NCBI GenBank assembly: GCA_036785375.1
Contig: JAWMAR010000175.1
Coordinates: 2,976,001 to 3,040,000, forward strand
Reading direction: 5' to 3'
Length of the DNA: 64,000 bases
From: Leucoraja ocellata
Taxonomy: Eukaryota
A program made the translations under genes and the position numbers. Below are positions 1 through 64,000 of the stretch, piece after piece. Numbering within the stretch: the stretch's first letter is position 1; each line of letters opens with the position of its first letter. The notes under the pieces are model-generated. The model saw only the letters and a list, made by a program, of their open reading frames with translations. It searched no databases and was not told the origin of the DNA.

Positions 1-233
1 GACCAGCGATTCCCTGTACACGCGTACTATCCTACACGCTAGGGACAATTTACAATCTTTACCAAAGCCAATTAGCCTACAAACCTGTAGGTCTGGAGTG
101 TGGGAGGGGGGGAAATAGAAAACCCACGCAGGTCACAGGGAGAACGTACAAACTCCGTACAGACAGCACCCGTGGTCAGGATCAAACCCGGGTCGCTGGT
201 ACTGTGAGGTCCCAACTCTGCCACTGTGGCTGC
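1..233 (-). mobile_element. HE1-type tRNA-derived V-SINE (cut by window edge)
   Basis: Reverse complement matches the SINE at 6588-6892 (B-box-like GGTTTGATCC, GTACGTTCTCCC core, TTTGTAGG-TAATTGG). Confidence 0.85.
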
Positions 234-524
234 CCAAATTTATAGCATTTCATAGAGTCATTTCAGCCATGGTCTTGGTTAACCGGGGCAAGTGTTGGAT
301 ATGGGAAGGTTCTTTAGGTAGGAATTGCAGAGTCAGGCAAGCGCCACATATCCATGACTCTCCAGAATGATATTTGCACGCATGTTGGTTTAGAATCCAT
401 AATTGGAGAACCCCCTACACACTCTGACATTTTGGAGAGAATACATTCATACAACAGATGACACAAAATGTTGCACAAATGACCTCGTGTATGTCTTTTA
501 ACGACAACATTTTTTTTTTGTGGA

Positions 525-645
525 AAGAAGGAACTGCAGATTTCTGGTTTAAAAAAAAGGGCACACAATGCTGAGTAACTCGGCAAGTCAGGCAGCATCT
601 CAGGGGACCTGAATAGGTGATGTTTCGGGTCAGGACCCTTCATCA
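525..645 (-). mobile_element. Degenerate Penelope pLTR fragment with hammerhead-like core
   Basis: GAAGGAACTGCAGAT...GCTGAGTAACTC...GGCAGCATCT; minus strand reads TGATGAAGGGTCCTGACCCGAAAC. Confidence 0.65.
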
Positions 646-891
646 ATATGATGTAGGGACCTGAATAGCTATTCCTAGTGTCTGGCAGCATTTCAATCTG
701 TATACCACTTTGGAAAGATGTCCAATAACTTACCCTCAGTTTAAGGTAGAGAGCAGTGATTATAATGCCATAGATAAAGAGAATTCCATCCAGATGTAAC
801 AAAGTTTCGGGTCATTCAGGTCCATAGTGCCAGCATCTGTTAAAGTTGGAAACAAAAAGTCTGGTCAATGACCCATCCAAACAATATCTAA

Positions 892-1336
892 AGGGGCCTG
901 TCCCACTGCCGTGACCTAATTGGCGAGTTTCGAAGAGTTTGCCCTCGACTCATCCTCTCAGCAATGTCGACACGAGGTCCTAGGAGGTCTTTGTGACTCT
1001 CCTTCATGCTCGAGAGTGGTCTCCGCGTACTCGAGGCCTCAGCTGGGTCCGGGCGTTTTTCTCAACATGCTGACAAAATGCCCGCGAGTAAAAAAAGGTC
1101 GCCATGGAAAAAAATCGAATTTTTTTTTTACTCGTAGGTTTAGTTGAAGTCGGTCGTAGGAGGTCGGCATGTTAGTCGTAGATAATCGAGGGAGGTTAAA
1201 GGTAGTCGAAGGTGGTTGTAGATAGTCTTCATCATAGTCGAAGGGAGGTTGAAGGAGGTCTTCAACATGGCACTTTTCAAACTCTCTTAAACTGTTCTAA
1301 ACTCGCCAATTAGTTTGCCGCAGTGGGACAGCCCCT
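892..1336. mobile_element. PIF/Harbinger-type MITE (CCTGTCCCAC TIR group)
   Basis: AGGGGCCTGTCCCACTG ... CAGTGGGACAGCCCCT flanked by TAA/TAA; no coding capacity; related to 31520-32689. Confidence 0.85.
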
Positions 1337-1910
1337 TAACGATTCCATTGTGTACCATCAGTAGTTTTCAACAAATAACCATGGTTGTATGTCATTATAT
1401 TTCATTTCAATATTGAAAGCTAATTGGAGAATGTGATGATTTCATTGATAATTCTTGGTCTGTTCCTATCGATAATGTGTACACTCACACTTCGTAACAT
1501 CTGATATTGCCCGAATCACTTGTTGTGCTATCTGGCGCACTCATTTACGCTATTGTCATGAAGCTGTTATTCCAATGCTCACCGTTTCCGTTCTTACAAA
1601 ACTAACCGTATCTAAAATAATTTTTGCCACTCAATATTTGTCACATTGTTCTCTTCTTATTCCCAGTTCACTAATATTTTAAATGTCATTGTTGTTTTAA
1701 AAATCCTGTCATGGCCCTGCCCCCGGGCTATGTCAGTAATCTCCCGAACCCTCGCATTCTTCAAGTTCTGTCTGCAATTACCATTTCAGCTATCAATTAA
1801 CATAACTGAATATCCAGATGTTCTGATCATTGCTGTCATTAGGAGACTGTTGTACACAAATGTCATCATTACCATCAGTGACTGCAGTCCAAGGAGTACA
1901 TATGTACATG

Positions 1911-2033
1911 CAGACAAAAGTGCTGGAGAAACTCAGTGGGTGCAGCAGCATCTATGATGCTGCTGCACCCGCTGAGTTTCTCCAGCACTTTTGTCTACCT
2001 TCGATTTTCAGCATCTGCAGTTCCTTCGTAAAC
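1911..2033. mobile_element. Palindromic Penelope-derived insert (family B)
   Basis: Inverted arms about GCAGCATC-TAT-GATGCTGC; 13-bp direct repeat ACATATGTACATG at 1898-1910 and 2034-2046. Confidence 0.85.
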
Positions 2034-2353
2034 ACATATGTACATGTGTCTCTCTTCCAAATCGGATCTAAATCCTGCTACCATTTGCCCAGACATCCAA
2101 TGTCAGGGTTAAACATACCTTGATAATGCATTAAGGAGTTTCATAAAGGACAAGCTGTCATATCTACCGGCAATGGAATAATGAAATTCTTACCGTCTGC
2201 AACTTTACAGGCCCGTAAGCACAATTCCACACAGATAGTGTGTAATGTTCAATAATACAATGAGTTAATAACCGTAATATTAGTTATCCATTAGAGTGCA
2301 AAACTGAAGTATGTAGTGGCAACCAACGAACATAGTTGCTGAGGTGGTAGTTA

Positions 2354-3512
2354 AGGCCTGTCCCACGAGCATGCGGACTGCATGCGGCGAGCGCGATCTA
2401 ACGTGGTCGCTTGAGCCGTGCGGCCTCGCGGGGCCGGTCCCACTTCGATCGCCGGAGCCGTGTGGAGCTGGTCCCGACATCGCGCGGGGCTCCGAAAAAC
2501 TGACACTGTCCGAAACTTCCGCGCGGCAACGGCCTGTCGGCCCGCAGCCGCATTGAGGCCGTACACAGCGCTCGAAGGGCGTGCGCAGCGTCTCGACGCC
2601 GTACGCAGCGTCTTGACGGCGTACGCCTAGCGCTGGAGGAACAACAGGCAGCGTCTGTGGAGGGAATGGACAGACAACGCCTCTTCAGACTGGATGGAGC
2701 TGATGGAGTAGAGGGGACAGGGCTAGAAAGGATGAGTAGTGATGGGCCACAGACTGGCAAATGCAGCACATGGTTGAAGAGCAGCAGGAATCTTAGAATA
2801 AAGGGGAGGCCATTTAAGAATGAGGTGAGAAAAAAACGTTTTCACCCAGAGAGTTGTGAATTTGTGAATTCCCTGCCATAGAGGGCAGTGGAGGCCAAGT
2901 CACTGGATGGATTTAAGAGAGAGTTAGATAGAGCTTTAGGGGCTAGTGGAGTCTAGGGATATGGGGAGAAGGCAGGCACGGGTTATTGATTGGGGACGAT
3001 CAGCCACGATCACAATGAATGGCGGTGCTGGCTGGAAGGGCCGAATGGCCNNNNNNNNNNNNNNNNNNNNNNNNNNNNNNNNNNNNNNNNNNNNNNNNNN
3101 NNNNNNNNNNNNNNNNNNNNNNNNNNNNNNNNNNNNNNNNNNNNNNNNNNNNNNNNNNNNNNNNNNNNNNNNNNNNNNNNNNNNNNNNNNNNNNNNNNNN
3201 NNNNNNNNNNNNNNNNNNNNNNNNNNNNNNNNNNNNNNNNNNNNNNNNNNTGGCGGTGCTGGCTGGAAGGGCCGAATGGCCTCCTCCTGCACCTATTTTC
3301 TATGTTTCTATGAATCACAGAGGGGGAGCAATGAGAGTCACAGGACTCCCATCAGAGAGAGGAGGGGGAGAACCTCTTCAAAGTCAGCACAGTTCAAAAG
3401 GTTCAAAGGTCAGTTTTGCGCGCATGGTGTGTGATGACATAGGCGGTGACGTACAAAATCTTTGCACGCCATCTGCATGACGCGCAAATGACGGCCTAGT
3501 AGGACAGACCCT
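2354..3512. mobile_element. Harbinger-type MITE ends (GC-rich subfamily) with nested Penelope and CR1 fragments and an N gap
   Basis: TTA-AGGCCTGTCCCAC at 2351 and GTAGGACAGACCCT-TAA near 3512; right end resembles 18291-18492; continuity across the gap is unproven. Confidence 0.55.
2790..3312 (+). mobile_element. CR1/HER1 LINE 3' end (spans gap)
   Basis: LRIKGRPFKNEVRK-like tail and 3' UTR GAAGGGCCGAATGGCCTCCTCCTGCACCTATTTTCTATGTTTCTATG. Confidence 0.85.
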
Positions 3513-4030
3513 TAAATCATCGCAGCGGAGATCAAACACGGCCATTCAAGTGAGCAGCAGCAATATTGAATGTTGTGGAAACAAATGTCAAATTTTCCCT
3601 TCCCTCCTGAATGACTGCTGAGTCATCTCTCTCTTATTGTGGATGAAAATAGATAACCAAAACATTGTCTCAGCAACTCAACAAAAAAGGCCAGAAATAT
3701 ATCTCTACTCTTTGAAACAAGATTGTACTGCCCTCAGAAATCAATGTTGGTGAATTTGGGCATATTTGTTTTTGATGGCCTCGTTCAATTGAGTAATACA
3801 ATTATCTGCACTGGGCCTTGGTAACATTAGTACTGCTTCATTCTTTGCCCATGATCTCCTGTGGAAATTCCCGGTCTCCAATGTTCAACGGTGTGCAGGT
3901 ACAGGCACCAGTAGCTCGAAAAAAGTTAAACATCATCATATTGTTTTCCAGCCATGTCTCTTGTACGTTTGCTAACAATACGTACTGACACCATCTTTAC
4001 AAAAACGGCTTTGCCAACGCTATCGTCATC

Positions 4031-4998
4031 GGGTGGCGCCATGCGTGGCAGCATCGCCAGCGGTGTGTCTGTCATTTTGACTTTTTCTGTATGTTTAAAT
4101 GTATGAATTAATGTTTCTTGGTGTGTTTTTATGTGGGGGGAGGGGGGGGGGGGGGGGAGGGGGGAAACCGTTTCCAGTCATTTACCTCGGCAGAGATACG
4201 ACTTTTCTCCGAGTCACATTTTAGTCCGCCCTCGCGGCCTAACAACTTAGATTGGTGCGGCCTTTCCCGGAGACGGCCCAGAGCTACAGCAGCAGGCGTG
4301 GCGGGGACTTAAAATCACAGCTCCGACCGGCAGCCTGATGACTTTAACACCATGAAGCCGCGGTCTGCGGAGCTTCTAGCAGCAGGCGTGGAGAGGACTT
4401 TACCATCCCAGAGCCAGGGATCCCTTGCTGGGGATCGCCGGAGAAGAGCTCCGACCGCAGGCCTGCCTGCGGCCTATATGGAGAAGCTGCGGAGCCTCCG
4501 GTAAGAAAGTGGCCGGTTCGGGCACTGCTAGTGTGTTCCATCCACCCCAACGTCGGAGTTTGATCGTCCCGACGAGAGGGCCTGTACATTGGGCCATCCA
4601 CAGTGGACACTACGGAGGGTCAAGGCCCCAAACATGGGTGAACAAAAGGAGGAAGACTGACTGAACTTTATTGCCTTACATCGCAGTGATCACTGTGGTG
4701 GATGGTTATGTTAAGTTCTATCGTTCTTGTAATTGTATGGCAGCTCGCTCAAAGCCCTGTCCCACATGCACGAGTAAATTACAAGAGCTAAAAAAAATCA
4801 AACTGGTGGTAAGAACGGAGAATGAACGTAGCGGGTACGTCGGAGCTCGCCATTACCGTAAATCACCGAGTTCGAATCAGGGCAAACTCGGGAGAGCTCT
4901 TGGAATGAACCCGTACCGTGGGACAGGGCTTTAACTCAAATATCACTTCACATTAATTGGTGCGATTGACAATAAATGTGAATCTGAATCTGAATCTA
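4031..4998 (+). mobile_element. GC-rich non-autonomous retroposon with Rex1-type tail (unclassified)
   Basis: Head GGTGGCGCC...GGCAGCATCGCC shared with 23106; internal GACTT...ATC...CTCCGACCG repeats; ends AATAAA-(TGAATC)n. Confidence 0.6.
4752..4931. mobile_element. Harbinger-type MITE (deleted copy) nested in the retroposon
   Basis: AAGCCCTGTCCCAC ... GTGGGACAGGGCTT; flanks TCA/TAA; interior homologous to 19628 and 30924. Confidence 0.85.
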
Positions 4999-5561
4999 GG
5001 ACTCAGTACCAGATATTATTTTAATCAACAGCCAAATTGAACACATTGCAATAATGTTAAAGATTTTCTGAGGTATATATGAATCTGGATGCTGAAGATG
5101 TATCCTGAAGCATTCATTCCGTTACTCTTTTCCAGATGCAGCCTGACCTGCTGAGTCTTTTCAACATTTGATGTTTGCAGCTCAGATTTTCAGCACCAAT
5201 CCCCGGCAGTTTGTAGAATTCTTGCTGTGGTCTTGAGATCTTTCCTGAGATAGTATAGACTTTTTGAGGCAGAGCCCACCTTTATACAGATTCAGCAGAA
5301 TCCCCTCGTTTCTACGCTGCCTTTCTGATGTTTTTGTGCTGTCTGTGCACCATTTGTGCTTTTGTCAGCTTTCTCAGCCATGCATTTCTTCATCAAAGCA
5401 GCCTCAATGTCTTGTCTGCATCCACCACCACATGTCGGCTGCGATTGCTGCAGATGTTGCGTCTGCTTGCTTTGTCTCTCCATCCACATTTCATGATTCG
5501 CTGTGTGAATTTAATCTACCGTGTGCTTCATCCACGTCTTGTGAAATCTATTTGGGCAGCA

Positions 5562-5828
5562 GTAGACAATAGACAATAGGTGCAGGAGTAGGCCATTCGG
5601 CCCTTCGAGCCAGCACCGCCATTCAATGTGATCATGGCTGATCATCCACAATCAGTACCCCGTTCCTGCCTTCTCCCCATACCCCCTGACTCCGCTATTT
5701 TTAAGAGCCCTATCTAGCTCTCTCTTGAAAGCATCTAGAGAATCTGCCTCCAAGAGAATTCCACAGACTCACCACTCTCTGTGAGAAAAAGTGTTTCCTC
5801 GTCTCTGGCTTACTCCTTATTCTTAATA
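5562..5828 (-). mobile_element. CR1/HER1 LINE 3' fragment
   Basis: ETRKHFFSQRVVSLWNSL peptide and (CTATTGT)n tail on minus strand. Confidence 0.85.
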
Positions 5829-5829
5829 G

Positions 5830-6135
5830 AGCACAGTGGAGCAGCAGGTAGAGCTGCTGCCTCACAGCACCAAAGGCCCAGCTTCGATCCTGACCATGGG
5901 CGCTGTCTTTTGGGAGTTTGCATGTTCTCCCTGTGACCATGTGTGGGTTTCCTTTGTGTGCGCTGGTTTCCTCCCACCTCCCGAAGACATGCAGGTTTGT
6001 AGGTTCATTGGCCTCTGTAAATTGTCCATACTGTGTGTAGGGAGTGGATGAGAATGTGGGTTAACATAGAACTAGAGTGATCGGGTGATCGATGGTCGGC
6101 GTGGACTCTGTAGTCTGTTTCCATGCCGTGTCTTT
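5830..6135 (+). mobile_element. HE1-type SINE
   Basis: tRNA-like head CAGTGGAGCAGCAGGTAGAGCTGCTGCCTCACAGC and TTCGATCC; V-SINE core. Confidence 0.85.
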
Positions 6136-6352
6136 GAATCAAAATTTCAATTACTAGTCCTTTTTCACCACATTTTTTGCCAGCTATTACTTTTAAGTTA
6201 CCAATGCCCTCACATTGACTGGACCATTACCTGAGGTTTGGCAGCTCACCATCACAGCCTCTCACACTTACTATTGCCTCAAGACTCATGAAGCTCATAG
6301 ATTGTACACCACACAAGCACAGGTGGCATGTCACCCAAATATATTTCCAAAG

Positions 6353-6578
6353 CAACACACAAAATGCTGGAGGAACTCAGCAGGTCAGGCAGCATCTGTG
6401 GAGGGAATGGACAGGCGACGGCTCAGGTTGGGGACCCTCAATCTTACTTCCGCAGTCTGAAGAAGAATGTCAACTTGAAACACCATCTGCCCATTTCCTC
6501 CACAGATGCTGCCTGACCCGCTGAGTTCCTCCGGCACTTTGTGTTCTGTTCAAGATTGCAGCATCTGCAATGTTTTGT
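6353..6578. mobile_element. Degenerate palindromic Penelope-derived insert
   Basis: Inverted arms GCTGGAGGAACTCAGCAGGTCAGGCAGCATCTGTGGAGG / CCTCCACAGATGCTGCCTGACCCGCTGAGTTCCTCC, central AGTCTGAAGAAG. Confidence 0.75.
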
Positions 6579-6587
6579 TTCCTGGCC

Positions 6588-6892
6588 GGCTTGGTGGCCC
6601 AGCGGTAGAGTTGCTGCCTTACAGCGCTTGCAGCACCAGAGACCCGGGTTCGATCCTGGCTACGAGACGTGCTTATCTGTACGTTCTCCCGTGACGTGCG
6701 TGGGTTTTCTCCGAGAACTTCAGGTTCCTCCCACACTCCAAAGATGTACAGGTTTGTAGGTTAATTGGTTTGGTATAAATGTAAATTGTCCCTAGTGTGT
6801 GTAGGAGAGTGTTAATGTGCGGGGATCGCTGGTCGGTACAGAATCAGTGGGCTGAAGGGCCTGTTTCCGCGCTGTATCTCTAAAACTGAAAC
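6588..6892 (+). mobile_element. HE1-type SINE, near full length
   Basis: A-box TGGCCCAGCGG, B-box GGTTCGATCC, LINE-like tail GAAGGGCCTGTTTCCGCGCTGTATCTCTAAA. Confidence 0.9.
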
Positions 6893-7400
6893 TATATTTC
6901 CAATTAGGTGCCGATACACTTTGTCTTCCTTGCAAAGCATTGTAAAACTATCATTGAAACACCTGCTAGCCAGGTACGACAAGACTCTCCTCTAGAGGAC
7001 AAGGGGAGTACTGGACCCTTATTAATGGTGGCTCGCCTGTGGTCAGTGCATGTACCAATGTTTCTAAATGTCCGATTCACCTCTACCCCATTGCGGATGT
7101 TGAACTTTGTCCCTTGAACTGTGGTGCTACCATGCTGAGAACTATATTATGCTCTCTGTATCTTCCCCTTTGCTCTGTCTAATGTACTTGAGCTTGTATG
7201 GTATTATCTGCCCTGTTTGGATGACATGCGGCAGAACAAAGCTTTCCACTGTACCTCAGTCCACGTGACAATGGAAAAGCTAAACCTAATAAGCTACTTC
7301 TCTCTTAAGTTGTAAATAATGCGAGCATGTACCACACACCTGTTCCGTTTCATTGGGTCTCTTGACTCGAGCTCCACGTGGCTCAGCTTGTTTACACCAG

Positions 7401-7523
7401 GTGTCAGGTCCAAAGAGGATATCAAGGAAGGGCGCAAAGTGCCCGAGCAACACAGTGGGTCAGACTCCAGTGATGTCAAGGAAGACCAACTATAGAATGG
7501 TGCCAACATTGGGCCATGAGAAG
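7401..7523 (+). other. Candidate host exon (123 nt)
   Basis: Non-repetitive; acceptor CTTGTTTACACCAG|G, donor GAAG|GTAAGA; open in phase 0; no recognisable homology. Confidence 0.25.
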
Positions 7524-7937
7524 GTAAGATGTAAACTCAAGTAGTTCAATGCTTGGGATCAATACGTCATTGTGGCTACATCTGACCCGATTAAAACGCT
7601 GAGACGGATTGTACATGGATAAGATGTGTGGTTATTCAACAAATATAAGTGAGAGTATCACAACACAGCTATCACAATAGGAGTCTACACCCCTGAGCAG
7701 AAGTCCGTCCCCTGCTCAGTCACACACAGAGAGTGCATTCAGGAATGACTCGCAGTGTGTGGGTATTGTTGCATGTGTTACCATCGTGACTATTAGTTAC
7801 ACTCAGAGTGCCAAACATTGATTCTCCAAGCATCATTGCTTACTTTATTCCCAGTGTTTATAATTCCAGTTGGAAAGGTAAGCCATTTATCACTGTAGAA
7901 TGAATAACAATGGGATTATTCTAACCTCAGTCAGAAA

Positions 7938-8340
7938 CAAACATCCTATAGCGGACGGAGCAAGGTAGACCACTCCTTCTAAATGCAATGGGCTGACGTG
8001 TAGTACGCAACAGAGCGGAACGTGGGCCTTTTTTTCATCCATTTCAGTAACCCGACCCGACCCACAGTGTAATCAACGTTGCGGGGAAACAGTTTGTGTT
8101 AATAAATTATAATTCTGAAAATTAGGAGCAGGTTTTTACCAAATAACTTTTATTTTTACGAGGATGTTTCCGTAACCGGCTTCCGTCTCTGCACTAGTAT
8201 CTTTGCTCCGCGCCGGGATCTTTGGTGCGGAGACGGAAGCCGGTTACGGAAATGGGGCCGAAAATCACCCATGAATCTGCCCATGACTGTACCACGTCTT
8301 TTTCGTCGAGTAGACTATCTTGCTCGCTGTAGGGTCTTTG
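7938..8340. mobile_element. hAT-type MITE
   Basis: Imperfect ~30-bp TIRs (CAAACATCCTATAGCG / CGCTGTAGGGTCTTTG); 8-bp TSD GTCAGAAA (7930-7937) / GTCGGAAA (8341-8348). Confidence 0.75.
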
Positions 8341-8596
8341 GTCGGAAAGGAGATTTATTTAAATGTAAAGCTGAGGATGCTGGACATTTCACTTTACAAA
8401 GTGTACTAGTCAGTTTACAAAACTACTTATAGAATGTATAAAATCCTTGGCTCCTCAAATTAAAAGCACATGTAAAAATACTAATAACAAACAATTAATT
8501 ATGCATTTGGAATTATGCATATTTAATGCATATTGTAAATATATGCATTAAATATGTATATAATGCATATGTAAATATTTAGTAGAATTTCCCAGT

Positions 8597-9250
8597 AGGG
8601 TGGTAAAGAAAGCTTTTGGTATGCTAGCCTTTATAAATCAGAGCATTGAGTATAGAATCTGGGATGTAATGTTAAAATTGTACAAGGCATTGGTGAGAGC
8701 AAATCTGGAGTATGGTGTACAATTTTGGTCGCCCAATTATAGGAAGGATGTCAACAAAATAGAGAGAGTACAGAGGACATTTACTAGAATGTTGCCTGGG
8801 TTTCAACAACTAAGTTACAGAGAAAGGTTGAATAAGTTAGGTCTTTATTCTCTGGAGCGCAGAAGGTTAAGGGGGGACTTGATAGAGGTCTGTAAAATGA
8901 TGAGAGAGATAGACAGAGTTGATGTGGACAAGCTTTTCCCTTTGAGAATAGGGAAGATTCAAACAAGAGGACATGACTTCAGAATTAAGGGACAGAAGTT
9001 TAGGGGTAACATGAGGGGGAACTTCTTTACTCAGAGAGTGGTAGTGGTGTGGAATGAGCTTCCAGTGGAAGTGGTGGAGGCAGGTATCATTTAAAAATAA
9101 ATTGGATAGGCATATGGATGAGAAGGGAATGGAGGGTTATGGTATGAGTGCAGGCAGGTGGGACTAAGGGGAAATAATTGTTCGGCACGGACTTGTAGGG
9201 CCGAGATGGCCTGTTTCCGTGCTGTAATTGTTATATGGTTATATGGTTAA
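8597..9250 (+). mobile_element. CR1/HER1 LINE ORF2 C-terminus and 3' UTR
   Basis: LYKALVRANLEYGVQFWSP...TRGH...FFTQRVV motifs; (TTATATGG)n tail. Confidence 0.9.
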
Positions 9251-9845
9251 TTTAAATTGTGAGGTAAATCCAGCCCTCGGCTTGGAGTAAGAGGTTCAGT
9301 AAAAGAAGTCAATGTGCAAGCCAACAGCTAAAACAATGGAACTCCTTGAAATATTCTCCCATCGAGGCAAGCTCAATACATGGATCACATGTTCAACCAA
9401 TTTTATTTAATAGATTCAATAGAACTGGTGGACCCTAATAGTTCACAAATTCGCCAACATTGTTTACTGTAAGAATTGTGGGAATCCAAGAGGGATTTTC
9501 CTCTTCATCTGTCGCTCGAATAAATTGATGCTAAATTATTAAAGGACTTGTAGGTTGGAAACTCCAAAGCTGCTACATCTGAGAGCATAAATTAGACTGG
9601 GTTTCAAACAGTCTTCAGATGGGCTCAACATTAGAAGTGATTCTCCAGAGGCCTTTCTATTGCATTAAAGGGAGGATGCAAAATATAAATGAAATTAAAA
9701 GTTATTTAGGTCAACAGTGTTACTTCTCTCTCAGCAATGAGATCATCCAAGGCATTTCAACTAGGATAGATATTTTTCCACCTCCACAGTAAAGAAAGAT
9801 TAATGTTGCATTAGGGTTAGATCAATTGTACCCAGTATCATCCTT

Positions 9846-10445
9846 GTGTAGGAAGGAACTGCAGATAGACACAAAATGCTGGAGTAACTCAGCGGGACAG
9901 GCAGCATCTCTGGAGAGAAGGAATGGGTGGCGTTTCGGGTGGAGACCCTTCTTCAGACTGGTTAGGGAAAAGGGAAACGAGAGATATAGACAATGATGTA
10001 GCGAGATAAAGAACAATGAATGAAAGATATGCAAAATATTAACGATGATAAAGGAAACAGGCCATTGTTAGCTGTTTGTTGGGTGATAACGAGAAGCTGG
10101 TGCAACTTGGGTGGGGGAGGGATAGAGAGAGAGGGAATGCCGGGGCTACCTGAAGTGAGGGAAATCAATATTCATACCACTGGGCTGTAAGCTGCCCAAG
10201 CGAAATATGAGATGTTGTTCCTCCAATTTGCGTTTAGCCTCACTCTGACAATGGAGGAGATGGAGGACAGAAAGGTCTGTGTAGGAATGGGAAGGAGAAT
10301 TAAAGTGTCTGGCAACCGGGAGATCAGGTTGGTTCAGGCGGGCTGAGCGAAGGTGTTCAGCGAAACGATCGCCCAGTCTACGTTTGGTCTCGCCGATGTA
10401 TACGAGTCCACATCTTGAACAATGGATGCAGTAGATGAGGTTGGA
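9846..10445 (-). mobile_element. Penelope-like element 3' part (GIY-YIG endonuclease, pLTR, hammerhead-like core)
   Basis: NLIYCIHCSRCGLVYIGETKRRLGDRFAEH...EEQHLI...GMNIDF; downstream CAGTCTGAAGAAGGGTCTCCACCCGAAAC. Confidence 0.9.
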
Positions 10446-11362
10446 GGAGATGGTCCAAGTAAATTTGAGTGCAGGATGAAAATTGGTGGTGAAGTTGATG
10501 AAGTCCATGAGTTCTGCCTGGGTGCAGGAGGTACCACCAATGCAGTCATCAATGTAACAGAGATGGAGTTCGGGGATAGGGTCAGCGTACACCTGGAACA
10601 GGGATTGGTGACTGCATCGGTGGTACCTCCTGCACCCAGGCAGAACTCATGGACTTCATCAAGTTCACCACCAATTTTCATCCTGCACTCAAATTTACTT
10701 GGACCATCTCCGACACCTCCCTCCCCTTTCTTGATCTCAGTCTCCATCACAAGAAATAGACTATTGACTGACGTCTATTACAAGTCCACTTCCCACCCTG
10801 CTTCCTGCACAGACTATTCCCTACTTCCAATTCCTCCATCTACGCTGCATCTGCGCCCAAGATAAGATGTTCCATACTGGAACATCTGAGATGTCCTCAA
10901 TCTTTAGGAAATGGGGGTTCCCCTCTCCCATCATAGATGAGGCCCTCACTCGTGTCTCCTCGGTACCCCGCAGTTCCGCCCTTGCTCCCCTTCCCCCCAG
11001 TCAGAGTCCCCCTTGTCCTTACCTTCCACCCCATCAGCGTCTCATGCAACACATAATACTCCGAAAATTCTGCCACCTCCAACAGAATCCCACCACGAGC
11101 CACAGCTTCCAATCTCCACCCCTTTCCACCTTCCGCAGAGACCGTTCCCTCCACAACTCCCTGGTTAACACATCCCTTCCCACCCAAACCACCCCCTCCC
11201 CAGGTACCTCCCCCTGCAACCGCAGAAGATGCAACACCTATCGCTAGACCTCCTCCCTCGACTCTGTCCAGGGACCCCGACAGTCCTTTCAGGTTAGGCA
11301 GAGGTTCACTTGCACCTCCTCCAACCTCATCTACTGTATCCGTTGTTCAAGATGTGGACTTC
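10441..11362 (+). mobile_element. Penelope-like RT/thumb fragment with an inverted duplicated 5' segment
   Basis: CYIDDCIG...FHPALKFTW on minus (10441-10590) mirrored on plus (10604-10710); continues TDVYYK...PCNRRRCNT...SSNLIYC. Confidence 0.85.
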
Positions 11363-11364
11363 TT

Positions 11365-11697
11365 ACACAAGGAACTACAGATCCTGGTTTACACCAAAGA
11401 TAGACACAAAATGCTGGAGTAACTCAGCGGGACAGGCAGCATCTCTGGAGAGAAGGAATGGGTGACGTTTCAGGTCGAGACCCTTCTTCAGACTGAGTCT
11501 GGGGAAAGGGAGACATTAGAGATATGGAATGGTAAGGTGTGAAAACACAGAACAAACCAAACCATCAGGAAATGCAAAACGGTTCATTGTTAGCAGAAGG
11601 TGGCATACAATCTGTGAAATGTGATCAGGACAGTGAAACTAGTCAGAGAACAAGGATGGGGGAGGGATGGAGAGAGAGGGAAGGCAAGGGTTACTTG
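11365..11697 (-). mobile_element. Penelope 3' UTR/pLTR fragment (family A)
   Basis: GACACAAAATGCTGGAGTAACTCAGCGGGACAGGCAGCATCTCTGG...GTCGAGACCCTTCTTCAGACTG. Confidence 0.8.
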
Positions 11698-11997
11698 TTT
11701 AGATTAGTTTAGAGATACAGCACGGAAACAGGCCCTTCGGCCCACCGAGTCTGCGCTGGCCAGCGATCCCTGCACATTAACACTACCCTACACTGTCAGG
11801 ACTATTTAAATTAATATTAAGCCAATTAACCTACAAACTTGTACGTATTTGGAATGTGGGAGGAAATCGAAGATCTCGGAGGAAACCCACACAGGTCACG
11901 GGGAGAACGTACCAACTCTGTACAGAGAGCGCCCATAGTCAGGATCGAACCCGGGTCTCTGGCGCTGTGAGGCAGCAACTCTACCGCTGCGCCACTG
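11698..11997 (-). mobile_element. HE1-type SINE
   Basis: Minus-strand A/B boxes (AGTGGCGCAGCGG, GGTTCGATCC). Confidence 0.9.
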
Positions 11998-12069
11998 AGC
12001 TTGAATTTAGAGAAATTAATATTCTATTCATGAAATGCGGGACAAAGGAAATGGAGAATTATGTCCAAT

Positions 12070-12520
12070 CAATTGGTCTTGCGGGCTTGAGTTATAGAGG
12101 TGTTGGGAAGGCTGGGACATTTTCCTTCCTAGTGTAGGAGGCTGAGGGTGACCTTATAGAGGTATACAAGATCACAAGGGGGCATGGATAAAGTAAACAC
12201 TCACAGTCATTTCCCCTGGATAGAGGATTCTAAAACTAGAGGGCGTAGACTTATGTTGAGGAGAGAGTGTTAAGAGGGACCTCAGAGACAATTTTTCTCA
12301 CTCAGAGGATGATGTCTATTGAAATTAGTTGCCTGAGAAATCTATAGAGGTGGAATAAAAATGACTTTTAATAGACATTTGTCATTTACAGTATATGGAT
12401 CGCAAGGTTTTAGAGGGCTATGGGGCAATGCAGGTAAATTGGACTAGCCCAGTATGCTAACATGTCTGGCATAGACAAGGTGGGCTGAAGGGCCTGTTTC
12501 ATTCTGTAGTGCTCGATGAT
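12070..12520 (+). mobile_element. Old CR1-type LINE 3' fragment
   Basis: GLSY...DLIEVYKI...KTRG remnants and GGGCTGAAGGGCCTGTTTC tail. Confidence 0.7.
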
Positions 12521-12565
12521 TCTACTTGTCAGGAAAATTAAGGATGTGGAAATTGGCATTTTAAT

Positions 12566-15500
12566 CCTTCAGCCCAGAGACAATCGATTAGATGAACTAG
12601 GTACCAATGTGTGACTATGGGAGTGTGTAGAGGGTCACCTGAAATGAATGGAATTGGGAGTCTGCCGGGTACCACCCGCTGCGTGTAGACCTGGGGCCAA
12701 AAAATGGGTGCTAAATAGACGAGTGAGGTGCCACTTAAATCCACCACCATGGTGTGCTCACTGCCACGCCTGTATCAACAACACAAACGGCAGACATTTT
12801 CCCGCTGCAAAAGGCCCGCCAAAACCCCCACAAAGGGCCTAGAAAATGGGCAAGCATATACACGAGCAAGGTACCACTCAAACATAATGCCAAATGAACA
12901 AGTTGAGTTCATAGAGTACAAAATGGGTTACGCCAGACAAATAGTCAGCTGGTACTACAGGTAACAGACATCCTAGACCCTGCTGTCCAACTCGGCTAGC
13001 CTAGATATTGTGGGTACCAACTAAAACCAAGTTTAAATGATCTATCACACCTTAGGGATATAAATTGACCTATGATAGAACAATTATCTGCTGCATTGGG
13101 CCTACCAGATCCCCTAAATGGGCCCTTGGGCCAATCTAGGCTAGCCTAGATATTAAAGGTGCCCGCTAAAATCAGGTTTAAATGATCAATCACAGCCTGG
13201 GAAATACAAAATGACCCCCCCCCCCAATAAGTCCTTGGCCCCAAGTAGGCTAGTCTAGGTATGAGCTGAGCCAAGTTTATATGATCAACCACAACCTTCG
13301 GCTAGTGAATACAAAATGACTCATGTCAAAAATGTAACCACTTTATCGACCATTTCCACATCAGCCCATTTTAATGAGAAAAGGGGGACAAGAGGCTACT
13401 AGTAGGTATAAACTGTTGGAGCGCCCTATTTGGCTTTTTATATATTTGGCCATTTGGCTGAAGGCGGTGACAAGCTGCAGCCAAACAATATATCAACATT
13501 GGATTGGATGGAATTTTTTGCAGTAACGAATCACTGTTTACGGCTGTTTGAGGTAAGTTGTTTTACTTTGCTACATAGTTATAGTTTGCTATTATAATGC
13601 AGGGTTCAGTTATAGTGTTCACTTTACGTTACAACCAATGCTATGGGCCAATGCCATGCCCAGAGCACATGGCCTGCAGAGAGGTACAGACAATGACTGA
13701 CACGTGGTTAGGATCAAGTATCAGCAAGTGCATATAAAATCCCTGTGGAATTGGTGCAATAAACTATACTCTACAGGGCTGAGTGCAATTTAAGCTGGAA
13801 TATTATGTAATTTGATGGAGATTTATCTTATATAGGGATGGACTTTAATTTGAAAAGCTTACAGAGTCATCTCCCGACTTTAAGAAAAACTACGGAGTGC
13901 CGTATCAGACATCCTATAGTATGGACATAATTGCAATGTCAGTAGTGATGCGGTGAGTGTATGCTTAAAATATTAAACTCAATAATGTTGTTTATTGTCA
14001 GGATCAATTTGTGCGACTATAGGATGTTTTATCTGTGACATGGTCAGCAAATAGATTGCAAATACTTGTTCTGTACTTTATATTCAGTCTCGTGTTTCAA
14101 ATTGTAAGTATGAATTTTGGAACATTTGCAATATTTACTTATCTTATATCACAGTGGAACATTTGCAATATTTACCTCCCTCGATTCATAGATCAAGAAG
14201 ATAATTGCTACAATAATGTGATTTTTTTAATGATTCATAAACTGATAATTTGTTAGTTATGTTTGTTAGGTTTACCACCCTGAAACAAACTAATAAAAAT
14301 AACTTTGATGACCTAGGTTTTTAAAGTTATCTACATTCAAATGGAGGAACAAGCTTTGAAGGAGAGTATTTTTAGTCCACATTGTTCTCCCATTAAAAGC
14401 TTTTTAGTACAGTTCAGGCTAATATTATCCTGGGCAAATGACCAAACCTCTAGTAGTAAGACAATGTACATGGAGTGTCCTGTAAACTGTAATGATGGTT
14501 TACCATTCCATTACACTACTGGGAAATTGTAGCACGCAATGAGCTAGAAATAAATGCAGATGAGCATTTTGGTGCATATTTGTGATTTTTCTTAACATCT
14601 CGATGCGCAACCCACTAAATTTTCCACATGGTTGTGAAGATCATATCATCTATATTAAAACATATATAAAACTTAGAAACAGTTATCAAGCTAATTTTTT
14701 TTCTCATTGCAACAAATGTCCCAGCTGTTCACTTTTTGCCAATTTTGCTAAAGACAACTTCAGACTGCTTTTGGTGCAGTTGTTGGTTTTGAAATGGCCA
14801 CATCTAAGAGCTGAGTAACGGTAGACCCAGTTTTCTTTTCAGAATTATTCTCAGGCAAAAATATTGAAGTACAGAATATGCTATACAATTTGGAGTTAAT
14901 ATCTTTCGAATTTAAAGGTTTAAAGGTTTAATGTATCTATGTAACATAACAAAATAAATGTTTCTTAGGGGTCGGGTTAACATTTGAGTCTGTCATTCTT
15001 TAATGAATCATTCCTTACACTAGTACATTAATAACAAACACAAAAAAATACATTGGGCCATATACAAATGAGCTTGTGACCAACATGTCCATTTTGGACC
15101 ACATGTTTGCCATTGGGCTAAATGTTTGCTTTAAATGATCAATCCCACCTTGGGAAATACAAAATGGCCGATGCCAGAGCAATTATCTGTTACCTTGTGC
15201 TATCAGACCCCCCCCCCCCCCAGTTGGGCAATTAAGGGACTATTTGGGGAGTCTGGTAGGACCAAGGCAATGGATTATTATCCTGGCATGGGGCCATTTT
15301 ATATTTCCTAGGCTGTGATTGATCATCCAAACCTGGTTTTAGCTGGTACCTTTAATATCTAGGCTAGCCTAGGTTGGCCCAAGGGCCCATTTATGGGGTC
15401 TGGCAGGCTCACTGCAGCAGATAATTGTTCTGTCATAGGTCACTTTATATTCCACGTGGTGTGGTAGATCATTCAAACCTGGTTTTAGCTGGTACCCACA

Positions 15501-15955
15501 ATATCTCGGCTAGCCTAGTGGGACAGCAGGGTCTAGAGTGTCCATGTTTGGGGTGTCTGGTAGCTGTAGTGCAGCAGATTATTTGTCTGGCGTAACCCAT
15601 TTTGTACTCTATGAACTCAACTTGTTCATTTGACATTATTTTTTAATGCTCATCTATATGCTAGCACATTTGTTAGGCCCTTTGTCCAGGGTCAGGCAGG
15701 CCTTTAGCAGTGGGAAAAATGTCTGCCGTTTGTGTTGTTGATACAGGCATGGCAGTGAGCACACCATGGTAGTGGATTTAAGAGGCACCTCACTCATTTA
15801 TTTAGCACCCATGGTTTGGCCCCTTGGGGGGTCCCCCAGGTCTACACGCAGCGGGTGGTACCCGGCAGACCGTTCATTTCAGGTGACCCCCTACACACTC
15901 CCGTAGTCACACATTGGTACCTAGTTCATCTAACCTAATGTCTCTGGACTGAAGG
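12566..15955. mobile_element. Long-TIR non-autonomous DNA transposon (piggyBac-like termini) with ~2 kb unique interior
   Basis: 12566-~13216 is the reverse complement of ~15291-15955; termini TTAA-T-CCTTCAG / CTGAAGG; ~140-bp subrepeats inside the TIRs; no transposase ORF seen. Confidence 0.85.
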
Positions 15956-16104
15956 TCTATTTGTAAAATAGTATGATGAAATATAGTTGTAGGAAGAGAA
16001 AATTATATTGGTTGGCTATGATAAGGTTTTGGAAAATGTAACTAGCAAGGTAGGTGTCTGACAATCTAGTATTTTATAAAGCTCCATCAAAAACTATAAT
16101 TAAT

Positions 16105-16306
16105 TCTTCTGCTGTTGTACAGAGCCCTAGTGAGACCACACCTGGAATATTGTGTGCAGTTTTGGTCCCCTAATTTGAAGAAGGACATTCTTGCTATTGA
16201 GGGAGTGCAGCGTAGGTTTACAAGGTTAATTCCCGGGCTGATCATATTGAATGGCAGTGCTGGCTTGAAGGGCCAAATGGCCTGCTCCTGCACCTATTGT
16301 CTATGG
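16105..16306 (+). mobile_element. CR1/HER1 fragment with internal deletion
   Basis: [18 protein letters not shown] fused directly to the 3' UTR. Confidence 0.85.
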
Positions 16307-16341
16307 TCTATAATTAAAATAACAACTTTTATATATATATA

Positions 16342-16654
16342 CTAGACCAAGTGCAGACCCGTTGGGTCTGCTCCCCCAATGGTGTGATCCCCCAACCCAA
16401 TATTCCACCATGCACCCGTCTCCTCCAATGGAACTGAAGCCGTTCTCAAAAGTAAGATTCCAGCACTGCCCTGCCTCTTTAAAAAAAAATCGCTGCCTGC
16501 TGCAGCAGTGAAATGTTCAGTGTTCCTGTCTTGCAACATTGTTTCGAAGTGTGTTGGAAGCTGAGGAAGGAGCAGCCGTCAACGAATCGAAAGGCAGGAA
16601 GGGATCCGTACTGCAGGCGGACTGATTTGAGTTTTATATATATATATAGATAGA
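16342..16654 (-). mobile_element. Non-autonomous Helitron
   Basis: Minus strand: A|TCTATCTATATA start, subterminal hairpin GCAGACCC-AAC-GGGTCTGC, CTAG|T end, no TSD; second copy at 57811-58109. Confidence 0.88.
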
Positions 16655-16717
16655 TATAACAAACATATTCACAAGGATAGAGGGCTTGTTAACATAAAAA
16701 CATGGACAGAAGTTTGT

Positions 16718-17415
16718 TGTTTAAGAAGGAACTGCAGATGCTGGAAAAGGTAGACAAAATTGCTGGAGAAACTCAGCGGGTGCAGCAGCATCTATGGAGC
16801 GAAGGAAATAGGCGACGTTTCGGGTCGAAACCCTTCTCCAGTTGTTTTTCCACCTTTTTTCCCTCTGACAGTAGAGGCAATGAACATTGATTTCTTCAAT
16901 GTCAAGTAAGACCCCCCCCCCCCCCATGCCTACCCCCTTGTCGTTCCTCTGTAGCCCACCCTGGTGTGCACACATTTGCCCACCATCTCCCACCTCCCCA
17001 GTCGCCCTTCTCCTTTCTCCTTCTCCATACGCTCATCTTCCATCCTCTAGTCCCACATTCCTCTTTTATTTCCACCCATAATCCCTCCCTCCAGCTTCAC
17101 ATTGCACTCCTCCTTTCCTCTACTGATCTGACACCTTTTTGTCTCCTTTTCACCTCCAGCCTTTGTCACTTCACCCATTTACCAACTGCCACTCTCGTCT
17201 GTACCCACCTATCACTTGCTAGGCTTTGTCCTATGCCCACATCTCCTTTCCAGCTTTCTTTCCCCTTACTCCATTAGTCTGAAGAGGGGGTCCCAACCCG
17301 ACAAACCCATTGTGTATCCATTGGGCCGACCCCTCCACAGATGCTGCCTGACCTGCTGGGATCATCCAACACTATGTGTTTGGCCTAGGTTCCAGCATTT
17401 GCAGTTCCTCGTTTC
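16718..17415. mobile_element. Composite Penelope fragments: family B arm (minus) and older 3' end (plus)
   Basis: GTTTAAGAAGGAACTGCAG arm 16718-16838; ATGAACATTGATTTC ORF end, pyrimidine-rich UTR, AGTCTGAAGAGGGG core. Confidence 0.7.
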
Positions 17416-17613
17416 CCCAGCAACCTGGAGATTTGTTGGCTTAATGTTGGTCGTGTTAATGTCACCAGAATCTACTGTCAGAAGACTGAGGAGGGGGTAG
17501 AGTGGCAGTAAAAAGCCTGAAGGCCTAGGCCTGTGTGCACTGTGGGATTACAGGCTGAAATCTAGCTCCATGATGCCCCATCTGCTCTGGCAGTAGGGAA
17601 TGGACGTGAAAGG

Positions 17614-17801
17614 TGTTTAAGAAGGAACTGCAGATGCTGGAAAATCGAAGGCACACAAAAATGCTGGAGAAACTCAGCGGGTGCAGCAGCATCTATGGAG
17701 CGAAGGAAATAGGCAACGTTTCGTCCCGAAACGTTGCCTATTTCCTTCGCTCCATAGATGCTGCTGCACCCACTGAGTTTCTCCAGCATTTTTGTGTACC
17801 T
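17614..17801. mobile_element. Palindromic Penelope-derived insert (family B)
   Basis: Arms inverted about CGTTTCG-TCC-CGAAACG; tail on left arm only. Confidence 0.85.
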
Positions 17802-18290
17802 TGGATGTGACAAGTCGCTTGAAAGACCAGAGGAGAGAATGATGGAAGTGGACATGTTTCAGAAATAGAGACAGTGGCATAAGGTTGAGGACAGGTAGTG
17901 TTCCCCTTGGTCCAAATAATGTATTCATGGTGCATATAAGAAGTGGTGCAGTGGTGAACATACATGGATAGGAAAGGATTCATGGATAGGGCTTTGAAAG
18001 TGGTGCTGAAAGCTGATGATTCTTGTCTCAGTGGACTATTTCTGTACACTTTGTACTTAATTTGGGATTATGCCTGCGTGTATTAATAATTTACTGATCT
18101 GTATGAAAAAAATATATAATTTCACTGACATGTGGCAATAAAGAATCATTGATGGTTTAGAGGGATATGGGCCAAATGTGGCAAATGAGACAAGCGTAGA
18201 TAGGCGATCTTGTTCAGCGTGGACGAGTTGGGCTAGTGGGCCTGTTTCCGTGCTGAAGGAAGAAATTCAAGCCCAACCTACAGGTACAGG

Positions 18291-18492
18291 GGCATCATTT
18301 GCGCGTCACGCAGATGGCAGGCGAAGATTTTGTAAATAGCAAAATCCTGGGGCGCCGCGCGTCACTGCCTACGTCACCTGGCACCGTGCGCACGTAATGC
18401 GCACCATCACGTGCGCGGCACAGCGCGCGCGCCGACCGTCGTGACACGTAAATGATGACTCGTAAATTAGGCGCAAATGACGCCCAAGTGGC
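18291..18492. mobile_element. Degenerate GC-rich MITE
   Basis: GGCATCATTTGCGC ... GCGCAAATGACGCC inverted ends; homologous to 3415-3512. Confidence 0.6.
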
Positions 18493-18562
18493 TCGGGCCC
18501 TTGCCTGTGAGAAATGTAACATGATCGTTCTGCGATACTGACGAACTAATACTTGTCTCATT

Positions 18563-18784
18563 GTTTAAGAAGGAACTGCAGATGCTGGAGAATCGAAGGT
18601 TACACAAAAAAGCTGGAGAAACTCAGCGGGTGCAGCAGCATCTATGGAGCGAAGGAAATAGGCAACGTTTCGGGCCGAAACGTTTCGGGTCTGAAGAAGG
18701 GTTTCGGCCCGAAACGTTGCCTATTTCCTTCGCTCCATAGATGCTGCTGCACCCGCTGAGTTTCTCCAGCTTTTTTGTGTAACC
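18563..18784. mobile_element. Palindromic Penelope-derived insert with intact hammerhead core
   Basis: CTGAAGAAGGGTTTCGGCCCGAAACGTT at 18691-18718; direct repeat CTTGTCTCATTGT at 18552-18564 and 18784-18796. Confidence 0.88.
18691..18718 (+). ncRNA. Minimal type-I hammerhead ribozyme core (putative)
   Basis: CUGANGA, stem II GGGU-UUCG-GCCC, GAAAC, palindromic ACGU, GUU site; activity untested. Confidence 0.65.
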
Positions 18785-19627
18785 TTGTCTCATTGTCCTG
18801 TCTGCAGTGTATGAACATTGAAGTTAGTCGTGTATATCTGGAACTGTTTCCTGAACCGTAGGATATTGAGTGTTGTTCGGCAGTCTTTTGTCTTGGATTC
18901 CACAAGGTCATGTTATTTGTCAGCCTTCACCCATCTCTGGACATGTTCTATATCAGTTTCACATATCACTTTCTGTGGCTGTGGCCCGGTAAGTTTCATT
19001 AAGAATCATACCCTCATTCTGTGCCTGTTTGTGGAAAGATGATACCTGTTCCACATATGCCGTATATATGAATTCAAAAAATATTTTGACATTGTAAGGT
19101 TAGCACAATGAGGAACAGCAGTCATTTTTTCCAATTGATGCTATTAGTTTCTTCAATAACAAGCTGCAGTGGGGAACAAACCGGGTTATTATTTAAATGT
19201 AAATGGGTTAGCTCAAAAAGTTTGCCTCCAAACATCTCTTAACCCAAACCAACACTGGACCTATAGGATGGCACGATGGTACAAAGTCCCGCTAGGGCCT
19301 TTAGTTGTTTAGACTCCATCCAGGATATGACCTGGAACATTGAACATGCCTAAGGAGAGGTGTAGACTTTTAATAATATGACAAGTGGAATCCAAAAAAC
19401 AAGACTGATCATTGCAGAACAAGCAATCCATTCCTCTACAGTCTAGGAAACTGTTCCAGATAAACACCACCAACTTCTATGTATATATGGCATTTAATGA
19501 CATTTGGACAGGTACATGGATGTTAAACACAGTTAGGTGGGTGGGTCTATCTTGGATGGGACATCTGGCTTTGTATGGATGAGTTGGGCCTTCAATGCTT
19601 AGCTTTACTTATCATGTGCCAAACTAA

Positions 19628-19925
19628 TGGCCCTGTTCCACTGTGCGAGCTAATTTAAGAGCTCTCCCGAGTTTAAAAAAAAATCAAACAAGTGGAAGCA
19701 CGTAGAAATGTACGTAGCGGGTACGTCGGAGCTTGGGACGTCTCGTAGCGGCTCGTAACGCTAACGGCAGGTACTAGGGAAATGCGGTAAGCTTTTTCAA
19801 CATGTTGAAAAATGTCCACGAGAGCCCCGAGTACCGACGAGCGGCCATTACCGTAATTCTCCGAGTTCGAATCAGAGGAAACTCGGGAGAACTCTTGACT
19901 TAACTCGTACAGTGGGACAGGCCCA
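19628..19925. mobile_element. Harbinger-type MITE
   Basis: TGGCCCTGTTCCACTGT ... ACAGTGGGACAGGCCCA with longer imperfect inverted arms; flanks TAA/TAG. Confidence 0.85.
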
Positions 19926-20335
19926 TAGGTCGGTGGTGGTCTATCCTATAATATCAAAGCTTTAGTATCAGATAGTTGTGGACATCTCACCACATATATT
20001 CCTTCTTGCTGCCACAACAAGCCACAGCCACGCTTGTATTTCCTTCTTCCCATCCTCTTCACATCATTTGTGAACCCGATTTCCACAAGAAACAAACTTT
20101 GTTCCTCTTCCCTGATCTCGCTGGTCTCAACTTGACCAACGCAGACCTGGCCACACCTGGCTGACAACCAATGTAGCCATCCATCACAAAACGTGGTTGG
20201 ATCAATGTGACCTGGTTCATTTCTCCTTTTGATCAGATTAGCACACGCGACATCAATTTGAAGAACAGGGAGATCTTAACAAAAACTAAAATAATTTTTC
20301 AGAGATTGAAGAAGGGTGCCGACCCAACCCACCTG

Positions 20336-20990
20336 AGGTGGAGGTGGAGGTGGTTGCCAACCACAGGTACCTTGGTGTGCAGCTTGACAGTGAGCTGGAC
20401 TGGAAGAGTCATATGGAGGCGGTGTACAGGAAGGGACAAAGTCGACTGTATTTCTTAAGGAGGCTAAGGTCATTCAACATCTGCCAACCCCTACTGTGCA
20501 GTGTCTACCATTCAGTGGTGGCCAGTGCTCTGTTTTTTGCTGTGGCCTGTTGGGGAGAAGGCGCCTGCATAGCGGACAAAAACAGACTGGACAAGCTGAT
20601 CAGGAAGACCGGCTCAGTGGTCGGGGCTGAGCAACTAACGGTCCAGCTGGTGGCAGAGGCCAGAACTCTGAACAAACAAGGTTCAATAATGACCAACCCC
20701 ACTCACCCACTCCACGCCCTGAAGGTGATCAAGAGCAGCATCTTCAGTCAGAGACTGATTGCACCAATGTGCAAAACTGAGAGATATAGGAAGTCTTGTA
20801 TACCAGCTGCTATAAGGTTTTATAATGCACAAAAATAATTTTGGATTTTTTTTAGTATTCATTCATTGTATTTTAACTTATTAAGTATGGAAGCTATCTG
20901 AGGAAACGTGTGGTGTTATGTCTGTCTTGAAGCTGTTGTGGGACTGTAATTTCCTGTAAAGGATTATCAAAGGTTATTCAATTCAATTCC
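20336..20990 (+). mobile_element. Rex1/Babar-type LINE 3' fragment
   Basis: VEVV...YLGVQLD.ELDW...KGQSRLYFLRRLRSF...T.RYRKS.IP.AIR; (ATTCA)n tail. Confidence 0.85.
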
Positions 20991-21223
20991 ATGTTCTCCA
21001 CAGATGCTGCCTGACCCACTGAGTTACTTCAGACTGTGTGCCTTTTGTTTTGTAAACCAGAATCTGCAGTTCCTTGTTTTCTTCAAAAAAAGGGTCATCA
21101 TGAAATGACATACACAAGGTCTTCCATAGCTGTGTGAAAGAGTTATCTAATCAAAGCTTCCCTGCTCTTTCCACTTTCGGCTACATCTGTTCCCCGTGGT
21201 ATTTATTCAACGTACTGTTAATA

Positions 21224-21462
21224 GTTTAGTTTAGAAATACAGCGCGGAAAGAGGCCCTTCGGCCCACTGAGTCCACCCCGACCAGCGACCCCCGCACATT
21301 AAAACTACAAACCTGTGGAGTATGGGAGGAATCTGAAGATTTTGGAGAAAACCCACGCAGGTTATGGGGAGAACGTACAAACTCCGTACAGACAGCACCG
21401 ATAGTCAGGATCAAACCCGGGTCTCTGGCGCTGTGAGGCAGTAGCTCTACCCGCTGCGCTAT
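21224..21462 (-). mobile_element. HE1-type SINE, internally deleted
   Basis: Homologous to 11698-11997. Confidence 0.85.
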
Positions 21463-21686
21463 CATTGAATATTGTAATTCTTGTTCCAGCCATCACTTTA
21501 CAGATCGGAACAACTCATGGAGTAAACACCATATTCCTCACATCCCCTCCGATCTATGACCAAAGTACTCCCTGATTACTGATACGCCTGTAACCAGAAA
21601 TAGCTTTTTACCTGCTGACATTCTCAAACTCCTTCATCACTTTATGCATCTACTGAATCTCCACCCAGCTTCAAATGTATTCTCAA

Positions 21687-22130
21687 GACAATAGACAATA
21701 GGTGCAGGAGTTGGCCATTCGGCCCTTCCAGCCAGCACCGCCATTCAATGTGATCATGGCTGATCATCCCCAATCAGTCCCCCGTTCCTGCCTTCTCCCC
21801 ATATCCCCTGACTCCGCTATTTTTAAGAGCCCTATCTAGCTCCCTCTTGAAAGCATCTAGAGAACCTGCCTCCACCGCCCTCTGAGGCAGAGAATTCCAC
21901 TGACTCACCACTCTCTGTGTGAAAAAGTGTTTCCTCGTCTCCGTTCTAAATGGTTTACTCCTTATTCTTAAACTGTGGCCCCTGGTTCTGGACTCCCCCA
22001 ACATCGGGAACATGTTTCCTGCCTCTAGCGTGTCGAAACCCTTAACAATCTTATGTGTTTCAATGAGATACCCTCTCATCCTTCTAAACTCCAGAGTGTA
22101 CAAGCCCAGCCGCTCCATTCTCTCAGCATA
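21687..22130 (-). mobile_element. CR1/HER1 LINE 3' fragment
   Basis: SYAERMERLGLYTLEFRRMRG...TRGHSLRI...WNSLPQ. Confidence 0.9.
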
Positions 22131-23105
22131 GGACCACTCTATTTTCCCCTGCATTCTTTTGCAGCACCTTTGATCGGCACTAACATTGTATTGTATTGTA
22201 TTCAAATTTATTGTCATTGTCTCAATTTGAGACAACGAAATGAATTTCCCTTACAGGCAGTATCATAAAAAAAATTTAAAAAATCATAAATAAATAATAA
22301 ATAAATAATAAAACATATTAAAAATAAAATTGAAATTGAATTAAAAAAAAAAAAAGCACAAACACAGAAAGTCCACGACACAACATAACATAAATGGCAC
22401 CAAGGTGAGGATGGCACCATAGTCCAGCCAGCCTCCCCTCCGTGTTCATCTGTGCCTTTGAAAGTGGATTAAGTGGTGAAGTGCCTATACAGACCCAAGA
22501 TCTACGTCCTACTGAGCAACCTTTCTCAATGTACGGCATAACAAAGAGTTGGGCTCTGTCCGGGGAGCATTGGTCACAGTTTGGTGGTGGGGTGGGGAAG
22601 GTGCGCTGGGAATTTGAGGCAGGGTCAGTAATGATGTTGCCAGATGGGGCTGTAACTGCTGTTGGGGACTGCTGGGCAAGGTGGTCCTGTCTAACGGTGG
22701 CTGTTGTTTGATTGTTGGAGATGTCTTTGGGTGCCAGGGTCGATCAGGAAATCATCCCCTTCATCAAGCCTCGTCTGACCTTTGTACTTTTCAATGAGAT
22801 CATCTCTCTCTTCTAAACTTAGGAGAATCTAAAGATGGGTCTGTTTGGTTTGTATCCAACAAGCCCACCATGCAAGGAATCACAGAGTGGTGGAATAACT
22901 CAGCAGATCAGGCAGCATCTCTGGAGAGACATGAATAAGTGCCGTTTGGGGTCGGGACCCTTCTTCAGACCCACTATCCATCGCATCGCTTCATTATAAT
23001 CTCTCTCACAAGTATATCCTTTCTTAGGTAAGAAGGCTAGAATTAAAGCAGTCTCACCAGGGCTCGATGCAGCTGACAGGACACTATAACACTACTCGTG
23101 CACCA

Positions 23106-23739
23106 GGTGGCGCTAGCAATGGCTGCCTCGCCAACAGTCTGTCTGTCCCTTCCTTCTCTGTTGTTTGTTTGTATGTGTTAAATGCATGTTTTTAGTGTTC
23201 CTTAGCTTGTTTTATATGTGGGGCGGGGACGGGGGGAGTTGGGGAAAACTTTTTCTAATCTCTTACCTTGACGGAGATGCGATTTTTTTCCGTATCGTAT
23301 CTCCGTCCGCACTGCGGCCTGACATCGCGGAGTTGGCGGCCTTTGCTGGAGACCGACTTCGATAGCGCCACCCCGGGAGCCTGCGGACTTTAGCATCGCG
23401 GAGCCCGCGATCTTTGGTCAGAGACCGACTTCAGGGACTCTAAGTGCAAGAGCTTCAACCGCCCTGACGCGGGAGCTCCGACCGCCGGCTGCCGGAGCTT
23501 CGACTGCCCCGACTACGGATGGTTTGACTGCCCCGACCGCGGGAGACTAAAAGAGGAAGAAGATTGGACTTCCACCACAGTGAGGAGCGTGGGGAATCCA
23601 GTGTGGTGGATGTTTATGTTAACTTTTATCTAGTTGTGTGGCTTGTTGCCTTTTTTGTTAGTATGGCTGTATAGTAATTAGAATTTCACGGTACCTTAAT
23701 TGGTACATGTGACGATAAACTGGCCTTGAAACCTTGAAA
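23106..23739 (+). mobile_element. GC-rich non-autonomous retroposon with Rex1-type tail (unclassified)
   Basis: Same head as 4031; internal GGAGCTTCGACYGCCC repeats; ends GATAAA-(CCTTGAAA)2; 3' half also at 63375-63661. Confidence 0.65.
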
Positions 23740-25149
23740 ATCTCCCACACTTCACATCAATGGAGAAAACTACACACTTGCTGTCATCACTACAAATTCC
23801 ATGTGGAACGCAGAGACAATGAAAATTGAGAACTTAGTGATGAATGCAGTCACTGATTTTCATTTCTATCCTATTTTGGATCACATAGCACATTAAAACA
23901 TGTCGCATCAGGGTCCAACTTCAAGGCATTTGTGTCTATACACCAAGAGCCTTGTAAGCTTTTCAACTTTTCCGGCTCTCCACTTTAAACTAGCACCTTG
24001 AGAAGTTTTTTAATATGAAAACACTTGAGATCTCTGTGTTCCTATATCCCTCTTTGTCTTGAACATTTAGTTGCCATCTTAACCCTTCACTCTTCCTTCC
24101 AACATATCGTACAAAACACCTCTCTTGCAGCTGCCCTTTGCTCTTCAACAAGGCAGCTTCCAGCATCTTAGAGACGTACAACAGGGAAACAGGCCCTTCG
24201 GCCCAACTTGCCCATGCAGACCAACGTTCCCCATCAACGCTGGTCCCATTTGTCTGTGTTTGGCCCATATCTCACTAAACAGTTCCTATCTATGTCGAAC
24301 TTGGCCGAGGTCATTGCCTCTCTTCATTGCCCCATTGGTTGCTAGGCCTAGGATCATTTAACGAGTCCATTCTCAACTAGTTTAACATAAAGACCTTCTG
24401 AACATTTGGACTTCACAATCCACGCAGTCAATTCCTGATTTGTATTCATTTTTAGTTTGCAGGGAAACTGGATCACGAACCAAATGAGTCAAATAGAGTT
24501 TGCCTTCAAACCTTGCCATTGTTTGCCATTCATCCAGAATTTGGGTACGGGTGGAGTTTGCACGTTTTCCCCCATAACCGCGTGGGTTTCCAGTTTCCTC
24601 GCACATCCGTGGGCCGAAGGGCCTGTTTCCATGCTGTATCTCTAAACTTAATGACCCGTCCCATCTGAATTCTGCTTCAATATATTGCAAAGTTTCTTAA
24701 AAACAGTGTGAACTCTTGTCTTCCTTGTGGCATAACGCATTTCTTGTTCTGTGCACTGTGTTCTCAGTGTGGTTTATAAATGATTCAAAAGCTACTGAGC
24801 TGCGGTAGCTTAAATGAGTGGAGCTACCTGTGAGCGTGTGGATTTCCTGTGTAATGGTGTTACTCTGCACCTTATCGCAGTCTGATCTACCATCCGAGAG
24901 CTAGGCTGAGGCAGCCAGCCCATTTGCAGAGCTGCCATTCCAGCTCGCTGTTTCCTCAGCACTGTAAACAGTTTGGCCCTCGACACAAGCGACAGCCTAA
25001 CGCTGGCACCGTAAATCTTCATCCTATTTGGAACCATTCTGCTTTTAATTGAATCCCGCAGCATGCAACGCATGGAACAAAGGGAAATTAATTAATTTGC
25101 AAATATATCTTTGCAAAGAGACAACAGAACCAAATACTAAGTGCCTCCC

Positions 25150-25437
25150 AGCTGCTCTGCCTCACAGCGCCAGAGATCCGGGTTTGATCTTGACCTCGGT
25201 GGCTGTCTGCGTGGAGTTTGCACACTTCCCCTGTGACCACGTGGGTTTCCTCAGGGTGCTCTGGTTTCCTCCCACATCCGAAATTCTTGCAGGTTTGTAG
25301 GTTAATTGGCCCTGTGTGAATCTGTCGCTCATGTGTAAGGAGTGGATGAGAAAAAGGGGGATAACACAGCATTAACGTGAGCTGGTGACTGATGGCCGGT
25401 GTAGACTCGGTGGCCTATTTCCATGTTGTATCTTTAA
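25150..25437 (+). mobile_element. HE1-type SINE
   Basis: CTGCCTCACAGCGCCAGAGATCCGGGTTTGATC head and V-SINE core. Confidence 0.85.
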
Positions 25438-26009
25438 ACGCAACTACTGATCACAATTTCGGGTTCTGTCAACTCTAATGATTGATGTTTTCCAATCGGC
25501 CAGTTTTCTTACGGTTCGACAGTTAGGTAATGAAAACAATGCAAAAAAGTCACTTTCAGAAACAACAGCGACAGTCCAGGCCTTTTACACAACAAAACCT
25601 TTGTTAAAAAGTAACTGGAGGCTAAGGAGTTCCTTTTCAAATGTCACTGTAATACATACGAACGTTTGTTCAAGCAATCTTGGCTCAATGCATGTTATCC
25701 GTAGGTAATGGTTTATTCATAGTTGAGGGTCTGAGTTACAGGGCCAATAGTTCTAGTTGAACATTATTAGTATCATTGCAAGTGGGCGACAGAAAATGTG
25801 ACAATGTACGCTTTCTTTATTAGACTGAAGCAACACTTTTTGTCAACCCTTTTTGTCATTTTGCAGCCCGCTTTTGCAATCTTACCACGACTGTCGTTAA
25901 TATATGCAGCACCGCCAGTGGCGGTAATATTAGAATGAATTCAACGGCACAAACACAATGACAGCCATCCTGCCGAGATGTGGCCTCTGATTCTCACGGC
26001 AGCCTGTTC

Positions 26010-26315
26010 AGAGTTTGGTTTTGGAGATATAGCAATGGAAACGGAACCTTCGGCCCACCGAGCCCACAACGGCCATCGATCACCCATTCGCACTATCCCC
26101 ATTTTCTCATCCGCTCCCTGCACACCAGGGGCAATTTGCAGAGGGACAATGAATCAACAAACCTGCACGGCTGTGGGATGTGGGAGGAAACCGGAGCACT
26201 CGGAGGAAATCCACACGCTCACAGGGAGAACGTGCAAACTCCACATGGACAGTACCCGAGGACAGGATTGAATCTGGGTCTCTGACACCGTGAGGTAGTA
26301 GCTTTACCAGCTGTG
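26010..26315 (-). mobile_element. HE1-type SINE (diverged)
   Basis: Homology to other copies (TGTGGGAGGAAACCGGAGCAC, GGGAGAACGTGCAAACTCC). Confidence 0.8.
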
Positions 26316-26819
26316 TTACTGTTAAACATAATGTTCTGGGAAGTGGAAGCTACGAATCCTACAATGTATGTACAACACTGTAAACTGCACCACCGCCCAG
26401 TTCTCTCACTAAATCCCCAGCACAGGGGCACACCAACAACAACTGGGATGTAATCAAAAATATTCACTCACGTATTTTTATAACCAGAGGACAAATCAGA
26501 GGCTCAGGGCAGACACTAAATATTTTGAGATTTATTCCCTGGAAACACTTTGAGCTAAGTTATTTTCTAAGTAAACATCATTTGTGATAATGTTTCATCA
26601 TTCAAAAACACTGAGATACACATTCAACATGAATAATGATCCATACCATTGGATAAAGAGAAGTCATTTCTAAATGTTAACCTCACTGTCTGCCGGAGGG
26701 ATTTAACAGGGTGGTGTTGTTTTATTGATTGAGGGCAGTAGACTGAGTTGTCATTACTGATGGTTTATCCACGGAGGCTGTAAGGATGGGGCTGAGTAAT
26801 AAAAAGGAGATGATGGCCT

Positions 26820-27512
26820 TGTCGGGAGTGTACTTTGGTGCGAGGTGCTGCATTTTGGAAAGCAAACAAGGGCACGACTGTCACAGCGAATGTTAGGGAT
26901 CTGGAGAGTGTTGCAGAGCAGACGGATCGGGCAGGACAAGTGGCGTCATAACTAGATCGGGCGGTGAGGGCAGCTTTTGATCACAGTGCCCTTTGCCAGT
27001 CGAGTCGCTGAGTACAGAAGTTGGGAGATTGTCCAAGCTGCGGACGACTCTGCGCCCGGCCTATTGTGTCCAGGTGTGGTCACCCTCCTGCTTGAATGTG
27101 TGGGGGGGGGGGGGGGGGAAGATTCACGAGGGCGTGGCCTGGACTCCGGGGCCTAGGCTGGAGGGAGCAGCACAGTAGATTAGGCCTCTAACCCTTGGAG
27201 CACAGGAGGATGAGGGGTGATGCAATAGAGGTGTACAAAATCATGAGGGGTAAAGGCACAGTCTTTTACCTAGAATAGAGGAATCAAGGGCTAGAGGTTT
27301 AAGGTGAGAGAAGAAAGATTTAATAGAAACCATTTTTCACTCAGAGGGTGGTGGGTGTGTGGAACGAGCTGCCAGAGGAGGTAGTTGAGGCAACATTTAA
27401 AAATCATTTGGACAGACACAAGGATGTGGGCCCACGGCATTAGAAGGGGTATTTGGTCTGCATGGACAAGTCAGGCTGAAGGGCCTGTTTCCGCGCGAGC
27501 TGACGCTATGAC
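26820..27512 (+). mobile_element. Old CR1-type LINE fragment
   Basis: CEVLHFGK, YCVQVWSP and FFTQRVVGVWNELP remnants. Confidence 0.7.
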
Positions 27513-29043
27513 TATAACAAGCGACATTTTATGCTTACCTGAAAGGACGGTGTCACTGCATGTGGAGTGAAGTGTGCACCAGCTGTAAACTAGCTCTCGC
27601 TCACACAAAATACCCTTCCCCTGTTAACAAGTACAGTACCATACTCCAGTCCTCAACACACTTCTGAAGGAATACATCAACTGCGTCTCATTCACGAGTC
27701 TGAAGTCAGTAGACAAGAGGCAAATATTTTTGCAGAATGGAAATTTTACCAAAGACTGAGCCCATTTTCTGACACCACCCACCATGTGGTTTCCTGTTAA
27801 CCCAGCTCTCTAAACTTCTTTAAAACAACATTATTCCTCCTACACTTCACATTTTCTCTGATCGGCAGACCATTGACATAACGTACATGCCTCACATCCC
27901 AGCAGCAGAAGTTTCCACAGCAGCTTCACAATCACTAAGTGCCGTTTGTTAGTTGAGAACCATCTTGGAACAACTGAACACGCACCACTTGATTGATTGT
28001 AAATTGGTTACAAAACATCCAGTGATCCTCCCATGAAGTGTGTACCTGCTAATCCTGCAGGCGGAATCCTTCCTGGTGTTTATGAGAGTGAGGGCATCGA
28101 GGAAGAGCAGGAGCGAGCAGCCTGCCTCTGCGGTAATCCTGCGGCAGGTGCAATGGGGAGTCAGCTGGCCCCGGAAGTTCTCTTCACACGTACCTTCAAA
28201 GCAGAGTTCTCCATCTGTTTGCTCTCTCGGTTCGCCAATACTTTTTAAAACAATATATATTGGCGGTACAAAGTATCAGGGACTCGGAAAAAAATTCCCA
28301 GGGTAGATGGAGGACGTTTAGCCTGTCCCCTCTGTGCCAGTCATCCTTCCAGTGCTCACTCGTGTCCTTATCACCAACTCAAACAATGAGCTCCAGCCTT
28401 TATCTCGCTCTCAACATAGAACAGTACAGCACAGGAACAGGCCCTTCAGCCCATAATGTTTGTGCTGAACATGATGCCAAGTTAAATTGATCTCATCTGC
28501 CTGTAAATGATCCAGACCCCTCTATTCCTTTACTTCCATGTACCTATCTAAAAGCATCTTAAACTATCTGCTTCCACCACCACCATGCATTCCTGGCCTC
28601 CACTGCACGGTGTAAAAAAAAATTCCACCCTGGAAAACGGTTCTGACTATCTACGCCTCTGGTTTGAATATCGGCCCCATAGCAGAAGCGTCCACATCGT
28701 GGGGCTGCAAACTGAGCTAATTCTACTACCACCATCTACTGCAACAAGTGATGGCTACCACAGGACAGACGATGACAGCGAGGTCAACATTTGATACATG
28801 GAAGATGGACACGAAAATATAATTTGAATCTCTTCATCAACACCCTTGATCTTGCACCACAGACTTGAGTTTAGTACTATTGTGGTTACTGGGTATTACT
28901 GTTACTATAATTATCGATTATTATATGTATCTATGATTTATCGCATGAACAAGCTTGTAAAGCTGCAGCAAGTATTAGTTTCATTGCCTGTTGCCGGTAC
29001 ATATGACAACTCTTGACTCTCTCTGAACTGGGTCATTCGATGA

Positions 29044-29420
29044 AGTCAAGTCACGTGTATTCGTCACATACACATACGAGATGTGCAGTTAAATGAAAAG
29101 TGGCAATGCTCGCGGATTGTGCAAAAAACAAACAAAACTACAAACAAAATATTCACATATTACATATTTGTGGGAGGGGGGGGGGGGGGAAGAAAGGGAA
29201 AAAAAACAGCAATTTTAAAAAGACACCACACAACAGTAGAGTGGTTCAGTAAGGTTAGTCCCTGGAGAGATAGCCGTTTACAGTCCGAATGGCCTCTGGG
29301 AAGAAACTCCTTCTCATCCTCTCCGTTCTCACAGCATGGCAGCGGAGGCGTTTGCCTGACTGTAGCAGCTGGAACAGTCCGTTGCTGGGGTGGAAGGGGT
29401 CTCTCATGATCTTGTTAGCT
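29044..29420 (-). mobile_element. Rex1-type LINE 3' fragment
   Basis: (GACTT)n tail; CRENGEDEKEFLPRGH-type frameshifted remnant; same UTR at 31571-31783. Confidence 0.65.
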
Positions 29421-29471
29421 CTGGAGTCACTTGCAACAGCCTTATGGTTCCATCAACTATTATTCTTTGCT

Positions 29472-30495
29472 GTAGGAAGGAACTGCAGATGGACCTGCTG
29501 TTTAAACCAAAGATAGACACAAAATGCTGGAGTAACTCAGCGGGACAGGCAGCATCTCTGGAGAGAAGGAATGGGCGACGTTTCGGGTCGAGACCCTTCT
29601 TCAGACTGGTTAGGGAAAAGTGAAACGAGAGATATAGTTGGTGATGTGGAGAGATAAGGAACAATGAATGAAAGATATGCAAAAAAGTAATGATGATAAA
29701 GGAAACAGGCCATTGTTAGCTGTTTGTTGGGTGATAACAAGAAGCTGGTGCGACTTGGGTGGGGGAGGGATGGAGAGAGAGGGAATGCCGGGGCTACCTG
29801 AAGTGAGGGAAATCAATATTCATACCACTGGGCTGTAAGCTGCCCAAGTGAAATATGAGATGCTGTTCCTCCAATTTGCGTTTAGCCTCACTCTGACAAT
29901 GGAGGAGACAGAGGACAGAAAGGTCTGTGTCAGAATGGAAAGGAGAATTAAAGTGTCTGGCAACCGGGAGATCAGGTTGGTTCAGGCGGGCTGAGTGAAG
30001 GTGTTCCGTGAAACGATCGCCCAGTCTGCGTTTGGTCTCGCTGATGTACAAGAGTTCACATCTTGAACAATGGATACAGTAGATGAGGTGCAAGTGAAGC
30101 TCTGCCTAACCTGAAAGGACTGTCGGGGTCCCTGGACGAGGGAAGAGTTACAGCGACAGGTGTTGCATCTTCTGCGGTTGCAGTGGAAGGTACCTGGGGA
30201 GTGGTTTGGGTGGGTAGGGACGAGTTAACCAGGGAGTTGCGGAGGGAATGGTCTCTGCGGAAGGTGGAAAGGGGTGGAGATGGTGGGATCCCGTTGGAGG
30301 TGGAGAAAATGTTGGAGGATTATGTGTCGTATGCGATGGCTGATGGGGTGGAGAGGAAGGACTAGGGGGACTCTGTCTCTGTTGCGATTGGGGGGAGGGG
30401 GAGCAAGGCGGAGCTGCGAGACACTGAGGAGACACGAGTGAGGGTCTCATCTATGATGGGACAGCTGGGGGTTCCCTAAAGACTGAGAACATCCC
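29472..30495 (-). mobile_element. Penelope-like element 3' part (family A)
   Basis: LIYCIHCSRCELLYISETKRRLGDRFTEH (GIY-YIG); intact core CTGAAGAAGGGTCTCGACCCGAAACGTC on minus at ~29577-29604. Confidence 0.9.
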
Positions 30496-30629
30496 TGGCA
30501 TGGAACCCTTTGCTTGCTGTATTAGGAGGATTCCTGACCCAAAATGTTGCCTGTCCATTCCTTCCACAGATACTGCCTGACCCCATGGATTACTCCAGCA
30601 CTTTCTGTTTTGCTTCATGTTATGTCTTC

Positions 30630-30895
30630 CCCATCTCACCTTAAACCCGTGCCCTATAGTTCTTGATTCCCTTACCATGGGTAAAGGTCTTTATTCATTC
30701 ACCCGATCTATTCCCCTCATGATTTTATTCACCTTCATAAGATCACCCCTCATCCTCCTGAGCTCCAAGGAATAAAGTCCCATGGCCTGCCCAACCTCTC
30801 CCTGTAGCTCAGCCCCTCAAGTCTTGGCAACATCCCCGTAAATCTTCTCTGCACTCTTTCCATCTTAACGACATGCTTCCTGAAGAAGGGTGACC
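30630..30895 (-). mobile_element. CR1-type LINE fragment
   Basis: WSPFFRKHVVKMERVQRRFTGMLPRLEGLSYRERL. Confidence 0.8.
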
Positions 30896-30923
30896 AATTT
30901 GTGGCATGTAGAATGATTCTTAA

Positions 30924-31243
30924 TAGCCAGTTCCCACTGTACGAGTTCATTCCAAGAGCTCTCCCAAATTTGGCCTGATTCGAAATCGGAGATTTACGGT
31001 AATGGCCGCTCGTTAGTACTCGGGGGCTCTCGTGGACATTTTTCAACATGTTGCAAAATCTTCACGAGTCTTCCCGTGCTTACCTGCCGTTAGCGAGTCT
31101 TCCCGAGTACCTGCCGTTAACGCTAAGAGACGTCCCCGAGCTCCGACGTACCCGCTACGTACATTCTCCGTGCTTGCCACGAGTTTGATTTTTTTTAAAC
31201 TCGGGAGAGCACTTGAATGAACGCGTACCGTGGGACAGGGCTT
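30924..31243. mobile_element. Harbinger-type MITE
   Basis: TIR ...TCCCACTGTACG / CGTACCGTGGGACAGGGCTT; flanks TAA/TAA; reverse orientation of 19628. Confidence 0.85.
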
Positions 31244-31548
31244 TAATGGTCAATCAGTCCATTTAAAAAAAATCAATAAAGGTAATTTGTTCAATATGCT
31301 GAGACACGGAGACATTCAATAAGCCCAAGTTCTTTGCCACTGTAGATTCCTGTGCACTGGTATGACAAAGTCATTAAATGATCTGATAATTTGGCGCCAA
31401 CTTCTCTTACACTCTGCACACAGTGCGTTAATCAGCCGGGTGTGAGAAATCTCAATAACAAAATGTTTTAAAAATGTAAGAACATTCTCAATCTAGAATG
31501 ACAACCACACAGACCTTTATGTGCCTGTCCCACTTGGATGACCTAATC

Positions 31549-32113
31549 CAGGGGTGGGGAACCTTTTCACGTCAAGTCAAGTCAAGTCAAGTTTATTTGT
31601 CACATACACATACGAGATGTGCAGTGAAATGAAAGTGGCAATGCTCGCGGACTTTTGTGCAAAAGACAAACAACAAAACAACCAAACAAATTATAAACAC
31701 AATCATAACACACATATTCTTTTACATAATAAATAATAGAAGGAAAAACGTTCTGTAGAGTTAGTCCCTGGTGAGAAAGGCGTTGGAATGCCGCATTAAG
31801 TTAGCTGTAATCTAATAAGGCTGCATCCCAGAAACTTCAATTACATATACTTCAAAATGTTCATTATTTTGTTAAAATAGCCCTCATGACTTACTAATAT
31901 TTTAATTGTGGCCGTCAGTCAGGGAGGATTATTTTGTTGAATCTTCTTTTACTCTTCGGTATTTTAAATACGTTCATTTTAAGATTAAAATAACAATAAT
32001 AAAAGATGAACAAAAACATATTAATAATAATAAAAGGATTTGTTCTACAAAATTTGGATTCATTCAAAAGGCCGCACTTAATGGCCTAGAAGGCCGCAGG
32101 TTGCCCACCCCTG
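31549..32113. mobile_element. hAT-type non-autonomous element
   Basis: TIR CAGGGGTGGGGAACCT / AGGTTGCCCACCCCTG; 8-bp TSD ACCTAATC / ACCTAGTC. Confidence 0.88.
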
Positions 32114-32364
32114 ACCTAGTCCACGGGTTTAGAAGACCCTAAACGAGTTGAAAAAAATGTCACGGCCGTGTTGACATGCCGAAGTAAAAGACCTCCTACG
32201 ACCATGTCTACGACCTCCACCTTGACCAACCTAAGTCTTCCACACCTAAGACCAACTACGACGAGCTACGAGTGGAAAATGATCACATGATAAAATGATG
32301 TCATATTTGCATTTTTTTCCTCAGGCCAGTTACTGACCTACGACTGCCTACAACTACCATCACC

Positions 32365-32452
32365 ACCTACCTACGACCTACCTACGACCTACCTACGACC
32401 TACCTACGACATACCTACGACCTACCTACGACCTACCTACGACCGACCTACG
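32365..32452. repeat. 11-bp minisatellite (ACCTACCTACG)x8
   Basis: Direct reading; two units carry single substitutions. Confidence 0.9.
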
Positions 32453-33239
32453 TGTAAAAAGTATCATTTTTTTCCATGCCAAACTTTTTTTCACTCATGG
32501 ACATTTTTCCATCAGGCTGGAAAAAATGACGCGACCTACTTGAGGCCACGGGTACGTGGAGACCACTCTCGAGCACGAGGAAGAGTTATGAAGACCTCCT
32601 ACGACCTCTTGGCGACCATGCTGCGAGTACGAGTCAAGGGCAAACTCGGCAGAGGTCGCCAATTAGGTCATGAAAGTGGGACACCGGCTTTACTAATGCT
32701 GCTTTGTTAAATGTTATTTGGAGGTAAGAAGTACATTGATAAACTCACAATCTACGATTACACTGAGCAACTTTTTCCGATAGCCCCATTTTACACGTGA
32801 CGTCCATGTAAACATTGCGGGAATGATGCAGTCATTTTGACATTTGTTTCTAACCATTAGTTTTCTGATGAGTTCAGCAGATTCCGTGACATCAGCAGTA
32901 GAGGCAGTGGAAAGCTGGCTAACATTGTTGGTCCACAGGCACAGCGGCTCCTGTGGTGAGCTCATGGCATTGAGCTGAGACCATGCCCATCATCACTGCC
33001 ACACTGCCTCTAGTTATGGCTGGGCATTCACTTCAACTAAAGCTTCTTAGAGTCATGGACATATGCAGCACAGCCCACCTTGTCCATCCAACACGTTGGA
33101 ACATTGCGCTGGTCCAATTTGTCACATTTGGCTCATGGACCTCTAGACCCTCCATCCATATACCTGTCCCAACATCTTCTGTAAATGTTAAATATAGGCT
33201 TCTGCATTGTTCATTATGGCAACGGCAATTAAATAAACT

Positions 33240-33241
33240 CT

Positions 33242-33323
<82 letters not shown>

Positions 33324-33426
33324 CTGTGTGTGAGTGTGTCACTGTGTGTGAGTGTGTCACTGTGTGTGTGTGTGTGTGTGTGTTTGTCACTGTGTGTGTG
33401 TGTGTGTGACTGTGTGTGTGAGTGTG
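33240..33426. repeat. (TG)n microsatellite abutting N gap
   Basis: Direct reading. Confidence 0.95.
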
Positions 33427-34519
33427 NNNNNNNNNNNNNNNNNNNNNNNNNNNNNNNNNNNNNNNNNNNNNNNNNNNNNNNNNNNNNNNNNNNNNNNNNN
33501 NNNNNNNNNNNNNNNNNNNNNNNNNNNNNNNNNNNNNNNNNNNNNNNNNNNNNNNNNNNNNNNNNNNNNNNNNNNNNNNNNNNNNNNNNNNNNNNNNNNN
33601 NNNNNNNNNNNNNNNNNNNNNNNNNNNNNNNNNNNNNNNNNNNNNNNNNNNNNNNNNNNNNNNNNNNNNNNNNNNNNNNNNNNNNNNNNNNNNNNNNNNN
33701 NNNNNNNNNNNNNNNNNNNNNNNNNNNNNNNNNNNNNNNNNNNNNNNNNNNNNNNNNNNNNNNNNNNNNNNNNNNNNNNNNNNNNNNNNNNNNACCCCAT
33801 GGCTTCCAGCTCTCGGTTGGGGCTCAAAGAGGATTTCAGACCAGCCTGACCCGCTGAGTTACTCCAGCACTTTGTGGATTGTTTTGTAAACCAGCATCTG
33901 CAGGTCCACTGGTTGTGGTAGCCATGGCTACTGAAGGCAGTGCCGAGATCTCCTTGCTACGAGACCTTTTGTTCATGCCAGGATAGTAGAAGTGTTTGTG
34001 GTTGGGTGTGTGGGTGGATGGCAGCAGCAGGCATGACCCTGGTGAGGCGGGCGTGGAAGAATGCCCCACTGTGATGGTGTCGATTCCAGAGAGTCTTTAC
34101 ACACTACACTTAACAAACTATCTGGGTGACAATTAAGGAGGCCACAGAGAGTGGTAGACACTGTCCAGCCCATCACGAGTGAAGATGTCCCCATGGTTAA
34201 AGGGATCTACAGTTGGCACTGCCTCAAGAAGGCAGCCAGCATCATCAAAGACCCACACCACCCTGGCCTTCACAGCTTCTTTCTGTGCCTGTTCATTGAT
34301 GAATTATTGTCATTGCATCTTTTATGTCCATTTGAAACGACACTCGTGGCCTTCTCATCACAACTTTCATATAAAATGGTGCAGCCTCAGGATTGGACTG
34401 GACCAGCTGCCTGGATGGTTGGGTTCTTCAGAGGGAGGTGAATCCATGAAGTTGGGATAGAGGCTGAGCCAGAGCTCATGCAATCTATCTGAAGCAACGA
34501 CAGTGTAGTAATTGTAATT

Positions 34520-35100
34520 GGTATAGAGTTATACAGCACGGAAAGAGGCCCTTCGGCCCAACTCGCCCCATCTATTCTCCTCATGATTTTATGACAGATC
34601 GTTCCATAGATTCACTGCCCTCTAAGTGAAAAGTTTCCCCTCAGGTTTGTACTAAATCTTGTCCCTCCCACTTTAAACCTATTCCTGGTTCTTGACTCCC
34701 CTACTCCGTGTTAAACATCACATACATTAACCCTATCTATTCCCCTCATGATCTGATACATCTCTACAAGATCACCCCTTCAGCCTCCTGCACTCCAAGG
34801 AATAGTGTCCTAGTCTGCCCCAACCTCTCCTTGTAGCCCAGCCCCTCAAGTCCTGGCAACATCCTTGAAAATCTTCTCTGCGCTTTTTCCAACTTAATGA
34901 CATCCTTCCGACAACAGAGTGAGCAAAACAGATGACAATATGTCTGAAGAAGGGTTTCGGCCCGAAACGTTGCCTATTTCCTTCGCTCCATAGATGCTGC
35001 TGCTGCACCCGCTGAGTTTCTCCAGCATTTTTGTGTACCGACAATATGCTGCATGTGGCCTTACTAATGACTTGTAAAACCGTGACATAACAACCCAACC
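34520..35100 (-). mobile_element. CR1-type LINE fragment interrupted by Penelope insert
   Basis: FYKSLVRPHAAYC split at 34943-35039; LGHYSLECRRLKG. Confidence 0.75.
34943..35039 (+). mobile_element. 97-bp single-arm Penelope-derived insert starting at the hammerhead core
   Basis: TCTGAAGAAGGGTTTCGGCCCGAAACGTT...GTGTACC; 9-bp TSD GACAATATG at 34934-34942 and 35040-35048. Confidence 0.88.
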
Positions 35101-35985
35101 TCTCTACTTAACATGGTCACAAAGTGCTGAAGTAACTCACTGGCTCAGGACCATCTCTGGAGAAAAAGGACGGGCAATGTTTTGGGTCAGTCTGAAGAAG
35201 GGTCCTGACCCAAAATGGCGGCCATCCTTTTTCTCCAGAGATGATGCCCGACCCGTTGAGTTACTCCAGCATTTGTGTCTATCTTCGGTATAAATCAGCA
35301 CCTGCAATTTTTCGTTGCTGCACTCTGTACTGATGAAGGCCAATGTACCGAAAGCCTTCTGTCTATTCTAGACACAAAATGCTGGAGTAACAGCGGGTCA
35401 GGCAGAATCTCTGGATGAAAGGAATAGGTGGCGTTTTGGGTGGGACCCCTTCTTCAGACTAAACAGGGTCGGCAACAGATGACCTCAGGAAGGGCGGACT
35501 CCATAATGGACCTCAGTTCCTACCTACGCATTCTGACCATGTGATATTGTTTTATCATTACTGGGGAGAACGTGAGTGGTATTGTGTGAAAAATGACTTT
35601 GTTATGTTGCTTCTTGTTCCATCACGAAGCCCCAAGCGTTTTCAGTTCCACTTTCAGTGCGTAGCTGGTGTGAGGGCACACACAAGCACTGTGTGGAAAC
35701 TGTGAAGATGGATAACAACAGGCCTCTTGTGAGCCAGCACAAAAACACTGCCACCATCTACAGAAAAATAGCTGCAACCTCTGCTCGGTAAATCTTAGAG
35801 ACACGAGGAACTGCAGGTGCTGGAATCGTGAGCAAAATGCAATGTACTGGAGGAACTCAGTGGGTCAGGCAGCATCTGTGAAGGCAATGAAGGGCCACGC
35901 CCCGGAACGTTGCCTGTCAATTGCCCCCACCGATGCTGCATGACCCCGCCGAGTTCCTCCAGCACTGTGTGTTCTTTGCACAAAG

Positions 35986-36587
35986 AATAGAAACATAGAA
36001 CATAGAAACATAGAAATTAGGTGCAGGAGTAGGCCATTCGGCCCTTCGAGCCTGCACCGCCATTCAATATGATCATGGCTGATCATCCAACTCAGTATCC
36101 CGTACCTGCCTTCTCTCCATACCCCCTGATCCCCTTAGCCACAAGGACCACATCTAACTCCCTCTTAAATATAGCCAATGAACTGGCCTCAACTACCCTC
36201 TGTGGCAGAGAGTTCCAGAGATTCACCACTCTCTGTGTGAAAAAAGTTCTTCTCATCTCGGTTTTAAAGGATTTCCCCCTTATCCTTAAGCTGTGACCCC
36301 TGGTCCTGGACTTCCCCAACATCGGGAACAATCTTCCTGCATCTAGCCTGTCCAACCCCTTAAGAATTTTGTAAGTTTCTATAAGACCCCCTCTCAATCT
36401 TCTAAATTCTAGAGAGTATAAACCAAGTCTATCCAGTCTTTCTTCATAAGACAGTCCTGACATCCCAGGAATCAGTCTGGTGAACCGTCTCTGCACTCCC
36501 TCTATGGCAATAATGTCCTTCCTCGGATTTGGAGACCAAAACTGTACGCAATACTCCAGGTGTGGTCTCACCAAGACCCTGTACAAC
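35986..36587 (-). mobile_element. CR1/HER1 LINE 3' fragment
   Basis: Open ORF2 C-terminus 36092-36586; (TTTCTATG)n tail. Confidence 0.9.
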
Positions 36588-36920
36588 TATATCACCAGAT
36601 GTTTCTAAAACATGAAAAGGCATGACATACTTGTATTGCAGTTCCTCATACAAAACCTTGAGCACTAGAGACAGCTCAACAACGTTTAACGACGTTTTAA
36701 TGGTACCACAATTACATTTAAAAATACATTGGGAAAGGTACATGGGTTGGAAAGATTCAGAGGGATATGGGCCAAACACGGACAGGGCTAGTGTAGATGA
36801 GGCATGTTGGTCGGGATGGGCAAGATGGGCCAGAGGGCCTGTTTCCATGTTGTATGAATCTATTTAGTTTACTTCAGGTTTTGATTTTGAAATGGGCCAA
36901 ACTACCACATGAACTGTGAT

Positions 36921-37486
36921 GTTTAAGAAGGAACTGCAGATGCTGGAAAATCGAAGGTAGATAAAAATGCTGGAGAAACTCAGCGGGTGCAGCAGCATCT
37001 ATGGAGCGAAGGAAATAGGCAACGTTTCGGGCCGAAACCCAAAGGGTTTCGGCCCGAAACGTTGCCTATTTCCTTGTGTAAAATCATCCACATATTTTAT
37101 TAACGTACTTTCTAAGGGTATGCCTTCCAAATCTGCCTTTAATATCTGATTGAAGACATGGGGTGAGTGTTTGAATCCCTGCGGCATCCTAGTATAGGTG
37201 TATTGAGTACCTCTACAGGTAAAACCAAACAAATACTGACCTTGCTCTGCTAAGGGTACAGTGAAGAATGCGTAGGGTGGGGGGGGGGGGGGGGAGCGGG
37301 AGGAAGAAAGGAAGAGGAGCCAGAGGGTTGAGGGAGAGCTGACCCACCCTACATCAGTCTGAGGAAGGGTTTCAGCCCAAAACGTTGCCTATTTCCTTCC
37401 CTCCATAGATTCTGCTGCACCCGCTGAGTTTCTCCAGCATTTTTATCTACCTTCGATTTTCCAGCATCTGCAGTTCCTTCTTAAAC
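36921..37486. mobile_element. Composite Penelope family B insert enclosing a foreign fragment
   Basis: Outer ends GTTTAAGAAGGAAC ... GTTCCTTCTTAAAC inverted; several internal orientation switches. Confidence 0.85.
37081..37272 (-). pseudogene. pol: Orphan endogenous-retrovirus reverse-transcriptase core fragment
   Basis: AFFTVPLAEQGQYLFGFTCRGTQYTYTRMPQGFKHSPHVFNQILKADLEGIPLESTLIKYVDD: AFF, PQG..SP and YVDD motifs with retroviral spacing. Confidence 0.88.
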
Positions 37487-37624
37487 ATGATGGAGTAACT
37501 CGGCAGGTCAGGCTCTGGAGACAAAGGATAGGTGTCCGTATTCTCCAGAGATGCTGCCTGAGCCACTGAGTTACTCCAAACTTTCTTTGCTGGAGCAGGC
37601 GTGGTGATACGGTGCATGGGGAGT

Positions 37625-38312
37625 GAGGGTGTGAGGCCCACTCACCATCAACAACACCATAGTCACATCTGTGGAGTCATTTAACTTGCTTGGAACCATC
37701 ATCTCCAAGGACCTTAAATGGGGGGCCACCATCGACTCCACAGTCAAAAAGGCCCAACAGAGGATGTACTTCCTGCAGCAGCTGAGAAAACACAATCTGC
37801 CACAGGTAATGATGGTCCAATTCTACACGGCCATCGTAGAGTCTGTCCTCGCCTTCTCCATCATGGTCTGGTTTGGCTCAGCCACCAAGCACGACACCTG
37901 GAGGCTGCAGCGAATCGTCCAATCAGCAGAGAAGGTTATTGGCTGCAACCTTCCCTCCATTGACGAACTGTACACTGCAAGGGCCAGGAAGCGAGTGGGT
38001 AAGATCATCTCTGACCTCTCTCACCCTGGCCACAAACTCTTTGAATCACTTCCCTCTGGAAGGCGACTCCGGACTGTCAAAGCCACCACAGCCAGACATA
38101 AAAACAGCTTTTTTTCCACGAGCAGTAGCTCCACTCAACAACAAAGTCTGTAGCCTCCTTTTGCTCTGGTATTTTATTTCATTCTTCACATGTGTAAATT
38201 ATAACGTATTATTTTTACTGTATATCGCGTTGTACTTGCGAGCAAAGCACCAAGGCAAATTCATTGTATGTGTACATACTTGGCTAATAGCATTTATTCA
38301 ATTCAATTCAAT
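37625..38312 (+). mobile_element. Rex1/Babar-type LINE 3' fragment
   Basis: VESF.LLGTIISKDLKW...KKAQQRMYFL...SHPGH.LF..LPSGRRLR; (ATTCA)n tail. Confidence 0.85.
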
Positions 38313-38744
38313 TTTCAGCACATCAGCCTGTGGTATGTGAGCTCCATGAGACACTGTTTGAAGTGCATAGACAGCCAGCCAGCACTGTCCTCCTGCAGAT
38401 CTAGTTTAGCTTACTTTACAGATACAGGCTCTTCAACCCACCGAGTCCTTGCCGACCACAGATCACCCAAACACTGGACTATCGCACCGTGGCAGGTCTC
38501 AGTGAAACGTCCTCGGGGCAACGCAACGCTTTACGTGCGATGGCAAGCTGAACGTGGACGGTATGGGGTCCCTCGCAGGCTACCATCGTGCCGCGAGCAC
38601 TCTGGGTGCAACTGATGCCAGCCTGCAACGGAGGAGCTGCCCCAAGCACCACGTGGTCCGAGAGTGCCAACACTGGTGGTGAGCTCCATGGGACACCGCA
38701 CCAGGGGCTGCCTGGAGCTGGGGGACCCTGGACTCTCATCGTTA

Positions 38745-39325
38745 CACAGAGAAGATTCGCACGGATGTTGCCAAGGACCCCTGCTACACGAACAATGTCA
38801 GGAACAACTCTGGAAAGAGGGCAGACAAGATTTACGGGAATGTTGCCAGGACCTGAGTGCCTGAGCTACAAGGGAGAGGTTGGGCCAGTTGGGACTTTGT
38901 GGAAATGTGTCTGCTCTCAAAATCAGTGACATTACTGTTAAAAGTGTCCAATATATGAAATGAAACAGACAATGGTGGAGAACAGGATGAAGAGGGTGAT
39001 CTTGGAGAGGTGTATAAAATCTAGAGAGGAATAGACAAGCTGAATGCACAGAGTCTTTTACCCAGAGTAAGGGAATAGGTGAGGAGAAAGATTCAATAGA
39101 AAATTGAGAGTCAACTTTTCCACACAAAGGGTGGTGGGTGTATGGAACGAGCTGCCAGAGGAGGTAGTTGAGGCAGGGACTATATTACAACATTTAAGAG
39201 ATTTGGATAGGTACATGGATAGGAAAGGTTCGGACGGATATGGGCCAAACGCGGGCAGGTGGGACTAGTTTAGATGGGACATGTTGGTTAGTATGGACGA
39301 GTTGGGCCAAAGGGCCAGTCTCCTT
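38745..39325 (+). mobile_element. Old CR1-type LINE fragments
   Basis: QRRFARMLP and RFTGMLPG remnants, typical 3' UTR. Confidence 0.65.
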
Positions 39326-39859
39326 GGCTAAGAATCTACAACAACAGCCAGACTCTACAACTCCCTGGATTGGCCCAGTGGTGAAGTTGAGGTGATGGTC
39401 GGATCCCTGGCAACATCACGGTGGTCTTTGTCTAGAAGATCCAGCGGCACCTGTAGTGAACACCTGCGATGCACGAGAAGCAGCAAGCTGTAAACTACAC
39501 GGCGGGCAACGCCAGCCATGAGACGCCAGCATGCGCGGGCCTGAGCTGCAGGGAGAGGCTGGGCAGGCTAGGAAACAGCGTCCGTCCATTCCCTCCGCAG
39601 ATGCGGGCAGACCCACCGAGTTCCTCCAGCTCTTGGTGTTTTGCATAATTGTCAACTGGCCTCAGTGTGGAATTTGTCAGACGCTCCCTACACGACCACA
39701 ATGACTGCACGGCTAAACGTTCATCATTGCTGAGGCACGGTGAGGGGGTTCCACTCTTGTAAAAGTCATCTCGTCTTGTTTCAATAATGAGTTTCAGGTA
39801 ACCCACAAAACCTACACAAACCATGCTCAGCTCAGCTCAGCTCCTGGCAAAATAGAATG

Positions 39860-40722
39860 TAGAACATAGAAACATAGACAATAGGTGCAGGAGGAGGCCA
39901 TTCGGCCCTTTGAGCCAGCACCGCCATTCATTGTGATCATGGCTGATCATCCCCAATCAGTAACCCATGCCTGCCTTCTCCCCATGTCCCTTGATTCTAC
40001 TAGCCCCTAGAGCTCTAACTAACTAAATGCATTTTGTTGTCTTTGTACTGTACACTGACAATGACAATTAAAATTGAAGCTGAATCTGAATCTGAACTCT
40101 TATGAATTCATCCAGTGATTTGGCCTCCACTGCCCTCTGTGGCAGGGAATTCCACAAATTCACAACTCTCTGGGTGAAAACGTTTTTTTCCCATCTCAGT
40201 TTTAAATGGCTGCCCCTTTATTCTTAGACTGTGGCCCCTGGTTCTGGACTCGCCCAACATTGGGAACATTTTCCCTGCATCTAGCTTGTCCAGTCCCTTT
40301 ATAATTTTATATGTTTCTATAAGATCCCCCTCATCCTTCTAAACTCCAGTGAATACAAGCCCAGTTTTTCCAACCTTTCCTCATATGATAGTCCCGCCAT
40401 CTCGGAGATTAACCTCATCAACCTACGCTGCACTGCCTCAATAGCAAGGATGTCCTTCCTCAAATTAGCAGACCACAACTGCACACAATACTCCAGATGT
40501 GGTCTCACCAGGGCCCTGTACAACTGCAGAAGGACCTATTTACTCCTATACTGAAATCCTCTTGTTATGAAGGCCAACATGCCATTAGCTTTCTTCACTG
40601 CCTGCTGTACCTGCATGTTTACTTTCAGTGACAGGTGTACAAGGATGCCCAGGTCTCGTTGCACCTCCCTTTTTCCAAATCTGACACCTTGAGATAATAA
40701 TCTGCCTCCTTGTTCTTGCCAC
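39860..40722 (-). mobile_element. CR1/HER1 LINE 3' fragment
   Basis: RDLGILVH...VKKANGML...[12 protein letters not shown]; short foreign tail inserted at ~40020-40095. Confidence 0.88.
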
Positions 40723-41304
40723 ATAGAACAGTACAGCATAGGAACAGGCCCTTCGGCCCACAATATCCGTGCTGAACACTAATTATCTACTTGCACATAT
40801 CCTCCATTCCCTGCAACACTTGTGCCTATCCAAAAGCCTCTTAAATGCCTTAGAAAGCTTCAGAAGTTTGGCATTTTATCAGGATGCATCACAGCATGGT
40901 TTGGGAACGGCTCCACCCAAGACCGCAAGGAATTGCAGAGAATTGTGGATGCAGCTCAGACCATCACACAAACCAACCTACTGACTCTATTTACCCCTCG
41001 TGCTGTCTCGGCAAGGCCAGCAGCATAATCAAGGACGAGCCGCACCCTGGCCACTCCCTCTCCGGGCAAAAGGTACAGTAGTGTGACAACGCACACCTCC
41101 AGATTCAGGGGCAGTTTCTTCCCAGCTGTTATCATGCAACAGAACCATCCTACTGCATTTCGAGAGCTGCCTCTAACTCATCGGAGACCCTCGGACTATC
41201 TTTGATTGGACTTTACATGCTTTATCTTGCACTAGACATTATTCATGTTATTCCCTTTATCACTGTGGATGGCTCGATTGTAATCATGTATTGTCTTTTC
41301 ACTT

Positions 41305-41755
41305 TCCAGCACGGAATCAGGCCCTTCATCCCACCTTGTCCATGCTGACCAAGTTGCTCGTCCAATTATCGGACATTGAGCCTGTACCACATGAAACCCT
41401 TCCCATTCATATATCGATACTGATGTACTTTCATTCTTGTAAATGTATCCGCTTCCTCAGGCAACTCGTTCCAGATATGGATTACACCCTCTGAGTGAAA
41501 AAATTGCCCTGATGTATCTCTTAAATCTCTCCACTCTCGCCTTAAGCCTGTGCCCTCTAGTTTTAGAATCCTCTACCGTGGGAAAAGCACTGTGAGTGTT
41601 CACTTTATCCGTGCCCCTCATGATCTTGTACACCTCAATAGGGTCGCCCCTCAGCCTCCTACGATCCAAAGAAGAATGTCCCAGCCTATCCAACCTCCAG
41701 GTATAACTCAAGCCCGCAAGCCCAGGTAACATCCTGGTGAATCTCTTCTGCACCC
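41305..41755 (-). mobile_element. CR1-type LINE fragment
   Basis: QKRFTRMLPGLAGLSY...KTRGHRLK. Confidence 0.8.
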
Positions 41756-42017
41756 CGTTGCATCATTTTTCACAATGTTCATAAACATTTGCACCATCAT
41801 TTCAAAATATCCCTTTTGGCATGAACTGATGAAATAAAATAGCAAATATTCTCATGAGTTTAACTGAACAGTAACTCTCAGCTGAAGATCGACACAAGAA
41901 ACTGCAGTAACTCAGCGGAACCGGCAACATCTCTGGAGAAAAGGAATAGGTTCAGGTTAAGACTTTTCTTCAGACTCTGAGTCTATTTCTTGAGAAGATT
42001 ACAGAGAGTCGGTTTGT

Positions 42018-42760
42018 CAAGGAGGACTCTCTCGAACTTCTACAGGTGCACAGTAGAGAACATGCTGACCGGTTGCATCGTGGCTTGGTTCGGCAACTTG
42101 AGCGCCCTGGAGAGGAAGAGACTGCAAAAAGTTGTACACACTGCCTAGTCCATCATCGGCTCTGACCTCCCTACCATCGAGGGGATCTATCACAGTCGCT
42201 GCCTCAAAAAGGCTGGCAGCATCATCAAGGACCCACACCATCCTGGCCACACACTCATCTCTCCGCTGCCATCGGGTAGAAAGTACAGGAGCCTGAAATC
42301 TGCAACATCCAGGTTCAGGAATAGCTACTTCCCCACAGCCATCAGACTATTAAACACTACTTCAAACAAACTCTGAACTATAACAACCTACTGCAATTTA
42401 TCTTCAAGAAGGAACTGCAGATGCTGCAAAATCGAAAAATGCTGGATGGAAGAAGGGTTTCGGTCCGAAACGTTGCCTATTTCCTTCGCTCCATAGATGC
42501 TGCCTCACCCACTGAGTTTCTCCAGCATTTTTGTCTACCTTCGATTTTCCAGCATCTGCAGTTCCTTCTTAAACTTTTAGTCTACCTTGCACTCTATCTG
42601 TTTATTTATGTGTGTGTTTATATAATATCTATGGTTATATGGACACACTGATCTGTTCTGTATTCATGCCTACAATATCCTGTTGTGCTGCAGCATGCAA
42701 GAATTTTGTTGTCCTATCTGGGACACATTACAATAAACTCTCTTGACTTGACTTGACTTG
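42018..42760 (+). mobile_element. Rex1-type LINE 3' fragment with nested Penelope family B insert (42405-42573)
   Basis: FYRCTVENMLTGCIVAWFGN...IIKDPHHPGH..LPSGR; (TTGAC)n tail. Confidence 0.8.
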
Positions 42761-43427
42761 AGTGAAATTACATTGTTATGTGCTATAAAGTTGCCAGGGT
42801 TAAACGGGACAAAAAAAGTTGTGAATCCCTGCTCTACATTCTTGTCCAAGCCATTTACAACAAAGTCCCACTATTCCGTGTCACACTTTTAAAAGCTTCA
42901 TTACACCAAACTCTTCAACGAGATATTTGACCATCTCCTAACTTATTTATGTCCAGTCTCTTCTTGTACTAGCACCATAGGATGTTGTGCATCTTTGGAA
43001 GCATTATGCAGATGCATTCTTTAGAACTAAATCTTGCAAAAGTCACTAATATTAATTCAATGGCTTTCTGTGAAATTCCCCAGTTTCGTATCAGTTAAAA
43101 AAACGTTCGGGCAAGTCTTGGAGCACCTCGCTATAACGCAGTTGTCGGTGAATAACTTAAACCCCTGGTTATAAACTCTGCATGTTTTAAATGGAACCTA
43201 TTTCTGTCTTGAGGATGTGAGTTGTATCTGAAATTACCCAACAAAATGCACTGTATCGGAGTTATGTGTTCATTCAGTGAATCCATCATTGCCAAAATTC
43301 CATCTCTGTATTAATGAGCTAAAGATTACAATAGTGAGCTGGTAACTACATGGATGACCATCCTTACATTACATAAACCATGTACACTTTAGCTAACACA
43401 TAATTAAGCCTCATTCATTGATTTTGT

Positions 43428-44160
43428 TAAGAAATGTGAGGAAGGACATCCTTGTGATTGAGGCAGTGCAGCGTAGGTTCACGAGATTGATCCCTGGGAT
43501 TGCGGGACTGTCATATGAGGAAGGATTGAAAAGACTAGGCTTGTATTCACTGGAGTTTAGAAGGATGAGGGGGGAATTATAGAAACATAAAATTATAAAA
43601 GGACTGGACAGGCTAGATGCAGGAACAATGTTCCCAATGTTGTGCGAGTCCAGAACCAGGGGCCACAGCCTTAGAATAAGGGGGAGGCCATTTAAGACTG
43701 AGGTGAGAAAAAACGTTTTCACCCAGAGAGTTGTGAATTTGTGGAATTCCCTGCCACAGAGGGCAGTGGAGGCCAAGTCACTGGATGGATTTAAGAGAGA
43801 ATTATGCCCCTGTCCCACTTAGGAAACCTGAACGGAAACCTCTGGAGACTTTGCGCCCCACCCAAGGTTTCCGTGCGGTTCCCGGAGGTTTTTGCCAGTC
43901 TCTCTACCTGCTTCCACTACCTGCAACCTCCGGCAACCACCTGCAACCTCCGGGAACCGCACAGAAACCTTGGGTGGGGCGCAAAGTCTCCAGAGGTTTC
44001 CGTTCAGGTTTCCTAAGTGGGACAGGGGCATAAGATAGAGATCTAGGGGCTAGTGGAGTCAAGGGATATGGGGAGAAGGCCTGCACGGGTTATTGATTGG
44101 ACCATGATCACATGCTGGCTCGAAGGGCTGAATGGCCTCCTCCTGCACCTATTTTCTATG
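43428..44160 (+). mobile_element. CR1/HER1 LINE 3' fragment interrupted by a MITE
   Basis: TRGHSLRIRGRPFKTEVRK...FKREL | DR.LGASG continues after 44030. Confidence 0.9.
43805..44030. mobile_element. Young near-perfect foldback MITE (Harbinger-type)
   Basis: ~85-bp inverted arms TGCCCCTGTCCCACTTAGG...; flanks TTA/TAA. Confidence 0.92.
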
Positions 44161-44872
44161 TCTAAGTGAAACCCTCAATGTTTGAAATTTGTTCTTTAAA
44201 ATAAAATGTGTCTGGTTAATAAAATAAGTCCAAATGTTGAATACTGAGTGGAATCAATGAATGATGTTAGCCCTCAAGATAATGTTGTTAACTGGAATAA
44301 ACTGTGCTGTAATCAAGCAGTGATAGACGTTGGTGATGTCGCTCAGTCTGGATACCAAGTTCAGTTGATAAAGTGTAAAACTCACAACTTTCCATGGCAA
44401 TGAAACCCACTAAATCAAAGATAACCAGAGATTCTAGTTATAAAGAGTGTAAAAGCTATATATTTAGGATGGTGATGCATTCTATTTCCAAATAGAGATG
44501 GAAGGGAGATATCGTAACTCCCACAGCCAAGATTCTGATTTGGATCACGTTGATTTACTGATACTGATATGCAGCGATATGTAACGGTGACTATTAGTAG
44601 AAAAAGAGCTGAAGATCTTTGTCAGATTCTCAAATATACACTCCCTTTACACCACATCTGAAAGATATTTTTTGCAAGAGAGACTGATACAAACATTACT
44701 ATAAGGCAATGGTTTTGAAATGAAAATCTTTACCTATTTTAAACAGTTGAGAATGAACATACAGCGGGTTTATCCATTTATCAATCAACGTGAAAATAAT
44801 CCTCAAACTTAGTTAATCATCGCTGTAAAAATATGAAAAGCTTTCATGTTCCTTTTGTAAATCATACAAGCC

Positions 44873-45046
44873 GAAGATAGGCACAAAAAGCTGGAGTAAC
44901 TCAGCGGGACAGGCAGCATCTCTGGAGAGAAGGAATGGGTGACGTTTCGGGTTGAGATCCTTCTTCAGACTGAAACGTTACCCATTCCTGCTCTCCAGAG
45001 ATGCTGCCTGTCCCGCTGAGTTACTCCAGCTTTTTGTGTCTATCTT
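44873..45046. mobile_element. Palindromic Penelope-derived insert (family A)
   Basis: AAGATAGGCACAAAAAGCTGGAG ... CTCCAGCTTTTTGTGTCTATCTT inverted about CTTCAGACT-GAAACG. Confidence 0.85.
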
Positions 45047-46277
45047 GGGAAGAAACCGCCCCTGAATCTGGAGATGTGCGTTTTCTTGCCGGATGGGAGA
45101 GGGGAGAAGAGGGAGTGGCCGGGGTGCAACACATCTTTAATTATGCTGCTGGCCTTGTCGAGGCAGCGTGAGGTTTACATGGCTCTATAAAAGGGTTGGT
45201 CTGGGCTGCGTCTACATTTCCCTGATCTCTGATCTCTCCCTCTGTCTCTGCACTCAGCACCAAGTCCAGGGGCATTCCTGGTCACCTTATTTGTATCGAC
45301 CAGCCATAGGTTGAACATTGAGAGTGACCACAACATTGGCAACAAACCTTTAACCTTCACTGAAAAGGTATTCTGTTTTAATACTTAACTAATACTAGTA
45401 TTTATATTGTGTAATTGTATTTAACTAAATTTATAATTAGAGCAAGATAAACCAATATCCAACTCATTACATGAGATCTGTCGATTACAAATAAATAAAT
45501 TAAAGACTTTAATTTTTTTTTAGGATTCCGCATTTTGAAGGAAATAAAAGTCTATTAATTTATTTGTTTTTAAACTCTTTTCTTCCCCATTGGGCAGAGA
45601 ATACAAAGATTTGAACGCACGTATCACGAGACTCAGGAAATGATTGTTCCCTGCTGTTATTACAATATTGAATGGTCCTCCCATAAGCTAGGGTGTAGTC
45701 CCGATCTTCCAATCTACCTCAATGCACACCTTGCACTTTTTCTCTGGAACTGAATGCTATAATGCTGAAAGACTATATTCTGCACTCTGGTATGTTTCTC
45801 TTAACACTGCCTCCTTCCTATCAATATCCTATAAAATGTCAACTAATGCATAATAAAGTTTGCAAAAGCTTGTTGAAACAAACTTTCAGATCCTGCAGTC
45901 AAATGAAAGAAACAGCCAAATGAGAAGCATCCTAATCATTTTAATCCTAAGAAAATTGGAGTGTGTGTGTGTTTTGTGCAGCTCCTACAGCAGCCAACAT
46001 AATTGCAACAAGTTAACAAAAGGAACATTTAAATTAAGTTTTCGAAACATTTCTAAAGTTTGAAGGTTTTGGCAAATTGTAAAGGCATTGTTCTCGAAAC
46101 ACAGACTTCAAACAGAATTACTCAGTGGGTCAGGCAGCATCTCTGGAGGAAAAGGGGTGACGTTTGGGGTCGGGACTAAATTTAAGGAGGGTCCCTTTCC
46201 TTCTCTCCAGAGATGCTGCCTGGCCCGCTGAGTTACTCCAGCATTTTGTGTCTATCCTGGTTTTACAGAGATGTATA

Positions 46278-46662
46278 GGGTGATTTCACCAAATGTCAAA
46301 TTACTTTTGATGAAATTCAGCGAGCAAACGCGATAATTCCCGATATTTTGGATCTTTAAATCTCCACGGCAAATGTCGGCTGTTCACTTCCGCTGTGTTC
46401 TACCTTCAGTTCCCTCTTGTAATTACCTTACTTTCTATCTTTGTTTTTGCCTGAAAATTTAGTTCGCTGTGCTTCACGGTCACCCCGACTAGCACAGAAA
46501 ATTTCAGCTCAAAAATCGTCCGTTTTCCATGTTTTTAACGGGTGGGAAAATGCGTGTTTCCCCATTCACTAACATGTACCGAACTGACATATGTCCTCCA
46601 GTTAAAATTTTCGGTCACGTGAGGGGGGATCTACGCTCATTTGACATTTGGTGAAATCACCC
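46278..46662. mobile_element. MITE with perfect ~24-bp TIRs, superfamily uncertain
   Basis: GGGTGATTTCACCAAATGTCAAAT ... ATTTGACATTTGGTGAAATCACCC, with TATA on both sides. Confidence 0.85.
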
Positions 46663-47685
46663 TATACTTGACTGGCATCACCTGAATAAAGATGAAGAAT
46701 GTTTTTAAGTTCTGACAAGTGGGACAACCACCGATAGGTGGCAGAGAGTCACACTGGGAAATCCGTGGGATGGGAGGGGTGGCAAGCTGCACATGGAAAG
46801 ATGCTTCACTGGGCTGTCATAGACTGTATATGAGTCACAAATGAAATTAAGATCATGTTCCTACCTACAGGTTTTGGTGTTCCCCCAACAACACACACAA
46901 GAAAGTTTCCAAAGTGCAGCAAAAATAGAAATCAACATGAAATTTATCAGCTGGTCTGGCAATAGTCAAATGTTACAGAGAGAGGGCAGGAGAACGGGGT
47001 TGAGAGAGATCAGTCATGATCAAATGGCGGGTTAGTCTCGATGGGCCGAACAGCCTAATTCTACTCCTATGACTTATGAAGATGAACATAGAACAGTACG
47101 GCACAATAACAGCCCACAATGTCCATGCTGAACATGAAGCCAAGATTAACTCTTGTTTGCCTGCGTGTGGTTCAAATCCCCCCATCCCCTGCATGTCCAT
47201 GTGCCTATCCAAAAGCCTCTTAGACACCTCTATGGTATCTGCCTCCACCACCACCCCCAGCAGCACGTTCCAGGCACCCACCGCTCTCTGTGTAAAAAAC
47301 TTGCCCCCCATATCTCCTTTAGACTTTGCCCCTCTCACCTGAAAACTGTACCCTCTAGTTCAGGACTATGCCCTGAAGAAAGGTCTCGACCCAAAATGTC
47401 GCCAATTCCTTCTGTCCAGAGATGCTGCCCGACCCGCTGAGTTACTCCAGCTTTTTGTGCCTATCTTCCCTCTAGTTTATGATTTTCCCACCCTGGGAAA
47501 AAAGCTCCGACTTTCCATCCTATCAATGCATCTCACAATTTTACAAACTTCTCTCAGGTCTCCCTGGTGTTCCAGGGAAAAACAACCTCTCTCTGTAGCC
47601 AAGACCTGCTCATCGCAGCTTTTCTTTGGAAAGGGTTGGAAATGTACAAGATCTTGAGAACGGGGCTGATGAGCCTCCTCCTGTA

Positions 47686-48340
47686 CCATAGAAACATAGA
47701 AACATAGAAAATAGGTGCAGGAGGAGGCCATTCGGCCCTTCGAGCCAGCACCGCCATTCATTGTGATCATGGCTGATCGTCCCCAATCAATAACCCGTGC
47801 CTGCCTTCACCCCATATCCCTTGATTCCACTAGTCCCTAGAGCTCTATCTAACTCTCTCTTAAATCCAGCCAGTGACTTGGCCTCCACTGCCCTCTGTGG
47901 CAGGGAATTCCACAAATTCACAACTCTCTGGGTGAAAAAAGTTTTTCTCACCTCAGCCTTAAATGGCCTCCCCTTTATTCTAAGACTGTGGCCCCTGGTT
48001 CTGGACTGGCCCAACATTGGGAACATTTTTCCTGCATCTAGCTTGTCCAGTCCTTTAATAATTTTATAAGTTTCTATAAGAATCCCCCTCATCCTTCTAA
48101 ACGCCAGTGAATACAAGCCTAGTCTTTCCAATCTTTCCTCATATGACAGTCCCGCCATCCCAGGGATCAATCTCGTGAACCTACGCTGCACTGCCTCAAT
48201 CACAAGGATGTCCTTCCTCAAATTCGGAGACCAAAACTGGACACAATACTCTAGATGTGGTCTCACCAGAGCCCTATACAACTGCAGAAGAACTTCTTTA
48301 CTCCTATACTGAAATCCTCTTGTTGTGAAGGCCAACATTC
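47686..48340 (-). mobile_element. CR1/HER1 LINE 3' fragment
   Basis: Open ORF2 C-terminus 47787-48340. Confidence 0.9.
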
Positions 48341-48408
48341 CAGGCACCAACCAGAGACCAATTTGCAACAGGGATACGCTTGCAGCTAATATTTAAAGTG
48401 AAGTGGAA

Positions 48409-48816
48409 AATAAAACGTTGCAGTCTGCCACAAAACTATTATCTGCTCACATTTCTAACAACTAACTCGGCCATTCTTGCGAGTCACACTCCAAAATGTG
48501 ACCATTGCACTCCAATGAGATTACAGGATTAAGATGTTTTTTTCTTGAGGCTTACATGAATTAATACAAAGGTAGGCACAAAATGCTGGAGTAACTCAGC
48601 GGGTGAGGCAGCATCTCTGGAGAGAAGGAATGGGCGATGTTCGCCCATTCCTTCTCTCCAGAGATGCTGCCTCACCCGCTGAGTTACTCCAGCATTTTGT
48701 GTCTACCTACGATTTAAACCAGCATCTGCAGTTCTTTCTTACACCTGAATGAATGCGTGCCTACCATACGTAATGTACCTTCCATTCTTGAGCCACGTGG
48801 CTTCTGAGGCCTTCGT
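48409..48816 (+). repeat. Source copy of a local duplication (contains palindromic Penelope insert at ~48569-48743)
   Basis: Near-identical to 50224-50537. Confidence 0.9.
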
Positions 48817-48834
48817 TTGTGATAGAAATATTGC

Positions 48835-49287
48835 AACAGTAAATAATTAAAAATAAAACATTATAGTTTAAATTTGTGAATGAAATAAAATAAAATACCA
48901 GATCAAAGGGAGGCTACAGATTTTTGGCTGTTGAGTGGATAAAAACTGTTTTTATGTCTGGCTGTGGCAGCTTTGACAGTCCGGAGTCGCCTTCCAGAGG
49001 GAAGTGATTCAAAGAGTTTGTGGCCAGGGTGAGAGGGGTCAGAGATGATCTTGCCCGCTCGCTTCCTGGCCCTTGCAGTGTACAACTCGTCAATGAAGGG
49101 AAGGTTGCAGCCAACAACCTTCTCAGCTGATCGGGCGATTCGCTGCAGCCTCCGGATGTCGTGCTTGGTGGCTGAGCCAAACCAGACCACGATGGAGAAG
49201 GTGAGGACAGACTCTACGATGGCCGTGTAGAATTGGACCATCATTGCCTGTGGCAGATTGTGTTTCCTCAGCTGCCACAGGAAGTAT
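48835..49287 (-). mobile_element. Rex1/Babar-type LINE fragment
   Basis: Same family as 37625-38312 (VQFYTAIVESVL...DPSHPGH). Confidence 0.85.
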
Positions 49288-50019
49288 GACCTTATGACAT
49301 AGGTTTAAGATGAGAGGGGAAAGATTTAATAGGAACCTGAGGGGCATTTTTTCACACACCGTGGAAATGTGGTATGTGGAACAAGCTGCCAGAGGAGGTA
49401 GTTGAGGCAAGTACTATCCTGGCATTTTAAAGACAGTTGGATAGGCTACTAGATAGAATAGGGCTATGGGCTAAATGCAGGCAGGTGGGACTAGCGTAGA
49501 TAGGGCGTTTTGGTTGGCATGGGCATGTGGGGCCTGTTTCCGTGCTGTACGGCTCTGTGACGTGGACACCAAATCGTCGATCCTTACAACGGTTGATTTC
49601 CCGTTCAAAAACTACAGCGGGCCACAAAATATTTAAACCAGGCAACAGAATCACTTGCACATTGTCTTGAGAGAAATGGTCGGTTGCTCTCAAGGAGCTG
49701 CACAGAAGAACAAAGCACAGTTACGAAGGAACTAAATTTAATAATCAAAGGGTAGCTAAAAATACCTCCTTCATTGATATCACTTCAACTGGTGTCGACT
49801 CAGTCAAACAAGTACAATATTTTCAATATCTTTAATTTGGTTTTAAATCCTGTCATACTTTGTGTAGCGGTTACAAGATTTATTTGTAACGTGGCTTTCT
49901 AAATCTAATTCATACACAATACTCTCCAACAGTAAATATTCACTATAATAAAGTTAAATTATTTTATTTTGGTTCAGAGAATGATTCTGTGTTTTTAATA
50001 ATAATAATAATAATAATAA

Positions 50020-50792
50020 GTTTATCCCTGGAGGGAGACCGCTTTTCAGGGCTCTCGCAACGGTGACTTCTCCCGCCCGAGTTGCGGGGTTGAAGAGCTC
50101 CTGGAGCGGGGCCTTCATCACTGCCCCGCGCGGCTTGGAATGGCCGCGGGACTCTGCGAGCGCACGCCGGGGGCTCTGACACCAAGACCCGGTGTGCGAC
50201 CTTGCATCACCCGGCGTGGCTTTAATAAAACGTTGTAGTCTGCCACAAAACTATTATCTGCTCACATTTCTAACAACTAACTCAGCCATTCTTGCGAGTC
50301 CCACTCCAAAATGTGACCATTGCACTCCAATGACAAAGGTTTACATGAATTAATACAAAGGTAGGCACAAAATGCTGGAGTAACTCAGCGGGTGAGGCAG
50401 CATCTCTGGAGAGAAGGAATGGGCGATGTTCGTTTTAAACCAGCATCTGCAGTTCTTTCTTACACATGAATGAATGCATGCCTACCATACGTAATGTACC
50501 TTCCATTCTTGAGCCACGTGGCTTCTGAGGCCTTCGTGGCTTTAATGGCCGCGGGACAATCGCCATCGCCAGCCGGGGCTTTGACTTTGACTCTGACATG
50601 GGGGGGGGAGAGTGCAGTGGAGAGATAAGTTTATTTGGCCTTCCATCACAGCGATGTGATGGATGTTTATGTAAATTATGTTGTGTCTTGGGTCTATGTG
50701 TTTGTAATGTATGGCTGCAGAAACGACATTTCGTTTGGACCTCAAGGGGTCCAAATGACAATTAAATGTATCTTGTATCTTGTATCTTGTAT
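50020..50792 (+). mobile_element. GC-rich retroposon 3' part interrupted by duplicated local DNA
   Basis: GC-rich repeats TGGCCGCGGGAC, CCGGGG-CTYTGAC; tail (TATCTTG)n. Confidence 0.6.
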
Positions 50793-51564
50793 ATAGCACA
50801 TTTTATTGACCCCAAAGTGTTTTACATAATTTAAAATCAGTTCCATACAAAGCATAAAGATGGGTTAACAAAATAATAAAATGCATAAACAGGACACAAC
50901 ATGTAACATAAACATATAAAACATATAAAATCTTTATGCAATTTCGCAATTGTAATTTATAAGGTTGTGTTCAATCATACTTTAGTTACACGATTCAGAA
51001 CTCTTCCAAAACTGCTTAGAATATTTGGTTATATATAGTTTTTTAGCAGTTAAAAAATACCAAGATTCCAAATTATGTATTAATTTACAATAAAACGAAC
51101 CAAAAACGTTGAACTCGGATGTAGGTTATGGCAACCTCACGGTTCACACTTCATCAAAGCAACTCCCAATCTCACTATCACCCAGAATATTTTCTACTAC
51201 AAGCACTTTAAGTGTCTTTATTTCATTTTTTAAAAATCTAATCAACGTAAATGAATTGATTGTAACATCATATTAGTGCAACTATAAGTGCAGTTTGCAT
51301 TGATAATTATTCATCAGTCATTGTGAGTATCTTAGTATAATTCATTTTCATTTTATCAAACAAGGTCAAATATAAGAGGAAAGATTACAGCAAATGGCAG
51401 GACATATGAAGTATAGTACAGTGCAAAGACAGGCCCTTTGGCCCAAATGCTGAACATGATCCAAAGACCATCTCTTAACTGCCTGCATAATATCTACATC
51501 CCTCCGTTACCTGCATATCCATCTACCTATCCAAAAGTCTTAAATACTCTACGGAACATTTAAA

Positions 51565-52890
51565 CACAGAGGGTTCCTGGGCTGCAAGTCCATAGCTCCC
51601 TGAAAGCTGCAGTACAAGTGGACATGGAGGTTAATAAAGGCATATGGCAGACAACTTGCTGTCCAACAACACTGTTGGAGGCTGTGTGGGAGTACGGAGG
51701 CAGACCACTCGCATATTTTCTGGAACTGTGTAAAGATAAGGCCATACTGGGAAAATGTTAACGCAGTTGTTAAAAATATCTTGGGTTATAAAATCCCAGA
51801 TACCTGCCCTGTGATTAAAGACATAATAAAGATAGAAGATACATATTTGATTAAAGTTTTGCTTGCAGCAAGTAAGAAGGCCATTACCAGGCAGTGGCTT
51901 AATGAAAAAAGTCCAAAACAGGAACAGTGGCTAGAAATTGTGCGAGTCATCTTTACTCTGGAGAAACTGACATATTCCTTGAGAGTCAAGGATAATTCAT
52001 TTGGGAAGATCTGGGAAAAATGGACCGTTTATTTGAGCCATGACACCAACTAGATAAATGCTGAGCTAGATATGGGAAGATTGTGTTATATAGAACCAGA
52101 TGGTATGTTTGTGTGAATATTGAAATATCTCCAGATAACTAATCAATGTGACTTTTTTTTTTAATTTGGTAAGTGAACCACAAGCTCTTATTCCAATTTT
52201 TTTTTTTTTTCTTTTTTCTTCCCTATCTTTTGATTGCTGGTTTCCTAATTTTGTTTTATTTATGGCGATGGTGTTGCACTGTTTTGTATATATCTCTGTG
52301 AAAAATCAATAAAACTTTAAGTGAAAAAAAAAAGGCATATGGAATGCTAGCCCGCCTGCATCAGTGAAAGGTTGGCAAGTAACATTGCAGCTGTATGATC
52401 GGCTGCATTGGGGGTTGTGCATGCAGGTCTAGCCACCACATTACAGGAAGGATATGGAGGCGTGAGAGAGGGTGCAGAGCTACAAGGAGAGGTTGGGCAA
52501 AAGTTGAATTGTTTCCTTAGGAACGCCAGAGATTGAGGGGAGACCTGAAGTTAGTGTATGAAATTATCAGGCACAGACGGGATAGATGCACAACCCTTTT
52601 CTGAGGATTTACATGCCAAATGTTAGAGGGCACAGTTTTAACGTTAGAGGGGGAAGTTTCAAATAGATGTACGAGGCAAGATTAATTTATACAGAGTGTG
52701 ATGGGTGCCTGGAACGCGCTGCTGGAAGCAGATATGAAAGCCAGTTTTAACGAGCATGTAAACATGTACATGGACATGCGGGGGATAGAGGATATCAACC
52801 ACAAGCACACAGGTGGGATTAGTTTAATCTGGCATTGTGGTTGGCACCGACACTGTGGGCCCAAGGGCCGGCTCCTGTGCTGGACTGTTC
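51565..52890 (+). mobile_element. Old CR1-type LINE fragment interrupted by L1
   Basis: VHSSLK...KAYG | MLA...PHYRKD remnants on either side of the L1. Confidence 0.65.
51648..52330 (+). mobile_element. 5'-truncated L1-clade LINE
   Basis: CWRLCG...H.HIFWNC zinc knuckle, KKAITRQW, F.KIWEKW; AATAAA and poly(A); 12-bp TSD AAAGGCATATGG (51636-51647 / 52331-52342). Confidence 0.9.
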
Positions 52891-53004
52891 TGTGTCCTGC
52901 GTTCTATAAATGGACAAACTATGCACACTATACCCTGATTCTAAATGAAGCTGGAAGGTGAAATCAAGGATCCTCAACCTCCTGGGCAAGTTGTAAACTA
53001 CCAT

Positions 53005-53291
53005 TTTAGTTTGGTTTCGAGATACAGCATGGAAACAGGACTTTCTGCCCATCCAGTCCCTGCCAACCAGCCATCACCAATACACAAGTTCTATCCTACA
53101 AACCAGGGACAATTTTTTTACAGAAGCCAATTCACCTACAAACCCGCACGTCTTTGGAATGTGGGAGGGAACTGGAGCACCCGGAGGTCATGGGGAGAAC
53201 GGGCAAACTCTGTACAAACAGCACTCATAGTCAGGATTGAACCTGGGTCTCTGGCGCTGTAAGGCAGCAACTCTACCACAGTGCCACCGTG
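53005..53291 (-). mobile_element. HE1-type SINE
   Basis: Minus-strand tRNA-like head with GGTTCAATCC. Confidence 0.85.
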
Positions 53292-53983
53292 AACTAACAT
53301 TTGTGGGTTTGCAAGTAATTCTTGGCATCCTGTTGCCAGCTCCTTCTCACACCATTCACATATTTACCCCCCCCCCCCCCCCCCCTCTCTGACCATTGTC
53401 TGTCGGCATAACTTCAATGAAGTCCTGGAAACAGCCTGAAGCTGCCAGCTGCCTGCGGAAACTCCGACACATGTTAATTTTACTCCCATCTACAGTCACT
53501 GTGTTTGCAGCAGCTTAGAACTGGTATACATGGGGCAATCTAAAGCTTCTTACCAGGATGTTAAATATGTTCTGTTTACCTCTGGTATTTTGTTGATATA
53601 TTATTTTCAAAAAGGAAAAGTGAAATCCAATATTAAATTAAAATTCAATTAAATTATATTAAATTAAAACTGTAGATGTCATAACATAGCACTAACCTCA
53701 GCAACGATGATCTTCTACAGACTGTGTCTTAGCTTGCACTACCCACCTTGGTTTTTGCATTGTTTTGGTTACCGAGTATGATGTATATTAATTTATTGTA
53801 TTGTTGATTATATATTTATCTGTGTGTTATTGTTTTCAGGGTTGTTGAGAGTGGGGATTTCATTGTTCCGTTACTGATATACACAGCAATTAAACACCAA
53901 TGTACCGACAACAGAGCAATTACATTCTTCTCCCTGCATCTAAACAGCCCCACGAATAACGCATTGATAATATAGAATAGTAT

Positions 53984-54086
53984 GTAGACAAAAGTGCTGG
54001 AGAAACTCAGCGGGTGCGGCAGCATCTATGGAGCAAAGGAAATAGGCAACGTTTCGGGCCGAAACCCTTCTTCGAAACTATTCTTC
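53984..54086 (-). mobile_element. Single-arm Penelope family B insert
   Basis: 10-bp TSD AGAATAGTAT at 53974-53983 and 54087-54096. Confidence 0.85.
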
Positions 54087-54479
54087 AGAATAGTATATTA
54101 TGTTATAAAACACTATCATATATTTTATACACATATATTTCATATGCAATAATACTATAGACAACAATAATATATTTTTAATAAAATGCAGTACACATTG
54201 GTTTTTGTCAAGCATTTTCACTAAATAAATAAATTATGGATGAAATAGAAATATATTATTTTAGAATATACTTTGGGATATGATGCAGAACGACTAAATC
54301 CAACACTGATGTTTTTCAGGCATTTGACACATTAATGACCGAATATTTTAATTATGTTAGCAATATAGACGTCATGTGCCGTTAACTTATTAAATATTGT
54401 TCATTAAATCACTTTTACAAAGCCGATGTTATTTTAGCTTTCCATGATAAAAAAAATCCTATATTGCCCCTGATTTATT

Positions 54480-55135
54480 TATTTTTTAATATTTATTTTA
54501 TTAGAAGCAATTGTACAAGGGAGAAAGTAATCGACATAACAGTTATACACTTTTCGTACAGCTTCAGTTTTAACATTTTATAAACTAGTAAGTGAATCGG
54601 GGGAAAAAAAGGAAAGAAGGGAAGAAGAAAGGAAAAAGAAAAGAAAAAATTTTGGAAAAGATACGAAAAAGAAAGAAGAAAAAGAAGAAAGAACTAACGA
54701 AGAAGTGAAAAAAGCGGAGATATATCCCACTACGCTTCCCTACCCACCTGACCCTAGCGTCGGTTTTGAGTTTGTGTTCAACCATTCTGTTGTTGAAGAA
54801 ATTCAATGAAAGGAGACCATATTTTGGAAAATTGATTTGTCAGTCAAAACAAGCCTTATTTTTTCTAGATGTAGTGTCTGTGATCCACATCTTCACTGTG
54901 GGAACTGTTACCTTTTTCCAGAATTTAAGTATATGTTTTTTCGCAGTTATTAATCCGTAGTCAAGGAAGCGTCTTTGGAATATCATCAACTTAGGGCAGC
55001 CCTCTGGCATTCCTACTATTATTAATTTTGAATCTGACTCCAATTGAATTTTGAGTGTTTTAGAAATGGTATTGAATATTCCCGTGCAGAAGTTTTGTAT
55101 TTTTATACAGTATACAAAAGAATGGGTTAGGGTGC
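54480..55135 (-). mobile_element. L1-clade LINE 3' fragment
   Basis: THSFVYC...GLITAKKHILKFWKK..P.VKMW; T-rich 3' UTR, AATAAA. Confidence 0.75.
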
Positions 55136-55859
55136 CCCTGATCTTTACTGCATATCATTGTCTCTGTACTGTACACTGCACAATGATAATAAAGTTTGAG
55201 TCTGAATCTGAATCTGAATTTTTACCTGTTCAAAATCAATCACAATTTCTCTCCAGAGAAATGCTAATGCTGCAAATGTCAGACTATTTATGAACAGGGA
55301 ATAATTAAATTTAATGACAGCTTCAGGTTGGATTTACTGCTACGCTTATTCACACACCTTGTTACGGTTTTCTGGTCTTCCCGCAGGCTGCCTGCATTTG
55401 TGGCACTGCCAGAAACCTCCACCGGTAGGTAGCATGTGCACTGGTTGGATAGACCAGAGTTGCGTTGCGTGTTGAGTACTGCTTTTGACCCAGTTCCCTG
55501 CCCAGGCATCAATCAACCCCCACCCCACACCTGCGCTACCACATCCCGACCCCGAGCACCAAACACAGCGGCTCACAGCCTCTCCAACGCCCCTGTCTTG
55601 GGCAAGATGCCAGGGCACCACAGTTGTGTCATCCACCCGCTGGTGTCAATGTTGATGGGAAGTTCAAATGTCCCTCTGACAGTCAGGGACAACTGGAAAC
55701 GGTTCAAACATTTTAAAATGGTTTGATCTTTTTACAAAACCAGCTAAAACAGGCAAGAAATTAAAACTAGACAAAATACCTTATTGTCAAATTGAAATTC
55801 CTTTGAAGGTTTGTCTACGGCTGTGATCTTTGTGTGTGGCAGTACACATGAGGAGGTTC

Positions 55860-56258
55860 ATAAGTCATAGGAGAAGAATTAGGCCATTCGGCCCATCAAG
55901 TCTACTCTGCTGTTCCATCATGGTTAATCTATCTTTCCCTCTCAACTCCATTCCCCTGCCTTCTCCCCATAACCTTTGATACGGCACTAATTAAGAAGCT
56001 GTCAATCTCCGCTTTGAAAATACCCATTGACTTGGCCTCCACTGCCGTCTGTGGCAATGAATTTCACAGATTCACTACCCTCTGACTAAAGAATTCCGTC
56101 TCATCTCTTTTCTAAAGTTACGCCCTTTTATTCTGAAACTATGGCCTCTGGTCCTGGACTCTCCCACTAGTGGAAACATCCTCTCCACATCCACTATATC
56201 CAGGCCTTTCACTATTTGGTAAATTTCAATGAGATCCCCCCTCATCCTTCCAAACTCC
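55860..56258 (-). mobile_element. CR1/HER1 LINE 3' fragment
   Basis: EFGRMRGDLIEIYQIVKGLD...SRTRGHSFRIKGR. Confidence 0.85.
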
Positions 56259-56260
56259 AT

Positions 56261-56520
56261 GGGGGCACAGTGGCAGAATAGCCGCCTTACAGAGTTAGAG
56301 GCCCAACTTTGTACATTCCTCCTGTGACCACATGGATGTTCTCCGGGTGCCTCAATTTCTCCCACATGCCAAAGACGTACAGGTTTGCAGGTTCATTAGC
56401 TGAGGTGTAATTGTAAATTGTACCTAGTGTGTAGGATAGTGCTATTGTACGGGGTGATTGCTGATCAGCACAGACTCAATGGGCAGAAGGGCCTGTTTCC
56501 ACAATGTATCCCTAAAGTCT
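56261..56520 (+). mobile_element. HE1-type SINE (deleted head)
   Basis: V-SINE core and GAAGGGCCTGTTTCC tail. Confidence 0.75.
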
Positions 56521-57354
56521 GAAGTGAAGTCCAATGAGTACAGACGCATTTAAATGGCTAAACTATTCATTGTTCCTTTCAGAACTGCTGTGTTAGCCAG
56601 TGGGAGCCAGTGAGAGCTTCAGCCTTGCTGTTGTGAAACACCGATATCACATTGCGTAGAACTGGCCAACAGCAGATTGAAACATCACATCTGACCATTG
56701 TTCAGAAGGTAATACCAGAGGTACTTGCTCATTACATCAGAGGTACCAGTTCAGAGAAGGACACTAAATGCTGGAGTAACTCAGCGGGTCAGGCAGCTTC
56801 TCTGGAGGACATGGATAGATCACGTTTCAGTTCGGGACTCTTCTTCAGGCCCACATCCAAGAGCAACTCTATCTGATGAAGGGTCCCGACCAAAAATGTC
56901 ATCTACCAATATTCCCCAGAGATGGTGCCTGACCTGGTGAGTTACTCCAGCATTTTGGGTCTTTTTTTTTTTAAAAGCAGCTCCTGCTGTTCCTTGCTTC
57001 CACATTTCAACTGTTCCAATGTTCTATAAGTGGATATACTGGCTTGATATCAGAGATATTGGTGGGTGATATTCTTCGGTGTAAACCAGAATCAGCAGTT
57101 CCTTCCGACAAAGATATTGGTTCCACATTTACTGGTTCAATGTTATTTTACTTTCACCATTATGCTACATTAGGCGATATTACATCAGGGTTTTACATTC
57201 AGACAGGAGTGGAGCACGGCTCTGCTCGCTGACGTTGAAGCGAGCAGTGCTGGCGACCAGCGCATTCAATCACTCATCCACACGCAACTAGACATCTTTA
57301 AATACTTCTTTGCAATCAAACAGCATAGTCTTCAGACAAAGGTGATTTCACGAC

Positions 57355-58212
57355 ACTTGTGCTTAACTGATATGCTTTCTGATAACATAACATAAAAAAC
57401 AAGGCTGGTTTGGATGATAGATCAATCATTCTCCAAAACATGGTCTCCTTTCACTGAATTTCTTCAACAGAAGAATGGTCGACAACAAATTTAAAACCGA
57501 TGCTTGGATGGTGGGGTGGGGGGGGGGGGGGGGGGGGGGAGTGGGGCATATCTCCGTCTTTTATTTTGTCTCTCACGTCTTCGGCAGTTCAGGCGTCTTT
57601 TTCTTCTCTCTTTTTGTATTTTTCTCATTTCTCTTCATTCTTTCCTTTTTACTTCTTTTTTTCNNNNNNNNNNNNNNNNNNNNNNNNNNNNNNNNNNNNN
57701 NNNNNNNNNNNNNNNNNNNNNNNNNNNNNNNNNNNNNNNNNNNNNNNNNNNNNNNNNNNNNNNNNNNNNNNNNNNNNNNNNNNNNNNNNNNNNNNNNNNN
57801 NNNNNNNNNNTGCCATCAGACCGGTTGCCGTCCGGGTGCCTTCTGCCTCTTGATTTGTTAACGGCTGCTCCTTCCTATCAGCTTCCAACACACATTCGAA
57901 ACAAAGTTGCAAGACAGGAACACTCTGAACTTTTCACTGCTGCAGCAGGCAGGGGAGGTGCAATTGGAATTTTTTTTTAATCCACTGCTGAGGGAGGCAG
58001 GGGAGTGCTGGAATCTTACATTTGGGAATGGCTTCAGTTCCATTGGGTGCATGGTGGGATATTGGGTTGGGGGATCCCACACCATTGGGGGAGCAGCCAC
58101 TTAGTCTAGTAAAATGTTAAAAATGAAGCTTTTACGAAAATTGTATAATTGTTATGTCGATTACTTTATTCTTGTACAAGTGCTTCTAATAAAATAAATA
58201 TTTAAAAAAAAG
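57355..58212 (+). mobile_element. L1-clade 3' fragment interrupted by gap and Helitron
   Basis: Homologous to the reverse complement of 54480-54890. Confidence 0.7.
57811..58109 (+). mobile_element. Non-autonomous Helitron (5' end in gap)
   Basis: Homologous to 16342-16654; ends CTAG|T. Confidence 0.8.
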
Positions 58213-59224
58213 ATAACATCACTCTTTACATGCTGTTTAAAGCCTGTATCAGTTTAGTACTAGAATAGCAGAAACTGGGAGAAAGTCTGAGCAATCCCTG
58301 CCCCTTAGGTTAGCCTGTACTCTGATTTATCAAAGGGAACCATACACATTTGTGTGAGAACCTATAATTCTAAAGAGTAGAACCTCAGGAGTGCCACAGG
58401 AATGGATGTTGTTACAATTTGAATGGCAGCTATCCAAACGCTGTCATTGAAGCAATGTGTGGGAGCTGCGGGAGGCTTTGAAGAACTACTACAAAGTGAA
58501 AGGGGGAGGTGGAGCTATCAAAGTAATAGGTGCAAGATCTACTGGTTAAAATGGTTACTGGACGTTGCTCGAGGATGTGGTGAATTGGGAGGTTGTGAAC
58601 TGGTGATGTGGGTTGCAGGTAGCTGCACGAAGGTGGAAGACCAGGAGCATCTTGCATATAATCGGGGCTTGGCTCCTACTGGAGGCTACCTTCTTCACTC
58701 CCTCCTGAATGCATGTGTGGACGGCCCTCATGCAGAATGCAGAACATCACCCATGCTTCAACTCATCAATGCTCAAACAAAATCCACGCACATAACGCAC
58801 GCGCAGACACCAGGAACTGCAGGTGCTGCAATCTTGAGCAAAGCACAAAGTGCTGGAGGAACTCAGCGGGTGAGGCAGCATCTGTGTAGGGAATGGACAG
58901 GTGATGTGTTGGGTGAGGACCCTTCTTCCTATCGGAGTTCCTTGTGCACAGGTGCTGTGGCAGCATCGTACCGGAGACTGCCTTCTCCCACACCATGTGC
59001 CCCCTAGTGTCCCCTGGGTCAGATTCATGGGTTAGGTGCATGTTCCATCCACCACAGTCACAAGGTACTTCCTGCAAGAGGTGCTAGCTAGCTTTGTGCA
59101 TGCCAGTCAATGATGGGAATGACTCTCTGCAGCTGACTTGATGAAGCCAGTCAACTGGGCACGTCACTGCTTCACTGTCTGTGTCACAAACCTTTGGGAA
59201 TCATCAAGTTCACTTTCAGGAGCT

Positions 59225-61487
59225 ACATAGAAACATCGAGCCAGCACCGCCATTCAATGTGATCATGGCTGATCGTCCCCAATCAATAACCCGTGCCTAC
59301 CTTCTCCCCATATCCCCTGATTCCACTAGCCCCTAGAGCTCTATCTAGCTCCCTCTTAAATCCATCCAGTGATTTGGCCTCCACTGCCCTCTGTGGCAGG
59401 GAATTCCACAAATTCACAACTCTCTGGGTGAAAAAGTTTTTTCTCATCTTAGTTTTAAATGGCCTCCCCTTTATTCTTAGACTGCGGCCCCTGGTTCTGG
59501 ACTCGCCCAACATTGGGAACATTTTTCCTGCATCTAGCTTGTCCAGTCCTTTTATAATTTTATATGTTTCTATAAGATGCCCTCTCATCCTTCTAAATTC
59601 CAGTGAACACAAGCCCAGTCTTTCCAATCTTTCCTCGTATGGCAGTCCCGCCATCCTGGAGATTAACCTCGTGAACCTACACTGCACTGCCTCAATAGCA
59701 AGGATGTCCTTCCTCAAATTAGCAGACCAAAACTGCACACAATACTCCAGATGTGGTCTCACCAGGGCCCTGTACAACTGCAGAAGGACCTCTTTACTCC
59801 TATACTCAAATCCTCTTGTTTTGAAGGCCAACATGCCATTAGCTTTCTTGTCGGCCAACTGTACCTGCATGTTTACTTTGAGTGACAGGTGTACAAGGAT
59901 GCCCAGGTCTCATTGCACTTCCCTTTTTCCTAATCTGACACCATTGAGATAATAATCTGCCTCCTTGTTCTTGCCGCCAAAGTGGATAACCTCACATTTA
60001 TTTATATTATACTGCATCTGCCCACTCACTCAACCTGTCCAAGTCACCCTGCAACCTCCTATCAGTTCATACTGCCACCCAGCTTTGTGTCAACTGCAAA
60101 TTTACTAGTGTTACTTGTATATTGTAAATAGCTGCGGACCCAGCACGGAGCCTTGCGGCACGCCACTCGCCACTGCCTGCCATTCTGACAGGGACCCGTT
60201 TATTCCTACTCTTTGTTTCCTGTCTGCCAACCAATTCTCTATCCATGTCAATACCCTACCCCCAATACCATGTGCTCTAATCTCCTGTGTGGGACCTTAT
60301 CAAAGGCTTTCTGAAAGTCCAGATACACTACACCCACTGGCTCTCCTTCATCCATTTTACTTGTCACATCCTCAAAAAATTCCAGAAGATTAATCAAGCA
60401 GGAATTCCCCCGATAAATCCATGTTGACTTGGACTAATCCTTTTACTGCTATCCAAATGCCCCATTATTACCTCTTTAATAATTGACTCCAGCATCTTCC
60501 CCACCACCGATGTCAGGCTAACTGGTCTGTAATTCCCTGTTTTCTCTCTCGCTCCTTTCTTGAAAAGGGGGATAACATTAGCTACCCTCCAATCCACAGG
60601 AACTGATCCTGATTCTGTAGAACATTGGAAAATGATCACCAATGCGTCCACGATTTCTAGAGCCACCTCATTGAGTACCCTGGGATGCAGACCATCAGAC
60701 CCAGGGGATTTATCAGCCTTCAGTCCCATCAGTCTACCCAATACTATTTCTTGCCTAATGAAAAATTATTTCATTTCCTGTCTCCCTTGATCCTCTGTCC
60801 TCCAGCCCATCTGGGAGATTGTTTGTGTCTTCCTTTGTGAAGACAGATCCAATATCCCTTGTGAAGACTGTTCAACTCTTCTGCCATTTCCTTGTTCTCC
60901 ATAATAATTTCACCTGTTTCTACCCACATGTGTCTTTACTAATCTTTTCCTCTTAACATACTGCACCTAAAGAAGCGTTTACTATCCTTCTCTATGCTCT
61001 TGGCCAGCTTACCTTCGTACCTCATCTTTTCACCCCGTATTGCCCTTTTAGTTACCTTCTGAAAGTTTCCCAATCCTCTGGCCTCCCGCTACTCGTTGCT
61101 ATGTGATACAACTTTTCTTTTAGTTTTATACCACCCCTAACTTCCCTTGTCAGCCACGGTTGCCTTTTACTCCCCTTAGAATCTTTCTTCCTCTTTGGAA
61201 TGAAATGATCCTGCATCTTCCGGATTATGCCCAGAAATTCCTGCCATTGGTGTTCCACCATCATTCCTGCTAGGATTCTTTTCCAGTCTACCTTGGCCAG
61301 CTCCACTCTCATGCCTTCATAGTTCCCTTTGTTCAACTGCATCACTGACACTTCTGATTTAACCTTCTCGCAGATTGAAATGTAGCATATTATGGTCACT
61401 ACCTCTGGGAATGAACCATAAGATAAATCTGGTTCATTAGACAACACTAAATCCAGAATTGCCATCTCTCTGGTCAGCTCCAGTACA
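59225..61487 (-). mobile_element. CR1/HER1 LINE, 2.3-kb decayed ORF2
   Basis: AILDLVLSNE, PWLTRE, KSPGSDGLHPRVL, FKKG.R...NYRPVSLTSVVGKMLE, QHGF and C-terminal motifs; several internal deletions. Confidence 0.92.
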
Positions 61488-63239
61488 AGTGTACATACTG
61501 TATCTTTCAATCAAAACAGTCCAGATAGCTACAATTATGCCTCAGCCATTCAATGAGATTCATTCACATGGTTCTTTATTCCTTTCCAAGGGACAGAGGC
61601 CATGTATCTGCCCTGTTATGCCTGTCTAGTCTATGGATTTAGTGTGCAGTATAAGGAATATTTACAATCTATATCTAATGCAGCTGTGTTTAACAGCTGG
61701 AAGTAACTATATGCTATCAGTCTGAAGAAGGGTCCCATGCCAAAAAGTCACCATTGCATGTTCTCCAGAGACGCTGCCTGTCCCGCCGAGTTACTCCAGC
61801 ATTTTGTGTCTTTTTTTTTGTAAACCAGCATTCTGCAGTTCCTTGTATCACCTATATGCTATGGTGCTATTTTAAAATCTTCATTTTTTATTCCGAGAAT
61901 GATGAGCATTGATCGTGGCATTGTACAGGGGCCTGGAAACCGTGAGCTCCCGGTTCAGGAGCATCTTCTTGTGGACAGTTAGCATGTTCTTGAACACTGC
62001 ACAACACTGACCCCAGCAACCGTGGTCTTCTATAGACTGTGTCTGTGGTTGCATGACACACTTCTGTTTTTGCACTATTATGCTTCGCTAGTGTTATGAA
62101 TATTAGTTGTATTACTGAGTGATCATTATATCTGTGTGTGTTATTGTGTAATGGGCCTGATAAGCTGCAACAAGTAGTTCTGTTGCCAATACATATGACA
62201 ATTAACCACTCCTGACTATCGTTCTCTTCCCATTTAAATTGTTGAAAGTCAGATCAAAAGATCTTTTTAAAAAGAAGGATTTCAACATCAATGCAGAAAG
62301 TGTACAATCAAGACTTTGTAGCTTAAATAATGTCAGAACCCGTTCTGTTGGAACTAAGGTGTTTTTTTTAAACTCCGACAGGCTCCTAAGATTAAATCTC
62401 AATTGAAACATAATTTTTAAATGAAACCTCACACGCCAGTGTATAAAATCGCCACCATTTTCCCTTATCGGGTAAAGCCTTGTTCAATCTATTTTGTGTG
62501 TCGCTCTTTGGGGAAAGGGAAACTCAAGAACATGTTTCAGTTCAGAATTATTTCTTAAAACCAGATTAGTCACAGATGGTGGATGGGTATTTCTGCTCAC
62601 AAAGATTATTGTCAAAATGGTATTAATAAAACTGTACCAGCCTCTCGCTCAACAACATAAACTAATAGCTTCCAAAGGATCAATGGGGAAATATTTGTTG
62701 TTCATATCGCGCTGGCGTCTCCAAAAATGTAAACATTATTATCTTGTTTTGGGGCCACGTGACATGCGTATTAATGGTGTGTACCGCCACTGTTTGTCCA
62801 CAGTAAACGCACTGGAAACTCAATGGAAACAGCAACAGCAGACATGATTTGATGATGAGAGAGGCAGTTTCTGGCTCAGAGTCACACACAGTACCACTGT
62901 TATTGAGAAATCCCCACTCTCTGCTGTCTTGTTCCATTGTAGGGTTGAGTGCATTAGTCATTGTTTTACCAGAACCCGTGCAGTGAAAATTAATTGTTTG
63001 CTCTAGATGTTTAAGGGCTGTACATGTAAAATATTCCAGTGTCCTGAAGTGAAACGAAATTGGGACACAACAAATTGCATTGGAGCAGGTAAATAATCCA
63101 AAATAAAGGAAATCAAATTGTACGGAGGATGTTTCTTTGCCTGCAGTGTAAAGTTTAAAGCAAACTTCCTTGTGGTTTCAGAGTGCCAGAAATTGCTATT
63201 ATTGGCAGGTTAGTACAGCAAATCTGATGAGCAACTCTG

Positions 63240-64000
63240 AAGGTAGACACAAAATGTTGCAGTAACTCAGCCGGGACAGGCAGCATCTCTGGAGAGAAGG
63301 AATGGGTGACGTTTTAAATCGAGACCCTTCTTCAGACTAGTTAGGGATAAGGGAAACGAGAGATATAGACGACGAATCGCCCCGACGCGGGGGCTTCCAT
63401 CGTTGGCTGCGGGATCTTTGATCACCCCGACTGCAGATGGTTCGACTGACCCGACCGCGGGAGAATAAAGAGAGAGAAGTTGGACTTTTATTGCCGTCCA
63501 TCACAGTGAGGAACGTGGGGAATCCACTGTGGTGGATGTTTATGTTAACTTGTATGTAGTTGTATGTCTTGTTGCTGTTTTTTAAGTATGGCTGCATGGT
63601 AAATTGAATCTCACTGTACCTTAATTACACGTGACAATGAACTGACTTTAAAACCTTGATTCCTGGATGTGGAGAGATAAAGAACAATGAATGAAAGATA
63701 TGCAAAAAAGTAATGATGATAAAGGAAACAGGCCATTGGTAGCTGTTTGTTGGGTGATAACAAGAAGCTGGTGCGACTTGGGTGGGGGAGGGATAGAGAG
63801 AGAGGGAATGCCGGGGCTACCTGAAGTCAGGGAAATCAATATTCATACCACTGGGCTGTAAGCTGCCCAAGTGAAATATAAGATGCTGTACCTCCAATTA
63901 GCGTTTAGCCTCACTCTGACAATGGAGGAGACAGAGGACAGAAAGGTCTGTGTAGGAATGGGAAGGAGAATTAAAGTGTCTGGCAACCGGGAGATCAGGT
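63240..64000 (-). mobile_element. Penelope-like element 3' part (family A), interrupted by GC-rich retroposon at 63375-63661
   Basis: Near-identical to 9846-10330 and 29510-29980. Confidence 0.88.

Follow-up and report, generated by a model that had tools for sequence, protein, structure and literature searches.

How short, non-coding inserts related to Penelope-like elements (PLEs) come to lie head to head as palindromes is the question raised by this stretch of skate DNA, and in particular whether each palindrome is one integration event primed from both target strands, as the original prediction held, or a MITE. The origin of the inverted pLTRs and one-sided tails of PLEs has been called an open question (Craig 2021, PMC8557442), for which self-priming (PMC3846280) and internal initiation on both strands (PMC11167929) have been proposed. 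The minimal copies of the young subfamily described here contain both priming junctions and the palindrome centre within about 200 bp and, therefore, counts from a single skate genome could discriminate between the models, the informative ones being tail asymmetry, the arm that donates the centre, microhomology at both ends, and the position of the 5' end. The window, i.e., the whole stretch analysed, comprises 64,000 nt of Leucoraja ocellata (GCA_036785375.1, JAWMAR010000175.1, positions 2,976,001-3,040,000, forward strand), and the counts of skate inserts given below all refer to this single window. The literature searched for descriptions of skate PLEs or palindromes contained nothing relevant.

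The repeat yields 51 nhmmer hits, which cover 7.6% of the window, and its young and older subfamilies align with 117 matches, 18 mismatches, and 10 gap positions. In the older subfamily, the repeat is the pLTR: three times within the window it comes directly after fragments of a GIY-YIG ORF, and each of these ORFs continues through a common UTR into the repeat. Pfam places GIY-YIG at 10149-10646 with E 1.5e-4 and at 29797-30105 with E 5.5e-3, two matches that narrowly miss the curated cut-off, while the ORF at 63820-63999 is the same GIY-YIG ORF. This linkage bears out the predicted Penelope origin directly for the older subfamily, and homology extends it to the young one, whose coding body was not found in the window. 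RT is present in the window as fragments only, and no partial-tandem full-length copy was found there. A whale shark relative with 66% identity carries RVT_1 and GIY-YIG; moreover, a Cys-rich motif occurs in the window ORF 10768-11247 and in the relatives P0003 and P0004, and in the relatives a Cys-rich linker separates RT from GIY-YIG. A Cys-rich segment between RT and EN is a feature of the Neptune clade (Arkhipova 2013, PMC3846280). Judged by their sequence, the inserts appear to belong to Neptune-type PLEs, the young subfamily via homology.

The loci are collected in Table 1. The young inserts named in the original prediction are real, but those at 16720, 36919-37486, and 42403-42588 had been overlooked, together with the older subfamilies; likewise, the description of the inserts as hairpins fits those at 1911, 17614, and 18563, whereas those at 34943 and 53984 are single arms. 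The window contains 13 independent head-to-head pairs, a number from which the copy of the 48554 locus at 50343..50478 was left out. Two loci contain additional material. In the complex locus at 36921, a 198-bp retrovirus-type RT fragment (37076-37273) is followed by an inverted purine-rich piece (37274-37342) that is probably the 3' UTR of the element; the RT fragment is unlikely to be a separate later insertion, as it comes without LTR or TSD. At the 9849 locus, more inverted ORF pieces are found as far as 11360.

Table 1. Loci of the young and older subfamilies in the window, with their target-site duplications (TSDs).
Subfamily	Feature	Coordinates	Strand	TSD	Arms, ends and centre
Young	Palindrome	1898..2046		exact, 13 bp (1898-1910/2034-2046)	Tailless left 1911-1956, tailed right 1956-2033; centre with 1-nt microhomology, loop contributed by tailless arm
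Young	Single arm with tail	16716..16847	-	7 bp, overlapping tail end by 4-5 nt	5-nt deletion; 5' end at about +1
Young	Palindrome	17601..17815		exact absent; degraded only, 9 bp/1 mismatch or 14 bp/3 mismatches	Tailed left from 17615, tailless right to 17800; centre within element's own 6-bp hairpin
Young	Palindrome	18552..18796		exact, 13 bp (18552-18564/18784-18796), overlapping each arm end by 2-3 nt	Tailed left (5' reach +11), 7-nt filler, tailless right (reach -1)
Young	Single arm, no tail	34934..35048	+	exact, 9 bp (34934-34942/35040-35048)	5' end at -1
Young	Complex locus	36921..37486		looked for, none found	Tailed arms at both ends; 34-nt sense piece 37042-37075 within
Young	Both-tailed locus	42392..42599		degraded, 12 bp (2 mismatches)	Left arm short, right arm full, both tailed
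Young	Single arm, no tail	53974..54096	-	exact, 10 bp (53974-53983/54087-54096)	Short filler at 5' junction
Older	PLE 3' end	9849..10646	-		RT-thumb/GIY-YIG ORF fragments, 3' UTR, pLTR with partly deleted tail
Older	PLE 3' end	29472..30475	-		Cys-rich linker, GIY-YIG, 3' UTR, pLTR with tail
Older	PLE 3' end	63233..64000	-		GIY-YIG end, interrupted 3' UTR, tailless pLTR
Older	Palindrome	6345..6579			Left tailless, right tailed; tailed arm extends further 5'
Older	Palindrome	35107..35316			Left tailless, right tailed; tailed arm extends further 5'; 4-nt centre microhomology
Older	Palindrome	35799..35983			Left tailed, right tailless; tailless arm extends further 5'
Older	Palindrome	44871..45045			Tailless on both arms; common private variant; 4-nt centre microhomology
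Older	Palindrome	48554..48756		degraded, 12-15 bp	Left tailless, right tailed; loop contributed by tailless arm
Older	Duplicate of 48554 locus	50343..50478			Right arm mostly deleted after insertion
Older	Palindrome	56748..56998			Left tailless, right tailed; both at 5' boundary; about 23-nt filler
Older	Eroded palindrome	37487..37583			Adjoins young 36921 locus; tail status not scorable
Older	Palindrome, left end eroded	46116..46263			Tail status not scorable
Older	Single arm, no tail	47351..47477	+	10 bp	12-nt filler; 5' end at +1
Older	Single arm with tail	61707..61862	+	11 bp	5' end at about -4

On the young-family consensus, numbered with the C of CTGAAGA as +1, the inner end maps to +93 and the outer end to +128, which agrees with the two fixed end points 35 nt apart that had been predicted. 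Tailed young arms end at +128 (seven arms) or +127 (one), while tailless ends range from +90 to +95, the left arm of the 1911 palindrome stopping at +90, 3 nt short and with one extra base. Both ends recur in single arms, palindromes, and ORF-bearing copies, and the ends of tailless arms coincide with those of single-arm inserts. Consensus alignment also confirmed one tailed and one tailless arm at 1911, 17614, and 18563, and two young palindromic loci (36919-37486 and 42403-42588) are tailed on both arms. A strict rule of one tail per pair was rejected: once the duplicate and two eroded pairs are set aside, it holds for 8 of 11 pairs, where chance predicts 5.5 (P=0.11). In addition, the inner end is present once more as a 13-14 nt copy at 42575-42588, outside the tail of the right arm.

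The 9-13 bp direct repeats claimed for four of the inserts proved exact in all of them (13, 13, 9, and 10 bp), and among random flank pairs of the window 9 bp was reached in 0.24% of trials and 13 bp in 0.03%. Over all loci, exact TSDs measure 7, 9, 10, 10, 11, 13, and 13 bp and degraded ones 12-15 bp, these lengths being upper bounds, since as many as 5 nt can belong to both the TSD and the element end. At 1911 and 18563, a single TSD surrounds both arms and no inner TSD is present; degraded TSDs likewise surround both arms at 17614, 42403, and 48563/50352. When paralogous host repeats within the window were examined for empty sites, none was found for 25 loci, nor for 4 re-tested ones.

The claim that each palindrome is one event is upheld by this single TSD around both arms and by private variants common to the two arms, which were found in 4/4 young palindromes tested. 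Of 24 left-right permutations, and likewise of 105 matchings, the true pairing of their arms ranks first, with a probability of 1/24 that becomes P=0.083 without one diagnostic column; the pairing of older-family arms (P=0.017) was not used, since it reflects mostly subfamily structure. The inversion centres differ, as had been noted, lying near +46/+50 at 1911, from +11 to +20 at 17614, and at -1/+11 at 18563. The centre is donated by the tailless arm in 5/7 decidable palindromes (3/3 young; P=0.45 vs even odds), the call at 17614 hanging on 1 vs 2 mismatches, and the tailed arm leads in 2/7. Since deletion after insertion removed most of one arm from the 50352 duplicate, centres may be secondary, which weakens this test. 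At the outer ends, microhomology over seven TSD-bounded young priming junctions, including both ends of 18563, sums to 9 nt against 2.4 expected (P=0.005), or to 12 nt (P=0.0003) when the shared A after the tail is counted.

The 5' ends of the arms, on which the original prediction was silent, fall within -5..+3 in 5/5 TSD-bounded single arms and in 9/12 scored non-palindromic arms, a clustering that suggests run-off at the RNA 5' end, with the caveat that old TSD-less copies could mimic a fixed 5' end through a diverged, unrecognised UTR. Two other causes of this boundary were rejected: ribozyme cleavage, as the expected cleavage position (about +25) shows no cluster of 5' ends, and a splice acceptor, as the arms have no upstream exon in common. 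Hammerhead core boxes are seen in an alignment of 22 arms, in which helix II is 88.6% paired and covariation is not above shuffles; helix I of this putative hammerhead would have only about 2 bp. Rfam gave no hammerhead match at E<=1, and the folds of five arms showed no stability above that of shuffles (z -0.1 to -1.5).

Much of this architecture has precedents. Canonical PLE insertions (Pen2a_Av and others) are described with head-to-head inverted pLTRs, an 8-10 bp TSD around the unit, a 30-40 bp tail, often at one end only, and unrelated sequence captured between the pLTRs (PMC3846280; PMC8557442). Thus, the combination of inverted pLTR, one-sided tail, and TSD is already published for PLEs, and the skate units share it along with sequence capture; however, they are mostly 100-230 bp, non-coding, and very densely spaced (51 hits in 64 kb), with TSDs up to 13-15 bp and 5' ends clustered at one boundary. 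In vitro, PAc, a Poseidon element of Anolis, cuts and extends both strands, uses two RT start sites that delimit the tail, has AT-rich targets, and is a predicted dimer (Frangieh 2024, PMC11167929). The skate inserts likewise show two fixed sites delimiting the tail and AT-rich targets, but they are Neptune-like and enriched in short microhomology, whereas initiation by PAc is reported without homology to the target (PMC11167929); in the main text of that study, double priming is not presented as the source of genomic palindromes. Minimal hammerheads from truncated PLEs are dispersed as single motifs, numbering in the thousands in each genome, and some form pairs that lie on opposite strands with 100-700 bp between them (Cervera and de la Pena 2014, PMC4209133). 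The putative hammerhead of the skate arms resembles these motifs in CUGAnGA, a single bulged base, helix II, GAAA, and palindromic CG; TSDs, tails, and junctions do not enter the analysis in the available portion of that study (PMC4209133).

We consider the inserts to be, probably though short of firm proof, pLTR-only retrotransposition products of Neptune-type PLEs, in which priming on both strands would yield the palindromes. The basis is the end points and TSDs presented here, together with cutting and priming chemistry borrowed from the anole PLE in vitro. The PLE protein would cut an AT-rich target with a stagger of about 7-15 bp, and reverse transcription would start at either of two fixed RNA sites, 35 nt apart, often aided by 1-5 nt of primer-template pairing. 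Priming by one target strand would leave a single arm, tailed or tailless, while priming by both would produce two antisense cDNAs that converge and may be joined head to head at a short microhomology, within the small hairpin of the element itself, or through a few bases of filler. The outcome would be a palindrome with a variable centre inside one TSD. Most copies could be tiny because the cDNA runs off the RNA at a fixed 5' end, which lies immediately 5' of the hammerhead-like CTGA motif and probably corresponds to the start of the transcript in the upstream pLTR. The junctions therefore bear on how Penelope-like elements insert, as they suggest that each cut strand may have started a copy.

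The most serious rival, which we nevertheless regard as unlikely, is self-priming or fold-back at a short internal palindrome, by which one strand is copied into a hairpin and tail asymmetry stems from endonuclease resolution or a stop at the inner site. It has been proposed for PLE inverted structures (Arkhipova 2013, PMC3846280), with the tail ascribed to endonuclease resolution (Craig 2021, PMC8557442), and it accounts for the variants common to both arms, the 17614 centre in an intrinsic hairpin, and the both-tailed loci. Simple fold-back is, however, at odds with the 5/7 centres donated by tailless arms, because a copy cannot have a tail that is absent from its template; moreover, tailless arm ends equal single-arm ends and have primer microhomology, and both tail boundaries correspond to RT start sites in vitro (PMC11167929). 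Two separate insertions in opposite orientation at the same spot by self-targeting, homogenised afterwards by gene conversion, are improbable. The anole PLE does nick its own pLTR in vitro (PMC11167929), a young copy adjoins an old palindrome at 37487, and gene conversion would also give variants common to both arms; indeed, some inverted pairs arise separately, because head-to-head neighbours at 16720/17274 and 29472/30524 belong to different subfamilies. An intact TSD around both arms, with none inside, and common variants in all four young palindromes nevertheless speak against this origin for the palindromes.

A pLTR-derived palindromic master that a DNA transposase mobilised as a MITE, with centres eroded later, is the least probable reading and hardly credible. 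Short, non-coding, hairpin-forming inserts with flanking TSDs do resemble MITEs, and 50352 shows that deletion within a palindrome can follow insertion, but five TSD-flanked inserts are single arms, 8/11 palindromes have ends 35 nt apart, TSDs range from 7 to 15 bp instead of being fixed, the centre is different in every young palindrome, and one set of structures is common to several subfamilies, with ORF-bearing copies ending at the same two points. The original prediction was thus right that these are not MITEs, while its both-strand priming is favoured rather than proven. L1-type twin priming was rejected, since both arms of the palindromes begin at the same 3' sites (+90..+95 or +128) and overlap each other by 40-85 nt. 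In the L1 process, as Ostertag and Kazazian are said to have described it in 2001, the second primer anneals internally and the inverted pieces barely overlap. A later account has both target ends priming cDNA, with one TSD and an inverted junction formed via end repair (bioRxiv 10.1101/2024.12.14.628481). Priming at both ends (as proposed here), one TSD, and a joined inverted junction are features in common with the skate palindromes, whose arms, unlike the L1 pieces, both originate at the 3' start sites of the element and repeat one and the same sequence. Non-LTR retrozymes, described as at least two head-to-tail units, each with a hammerhead (bioRxiv 10.64898/2026.07.22.740005), resemble the skate inserts, as far as that preprint describes them, in being short, non-coding, and pLTR-related, with a type I hammerhead motif (putative in the skate) and chondrichthyan occurrence; they were rejected because the 51 hits include no head-to-tail tandem, the skate units being single or head-to-head.

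Within both-strand priming, a single RNA might serve both strands, an extension that we put forward tentatively and with more doubt than belief. The subunits of a dimer would prime at the inner site (ahead) and at the outer site (35 nt behind, displacing), and both would run off the RNA 5' end in a strong-stop-like manner. If true, this model would account for the one-sided tail, the inverted pLTR, the tailless-leading centres, and the many tiny copies, as well as for inner-start copies outside the tail (42575-42588, perhaps 17610-17614). No statement of it was found in the literature searched, whose PLE coverage is incomplete. On a practical note, structure-based tools could label such palindromes as MITEs or miRNA hairpins; the Rfam search returned sub-threshold miRNA matches to the repeat.

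Judged by its sequence, the repeat dispersed through the window is the terminal repeat (pLTR) of a Penelope-like element (PLE), because older copies at 9849, 29472, and 63233 are preceded by the end of a GIY-YIG ORF and a common 3' UTR, the young consensus aligns with the 29472 copy with 117 matching positions and 18 mismatches, and the repeat starts with the minimal hammerhead pattern known from PLE pLTRs. The pairing in this pattern agrees with helix II, and its covariation is not significant. In the ORF-linked copies, the optional tail at the outer end is partly deleted (9849), full (29472), or absent (63233). In the PLE sequence of the window, the endonuclease is preceded by a Cys-rich linker, as described for Neptune elements (Arkhipova 2013, PMC3846280). 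Among relatives of the GIY-YIG fragment, a Leucoraja erinacea protein is closest (79%); rays and sharks come next, which fits DNA of a skate or another batoid. RT and GIY-YIG are joined in a whale shark relative. When read by eye, the read-through C-terminus of a zebra shark predicted protein (P0003) seems to translate a pLTR start of similar hammerhead type, a hint that sharks have the same layout.

Three N gaps interrupt the eukaryotic, repeat-rich sequence of the window. In it, an HMM built from 14 arms (single pLTR copies) yields 51 matches covering 7.6% of the window; the repeat comprises one young subfamily (8 loci) and several older ones. Counting the C of CTGAAGA as +1, arms end at +90 to +95 or, with the 35-nt tail, at +127/+128, the two end points of the original prediction, whose four target-site duplications (TSDs) are likewise all exact (13, 13, 9, and 10 bp). 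Among 25 loci tested, exact flank repeats reach at least 9 bp at six, 8 bp at one, and 7 bp at one, while repeats of at least 9 bp occur in 0.24% of random flank pairs. The young loci carry exact TSDs of 9–13 bp at four, 7 bp at one, and degraded TSDs at two, the last with boundaries chosen by hand over 10 loci and two mismatch levels; the last of the 8 young loci, 36919, has none, exact or degraded. The view that the inserts are not MITEs is borne out by single arms that bear TSDs, a 35-nt distance between the two end points, varying inversion centres, and TSDs of 7–15 bp. The description as hairpins fails at 34943 and 53984, both single arms. In the young subfamily, the base after the tail is A in 6 of 7 tailed copies (7 loci); this A is either still templated or reflects a preference in the target.

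The 5' ends are non-random as well. All five TSD-bounded single arms (16720, 34943, 53984, 47373, and 61717) have their 5' limit within -5 to +3, as do 9 of 12 scored non-palindromic arms (P about 2e-6 against a uniform distribution over -5 to +60; positions entered by hand). This scoring leaves aside six UTR-bearing arms, 524 and 2631 (upstream sequence uncertain), 33842 (beside a gap), 57072 (a tail-only piece), and 30524. In palindromes, i.e., two head-to-head arms, the arm reaching further 5' ends at the same boundary in 7 of 13. This boundary resembles an initiator motif. Because of this likeness, and because transcription of Drosophila Penelope begins within the upstream pLTR (PMC2377424), we infer that the boundary most likely stems from run-off at the 5' end of the RNA, and such run-off would leave the copies tiny.

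Each palindrome is best read as one integration event, as originally inferred: a single TSD surrounds both arms, and the arms have variants in common that differ from locus to locus. In the four young palindromes tested, none of the other 24 permutations or 105 matchings does as well as the true arm pairing (42403 was left out, its left arm being too short). These common variants exclude an independent arrival of the arms from a mixed pool, and fold-back (self-priming) or gene conversion also fit them. The head-to-head neighbours at 16720/17274 and 29472/30524 are from different PLE subfamilies, which points to insertions made separately next to older copies. Of 13 independent head-to-head pairs, 11 could be scored for tails: eight have one, two have two, and one has none. 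Thus, the originally observed tailing of one arm is common but unproven as a rule, since independent choice gives 5.5 one-tailed pairs (P = 0.11).

The palindromes probably arose by priming on both target strands, as originally proposed. Inverted PLE junctions were read as self-priming by Arkhipova 2013 (PMC3846280), and the tail was attributed to endonuclease resolution by Craig 2021 (PMC8557442); fold-back with asymmetric resolution is, however, an unlikely source of these palindromes. Tailless arms and single-arm inserts have coinciding ends, and TSDs overlap element ends by 9 nt over 7 junctions versus 2.4 expected (P = 0.005), with 2–3 nt at both ends of 18563. Moreover, simple fold-back requires the arm supplying the centre as template to be tailed, whereas the tailless arm supplies it at most decidable loci (1911, 18563, 35801, 48563, and, depending on one base, 17614); at 6345 and 35107 the centre comes from the tailed arm, and neither arm leads at 56748. 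Most of one arm of 50352, a duplicate of the 48563 palindrome, was lost after insertion; therefore, centres can be secondary, and priming on both strands, although the likeliest mechanism given arm ends, TSD overlap, and centre donors, is less than firm. This mechanism extends published in vitro work, which showed cleavage and extension of both strands and two RT start sites that bound the tail (Frangieh 2024, PMC11167929).

Inverted pLTRs, TSDs of 8–10 bp, and a one-sided tail are in print for PLEs (PMC3846280; PMC8557442), as are dispersed hammerhead pairs on opposite strands (PMC4209133). The inserts are a real feature and amount to a miniature version of an insertion type already known for PLEs. 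An explicit double-priming account of PLE palindromes, a centre-donor test, and a fixed 5' boundary were not found in the PLE literature searched, an absence that is weak, older structure papers being outside its reach. These copies turn the open question of how PLEs insert into something countable.

Among the complex loci, the inner-end copy within 42403 looks as if synthesis had started at the inner site and then shifted to the outer one; a shorter copy at 17614 may be similar or a piece of a 14-bp TSD. The 36919 locus is most simply explained by repeated template switching, and capture of sequence between pLTRs is already published for PLEs (PMC3846280).

Features of the window, by position
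Position (strand)	Feature	Details
731-793 (-)	Match of exon size to the transmembrane domain of CD3 zeta	Pfam TCR_zetazeta, E 5e-9, above cut-off; inside ORF 314-811
894-1335; 19627-19926; 43802-44033	Distinct family whose terminal inverted repeats are symmetric	Repeats 47-89 bp, common motif of CCTGTCCCACT type; related ends also near 2356 and 31523
8564-9094; 36092-36586; 47787-48392; 59283-59909; 20290-20838; 37635-38153	Examples of LINE 3' fragments	Presumably CR1-type and REX/L2-type
9849-11525	Older PLE	Several ORF pieces in inverted orientation, among them an inverted duplication of 108 nt at 97% (10446-10553/10604-10711); second pLTR with another UTR
17610-17614	Possible inner-end copy	5 nt
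28663-28727 (+)	HDV/CPEB3-like ribozyme match	33 bits; gathering score 35
36921-37486	Young composite locus (36919)	Two tailed arms with a common variant, 34-nt sense piece, RT fragment, inverted UTR-like piece
37076-37273 (-)	RT fragment of 36919, fish retrovirus type	198 bp, open, 77% to best match; relatives have RNase H and MLV-type integrase C-terminal domains
42575-42588	Inner-end copy	13-14 nt, outside the tail and inside a degraded TSD
48409-48816; 50224-50537	Local duplication	Flanks ~97% identical; same palindrome, different deletion state

The distinct family with symmetric inverted ends looks like true MITEs. LINE 3' fragments are numerous, and a CD247/FcR-gamma-like gene may account for much of the window as its intron or flank.

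Follow-up and report, generated by a model that had tools for sequence, protein, structure and literature searches.

Copies of a short Penelope-like end module, probably of Neptune type and opening with a minimal hammerhead motif, in a 64-kb window of Leucoraja ocellata

The stretch of DNA analyzed in this study (the window, 64 kb) carries many copies of a short repeat, which are very probably retrotransposed end-module copies of Neptune-type Penelope-like elements (PLEs) that open with the known minimal hammerhead ribozyme (min-HHR). Given the neutral decay described below, the genomic copies are therefore read as fossils and not as a set of host cleavage sites. An HMM built from 14 window copies recovered the ~125-nt module as 48 fragments, 23 on the plus and 25 on the minus strand, covering 7.4% of the window. 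Much of the core was retained in 26 of these fragments, and it was fully intact in four (11491-, 18691+, 29604-, and 34944+), two on each strand. The initial annotation had counted about 20 motifs, which stands as a number of relics but not as a number of intact ribozymes. Its letters and coordinates for the two family B cores (18691-18718 and 34944-34971, both plus strand) and for the family A core (29604-29577, minus strand) matched the sequence exactly, and the intact core at 11491 was absent from its list. The coordinates of the features are collected in Table 1.

The strict min-HHR descriptor, comprising the core, a 4-bp stem II, a paired 15.2-16.2, and UH, matched the window four times, compared with one match each in 3 of 150 dinucleotide shuffles (mean 0.02); the four matches are copies of one repeat and thus non-independent events. 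In contrast, the Rfam covariance-model scan gave no hammerhead, either at the gathering score over the whole window or at E<=10 around 29604 and 18691, and the Rfam miRNA-model matches at 18691 merely mirror the hairpin at this locus. Other hammerhead families and the U3-A8 variant were not found in the 64-kb window. The lack of an Rfam match and of covariation, together with the fact that a single ancestral event is being counted, would suit a chance match within a repeat; however, the shuffle expectation per window and the position of the motif at the known PLE hammerhead site make this explanation extremely improbable. The CUGAUGA variants that had been listed were partly confirmed: the copy at 56873 (+) does read CUGAUGA, the one at 646 (-) reads UUGAUGA, and both are broken.

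Table 1. Positions of hammerhead cores, element parts, and insertion features in the window.
Feature	Position	Strand	Remarks
Family B min-HHR core, C3 to U17, intact	18691-18718	+	Pairs from G8 onward with inverted arm
Family A min-HHR core, C3 to C17, intact	29577-29604	-	Predicted cut between 29577 and 29576
Solo family B insertion	34943-35039	+	Intact core 34944-34971; starts 1 base before C3
Fourth intact core, A subfamily	11464-11491	-	
CUGAUGA variant, broken	56873-56900	+	G12>A, C15.2>U; arm of a palindrome
UUGAUGA variant, broken	619-646	-	C3>U, G16.2>A
Rest of module past cut site	29478-29576	-	Conserved segment, short 3' end, tail
Invariant segment, module +44 to +83 after C3	e.g. 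29522-29561	-	
Family A pLTR, ORF stop to core	29605-29794	-	Pyrimidine-rich; CAG just before U2.1
Frameshifted ORF 3' end	29795-30510	-	CX4CxxC linker, then GIY-YIG endonuclease
Second family A unit	9929-10441	-	GIY-YIG end, pLTR, core with U16.1>C
Third family A unit	63308-64000	-	pLTR broken by ~300-nt unrelated insert; core G12>A
Family D pLTR behind another GIY-YIG-like ORF end (by eye)	16879-17310	+	Degenerate core at 17279
Head-to-head palindromic insertion	18565-18783	.	Minus arm 18686-18566 with ~30-nt tail; plus arm 18688-18783 without
13-bp target-site duplication, left copy	18552-18564	+	Right copy 18784-18796; 3 bases overlap element end

The two families recognized in the initial annotation proved too few: four subfamilies (A-D) were assigned by eye, with at least two dissimilar upstream pLTRs. 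Family B is the youngest, its copies being ~91-100% alike, and no ORF adjoining it was found in the window. To compare core and flank, 47 copies were each set against their own subfamily consensus, with 4 letters cut from each end, misaligned stretches masked in five copies, and the duplicate at 50430 excluded (50346-50430 is identical to 48557-48641 including the flank, a local duplication of one arm, and was left uncounted). Counting all changes, 21/235 core and 190/2510 flank positions differed from the consensus (p=0.44), and the figures for non-CpG changes were 9/201 and 155/2304 (p=0.30), a trend toward a slightly more conserved core at small n. The core is thus no more conserved than the flanking pLTR sequence, one of the two outcomes that the initial annotation had jointly set against its own proposal. 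Catalytic G12 was altered in 12/34 copies, 10 of them by G>A, mostly as CpG decay. After insertion, therefore, the copies decay neutrally and fastest at CpG, which hits the catalytic G12. All of these statistics are drawn from one 64-kb window.

The family consensuses keep the catalytic core CUGANGA / GAAA / UH, bar G12 in family C. The segment from +48 to +83 after C3 is invariant across subfamilies in 30/36 columns, and the core in 5/6 scorable columns. The wider invariant segment (+44 to +83) is likely a protein-binding or RT-start signal and contains an 8-mer with complements at two sites further downstream, each preceding one of the two 3' ends of the module; a pattern of the conserved downstream segment gave 0 loci in metagenome contigs. 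Because frame-changing indels and stops separate the families, the module looks non-coding.

The three cores at 9956, 29604, and 63335 each follow a pyrimidine-rich pLTR, which itself follows the stop of a GIY-YIG ORF. Family A had been placed directly downstream of this ORF; it does follow it, but with a gap of ~190 nt past the stop (29604 and 9956). The copy at 17279 is preceded by an unlike pLTR. In the second family A unit, GIY-YIG scored 22.5 bits against Pfam PF01541 (E 1.5e-4, cut-off 22.6). Relatives of the endonuclease made up 30 of 193 candidates, and the best of them (66-79% identity) belong to skate, whale shark, and manta ray, which points to an elasmobranch-like fish as host. The C-x4-C-x2-C linker occurred at two loci here and in 3/4 of the relatives fetched. 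A CX2-5CxxC linker before GIY-YIG is described for the Neptune and Nematis clades (PMC8557442). Neptune is preferred over Nematis because only Neptune and Poseidon are named for vertebrate PLEs in the available portion of bioRxiv 10.64898/2026.07.22.740005. Truncation or frameshift affects every piece of the element ORF in the window, and the RT is never intact. A rearranged family A insertion (10149-11360) consists of an inverted RT and linker piece joined to an endonuclease end, and includes a 108-bp inverted repeat at 10446-10711.

The identification in the initial annotation of a PLE minimal type-I hammerhead with a palindromic ACGU stem III fits the published architecture (PMC4209133), and all four intact copies match the four hallmarks given there. 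The type-I core, the base after A9, G10.1-C11.1, and a palindromic 15.2-16.2 without loop 3 are shared with those min-HHRs, as are the pLTR location, the many solo copies, and the opposite-strand pairs (PMC4209133). The extra base between A9 and 10.1 was A in 96% of 26 copies, the 10.1-11.1 pair was G-C in 16/23 and G-U in 5/23, and the palindromic 15.2-16.2 was ACGU in all four family consensuses. The stems are shorter here: stem II has 4 bp compared with 7-8 bp in Schistosoma, and stem I has 2 bp, compared with 4-5 bp in Schistosoma and 2 bp in D. virilis (PMC4209133). This 2-bp stem I was present in 3/4 intact copies, and the 4 bp at 18691 arose only through junction sequence.

What had been described as preserved stem II pairing amounts to a one-sided change from family A to B (U-A to U-G), which lends no covariation support. 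Among the 23 of 48 copies aligned, 87% of the stem II cells paired, which was better than slid controls but not better than shuffles. For stems I and II together, 253/500 shuffles equaled the percentage paired and 198/500 equaled the covariation score, and RNAalifold favored a competing helix. In a nearest-neighbour model without tertiary terms, the predicted probability of stem II was <=0.02 in native context, and the dimer target lay at -0.9 to -16.5 kcal/mol, 16-25 kcal/mol above the best dimer fold (-23.5 to -32.3 kcal/mol). A predicted "off-switch" hairpin formed by the core and the bases past the cut site was paired in 91% of cells, with 35/500 shuffles reaching its covariation score; it was rejected as a selected feature because 4-48% of 300 shuffled 3' segments fold as well, so that it does not clearly outperform them.

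It could also be that the core is vestigial even in master elements, or is kept as a promoter or protein-binding element, and never cleaves. A stem I of 2 bp instead of the 4-5 bp typical of min-HHRs, the GUU and U-G closing pair in the youngest family, the equal invariance of the downstream segment and the core, and the normal insertion of core mutants of PAc, the Poseidon PLE of Anolis carolinensis (PMC11167929), are all consistent with this. However, the catalytic letters, the post-A9 base, G10.1-C11.1, and ACGU are kept together across subfamilies, helix I of D. virilis also has 2 bp (PMC4209133), and an inverted joint at 1.1/1.2 in relatives could mark cleaved templates; a core that never cleaves is thus rather unlikely. 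By analogy with PAc, the master ribozyme is probably protein-assisted.

The insertions themselves carry the marks of endonuclease-bearing (EN+) PLEs, namely an inverted 5' copy, a one-sided tail, and a target duplication. At the 18691 locus, 91-bp arms (18596-18686 and 18696-18786) are 98% complementary and are predicted to form a 91-bp hairpin of -187.9 kcal/mol (z -24), in line with the earlier caveat that palindromic copies may fold into long dsRNA. A tandem re-copied 9-mer at the palindrome center (18660-18690) suggests junction slippage, and this 9-mer creates the chance 4-bp stem I. A second arm, inverted and tail-less, was frequent and gave hairpins: in 12 head-to-head pairs, the tail was present in one arm in nine, in neither arm in three, and in both arms in none; outside these pairs, 42403-42573 carries tail sequence at both sides. 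The module has two 3' ends ~30 nt apart, ~90-95 and ~120-125 nt past C3. Unrelated spacers of ~7-19 nt occur at 5' junctions or between arms (6439-6453, 46177-46191, 47361-47372, 54077-54083, and 56852-56870) and are possibly untemplated or repair-derived.

Target duplications of 9, 10, 10, and 11 bp were found at 34944, 47373, 54075, and 61722, the first at 34934-34942 and 35040-35048 around the solo insertion; the search covered 21 solo copies or arms plus 12 inverted structures, the majority of which yielded no match or short or misplaced ones. The solo insertion presumably lies within a CR1-like fragment. Published PLE insertions share the inverted, 5'-truncated head-to-head copy, the one-sided tail, target duplications of 7-13 bp, and the CX2-5CxxC linker, whereas most insertions here are only 100-220 nt, unlike the published ones (PMC8557442, PMC3846280).

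The 5' ends of the copies cluster at the edge of the core. Local alignment of 47 copies gave 42 ends after exclusion of five upstream of -4, and 16/42 occupied the eight positions between -4 and +3 relative to C3 (p=5e-5, with a flat distribution as the null), with palindrome arms counted as if independent, which they are not. When two copies running further upstream were removed, 14/40 remained (p=4e-4). The cut site +-2 held only 6/42 ends (p=0.13); by eye, half of the six continue upstream and are alignment artefacts. The boundary is fixed by the target duplications at 34944 and 61722. Some 5' "ends" in families C and D may reflect family divergence, because their upstream pLTR is mostly unknown. 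Because whole cores were inserted and the 5' ends cluster at the core edge and not at the cut site, the template RNA was uncleaved, and it probably begins at (C)AGT just before the core. This (C)AGT matches both the vertebrate initiator consensus and that of a 3' splice site.

Four sequencing runs of related organisms, with a best word share of 0.52, were aligned to family A. These runs show the same boundary: one bin upstream of the core, depth was ~24-fold lower than in the core bin, both in the raw-read RNA run (an unstranded, fragmented polyA library) and in the best contig run. In the RNA run, the matches listed include loose ends at 29607 (758 reads) and at 29608 (1592 reads). Because the 29608 consensus resembles the pLTR of another family, family divergence accounts for part of this signal. 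A hint of cap copying comes from the 29607 consensus, which begins with G on the element strand in otherwise AT-rich flanks, at an agreement of only 0.35. Read starts and ends formed no peak at the cut site in the polyA run, a type of library that shows such ends poorly, and no weight is given to this result. For 27500-31000, the search for RNA data sets containing the region listed none, which has no bearing on expression. Among the 15 of 679 joints listed, 6/7 inverted joints fell on 29606-29608, one inverted joint started at position 1.1/1.2 (12 contigs, 13 reads), and 4/5 back-jumps started at 29605-29608, as expected of ~97-nt tandem units. Joints from 29605-29608 to 29510-29513 (9-21 contigs per joint) indicate head-to-tail ~97-nt module tandems in a relative, which are candidates for retrozyme-like, dimer-competent arrays.

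A start of transcription at (C)AGT is the leading explanation of the boundary, though it falls a little short of being probable. The boundary could instead be a 3' splice site, as in the Penelope of Drosophila virilis, with splicing supplying a new 5' strand for stem I and the RT stopping or switching at the acceptor. A pyrimidine tract and YAG stand directly before U2.1 in every long copy, the D. virilis intron runs up to the 5' edge of helix I (PMC4209133), positions 1.3-1.4 are conserved without an upstream partner, and GGG(T/C) before the core in three copies would extend stem I. Nevertheless, the short copies have no common first exon upstream, no splice joint was present among the 15 of 679 joints listed, the best family A donor (CAG/GTAG at the ORF stop, by eye) regenerates the same CAG and a 2-bp stem I, and AG is kept by most inverted joints, which leaves a splice site unlikely. 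Other causes, including RT stalling and family divergence, are slightly better candidates and still doubtful.

We propose, tentatively, that in elasmobranch Neptune PLEs the hammerhead comes first in the transcript, which would start at (C)AGT, 3 bases before C3, so that the copies would be complete cDNAs and the ribozyme a protein-gated switch. If this is true, the ~100-125-nt copies are cDNAs of capped, uncleaved RNA, running from an internal RT start to the cap; the ribozyme with its 2-bp stem I is a protein-gated switch that clips off the ~30 nt at the capped start; and the insertion fossils preserve the site of transcription initiation, both RT starts, and rare cleaved templates. Thousands of short copies per genome offer a read-out of where the template RNA and the RT start and whether the template was cut or uncut, and the 5'-edge clustering makes this directly testable in existing shark and ray assemblies. 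Such clustering was not found in the literature searched, most subscription papers lying outside its scope.

For the end-module reading as a whole, the mechanism may be pictured as follows. Master elements retain the hammerhead core, as its conservation across the four subfamily consensuses shows. Pairing through ACGU would allow this core to be active only in dimeric form, and its 2-bp stem I would probably also require the element's protein, as PAc suggests. The RT would start inside the RNA, again by analogy with PAc, at one of two sites ~30 nt apart; the inserted whole cores show that the RNA it copies is uncut. It would usually halt at the (C)AGT where the 5' ends cluster, and the end of the RNA itself, not quite probable in its own right, is the most likely reason. 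A second arm, inverted and tail-less, is often added, giving hairpins, and the inserted copies then decay neutrally.

PAc (Frangieh et al. 2024, PMC11167929) is one of the closest systems for comparison: it inserts uncleaved RNA, and cutting by its hammerhead requires the protein. The hammerhead near the element end, uncleaved RNA as template, two RT start sites, and a tail ~110-120 nt past stem II are shared with the copies described here (PMC11167929). No PAc reads ended at the cut site, and 5'-end clustering at the core edge is unreported in the available portion of that source (PMC11167929). The two also differ, since the PAc ORF starts at stem II whereas the module here looks non-coding (PMC11167929), and the linker here is of Neptune type whereas PAc is a Poseidon element.

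According to the initial annotation, about 20 motifs would seed any transcript through the region with potential cleavage sites on both strands. For host transcripts this was not supported, as only four cores are intact, the core shows no excess conservation, and the copy at 18691 is held in a hairpin. That many copies self-cleave as dimers in host transcripts, on both strands, and thereby shape RNA through the region is very unlikely. Four intact cores, two on each strand, are compatible with it; the CD3-zeta-like exon at ~735-836 (-) suggests a possibly intronic window; polyA reads of one relative contain the module in abundance; and hybrid sites are possible in principle, with five enzyme halves and 18 substrate halves. 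However, the nearest same-strand enzyme and substrate halves are 945, 970, and 1535 nt apart and their stem I would stay short, and same-strand intact cores are 16 and 18 kb apart. Moreover, 44/48 fragments are broken or partial, stem I has 2 bp in 3/4 intact copies, the modeled stem II probability is as low as given above with the dimer target far above the best fold, and the 18691 core would be locked in the -187.9 kcal/mol hairpin. Published min-HHRs cut weakly, dimers included (PMC4209133); dimer cleavage is credited to Lunse et al., as cited in PMC6765202. Because only 4/48 cores are whole and decay is neutral, the copies are unlikely to cut host RNA.

PLE minimal hammerheads are already published for fish, amphibians, and reptiles, and the present copies are neutral relics of them. 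Cervera and De la Pena (2014, PMC4209133) list fishes, coelacanth, Xenopus, and reptiles among the hosts of min-HHR PLEs. No cartilaginous fish is named in the available portion of PMC4209133, and shark and skate gave 0 matches in one of its supplements. Our literature search found no paper joining hammerhead, Penelope, shark, and Neptune. The role of PLE hammerheads is an open question (PMC8557442). Non-LTR retrozymes, which are derived from the PLE pLTR and carry a type-I hammerhead, are reported in one chondrichthyan (bioRxiv 10.64898/2026.07.22.740005). Those retrozymes are head-to-tail tandems, in contrast to the window, where no retrozyme-type tandem units with intact hammerheads were found.

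Further features were observed in the window. An exon at 735-836 (-) with good AG/GT borders encodes a CD3-zeta-like transmembrane segment (Pfam TCR_zetazeta, E 5e-9), with CD3 zeta as its best PDB matches; a one-base frame shift right after the PKLCYI motif marks an assembly error or a pseudogene. The first exon of this gene was not found in the window; going by the layout of the human gene, intron 1 may make up all of the remaining sequence. A retroviral-type RT fragment (37076-37280, minus strand; Pfam RVT_1, E 3e-10) lies between two family B insertions beside a poly-G run, and was rejected as a PLE RT since it is not PLE-like. Finally, a MITE-like family of ~300-440 nt with 47-48-bp terminal inverted repeats is present at 894-1335, 19627-19926, 30932-31241, and 32356-32683.

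Follow-up and report, generated by a model that had tools for sequence, protein, structure and literature searches.

A 191-nt fragment of an endogenous retrovirus (ERV) reverse transcriptase (RT) is enclosed in an insertion of Penelope family B in the genome of Leucoraja ocellata, and this piece may well have been captured from a provirus of the same subfamily 58 kb away, either as DNA or as a local transcript. The insertion lies in a 64,000-nt stretch of contig JAWMAR010000175.1 (assembly GCA_036785375.1, positions 2,976,001 to 3,040,000 of the forward strand), which is referred to as the window and whose numbering is used throughout unless a contig is named.

The RT fragment and its Penelope surroundings

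Translation of the window revealed on the minus strand, from 37271 to 37083, a stop-free stretch of 63 codons running from AFF via MPQGFKHSP to YVDD, as had been described in an earlier interpretation of the letters alone (the sequence-only reading), and this stretch matched the Pfam family RVT_1 with an E-value of 5.5e-10, above the curated cut-off. The extent of the piece given in Table 1 is that of its DNA homology with other ERV copies. It is a class I (MLV-like) ERV RT fragment, whereby the class I call rests on the parent family, as MLV and foamy types are not separable by the 63-aa fragment alone. No second RT-like match occurred anywhere in the 64,000 nt, nor were further pol, LTR, or body pieces of the parent ERV family found in the window, in line with the earlier statement that it holds no other retroviral gene or LTR. 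Compared to ten ungapped ERV copies, the fragment has 4 private changes in 189 nt. Its plus-strand reading is antisense, like the surrounding Penelope segments, and it represents an internal piece, not an RNA 3′ end. No microhomology was found at either ERV junction, and the end of the fragment is not matched by the continuation of any ERV copy. A protein product was considered and rejected, since the 129-codon stop-free frame arises only by running into Penelope sequence. The fragment is single and dead and has no function of its own.

Table 1. Features of the insertion and its right flank, in window positions
Feature	Position	Strand	Basis
Penelope family-B 3′ arm with tail, leftward; lacks the 5′ half of the hammerhead core	36919..37040	-	
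AAA palindrome centre; the genome contains 156 exact copies of this 31-nt centre (78 forward, 78 reverse)	37041..37043	.	
Short arm of 32 nt with full complementarity to the left arm; stops within the family-wide break zone, 29-36 nt from the centre	37044..37075	+	
5-nt junction, not ERV; resembles a natural untailed family-B arm end (hint only)	37076..37080	.	
Class I ERV RT fragment, AFF to YVDD	37081..37271	-	DNA homology, Pfam, and RT profile scores
71-nt family-B segment originating just upstream of the hammerhead; inverted relative to the right arm, overlapping its start by about 9 nt	37272..37342	-	
Penelope family-B 3′ arm with tail, rightward; damaged minimal hammerhead at 37359-37386; carries all 4 arm-to-arm differences	37343..37488	+	
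Older related palindromic repeat forming the right flank; outside the insertion	37489..37578	.	

The fragment is set between family-B segments on both sides that switch orientation three times, which bears out the several switches noted before. In element sense, which was fixed by the GIY-YIG frame of a longer family-B copy, the flanks read minus, plus, minus, plus (Table 1). The outer arms are 122-nt inverted repeats with 97% complementarity. About 62 nt of the 71-nt segment are found in neither arm, and thus a Penelope template would have been used right beside the ERV piece. The variant in the 5 junction bases differs from that of the long arms; the arms agree in 20 of 23 palindromes. These 5 bases hint at an untailed family-B arm end left after an internal deletion, in which case a palindrome might once have been situated within ERV DNA. 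To the right of the insertion, open frames of 136-172 codons were observed on the plus strand at 37626-38150, which probably represent the 3′ part of a LINE.

Longer copies of family B yielded GIY-YIG matches in two cases (E 3.5e-4 and 1.4e-3) and an RT match upstream (E 0.018), all of them below the curated cut-offs and in broken copies. Family B is thus predicted to be an EN+ Penelope-like family, in which the RT is followed by a C-terminal GIY-YIG endonuclease. An inverted pLTR arrangement with tailed and untailed arms is a feature of the family. The insert had been called hammerhead-bearing, and this holds for remnants only, as no complete hammerhead is left in it. We take an intact core to consist of CUGAnGA ... 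GAAA around helix II and the mutated G to belong to it. Both halves of the core are present in a single copy (37359-37386), whose GAAA is mutated by G>A at 37379; the other two copies are truncated and lack the 5′ half. A search with the Rfam hammerhead at E<=5 found none, and folding of the hammerhead region gave z-scores of -0.5 and -0.9. The minimal hammerhead motif is described in passages of PMC4209133.

The parent ERV family and a remnant 58 kb away

In a DNA search for the parent of the fragment, 40 of 122 candidates were scored, and the best other copy was 93% identical. The parent is, as judged from these copies, a decayed multi-copy class I ERV family; no exact donor was found. Its RT frame (locus L033) scored 187 bits with the MLV-type profile, compared to 104 for foamy, 90 for Ty3, and 61 or less for HIV, which supports the earlier assignment of the fragment to vertebrate retroviruses. 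Nine copies that were read over 10 kb are broken proviruses with pieces of protease, RT, tether, RNase H, and integrase, and the Pol order PR-RT-tether-RNase H-IN was pieced together from several broken copies and close homologues, with a weak protease match (E 8e-4). Past IN, a frame of locus L036 holds a CX6CC motif, which we take to be a remnant of the retroviral transmembrane (env) protein, together with a hydrophobic anchor; Pfam GP41 matched only at E 0.17. Direct repeats of 320-630 nt with 84-92% identity, which are candidate LTRs with undefined ends, flank L036, L038, and L039 and cross-match one another. Among named sequences, one from Mobula comes nearest to the parent Pol (75%). With its MLV-like RT, tether and RNase H, integrase, and CX6CC remnant, the family resembles class I (gamma/epsilon-like) ERVs and is placed at the level of class, not genus. 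Epsilon-like lineages are known in the elephant shark according to passages of PMC4422223; compared to the class I ERVs described there, only a fragment is present in the window.

A lokiretrovirus was rejected as the source: in 15 passages of PMC7947760, the RT motif before YVDD is PFG(Y/L)xNSP, mostly RCPFGY, in contrast to MPQGFKHSP in the fragment. PF00523 (paramyxovirus fusion protein-like Env) had no match in the genome, and its control likewise matched nowhere. Also rejected was a multi-copy chimeric element, as family-B arms were present at 0 of the 19 RT-matching loci fetched and the junction is unique at 2 mismatches. Near-identical truncated pieces of the parent family are repeated within large segmental duplications on C929, C577, and C1569. 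A second retroviral family, about 56% identical in the captured RT stretch, was noticed at C23:6847200-6857190 and in further matches; its terminal repeats of 948 nt, which are identical to each other, and its open frames reaching about 1340 aa point to a recent invasion.

A remnant of the same ERV subfamily is located at C175:3070873-3071938, 58 kb from the insert. It carries 15 of 15 subfamily diagnostic sites, and the captured fragment 16 of 17. The captured region itself is covered by a private 477-nt deletion (RT core) of this neighbour, so that fragment and neighbour cannot be compared there; the deletion junction was spanned by none of the other copies among the 40 scored candidates. 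The neighbour has lost most of its provirus, and the absence of any one piece is therefore not rare. The divergence profiles weakly agree, the neighbour being divergent upstream of the deletion and central downstream, and the fragment likewise in its 5′ versus its 3′ part. If copies were placed uniformly, one would fall this close (58 kb) with a chance of 0.4% given 122 copies in all, or 1% given 300; across the whole 464 kb searched it is 1.6-4%, the proximity having been found post hoc. ERV copies do cluster, with two on C352 lying 51 kb apart, while 0 of 58 distant 10-kb tiles contained parent-family pol. No other locus in the genome is within 3 mismatches of the first 30 nt of the fragment, the assembly contains no source locus that shares the junction, and no Penelope remnant was found at the neighbour's deletion junction. 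The fragment ends about 100 and 180 nt inside the ends of the deletion, and a search within 200 kb did not recover the parts trimmed off. The neighbour belongs to a shattered remnant (C175:3069308-3071938) whose start directly follows a (GATA)n array with a family-B arm in it.

Probable origin of the ERV piece

We favour a local donor over a jump onto ERV RNA of arbitrary origin, because a same-subfamily remnant lies 58 kb away and this proximity has a chance of only about 0.4-1%; with a local donor available, no RT jump onto a diffusible RNA is needed. We infer one two-ended integration, with strand switching at the break zone and with this local donor. Priming on Penelope RNA at both ends of the break would have produced the two tailed arms. 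Synthesis of the left strand would have stopped 32 nt beyond the palindrome centre, in the usual zone, would then have run through the ERV piece and back to Penelope for 71 nt, and would finally have been joined to the right arm. It is also conceivable, although quite unlikely, that a Penelope palindrome once lay beside YVDD in the neighbouring provirus, was copied to the present site together with 191 nt of flank, and later brought about the 477-nt deletion by which the source was lost, so that integration would reach into chromatin tens of kb away. If this were true, Penelope integration would regularly involve the copying of nearby sequence at a fixed break zone, scattering pieces of proviruses and genes around their origin.

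Among the competing explanations, one that is possible, if less than probable, is that the Penelope RT jumped onto RNA or cDNA of an unlinked, then-active ERV copy or of an exogenous virus, and then back. The antisense plus-strand polarity of the ERV piece matches that of the Penelope segments, the piece is stop-free with few private changes, microhomology is absent, and the lack of an exact donor would be expected for a lost or exogenous template. However, polarity agrees by chance half of the time, the piece is internal instead of being an RNA 3′ end, and the neighbouring same-subfamily remnant would be left as a coincidence of 0.4-4%. A jump of the Penelope RT onto ERV RNA or cDNA had been the proposal of the sequence-only reading; from it the retroviral piece, the likely single insertion, and a cDNA-like polarity are retained, but an RNA or cDNA template no longer follows, given the candidate donor 58 kb away. 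Nor does expression of a related ERV in the germ line follow, since the local remnant could serve as donor without diffusible RNA.

It is improbable that host end-joining patched a break with free DNA, i.e., ERV cDNA or a piece excised from the neighbour, during or after the insertion and without involvement of the Penelope RT in the copying. The size would fit the templated insertions of about 50-300 bp at breaks reported in passages of PMC11724301, the private deletion of the neighbour could supply the piece, and the left junction falls at the hairpin break zone. Yet a later patch would leave unexplained why a 71-nt Penelope segment abuts the ERV piece, and the positions of the fragment ends inside the deletion, with trimmed parts absent within 200 kb, speak against an excised piece. 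Furthermore, the yeast insertions in those passages are of the copy-paste type, without loss of the donor.

Still less probable is a pre-existing ERV remnant that came to be flanked by two separate Penelope insertions, with deletions removing the rest. Such a scenario would be in accordance with the tails at both ends and the lack of a clear target-site duplication (TSD), which also counts against a single event: the insert ends share only 3-4 nt, whereas TSDs of 11-19 nt were seen in 21 of the 38 palindromes that were scanned. These ends could also be read as a TSD of 14 nt from which 7 nt were later lost. Family B is also dense, with 87 clusters in about 1.04 Mb. On the other hand, a variant present in 2 of 100 other copies is common to both outer arms, the window contains no other ERV trace, and the fragment is no more decayed than the arms, which differ at 4 positions over two 122-nt arms and are thus comparable with the private changes of the fragment. 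Because the two arms share this rare variant, the insert is most likely the product of one Penelope insertion event.

An assembly error at the left RT junction is hardly credible: no contig bridging 37075/37081 was among the matches listed, but the fragment must end somewhere and its end fits no ERV copy's continuation, and short-read contigs span the other three of the four main junctions. The sequence-only reading had made its proposal depend on reads that span the junctions, and contigs from short reads do so at the right RT junction and both outer junctions. Two runs of one sample yielded contigs across the right RT junction (37173-37342 with 0 differences, 37098-37342 with 1 difference), and contigs of the same sample bridge both outer junctions; this sample may be the individual that was assembled. 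A run under another species label contains the left outer junction with 2 differences and also matches the fragment over 87 nt with 0 differences, a stretch that takes in 2 of the 4 private sites, which suggests that the insertion is common to more than one species. No joint skipping the insert was present among the matches listed, beside which there are 845 others. Run X17 had no depth on the unique left flank.

Family-B palindromes in the genome and known captures

Exact palindrome centres of family B occur 3162 times in the genome. A census of foreign fillers, as envisaged for family-B palindromes in general, covered the 70 AAA-centred loci, which correspond to 65 distinct ones; 50 palindromes from C1/C2, many of them within tandem arrays, were excluded from the counts. 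An arm ending 29-36 nt from the centre was present in 29 of the 70, whereby many of these are short slips and not truncations. A foreign stretch of at least 50 nt between family-B parts was found in 4 of the 65 distinct loci. Two of these (L297 and L299) are likely later insertions of what we presume to be LINEs, with 3′ tails and 5-nt duplications, one (L226) is complex, and one (L242/L281) is bounded by TSDs. Captures thus number at most 2 of 65, none retroviral by inspection. The donor search for the L297 filler returned a high-copy repeat only. The L242/L281 insert offers a parallel to the present case: about 510 nt of it recur at L241/L280, at a distance of 85-90 kb in a duplicated region (C34, 8.01-8.28 Mb); as a family-B palindrome plus this stretch occurs here in two flank settings, a local transduction is possible. 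In 98 random tiles (978 kb) there were 195 clusters, 13 of them outward-facing with gaps of at least 25 nt.

Several further patterns were observed. The same 26-27 nt non-Penelope spacer follows a 31-nt short arm at L214, L222, L223, L224, and L228 on four contigs, sometimes in tandem, and these units look like a mobilised composite. On C1, at about 20.1-22.5 Mb and in this region only, dozens of family-B palindrome centres are joined to tandem arrays of a 66-nt arm fragment. The AAA-centre variant is clustered, with 11 of 100 listed places within 0.55 Mb of C70 (5.95-6.50 Mb) and others on C23, C34, C48, C119, and C133, which suggests local spread or duplication. LINE-like 3′ ends lie in family-B arms at L297:1257-1415, L299 (about 1125-1185), and L314; in L297 and L299 they are close to the break zone.

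The capture of foreign sequence by Penelope elements, for which the sequence-only reading argued, is already published: passages of PMC3846280 describe EN-containing Penelope elements of Adineta vaga with unrelated sequence captured between pLTRs, for which template jumps were proposed. As in our case, foreign sequence is enclosed by direct or inverted Penelope ends, with palindromes at inverted junctions; the present insert differs by its retroviral cargo, by a candidate local donor, and by lacking a clear TSD and an empty allele, both of which are described there for the NRPS case. Tandem and inverted insertions of Penelope-like elements with a 30-40 bp tail appear in passages of PMC8557442, and the inverted 5′-truncated copy, the tail, and the hammerhead in the pLTR are shared with them, while here both ends are tailed and three orientation switches and a foreign piece are present. 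In size and in its mixed pieces, the insert is also like the templated insertions at double-strand breaks, including those of retroelement cDNA, in passages of PMC11724301, except that in our case the patch alternates with segments of Penelope cDNA. For a Penelope protein in vitro, passages of PMC11167929 report that initiation occurs internally and that cleavage by the hammerhead is dispensable. In the literature searched, with partial coverage, no Penelope insertion was found to be described as containing an ERV fragment.

The type of capture is therefore known, the retroviral cargo is a curiosity, and the nearby candidate donor is a useful lead. The dense palindromes of cartilaginous fish record how Penelope elements finish their integration. 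Since the cargo is of low copy number, its donor is traceable, and the evidence leads to a locus close by. Should donors generally be local, captured fillers would not be indicative of germ-line expression, and orphan ERV fragments could be by-products of another element.
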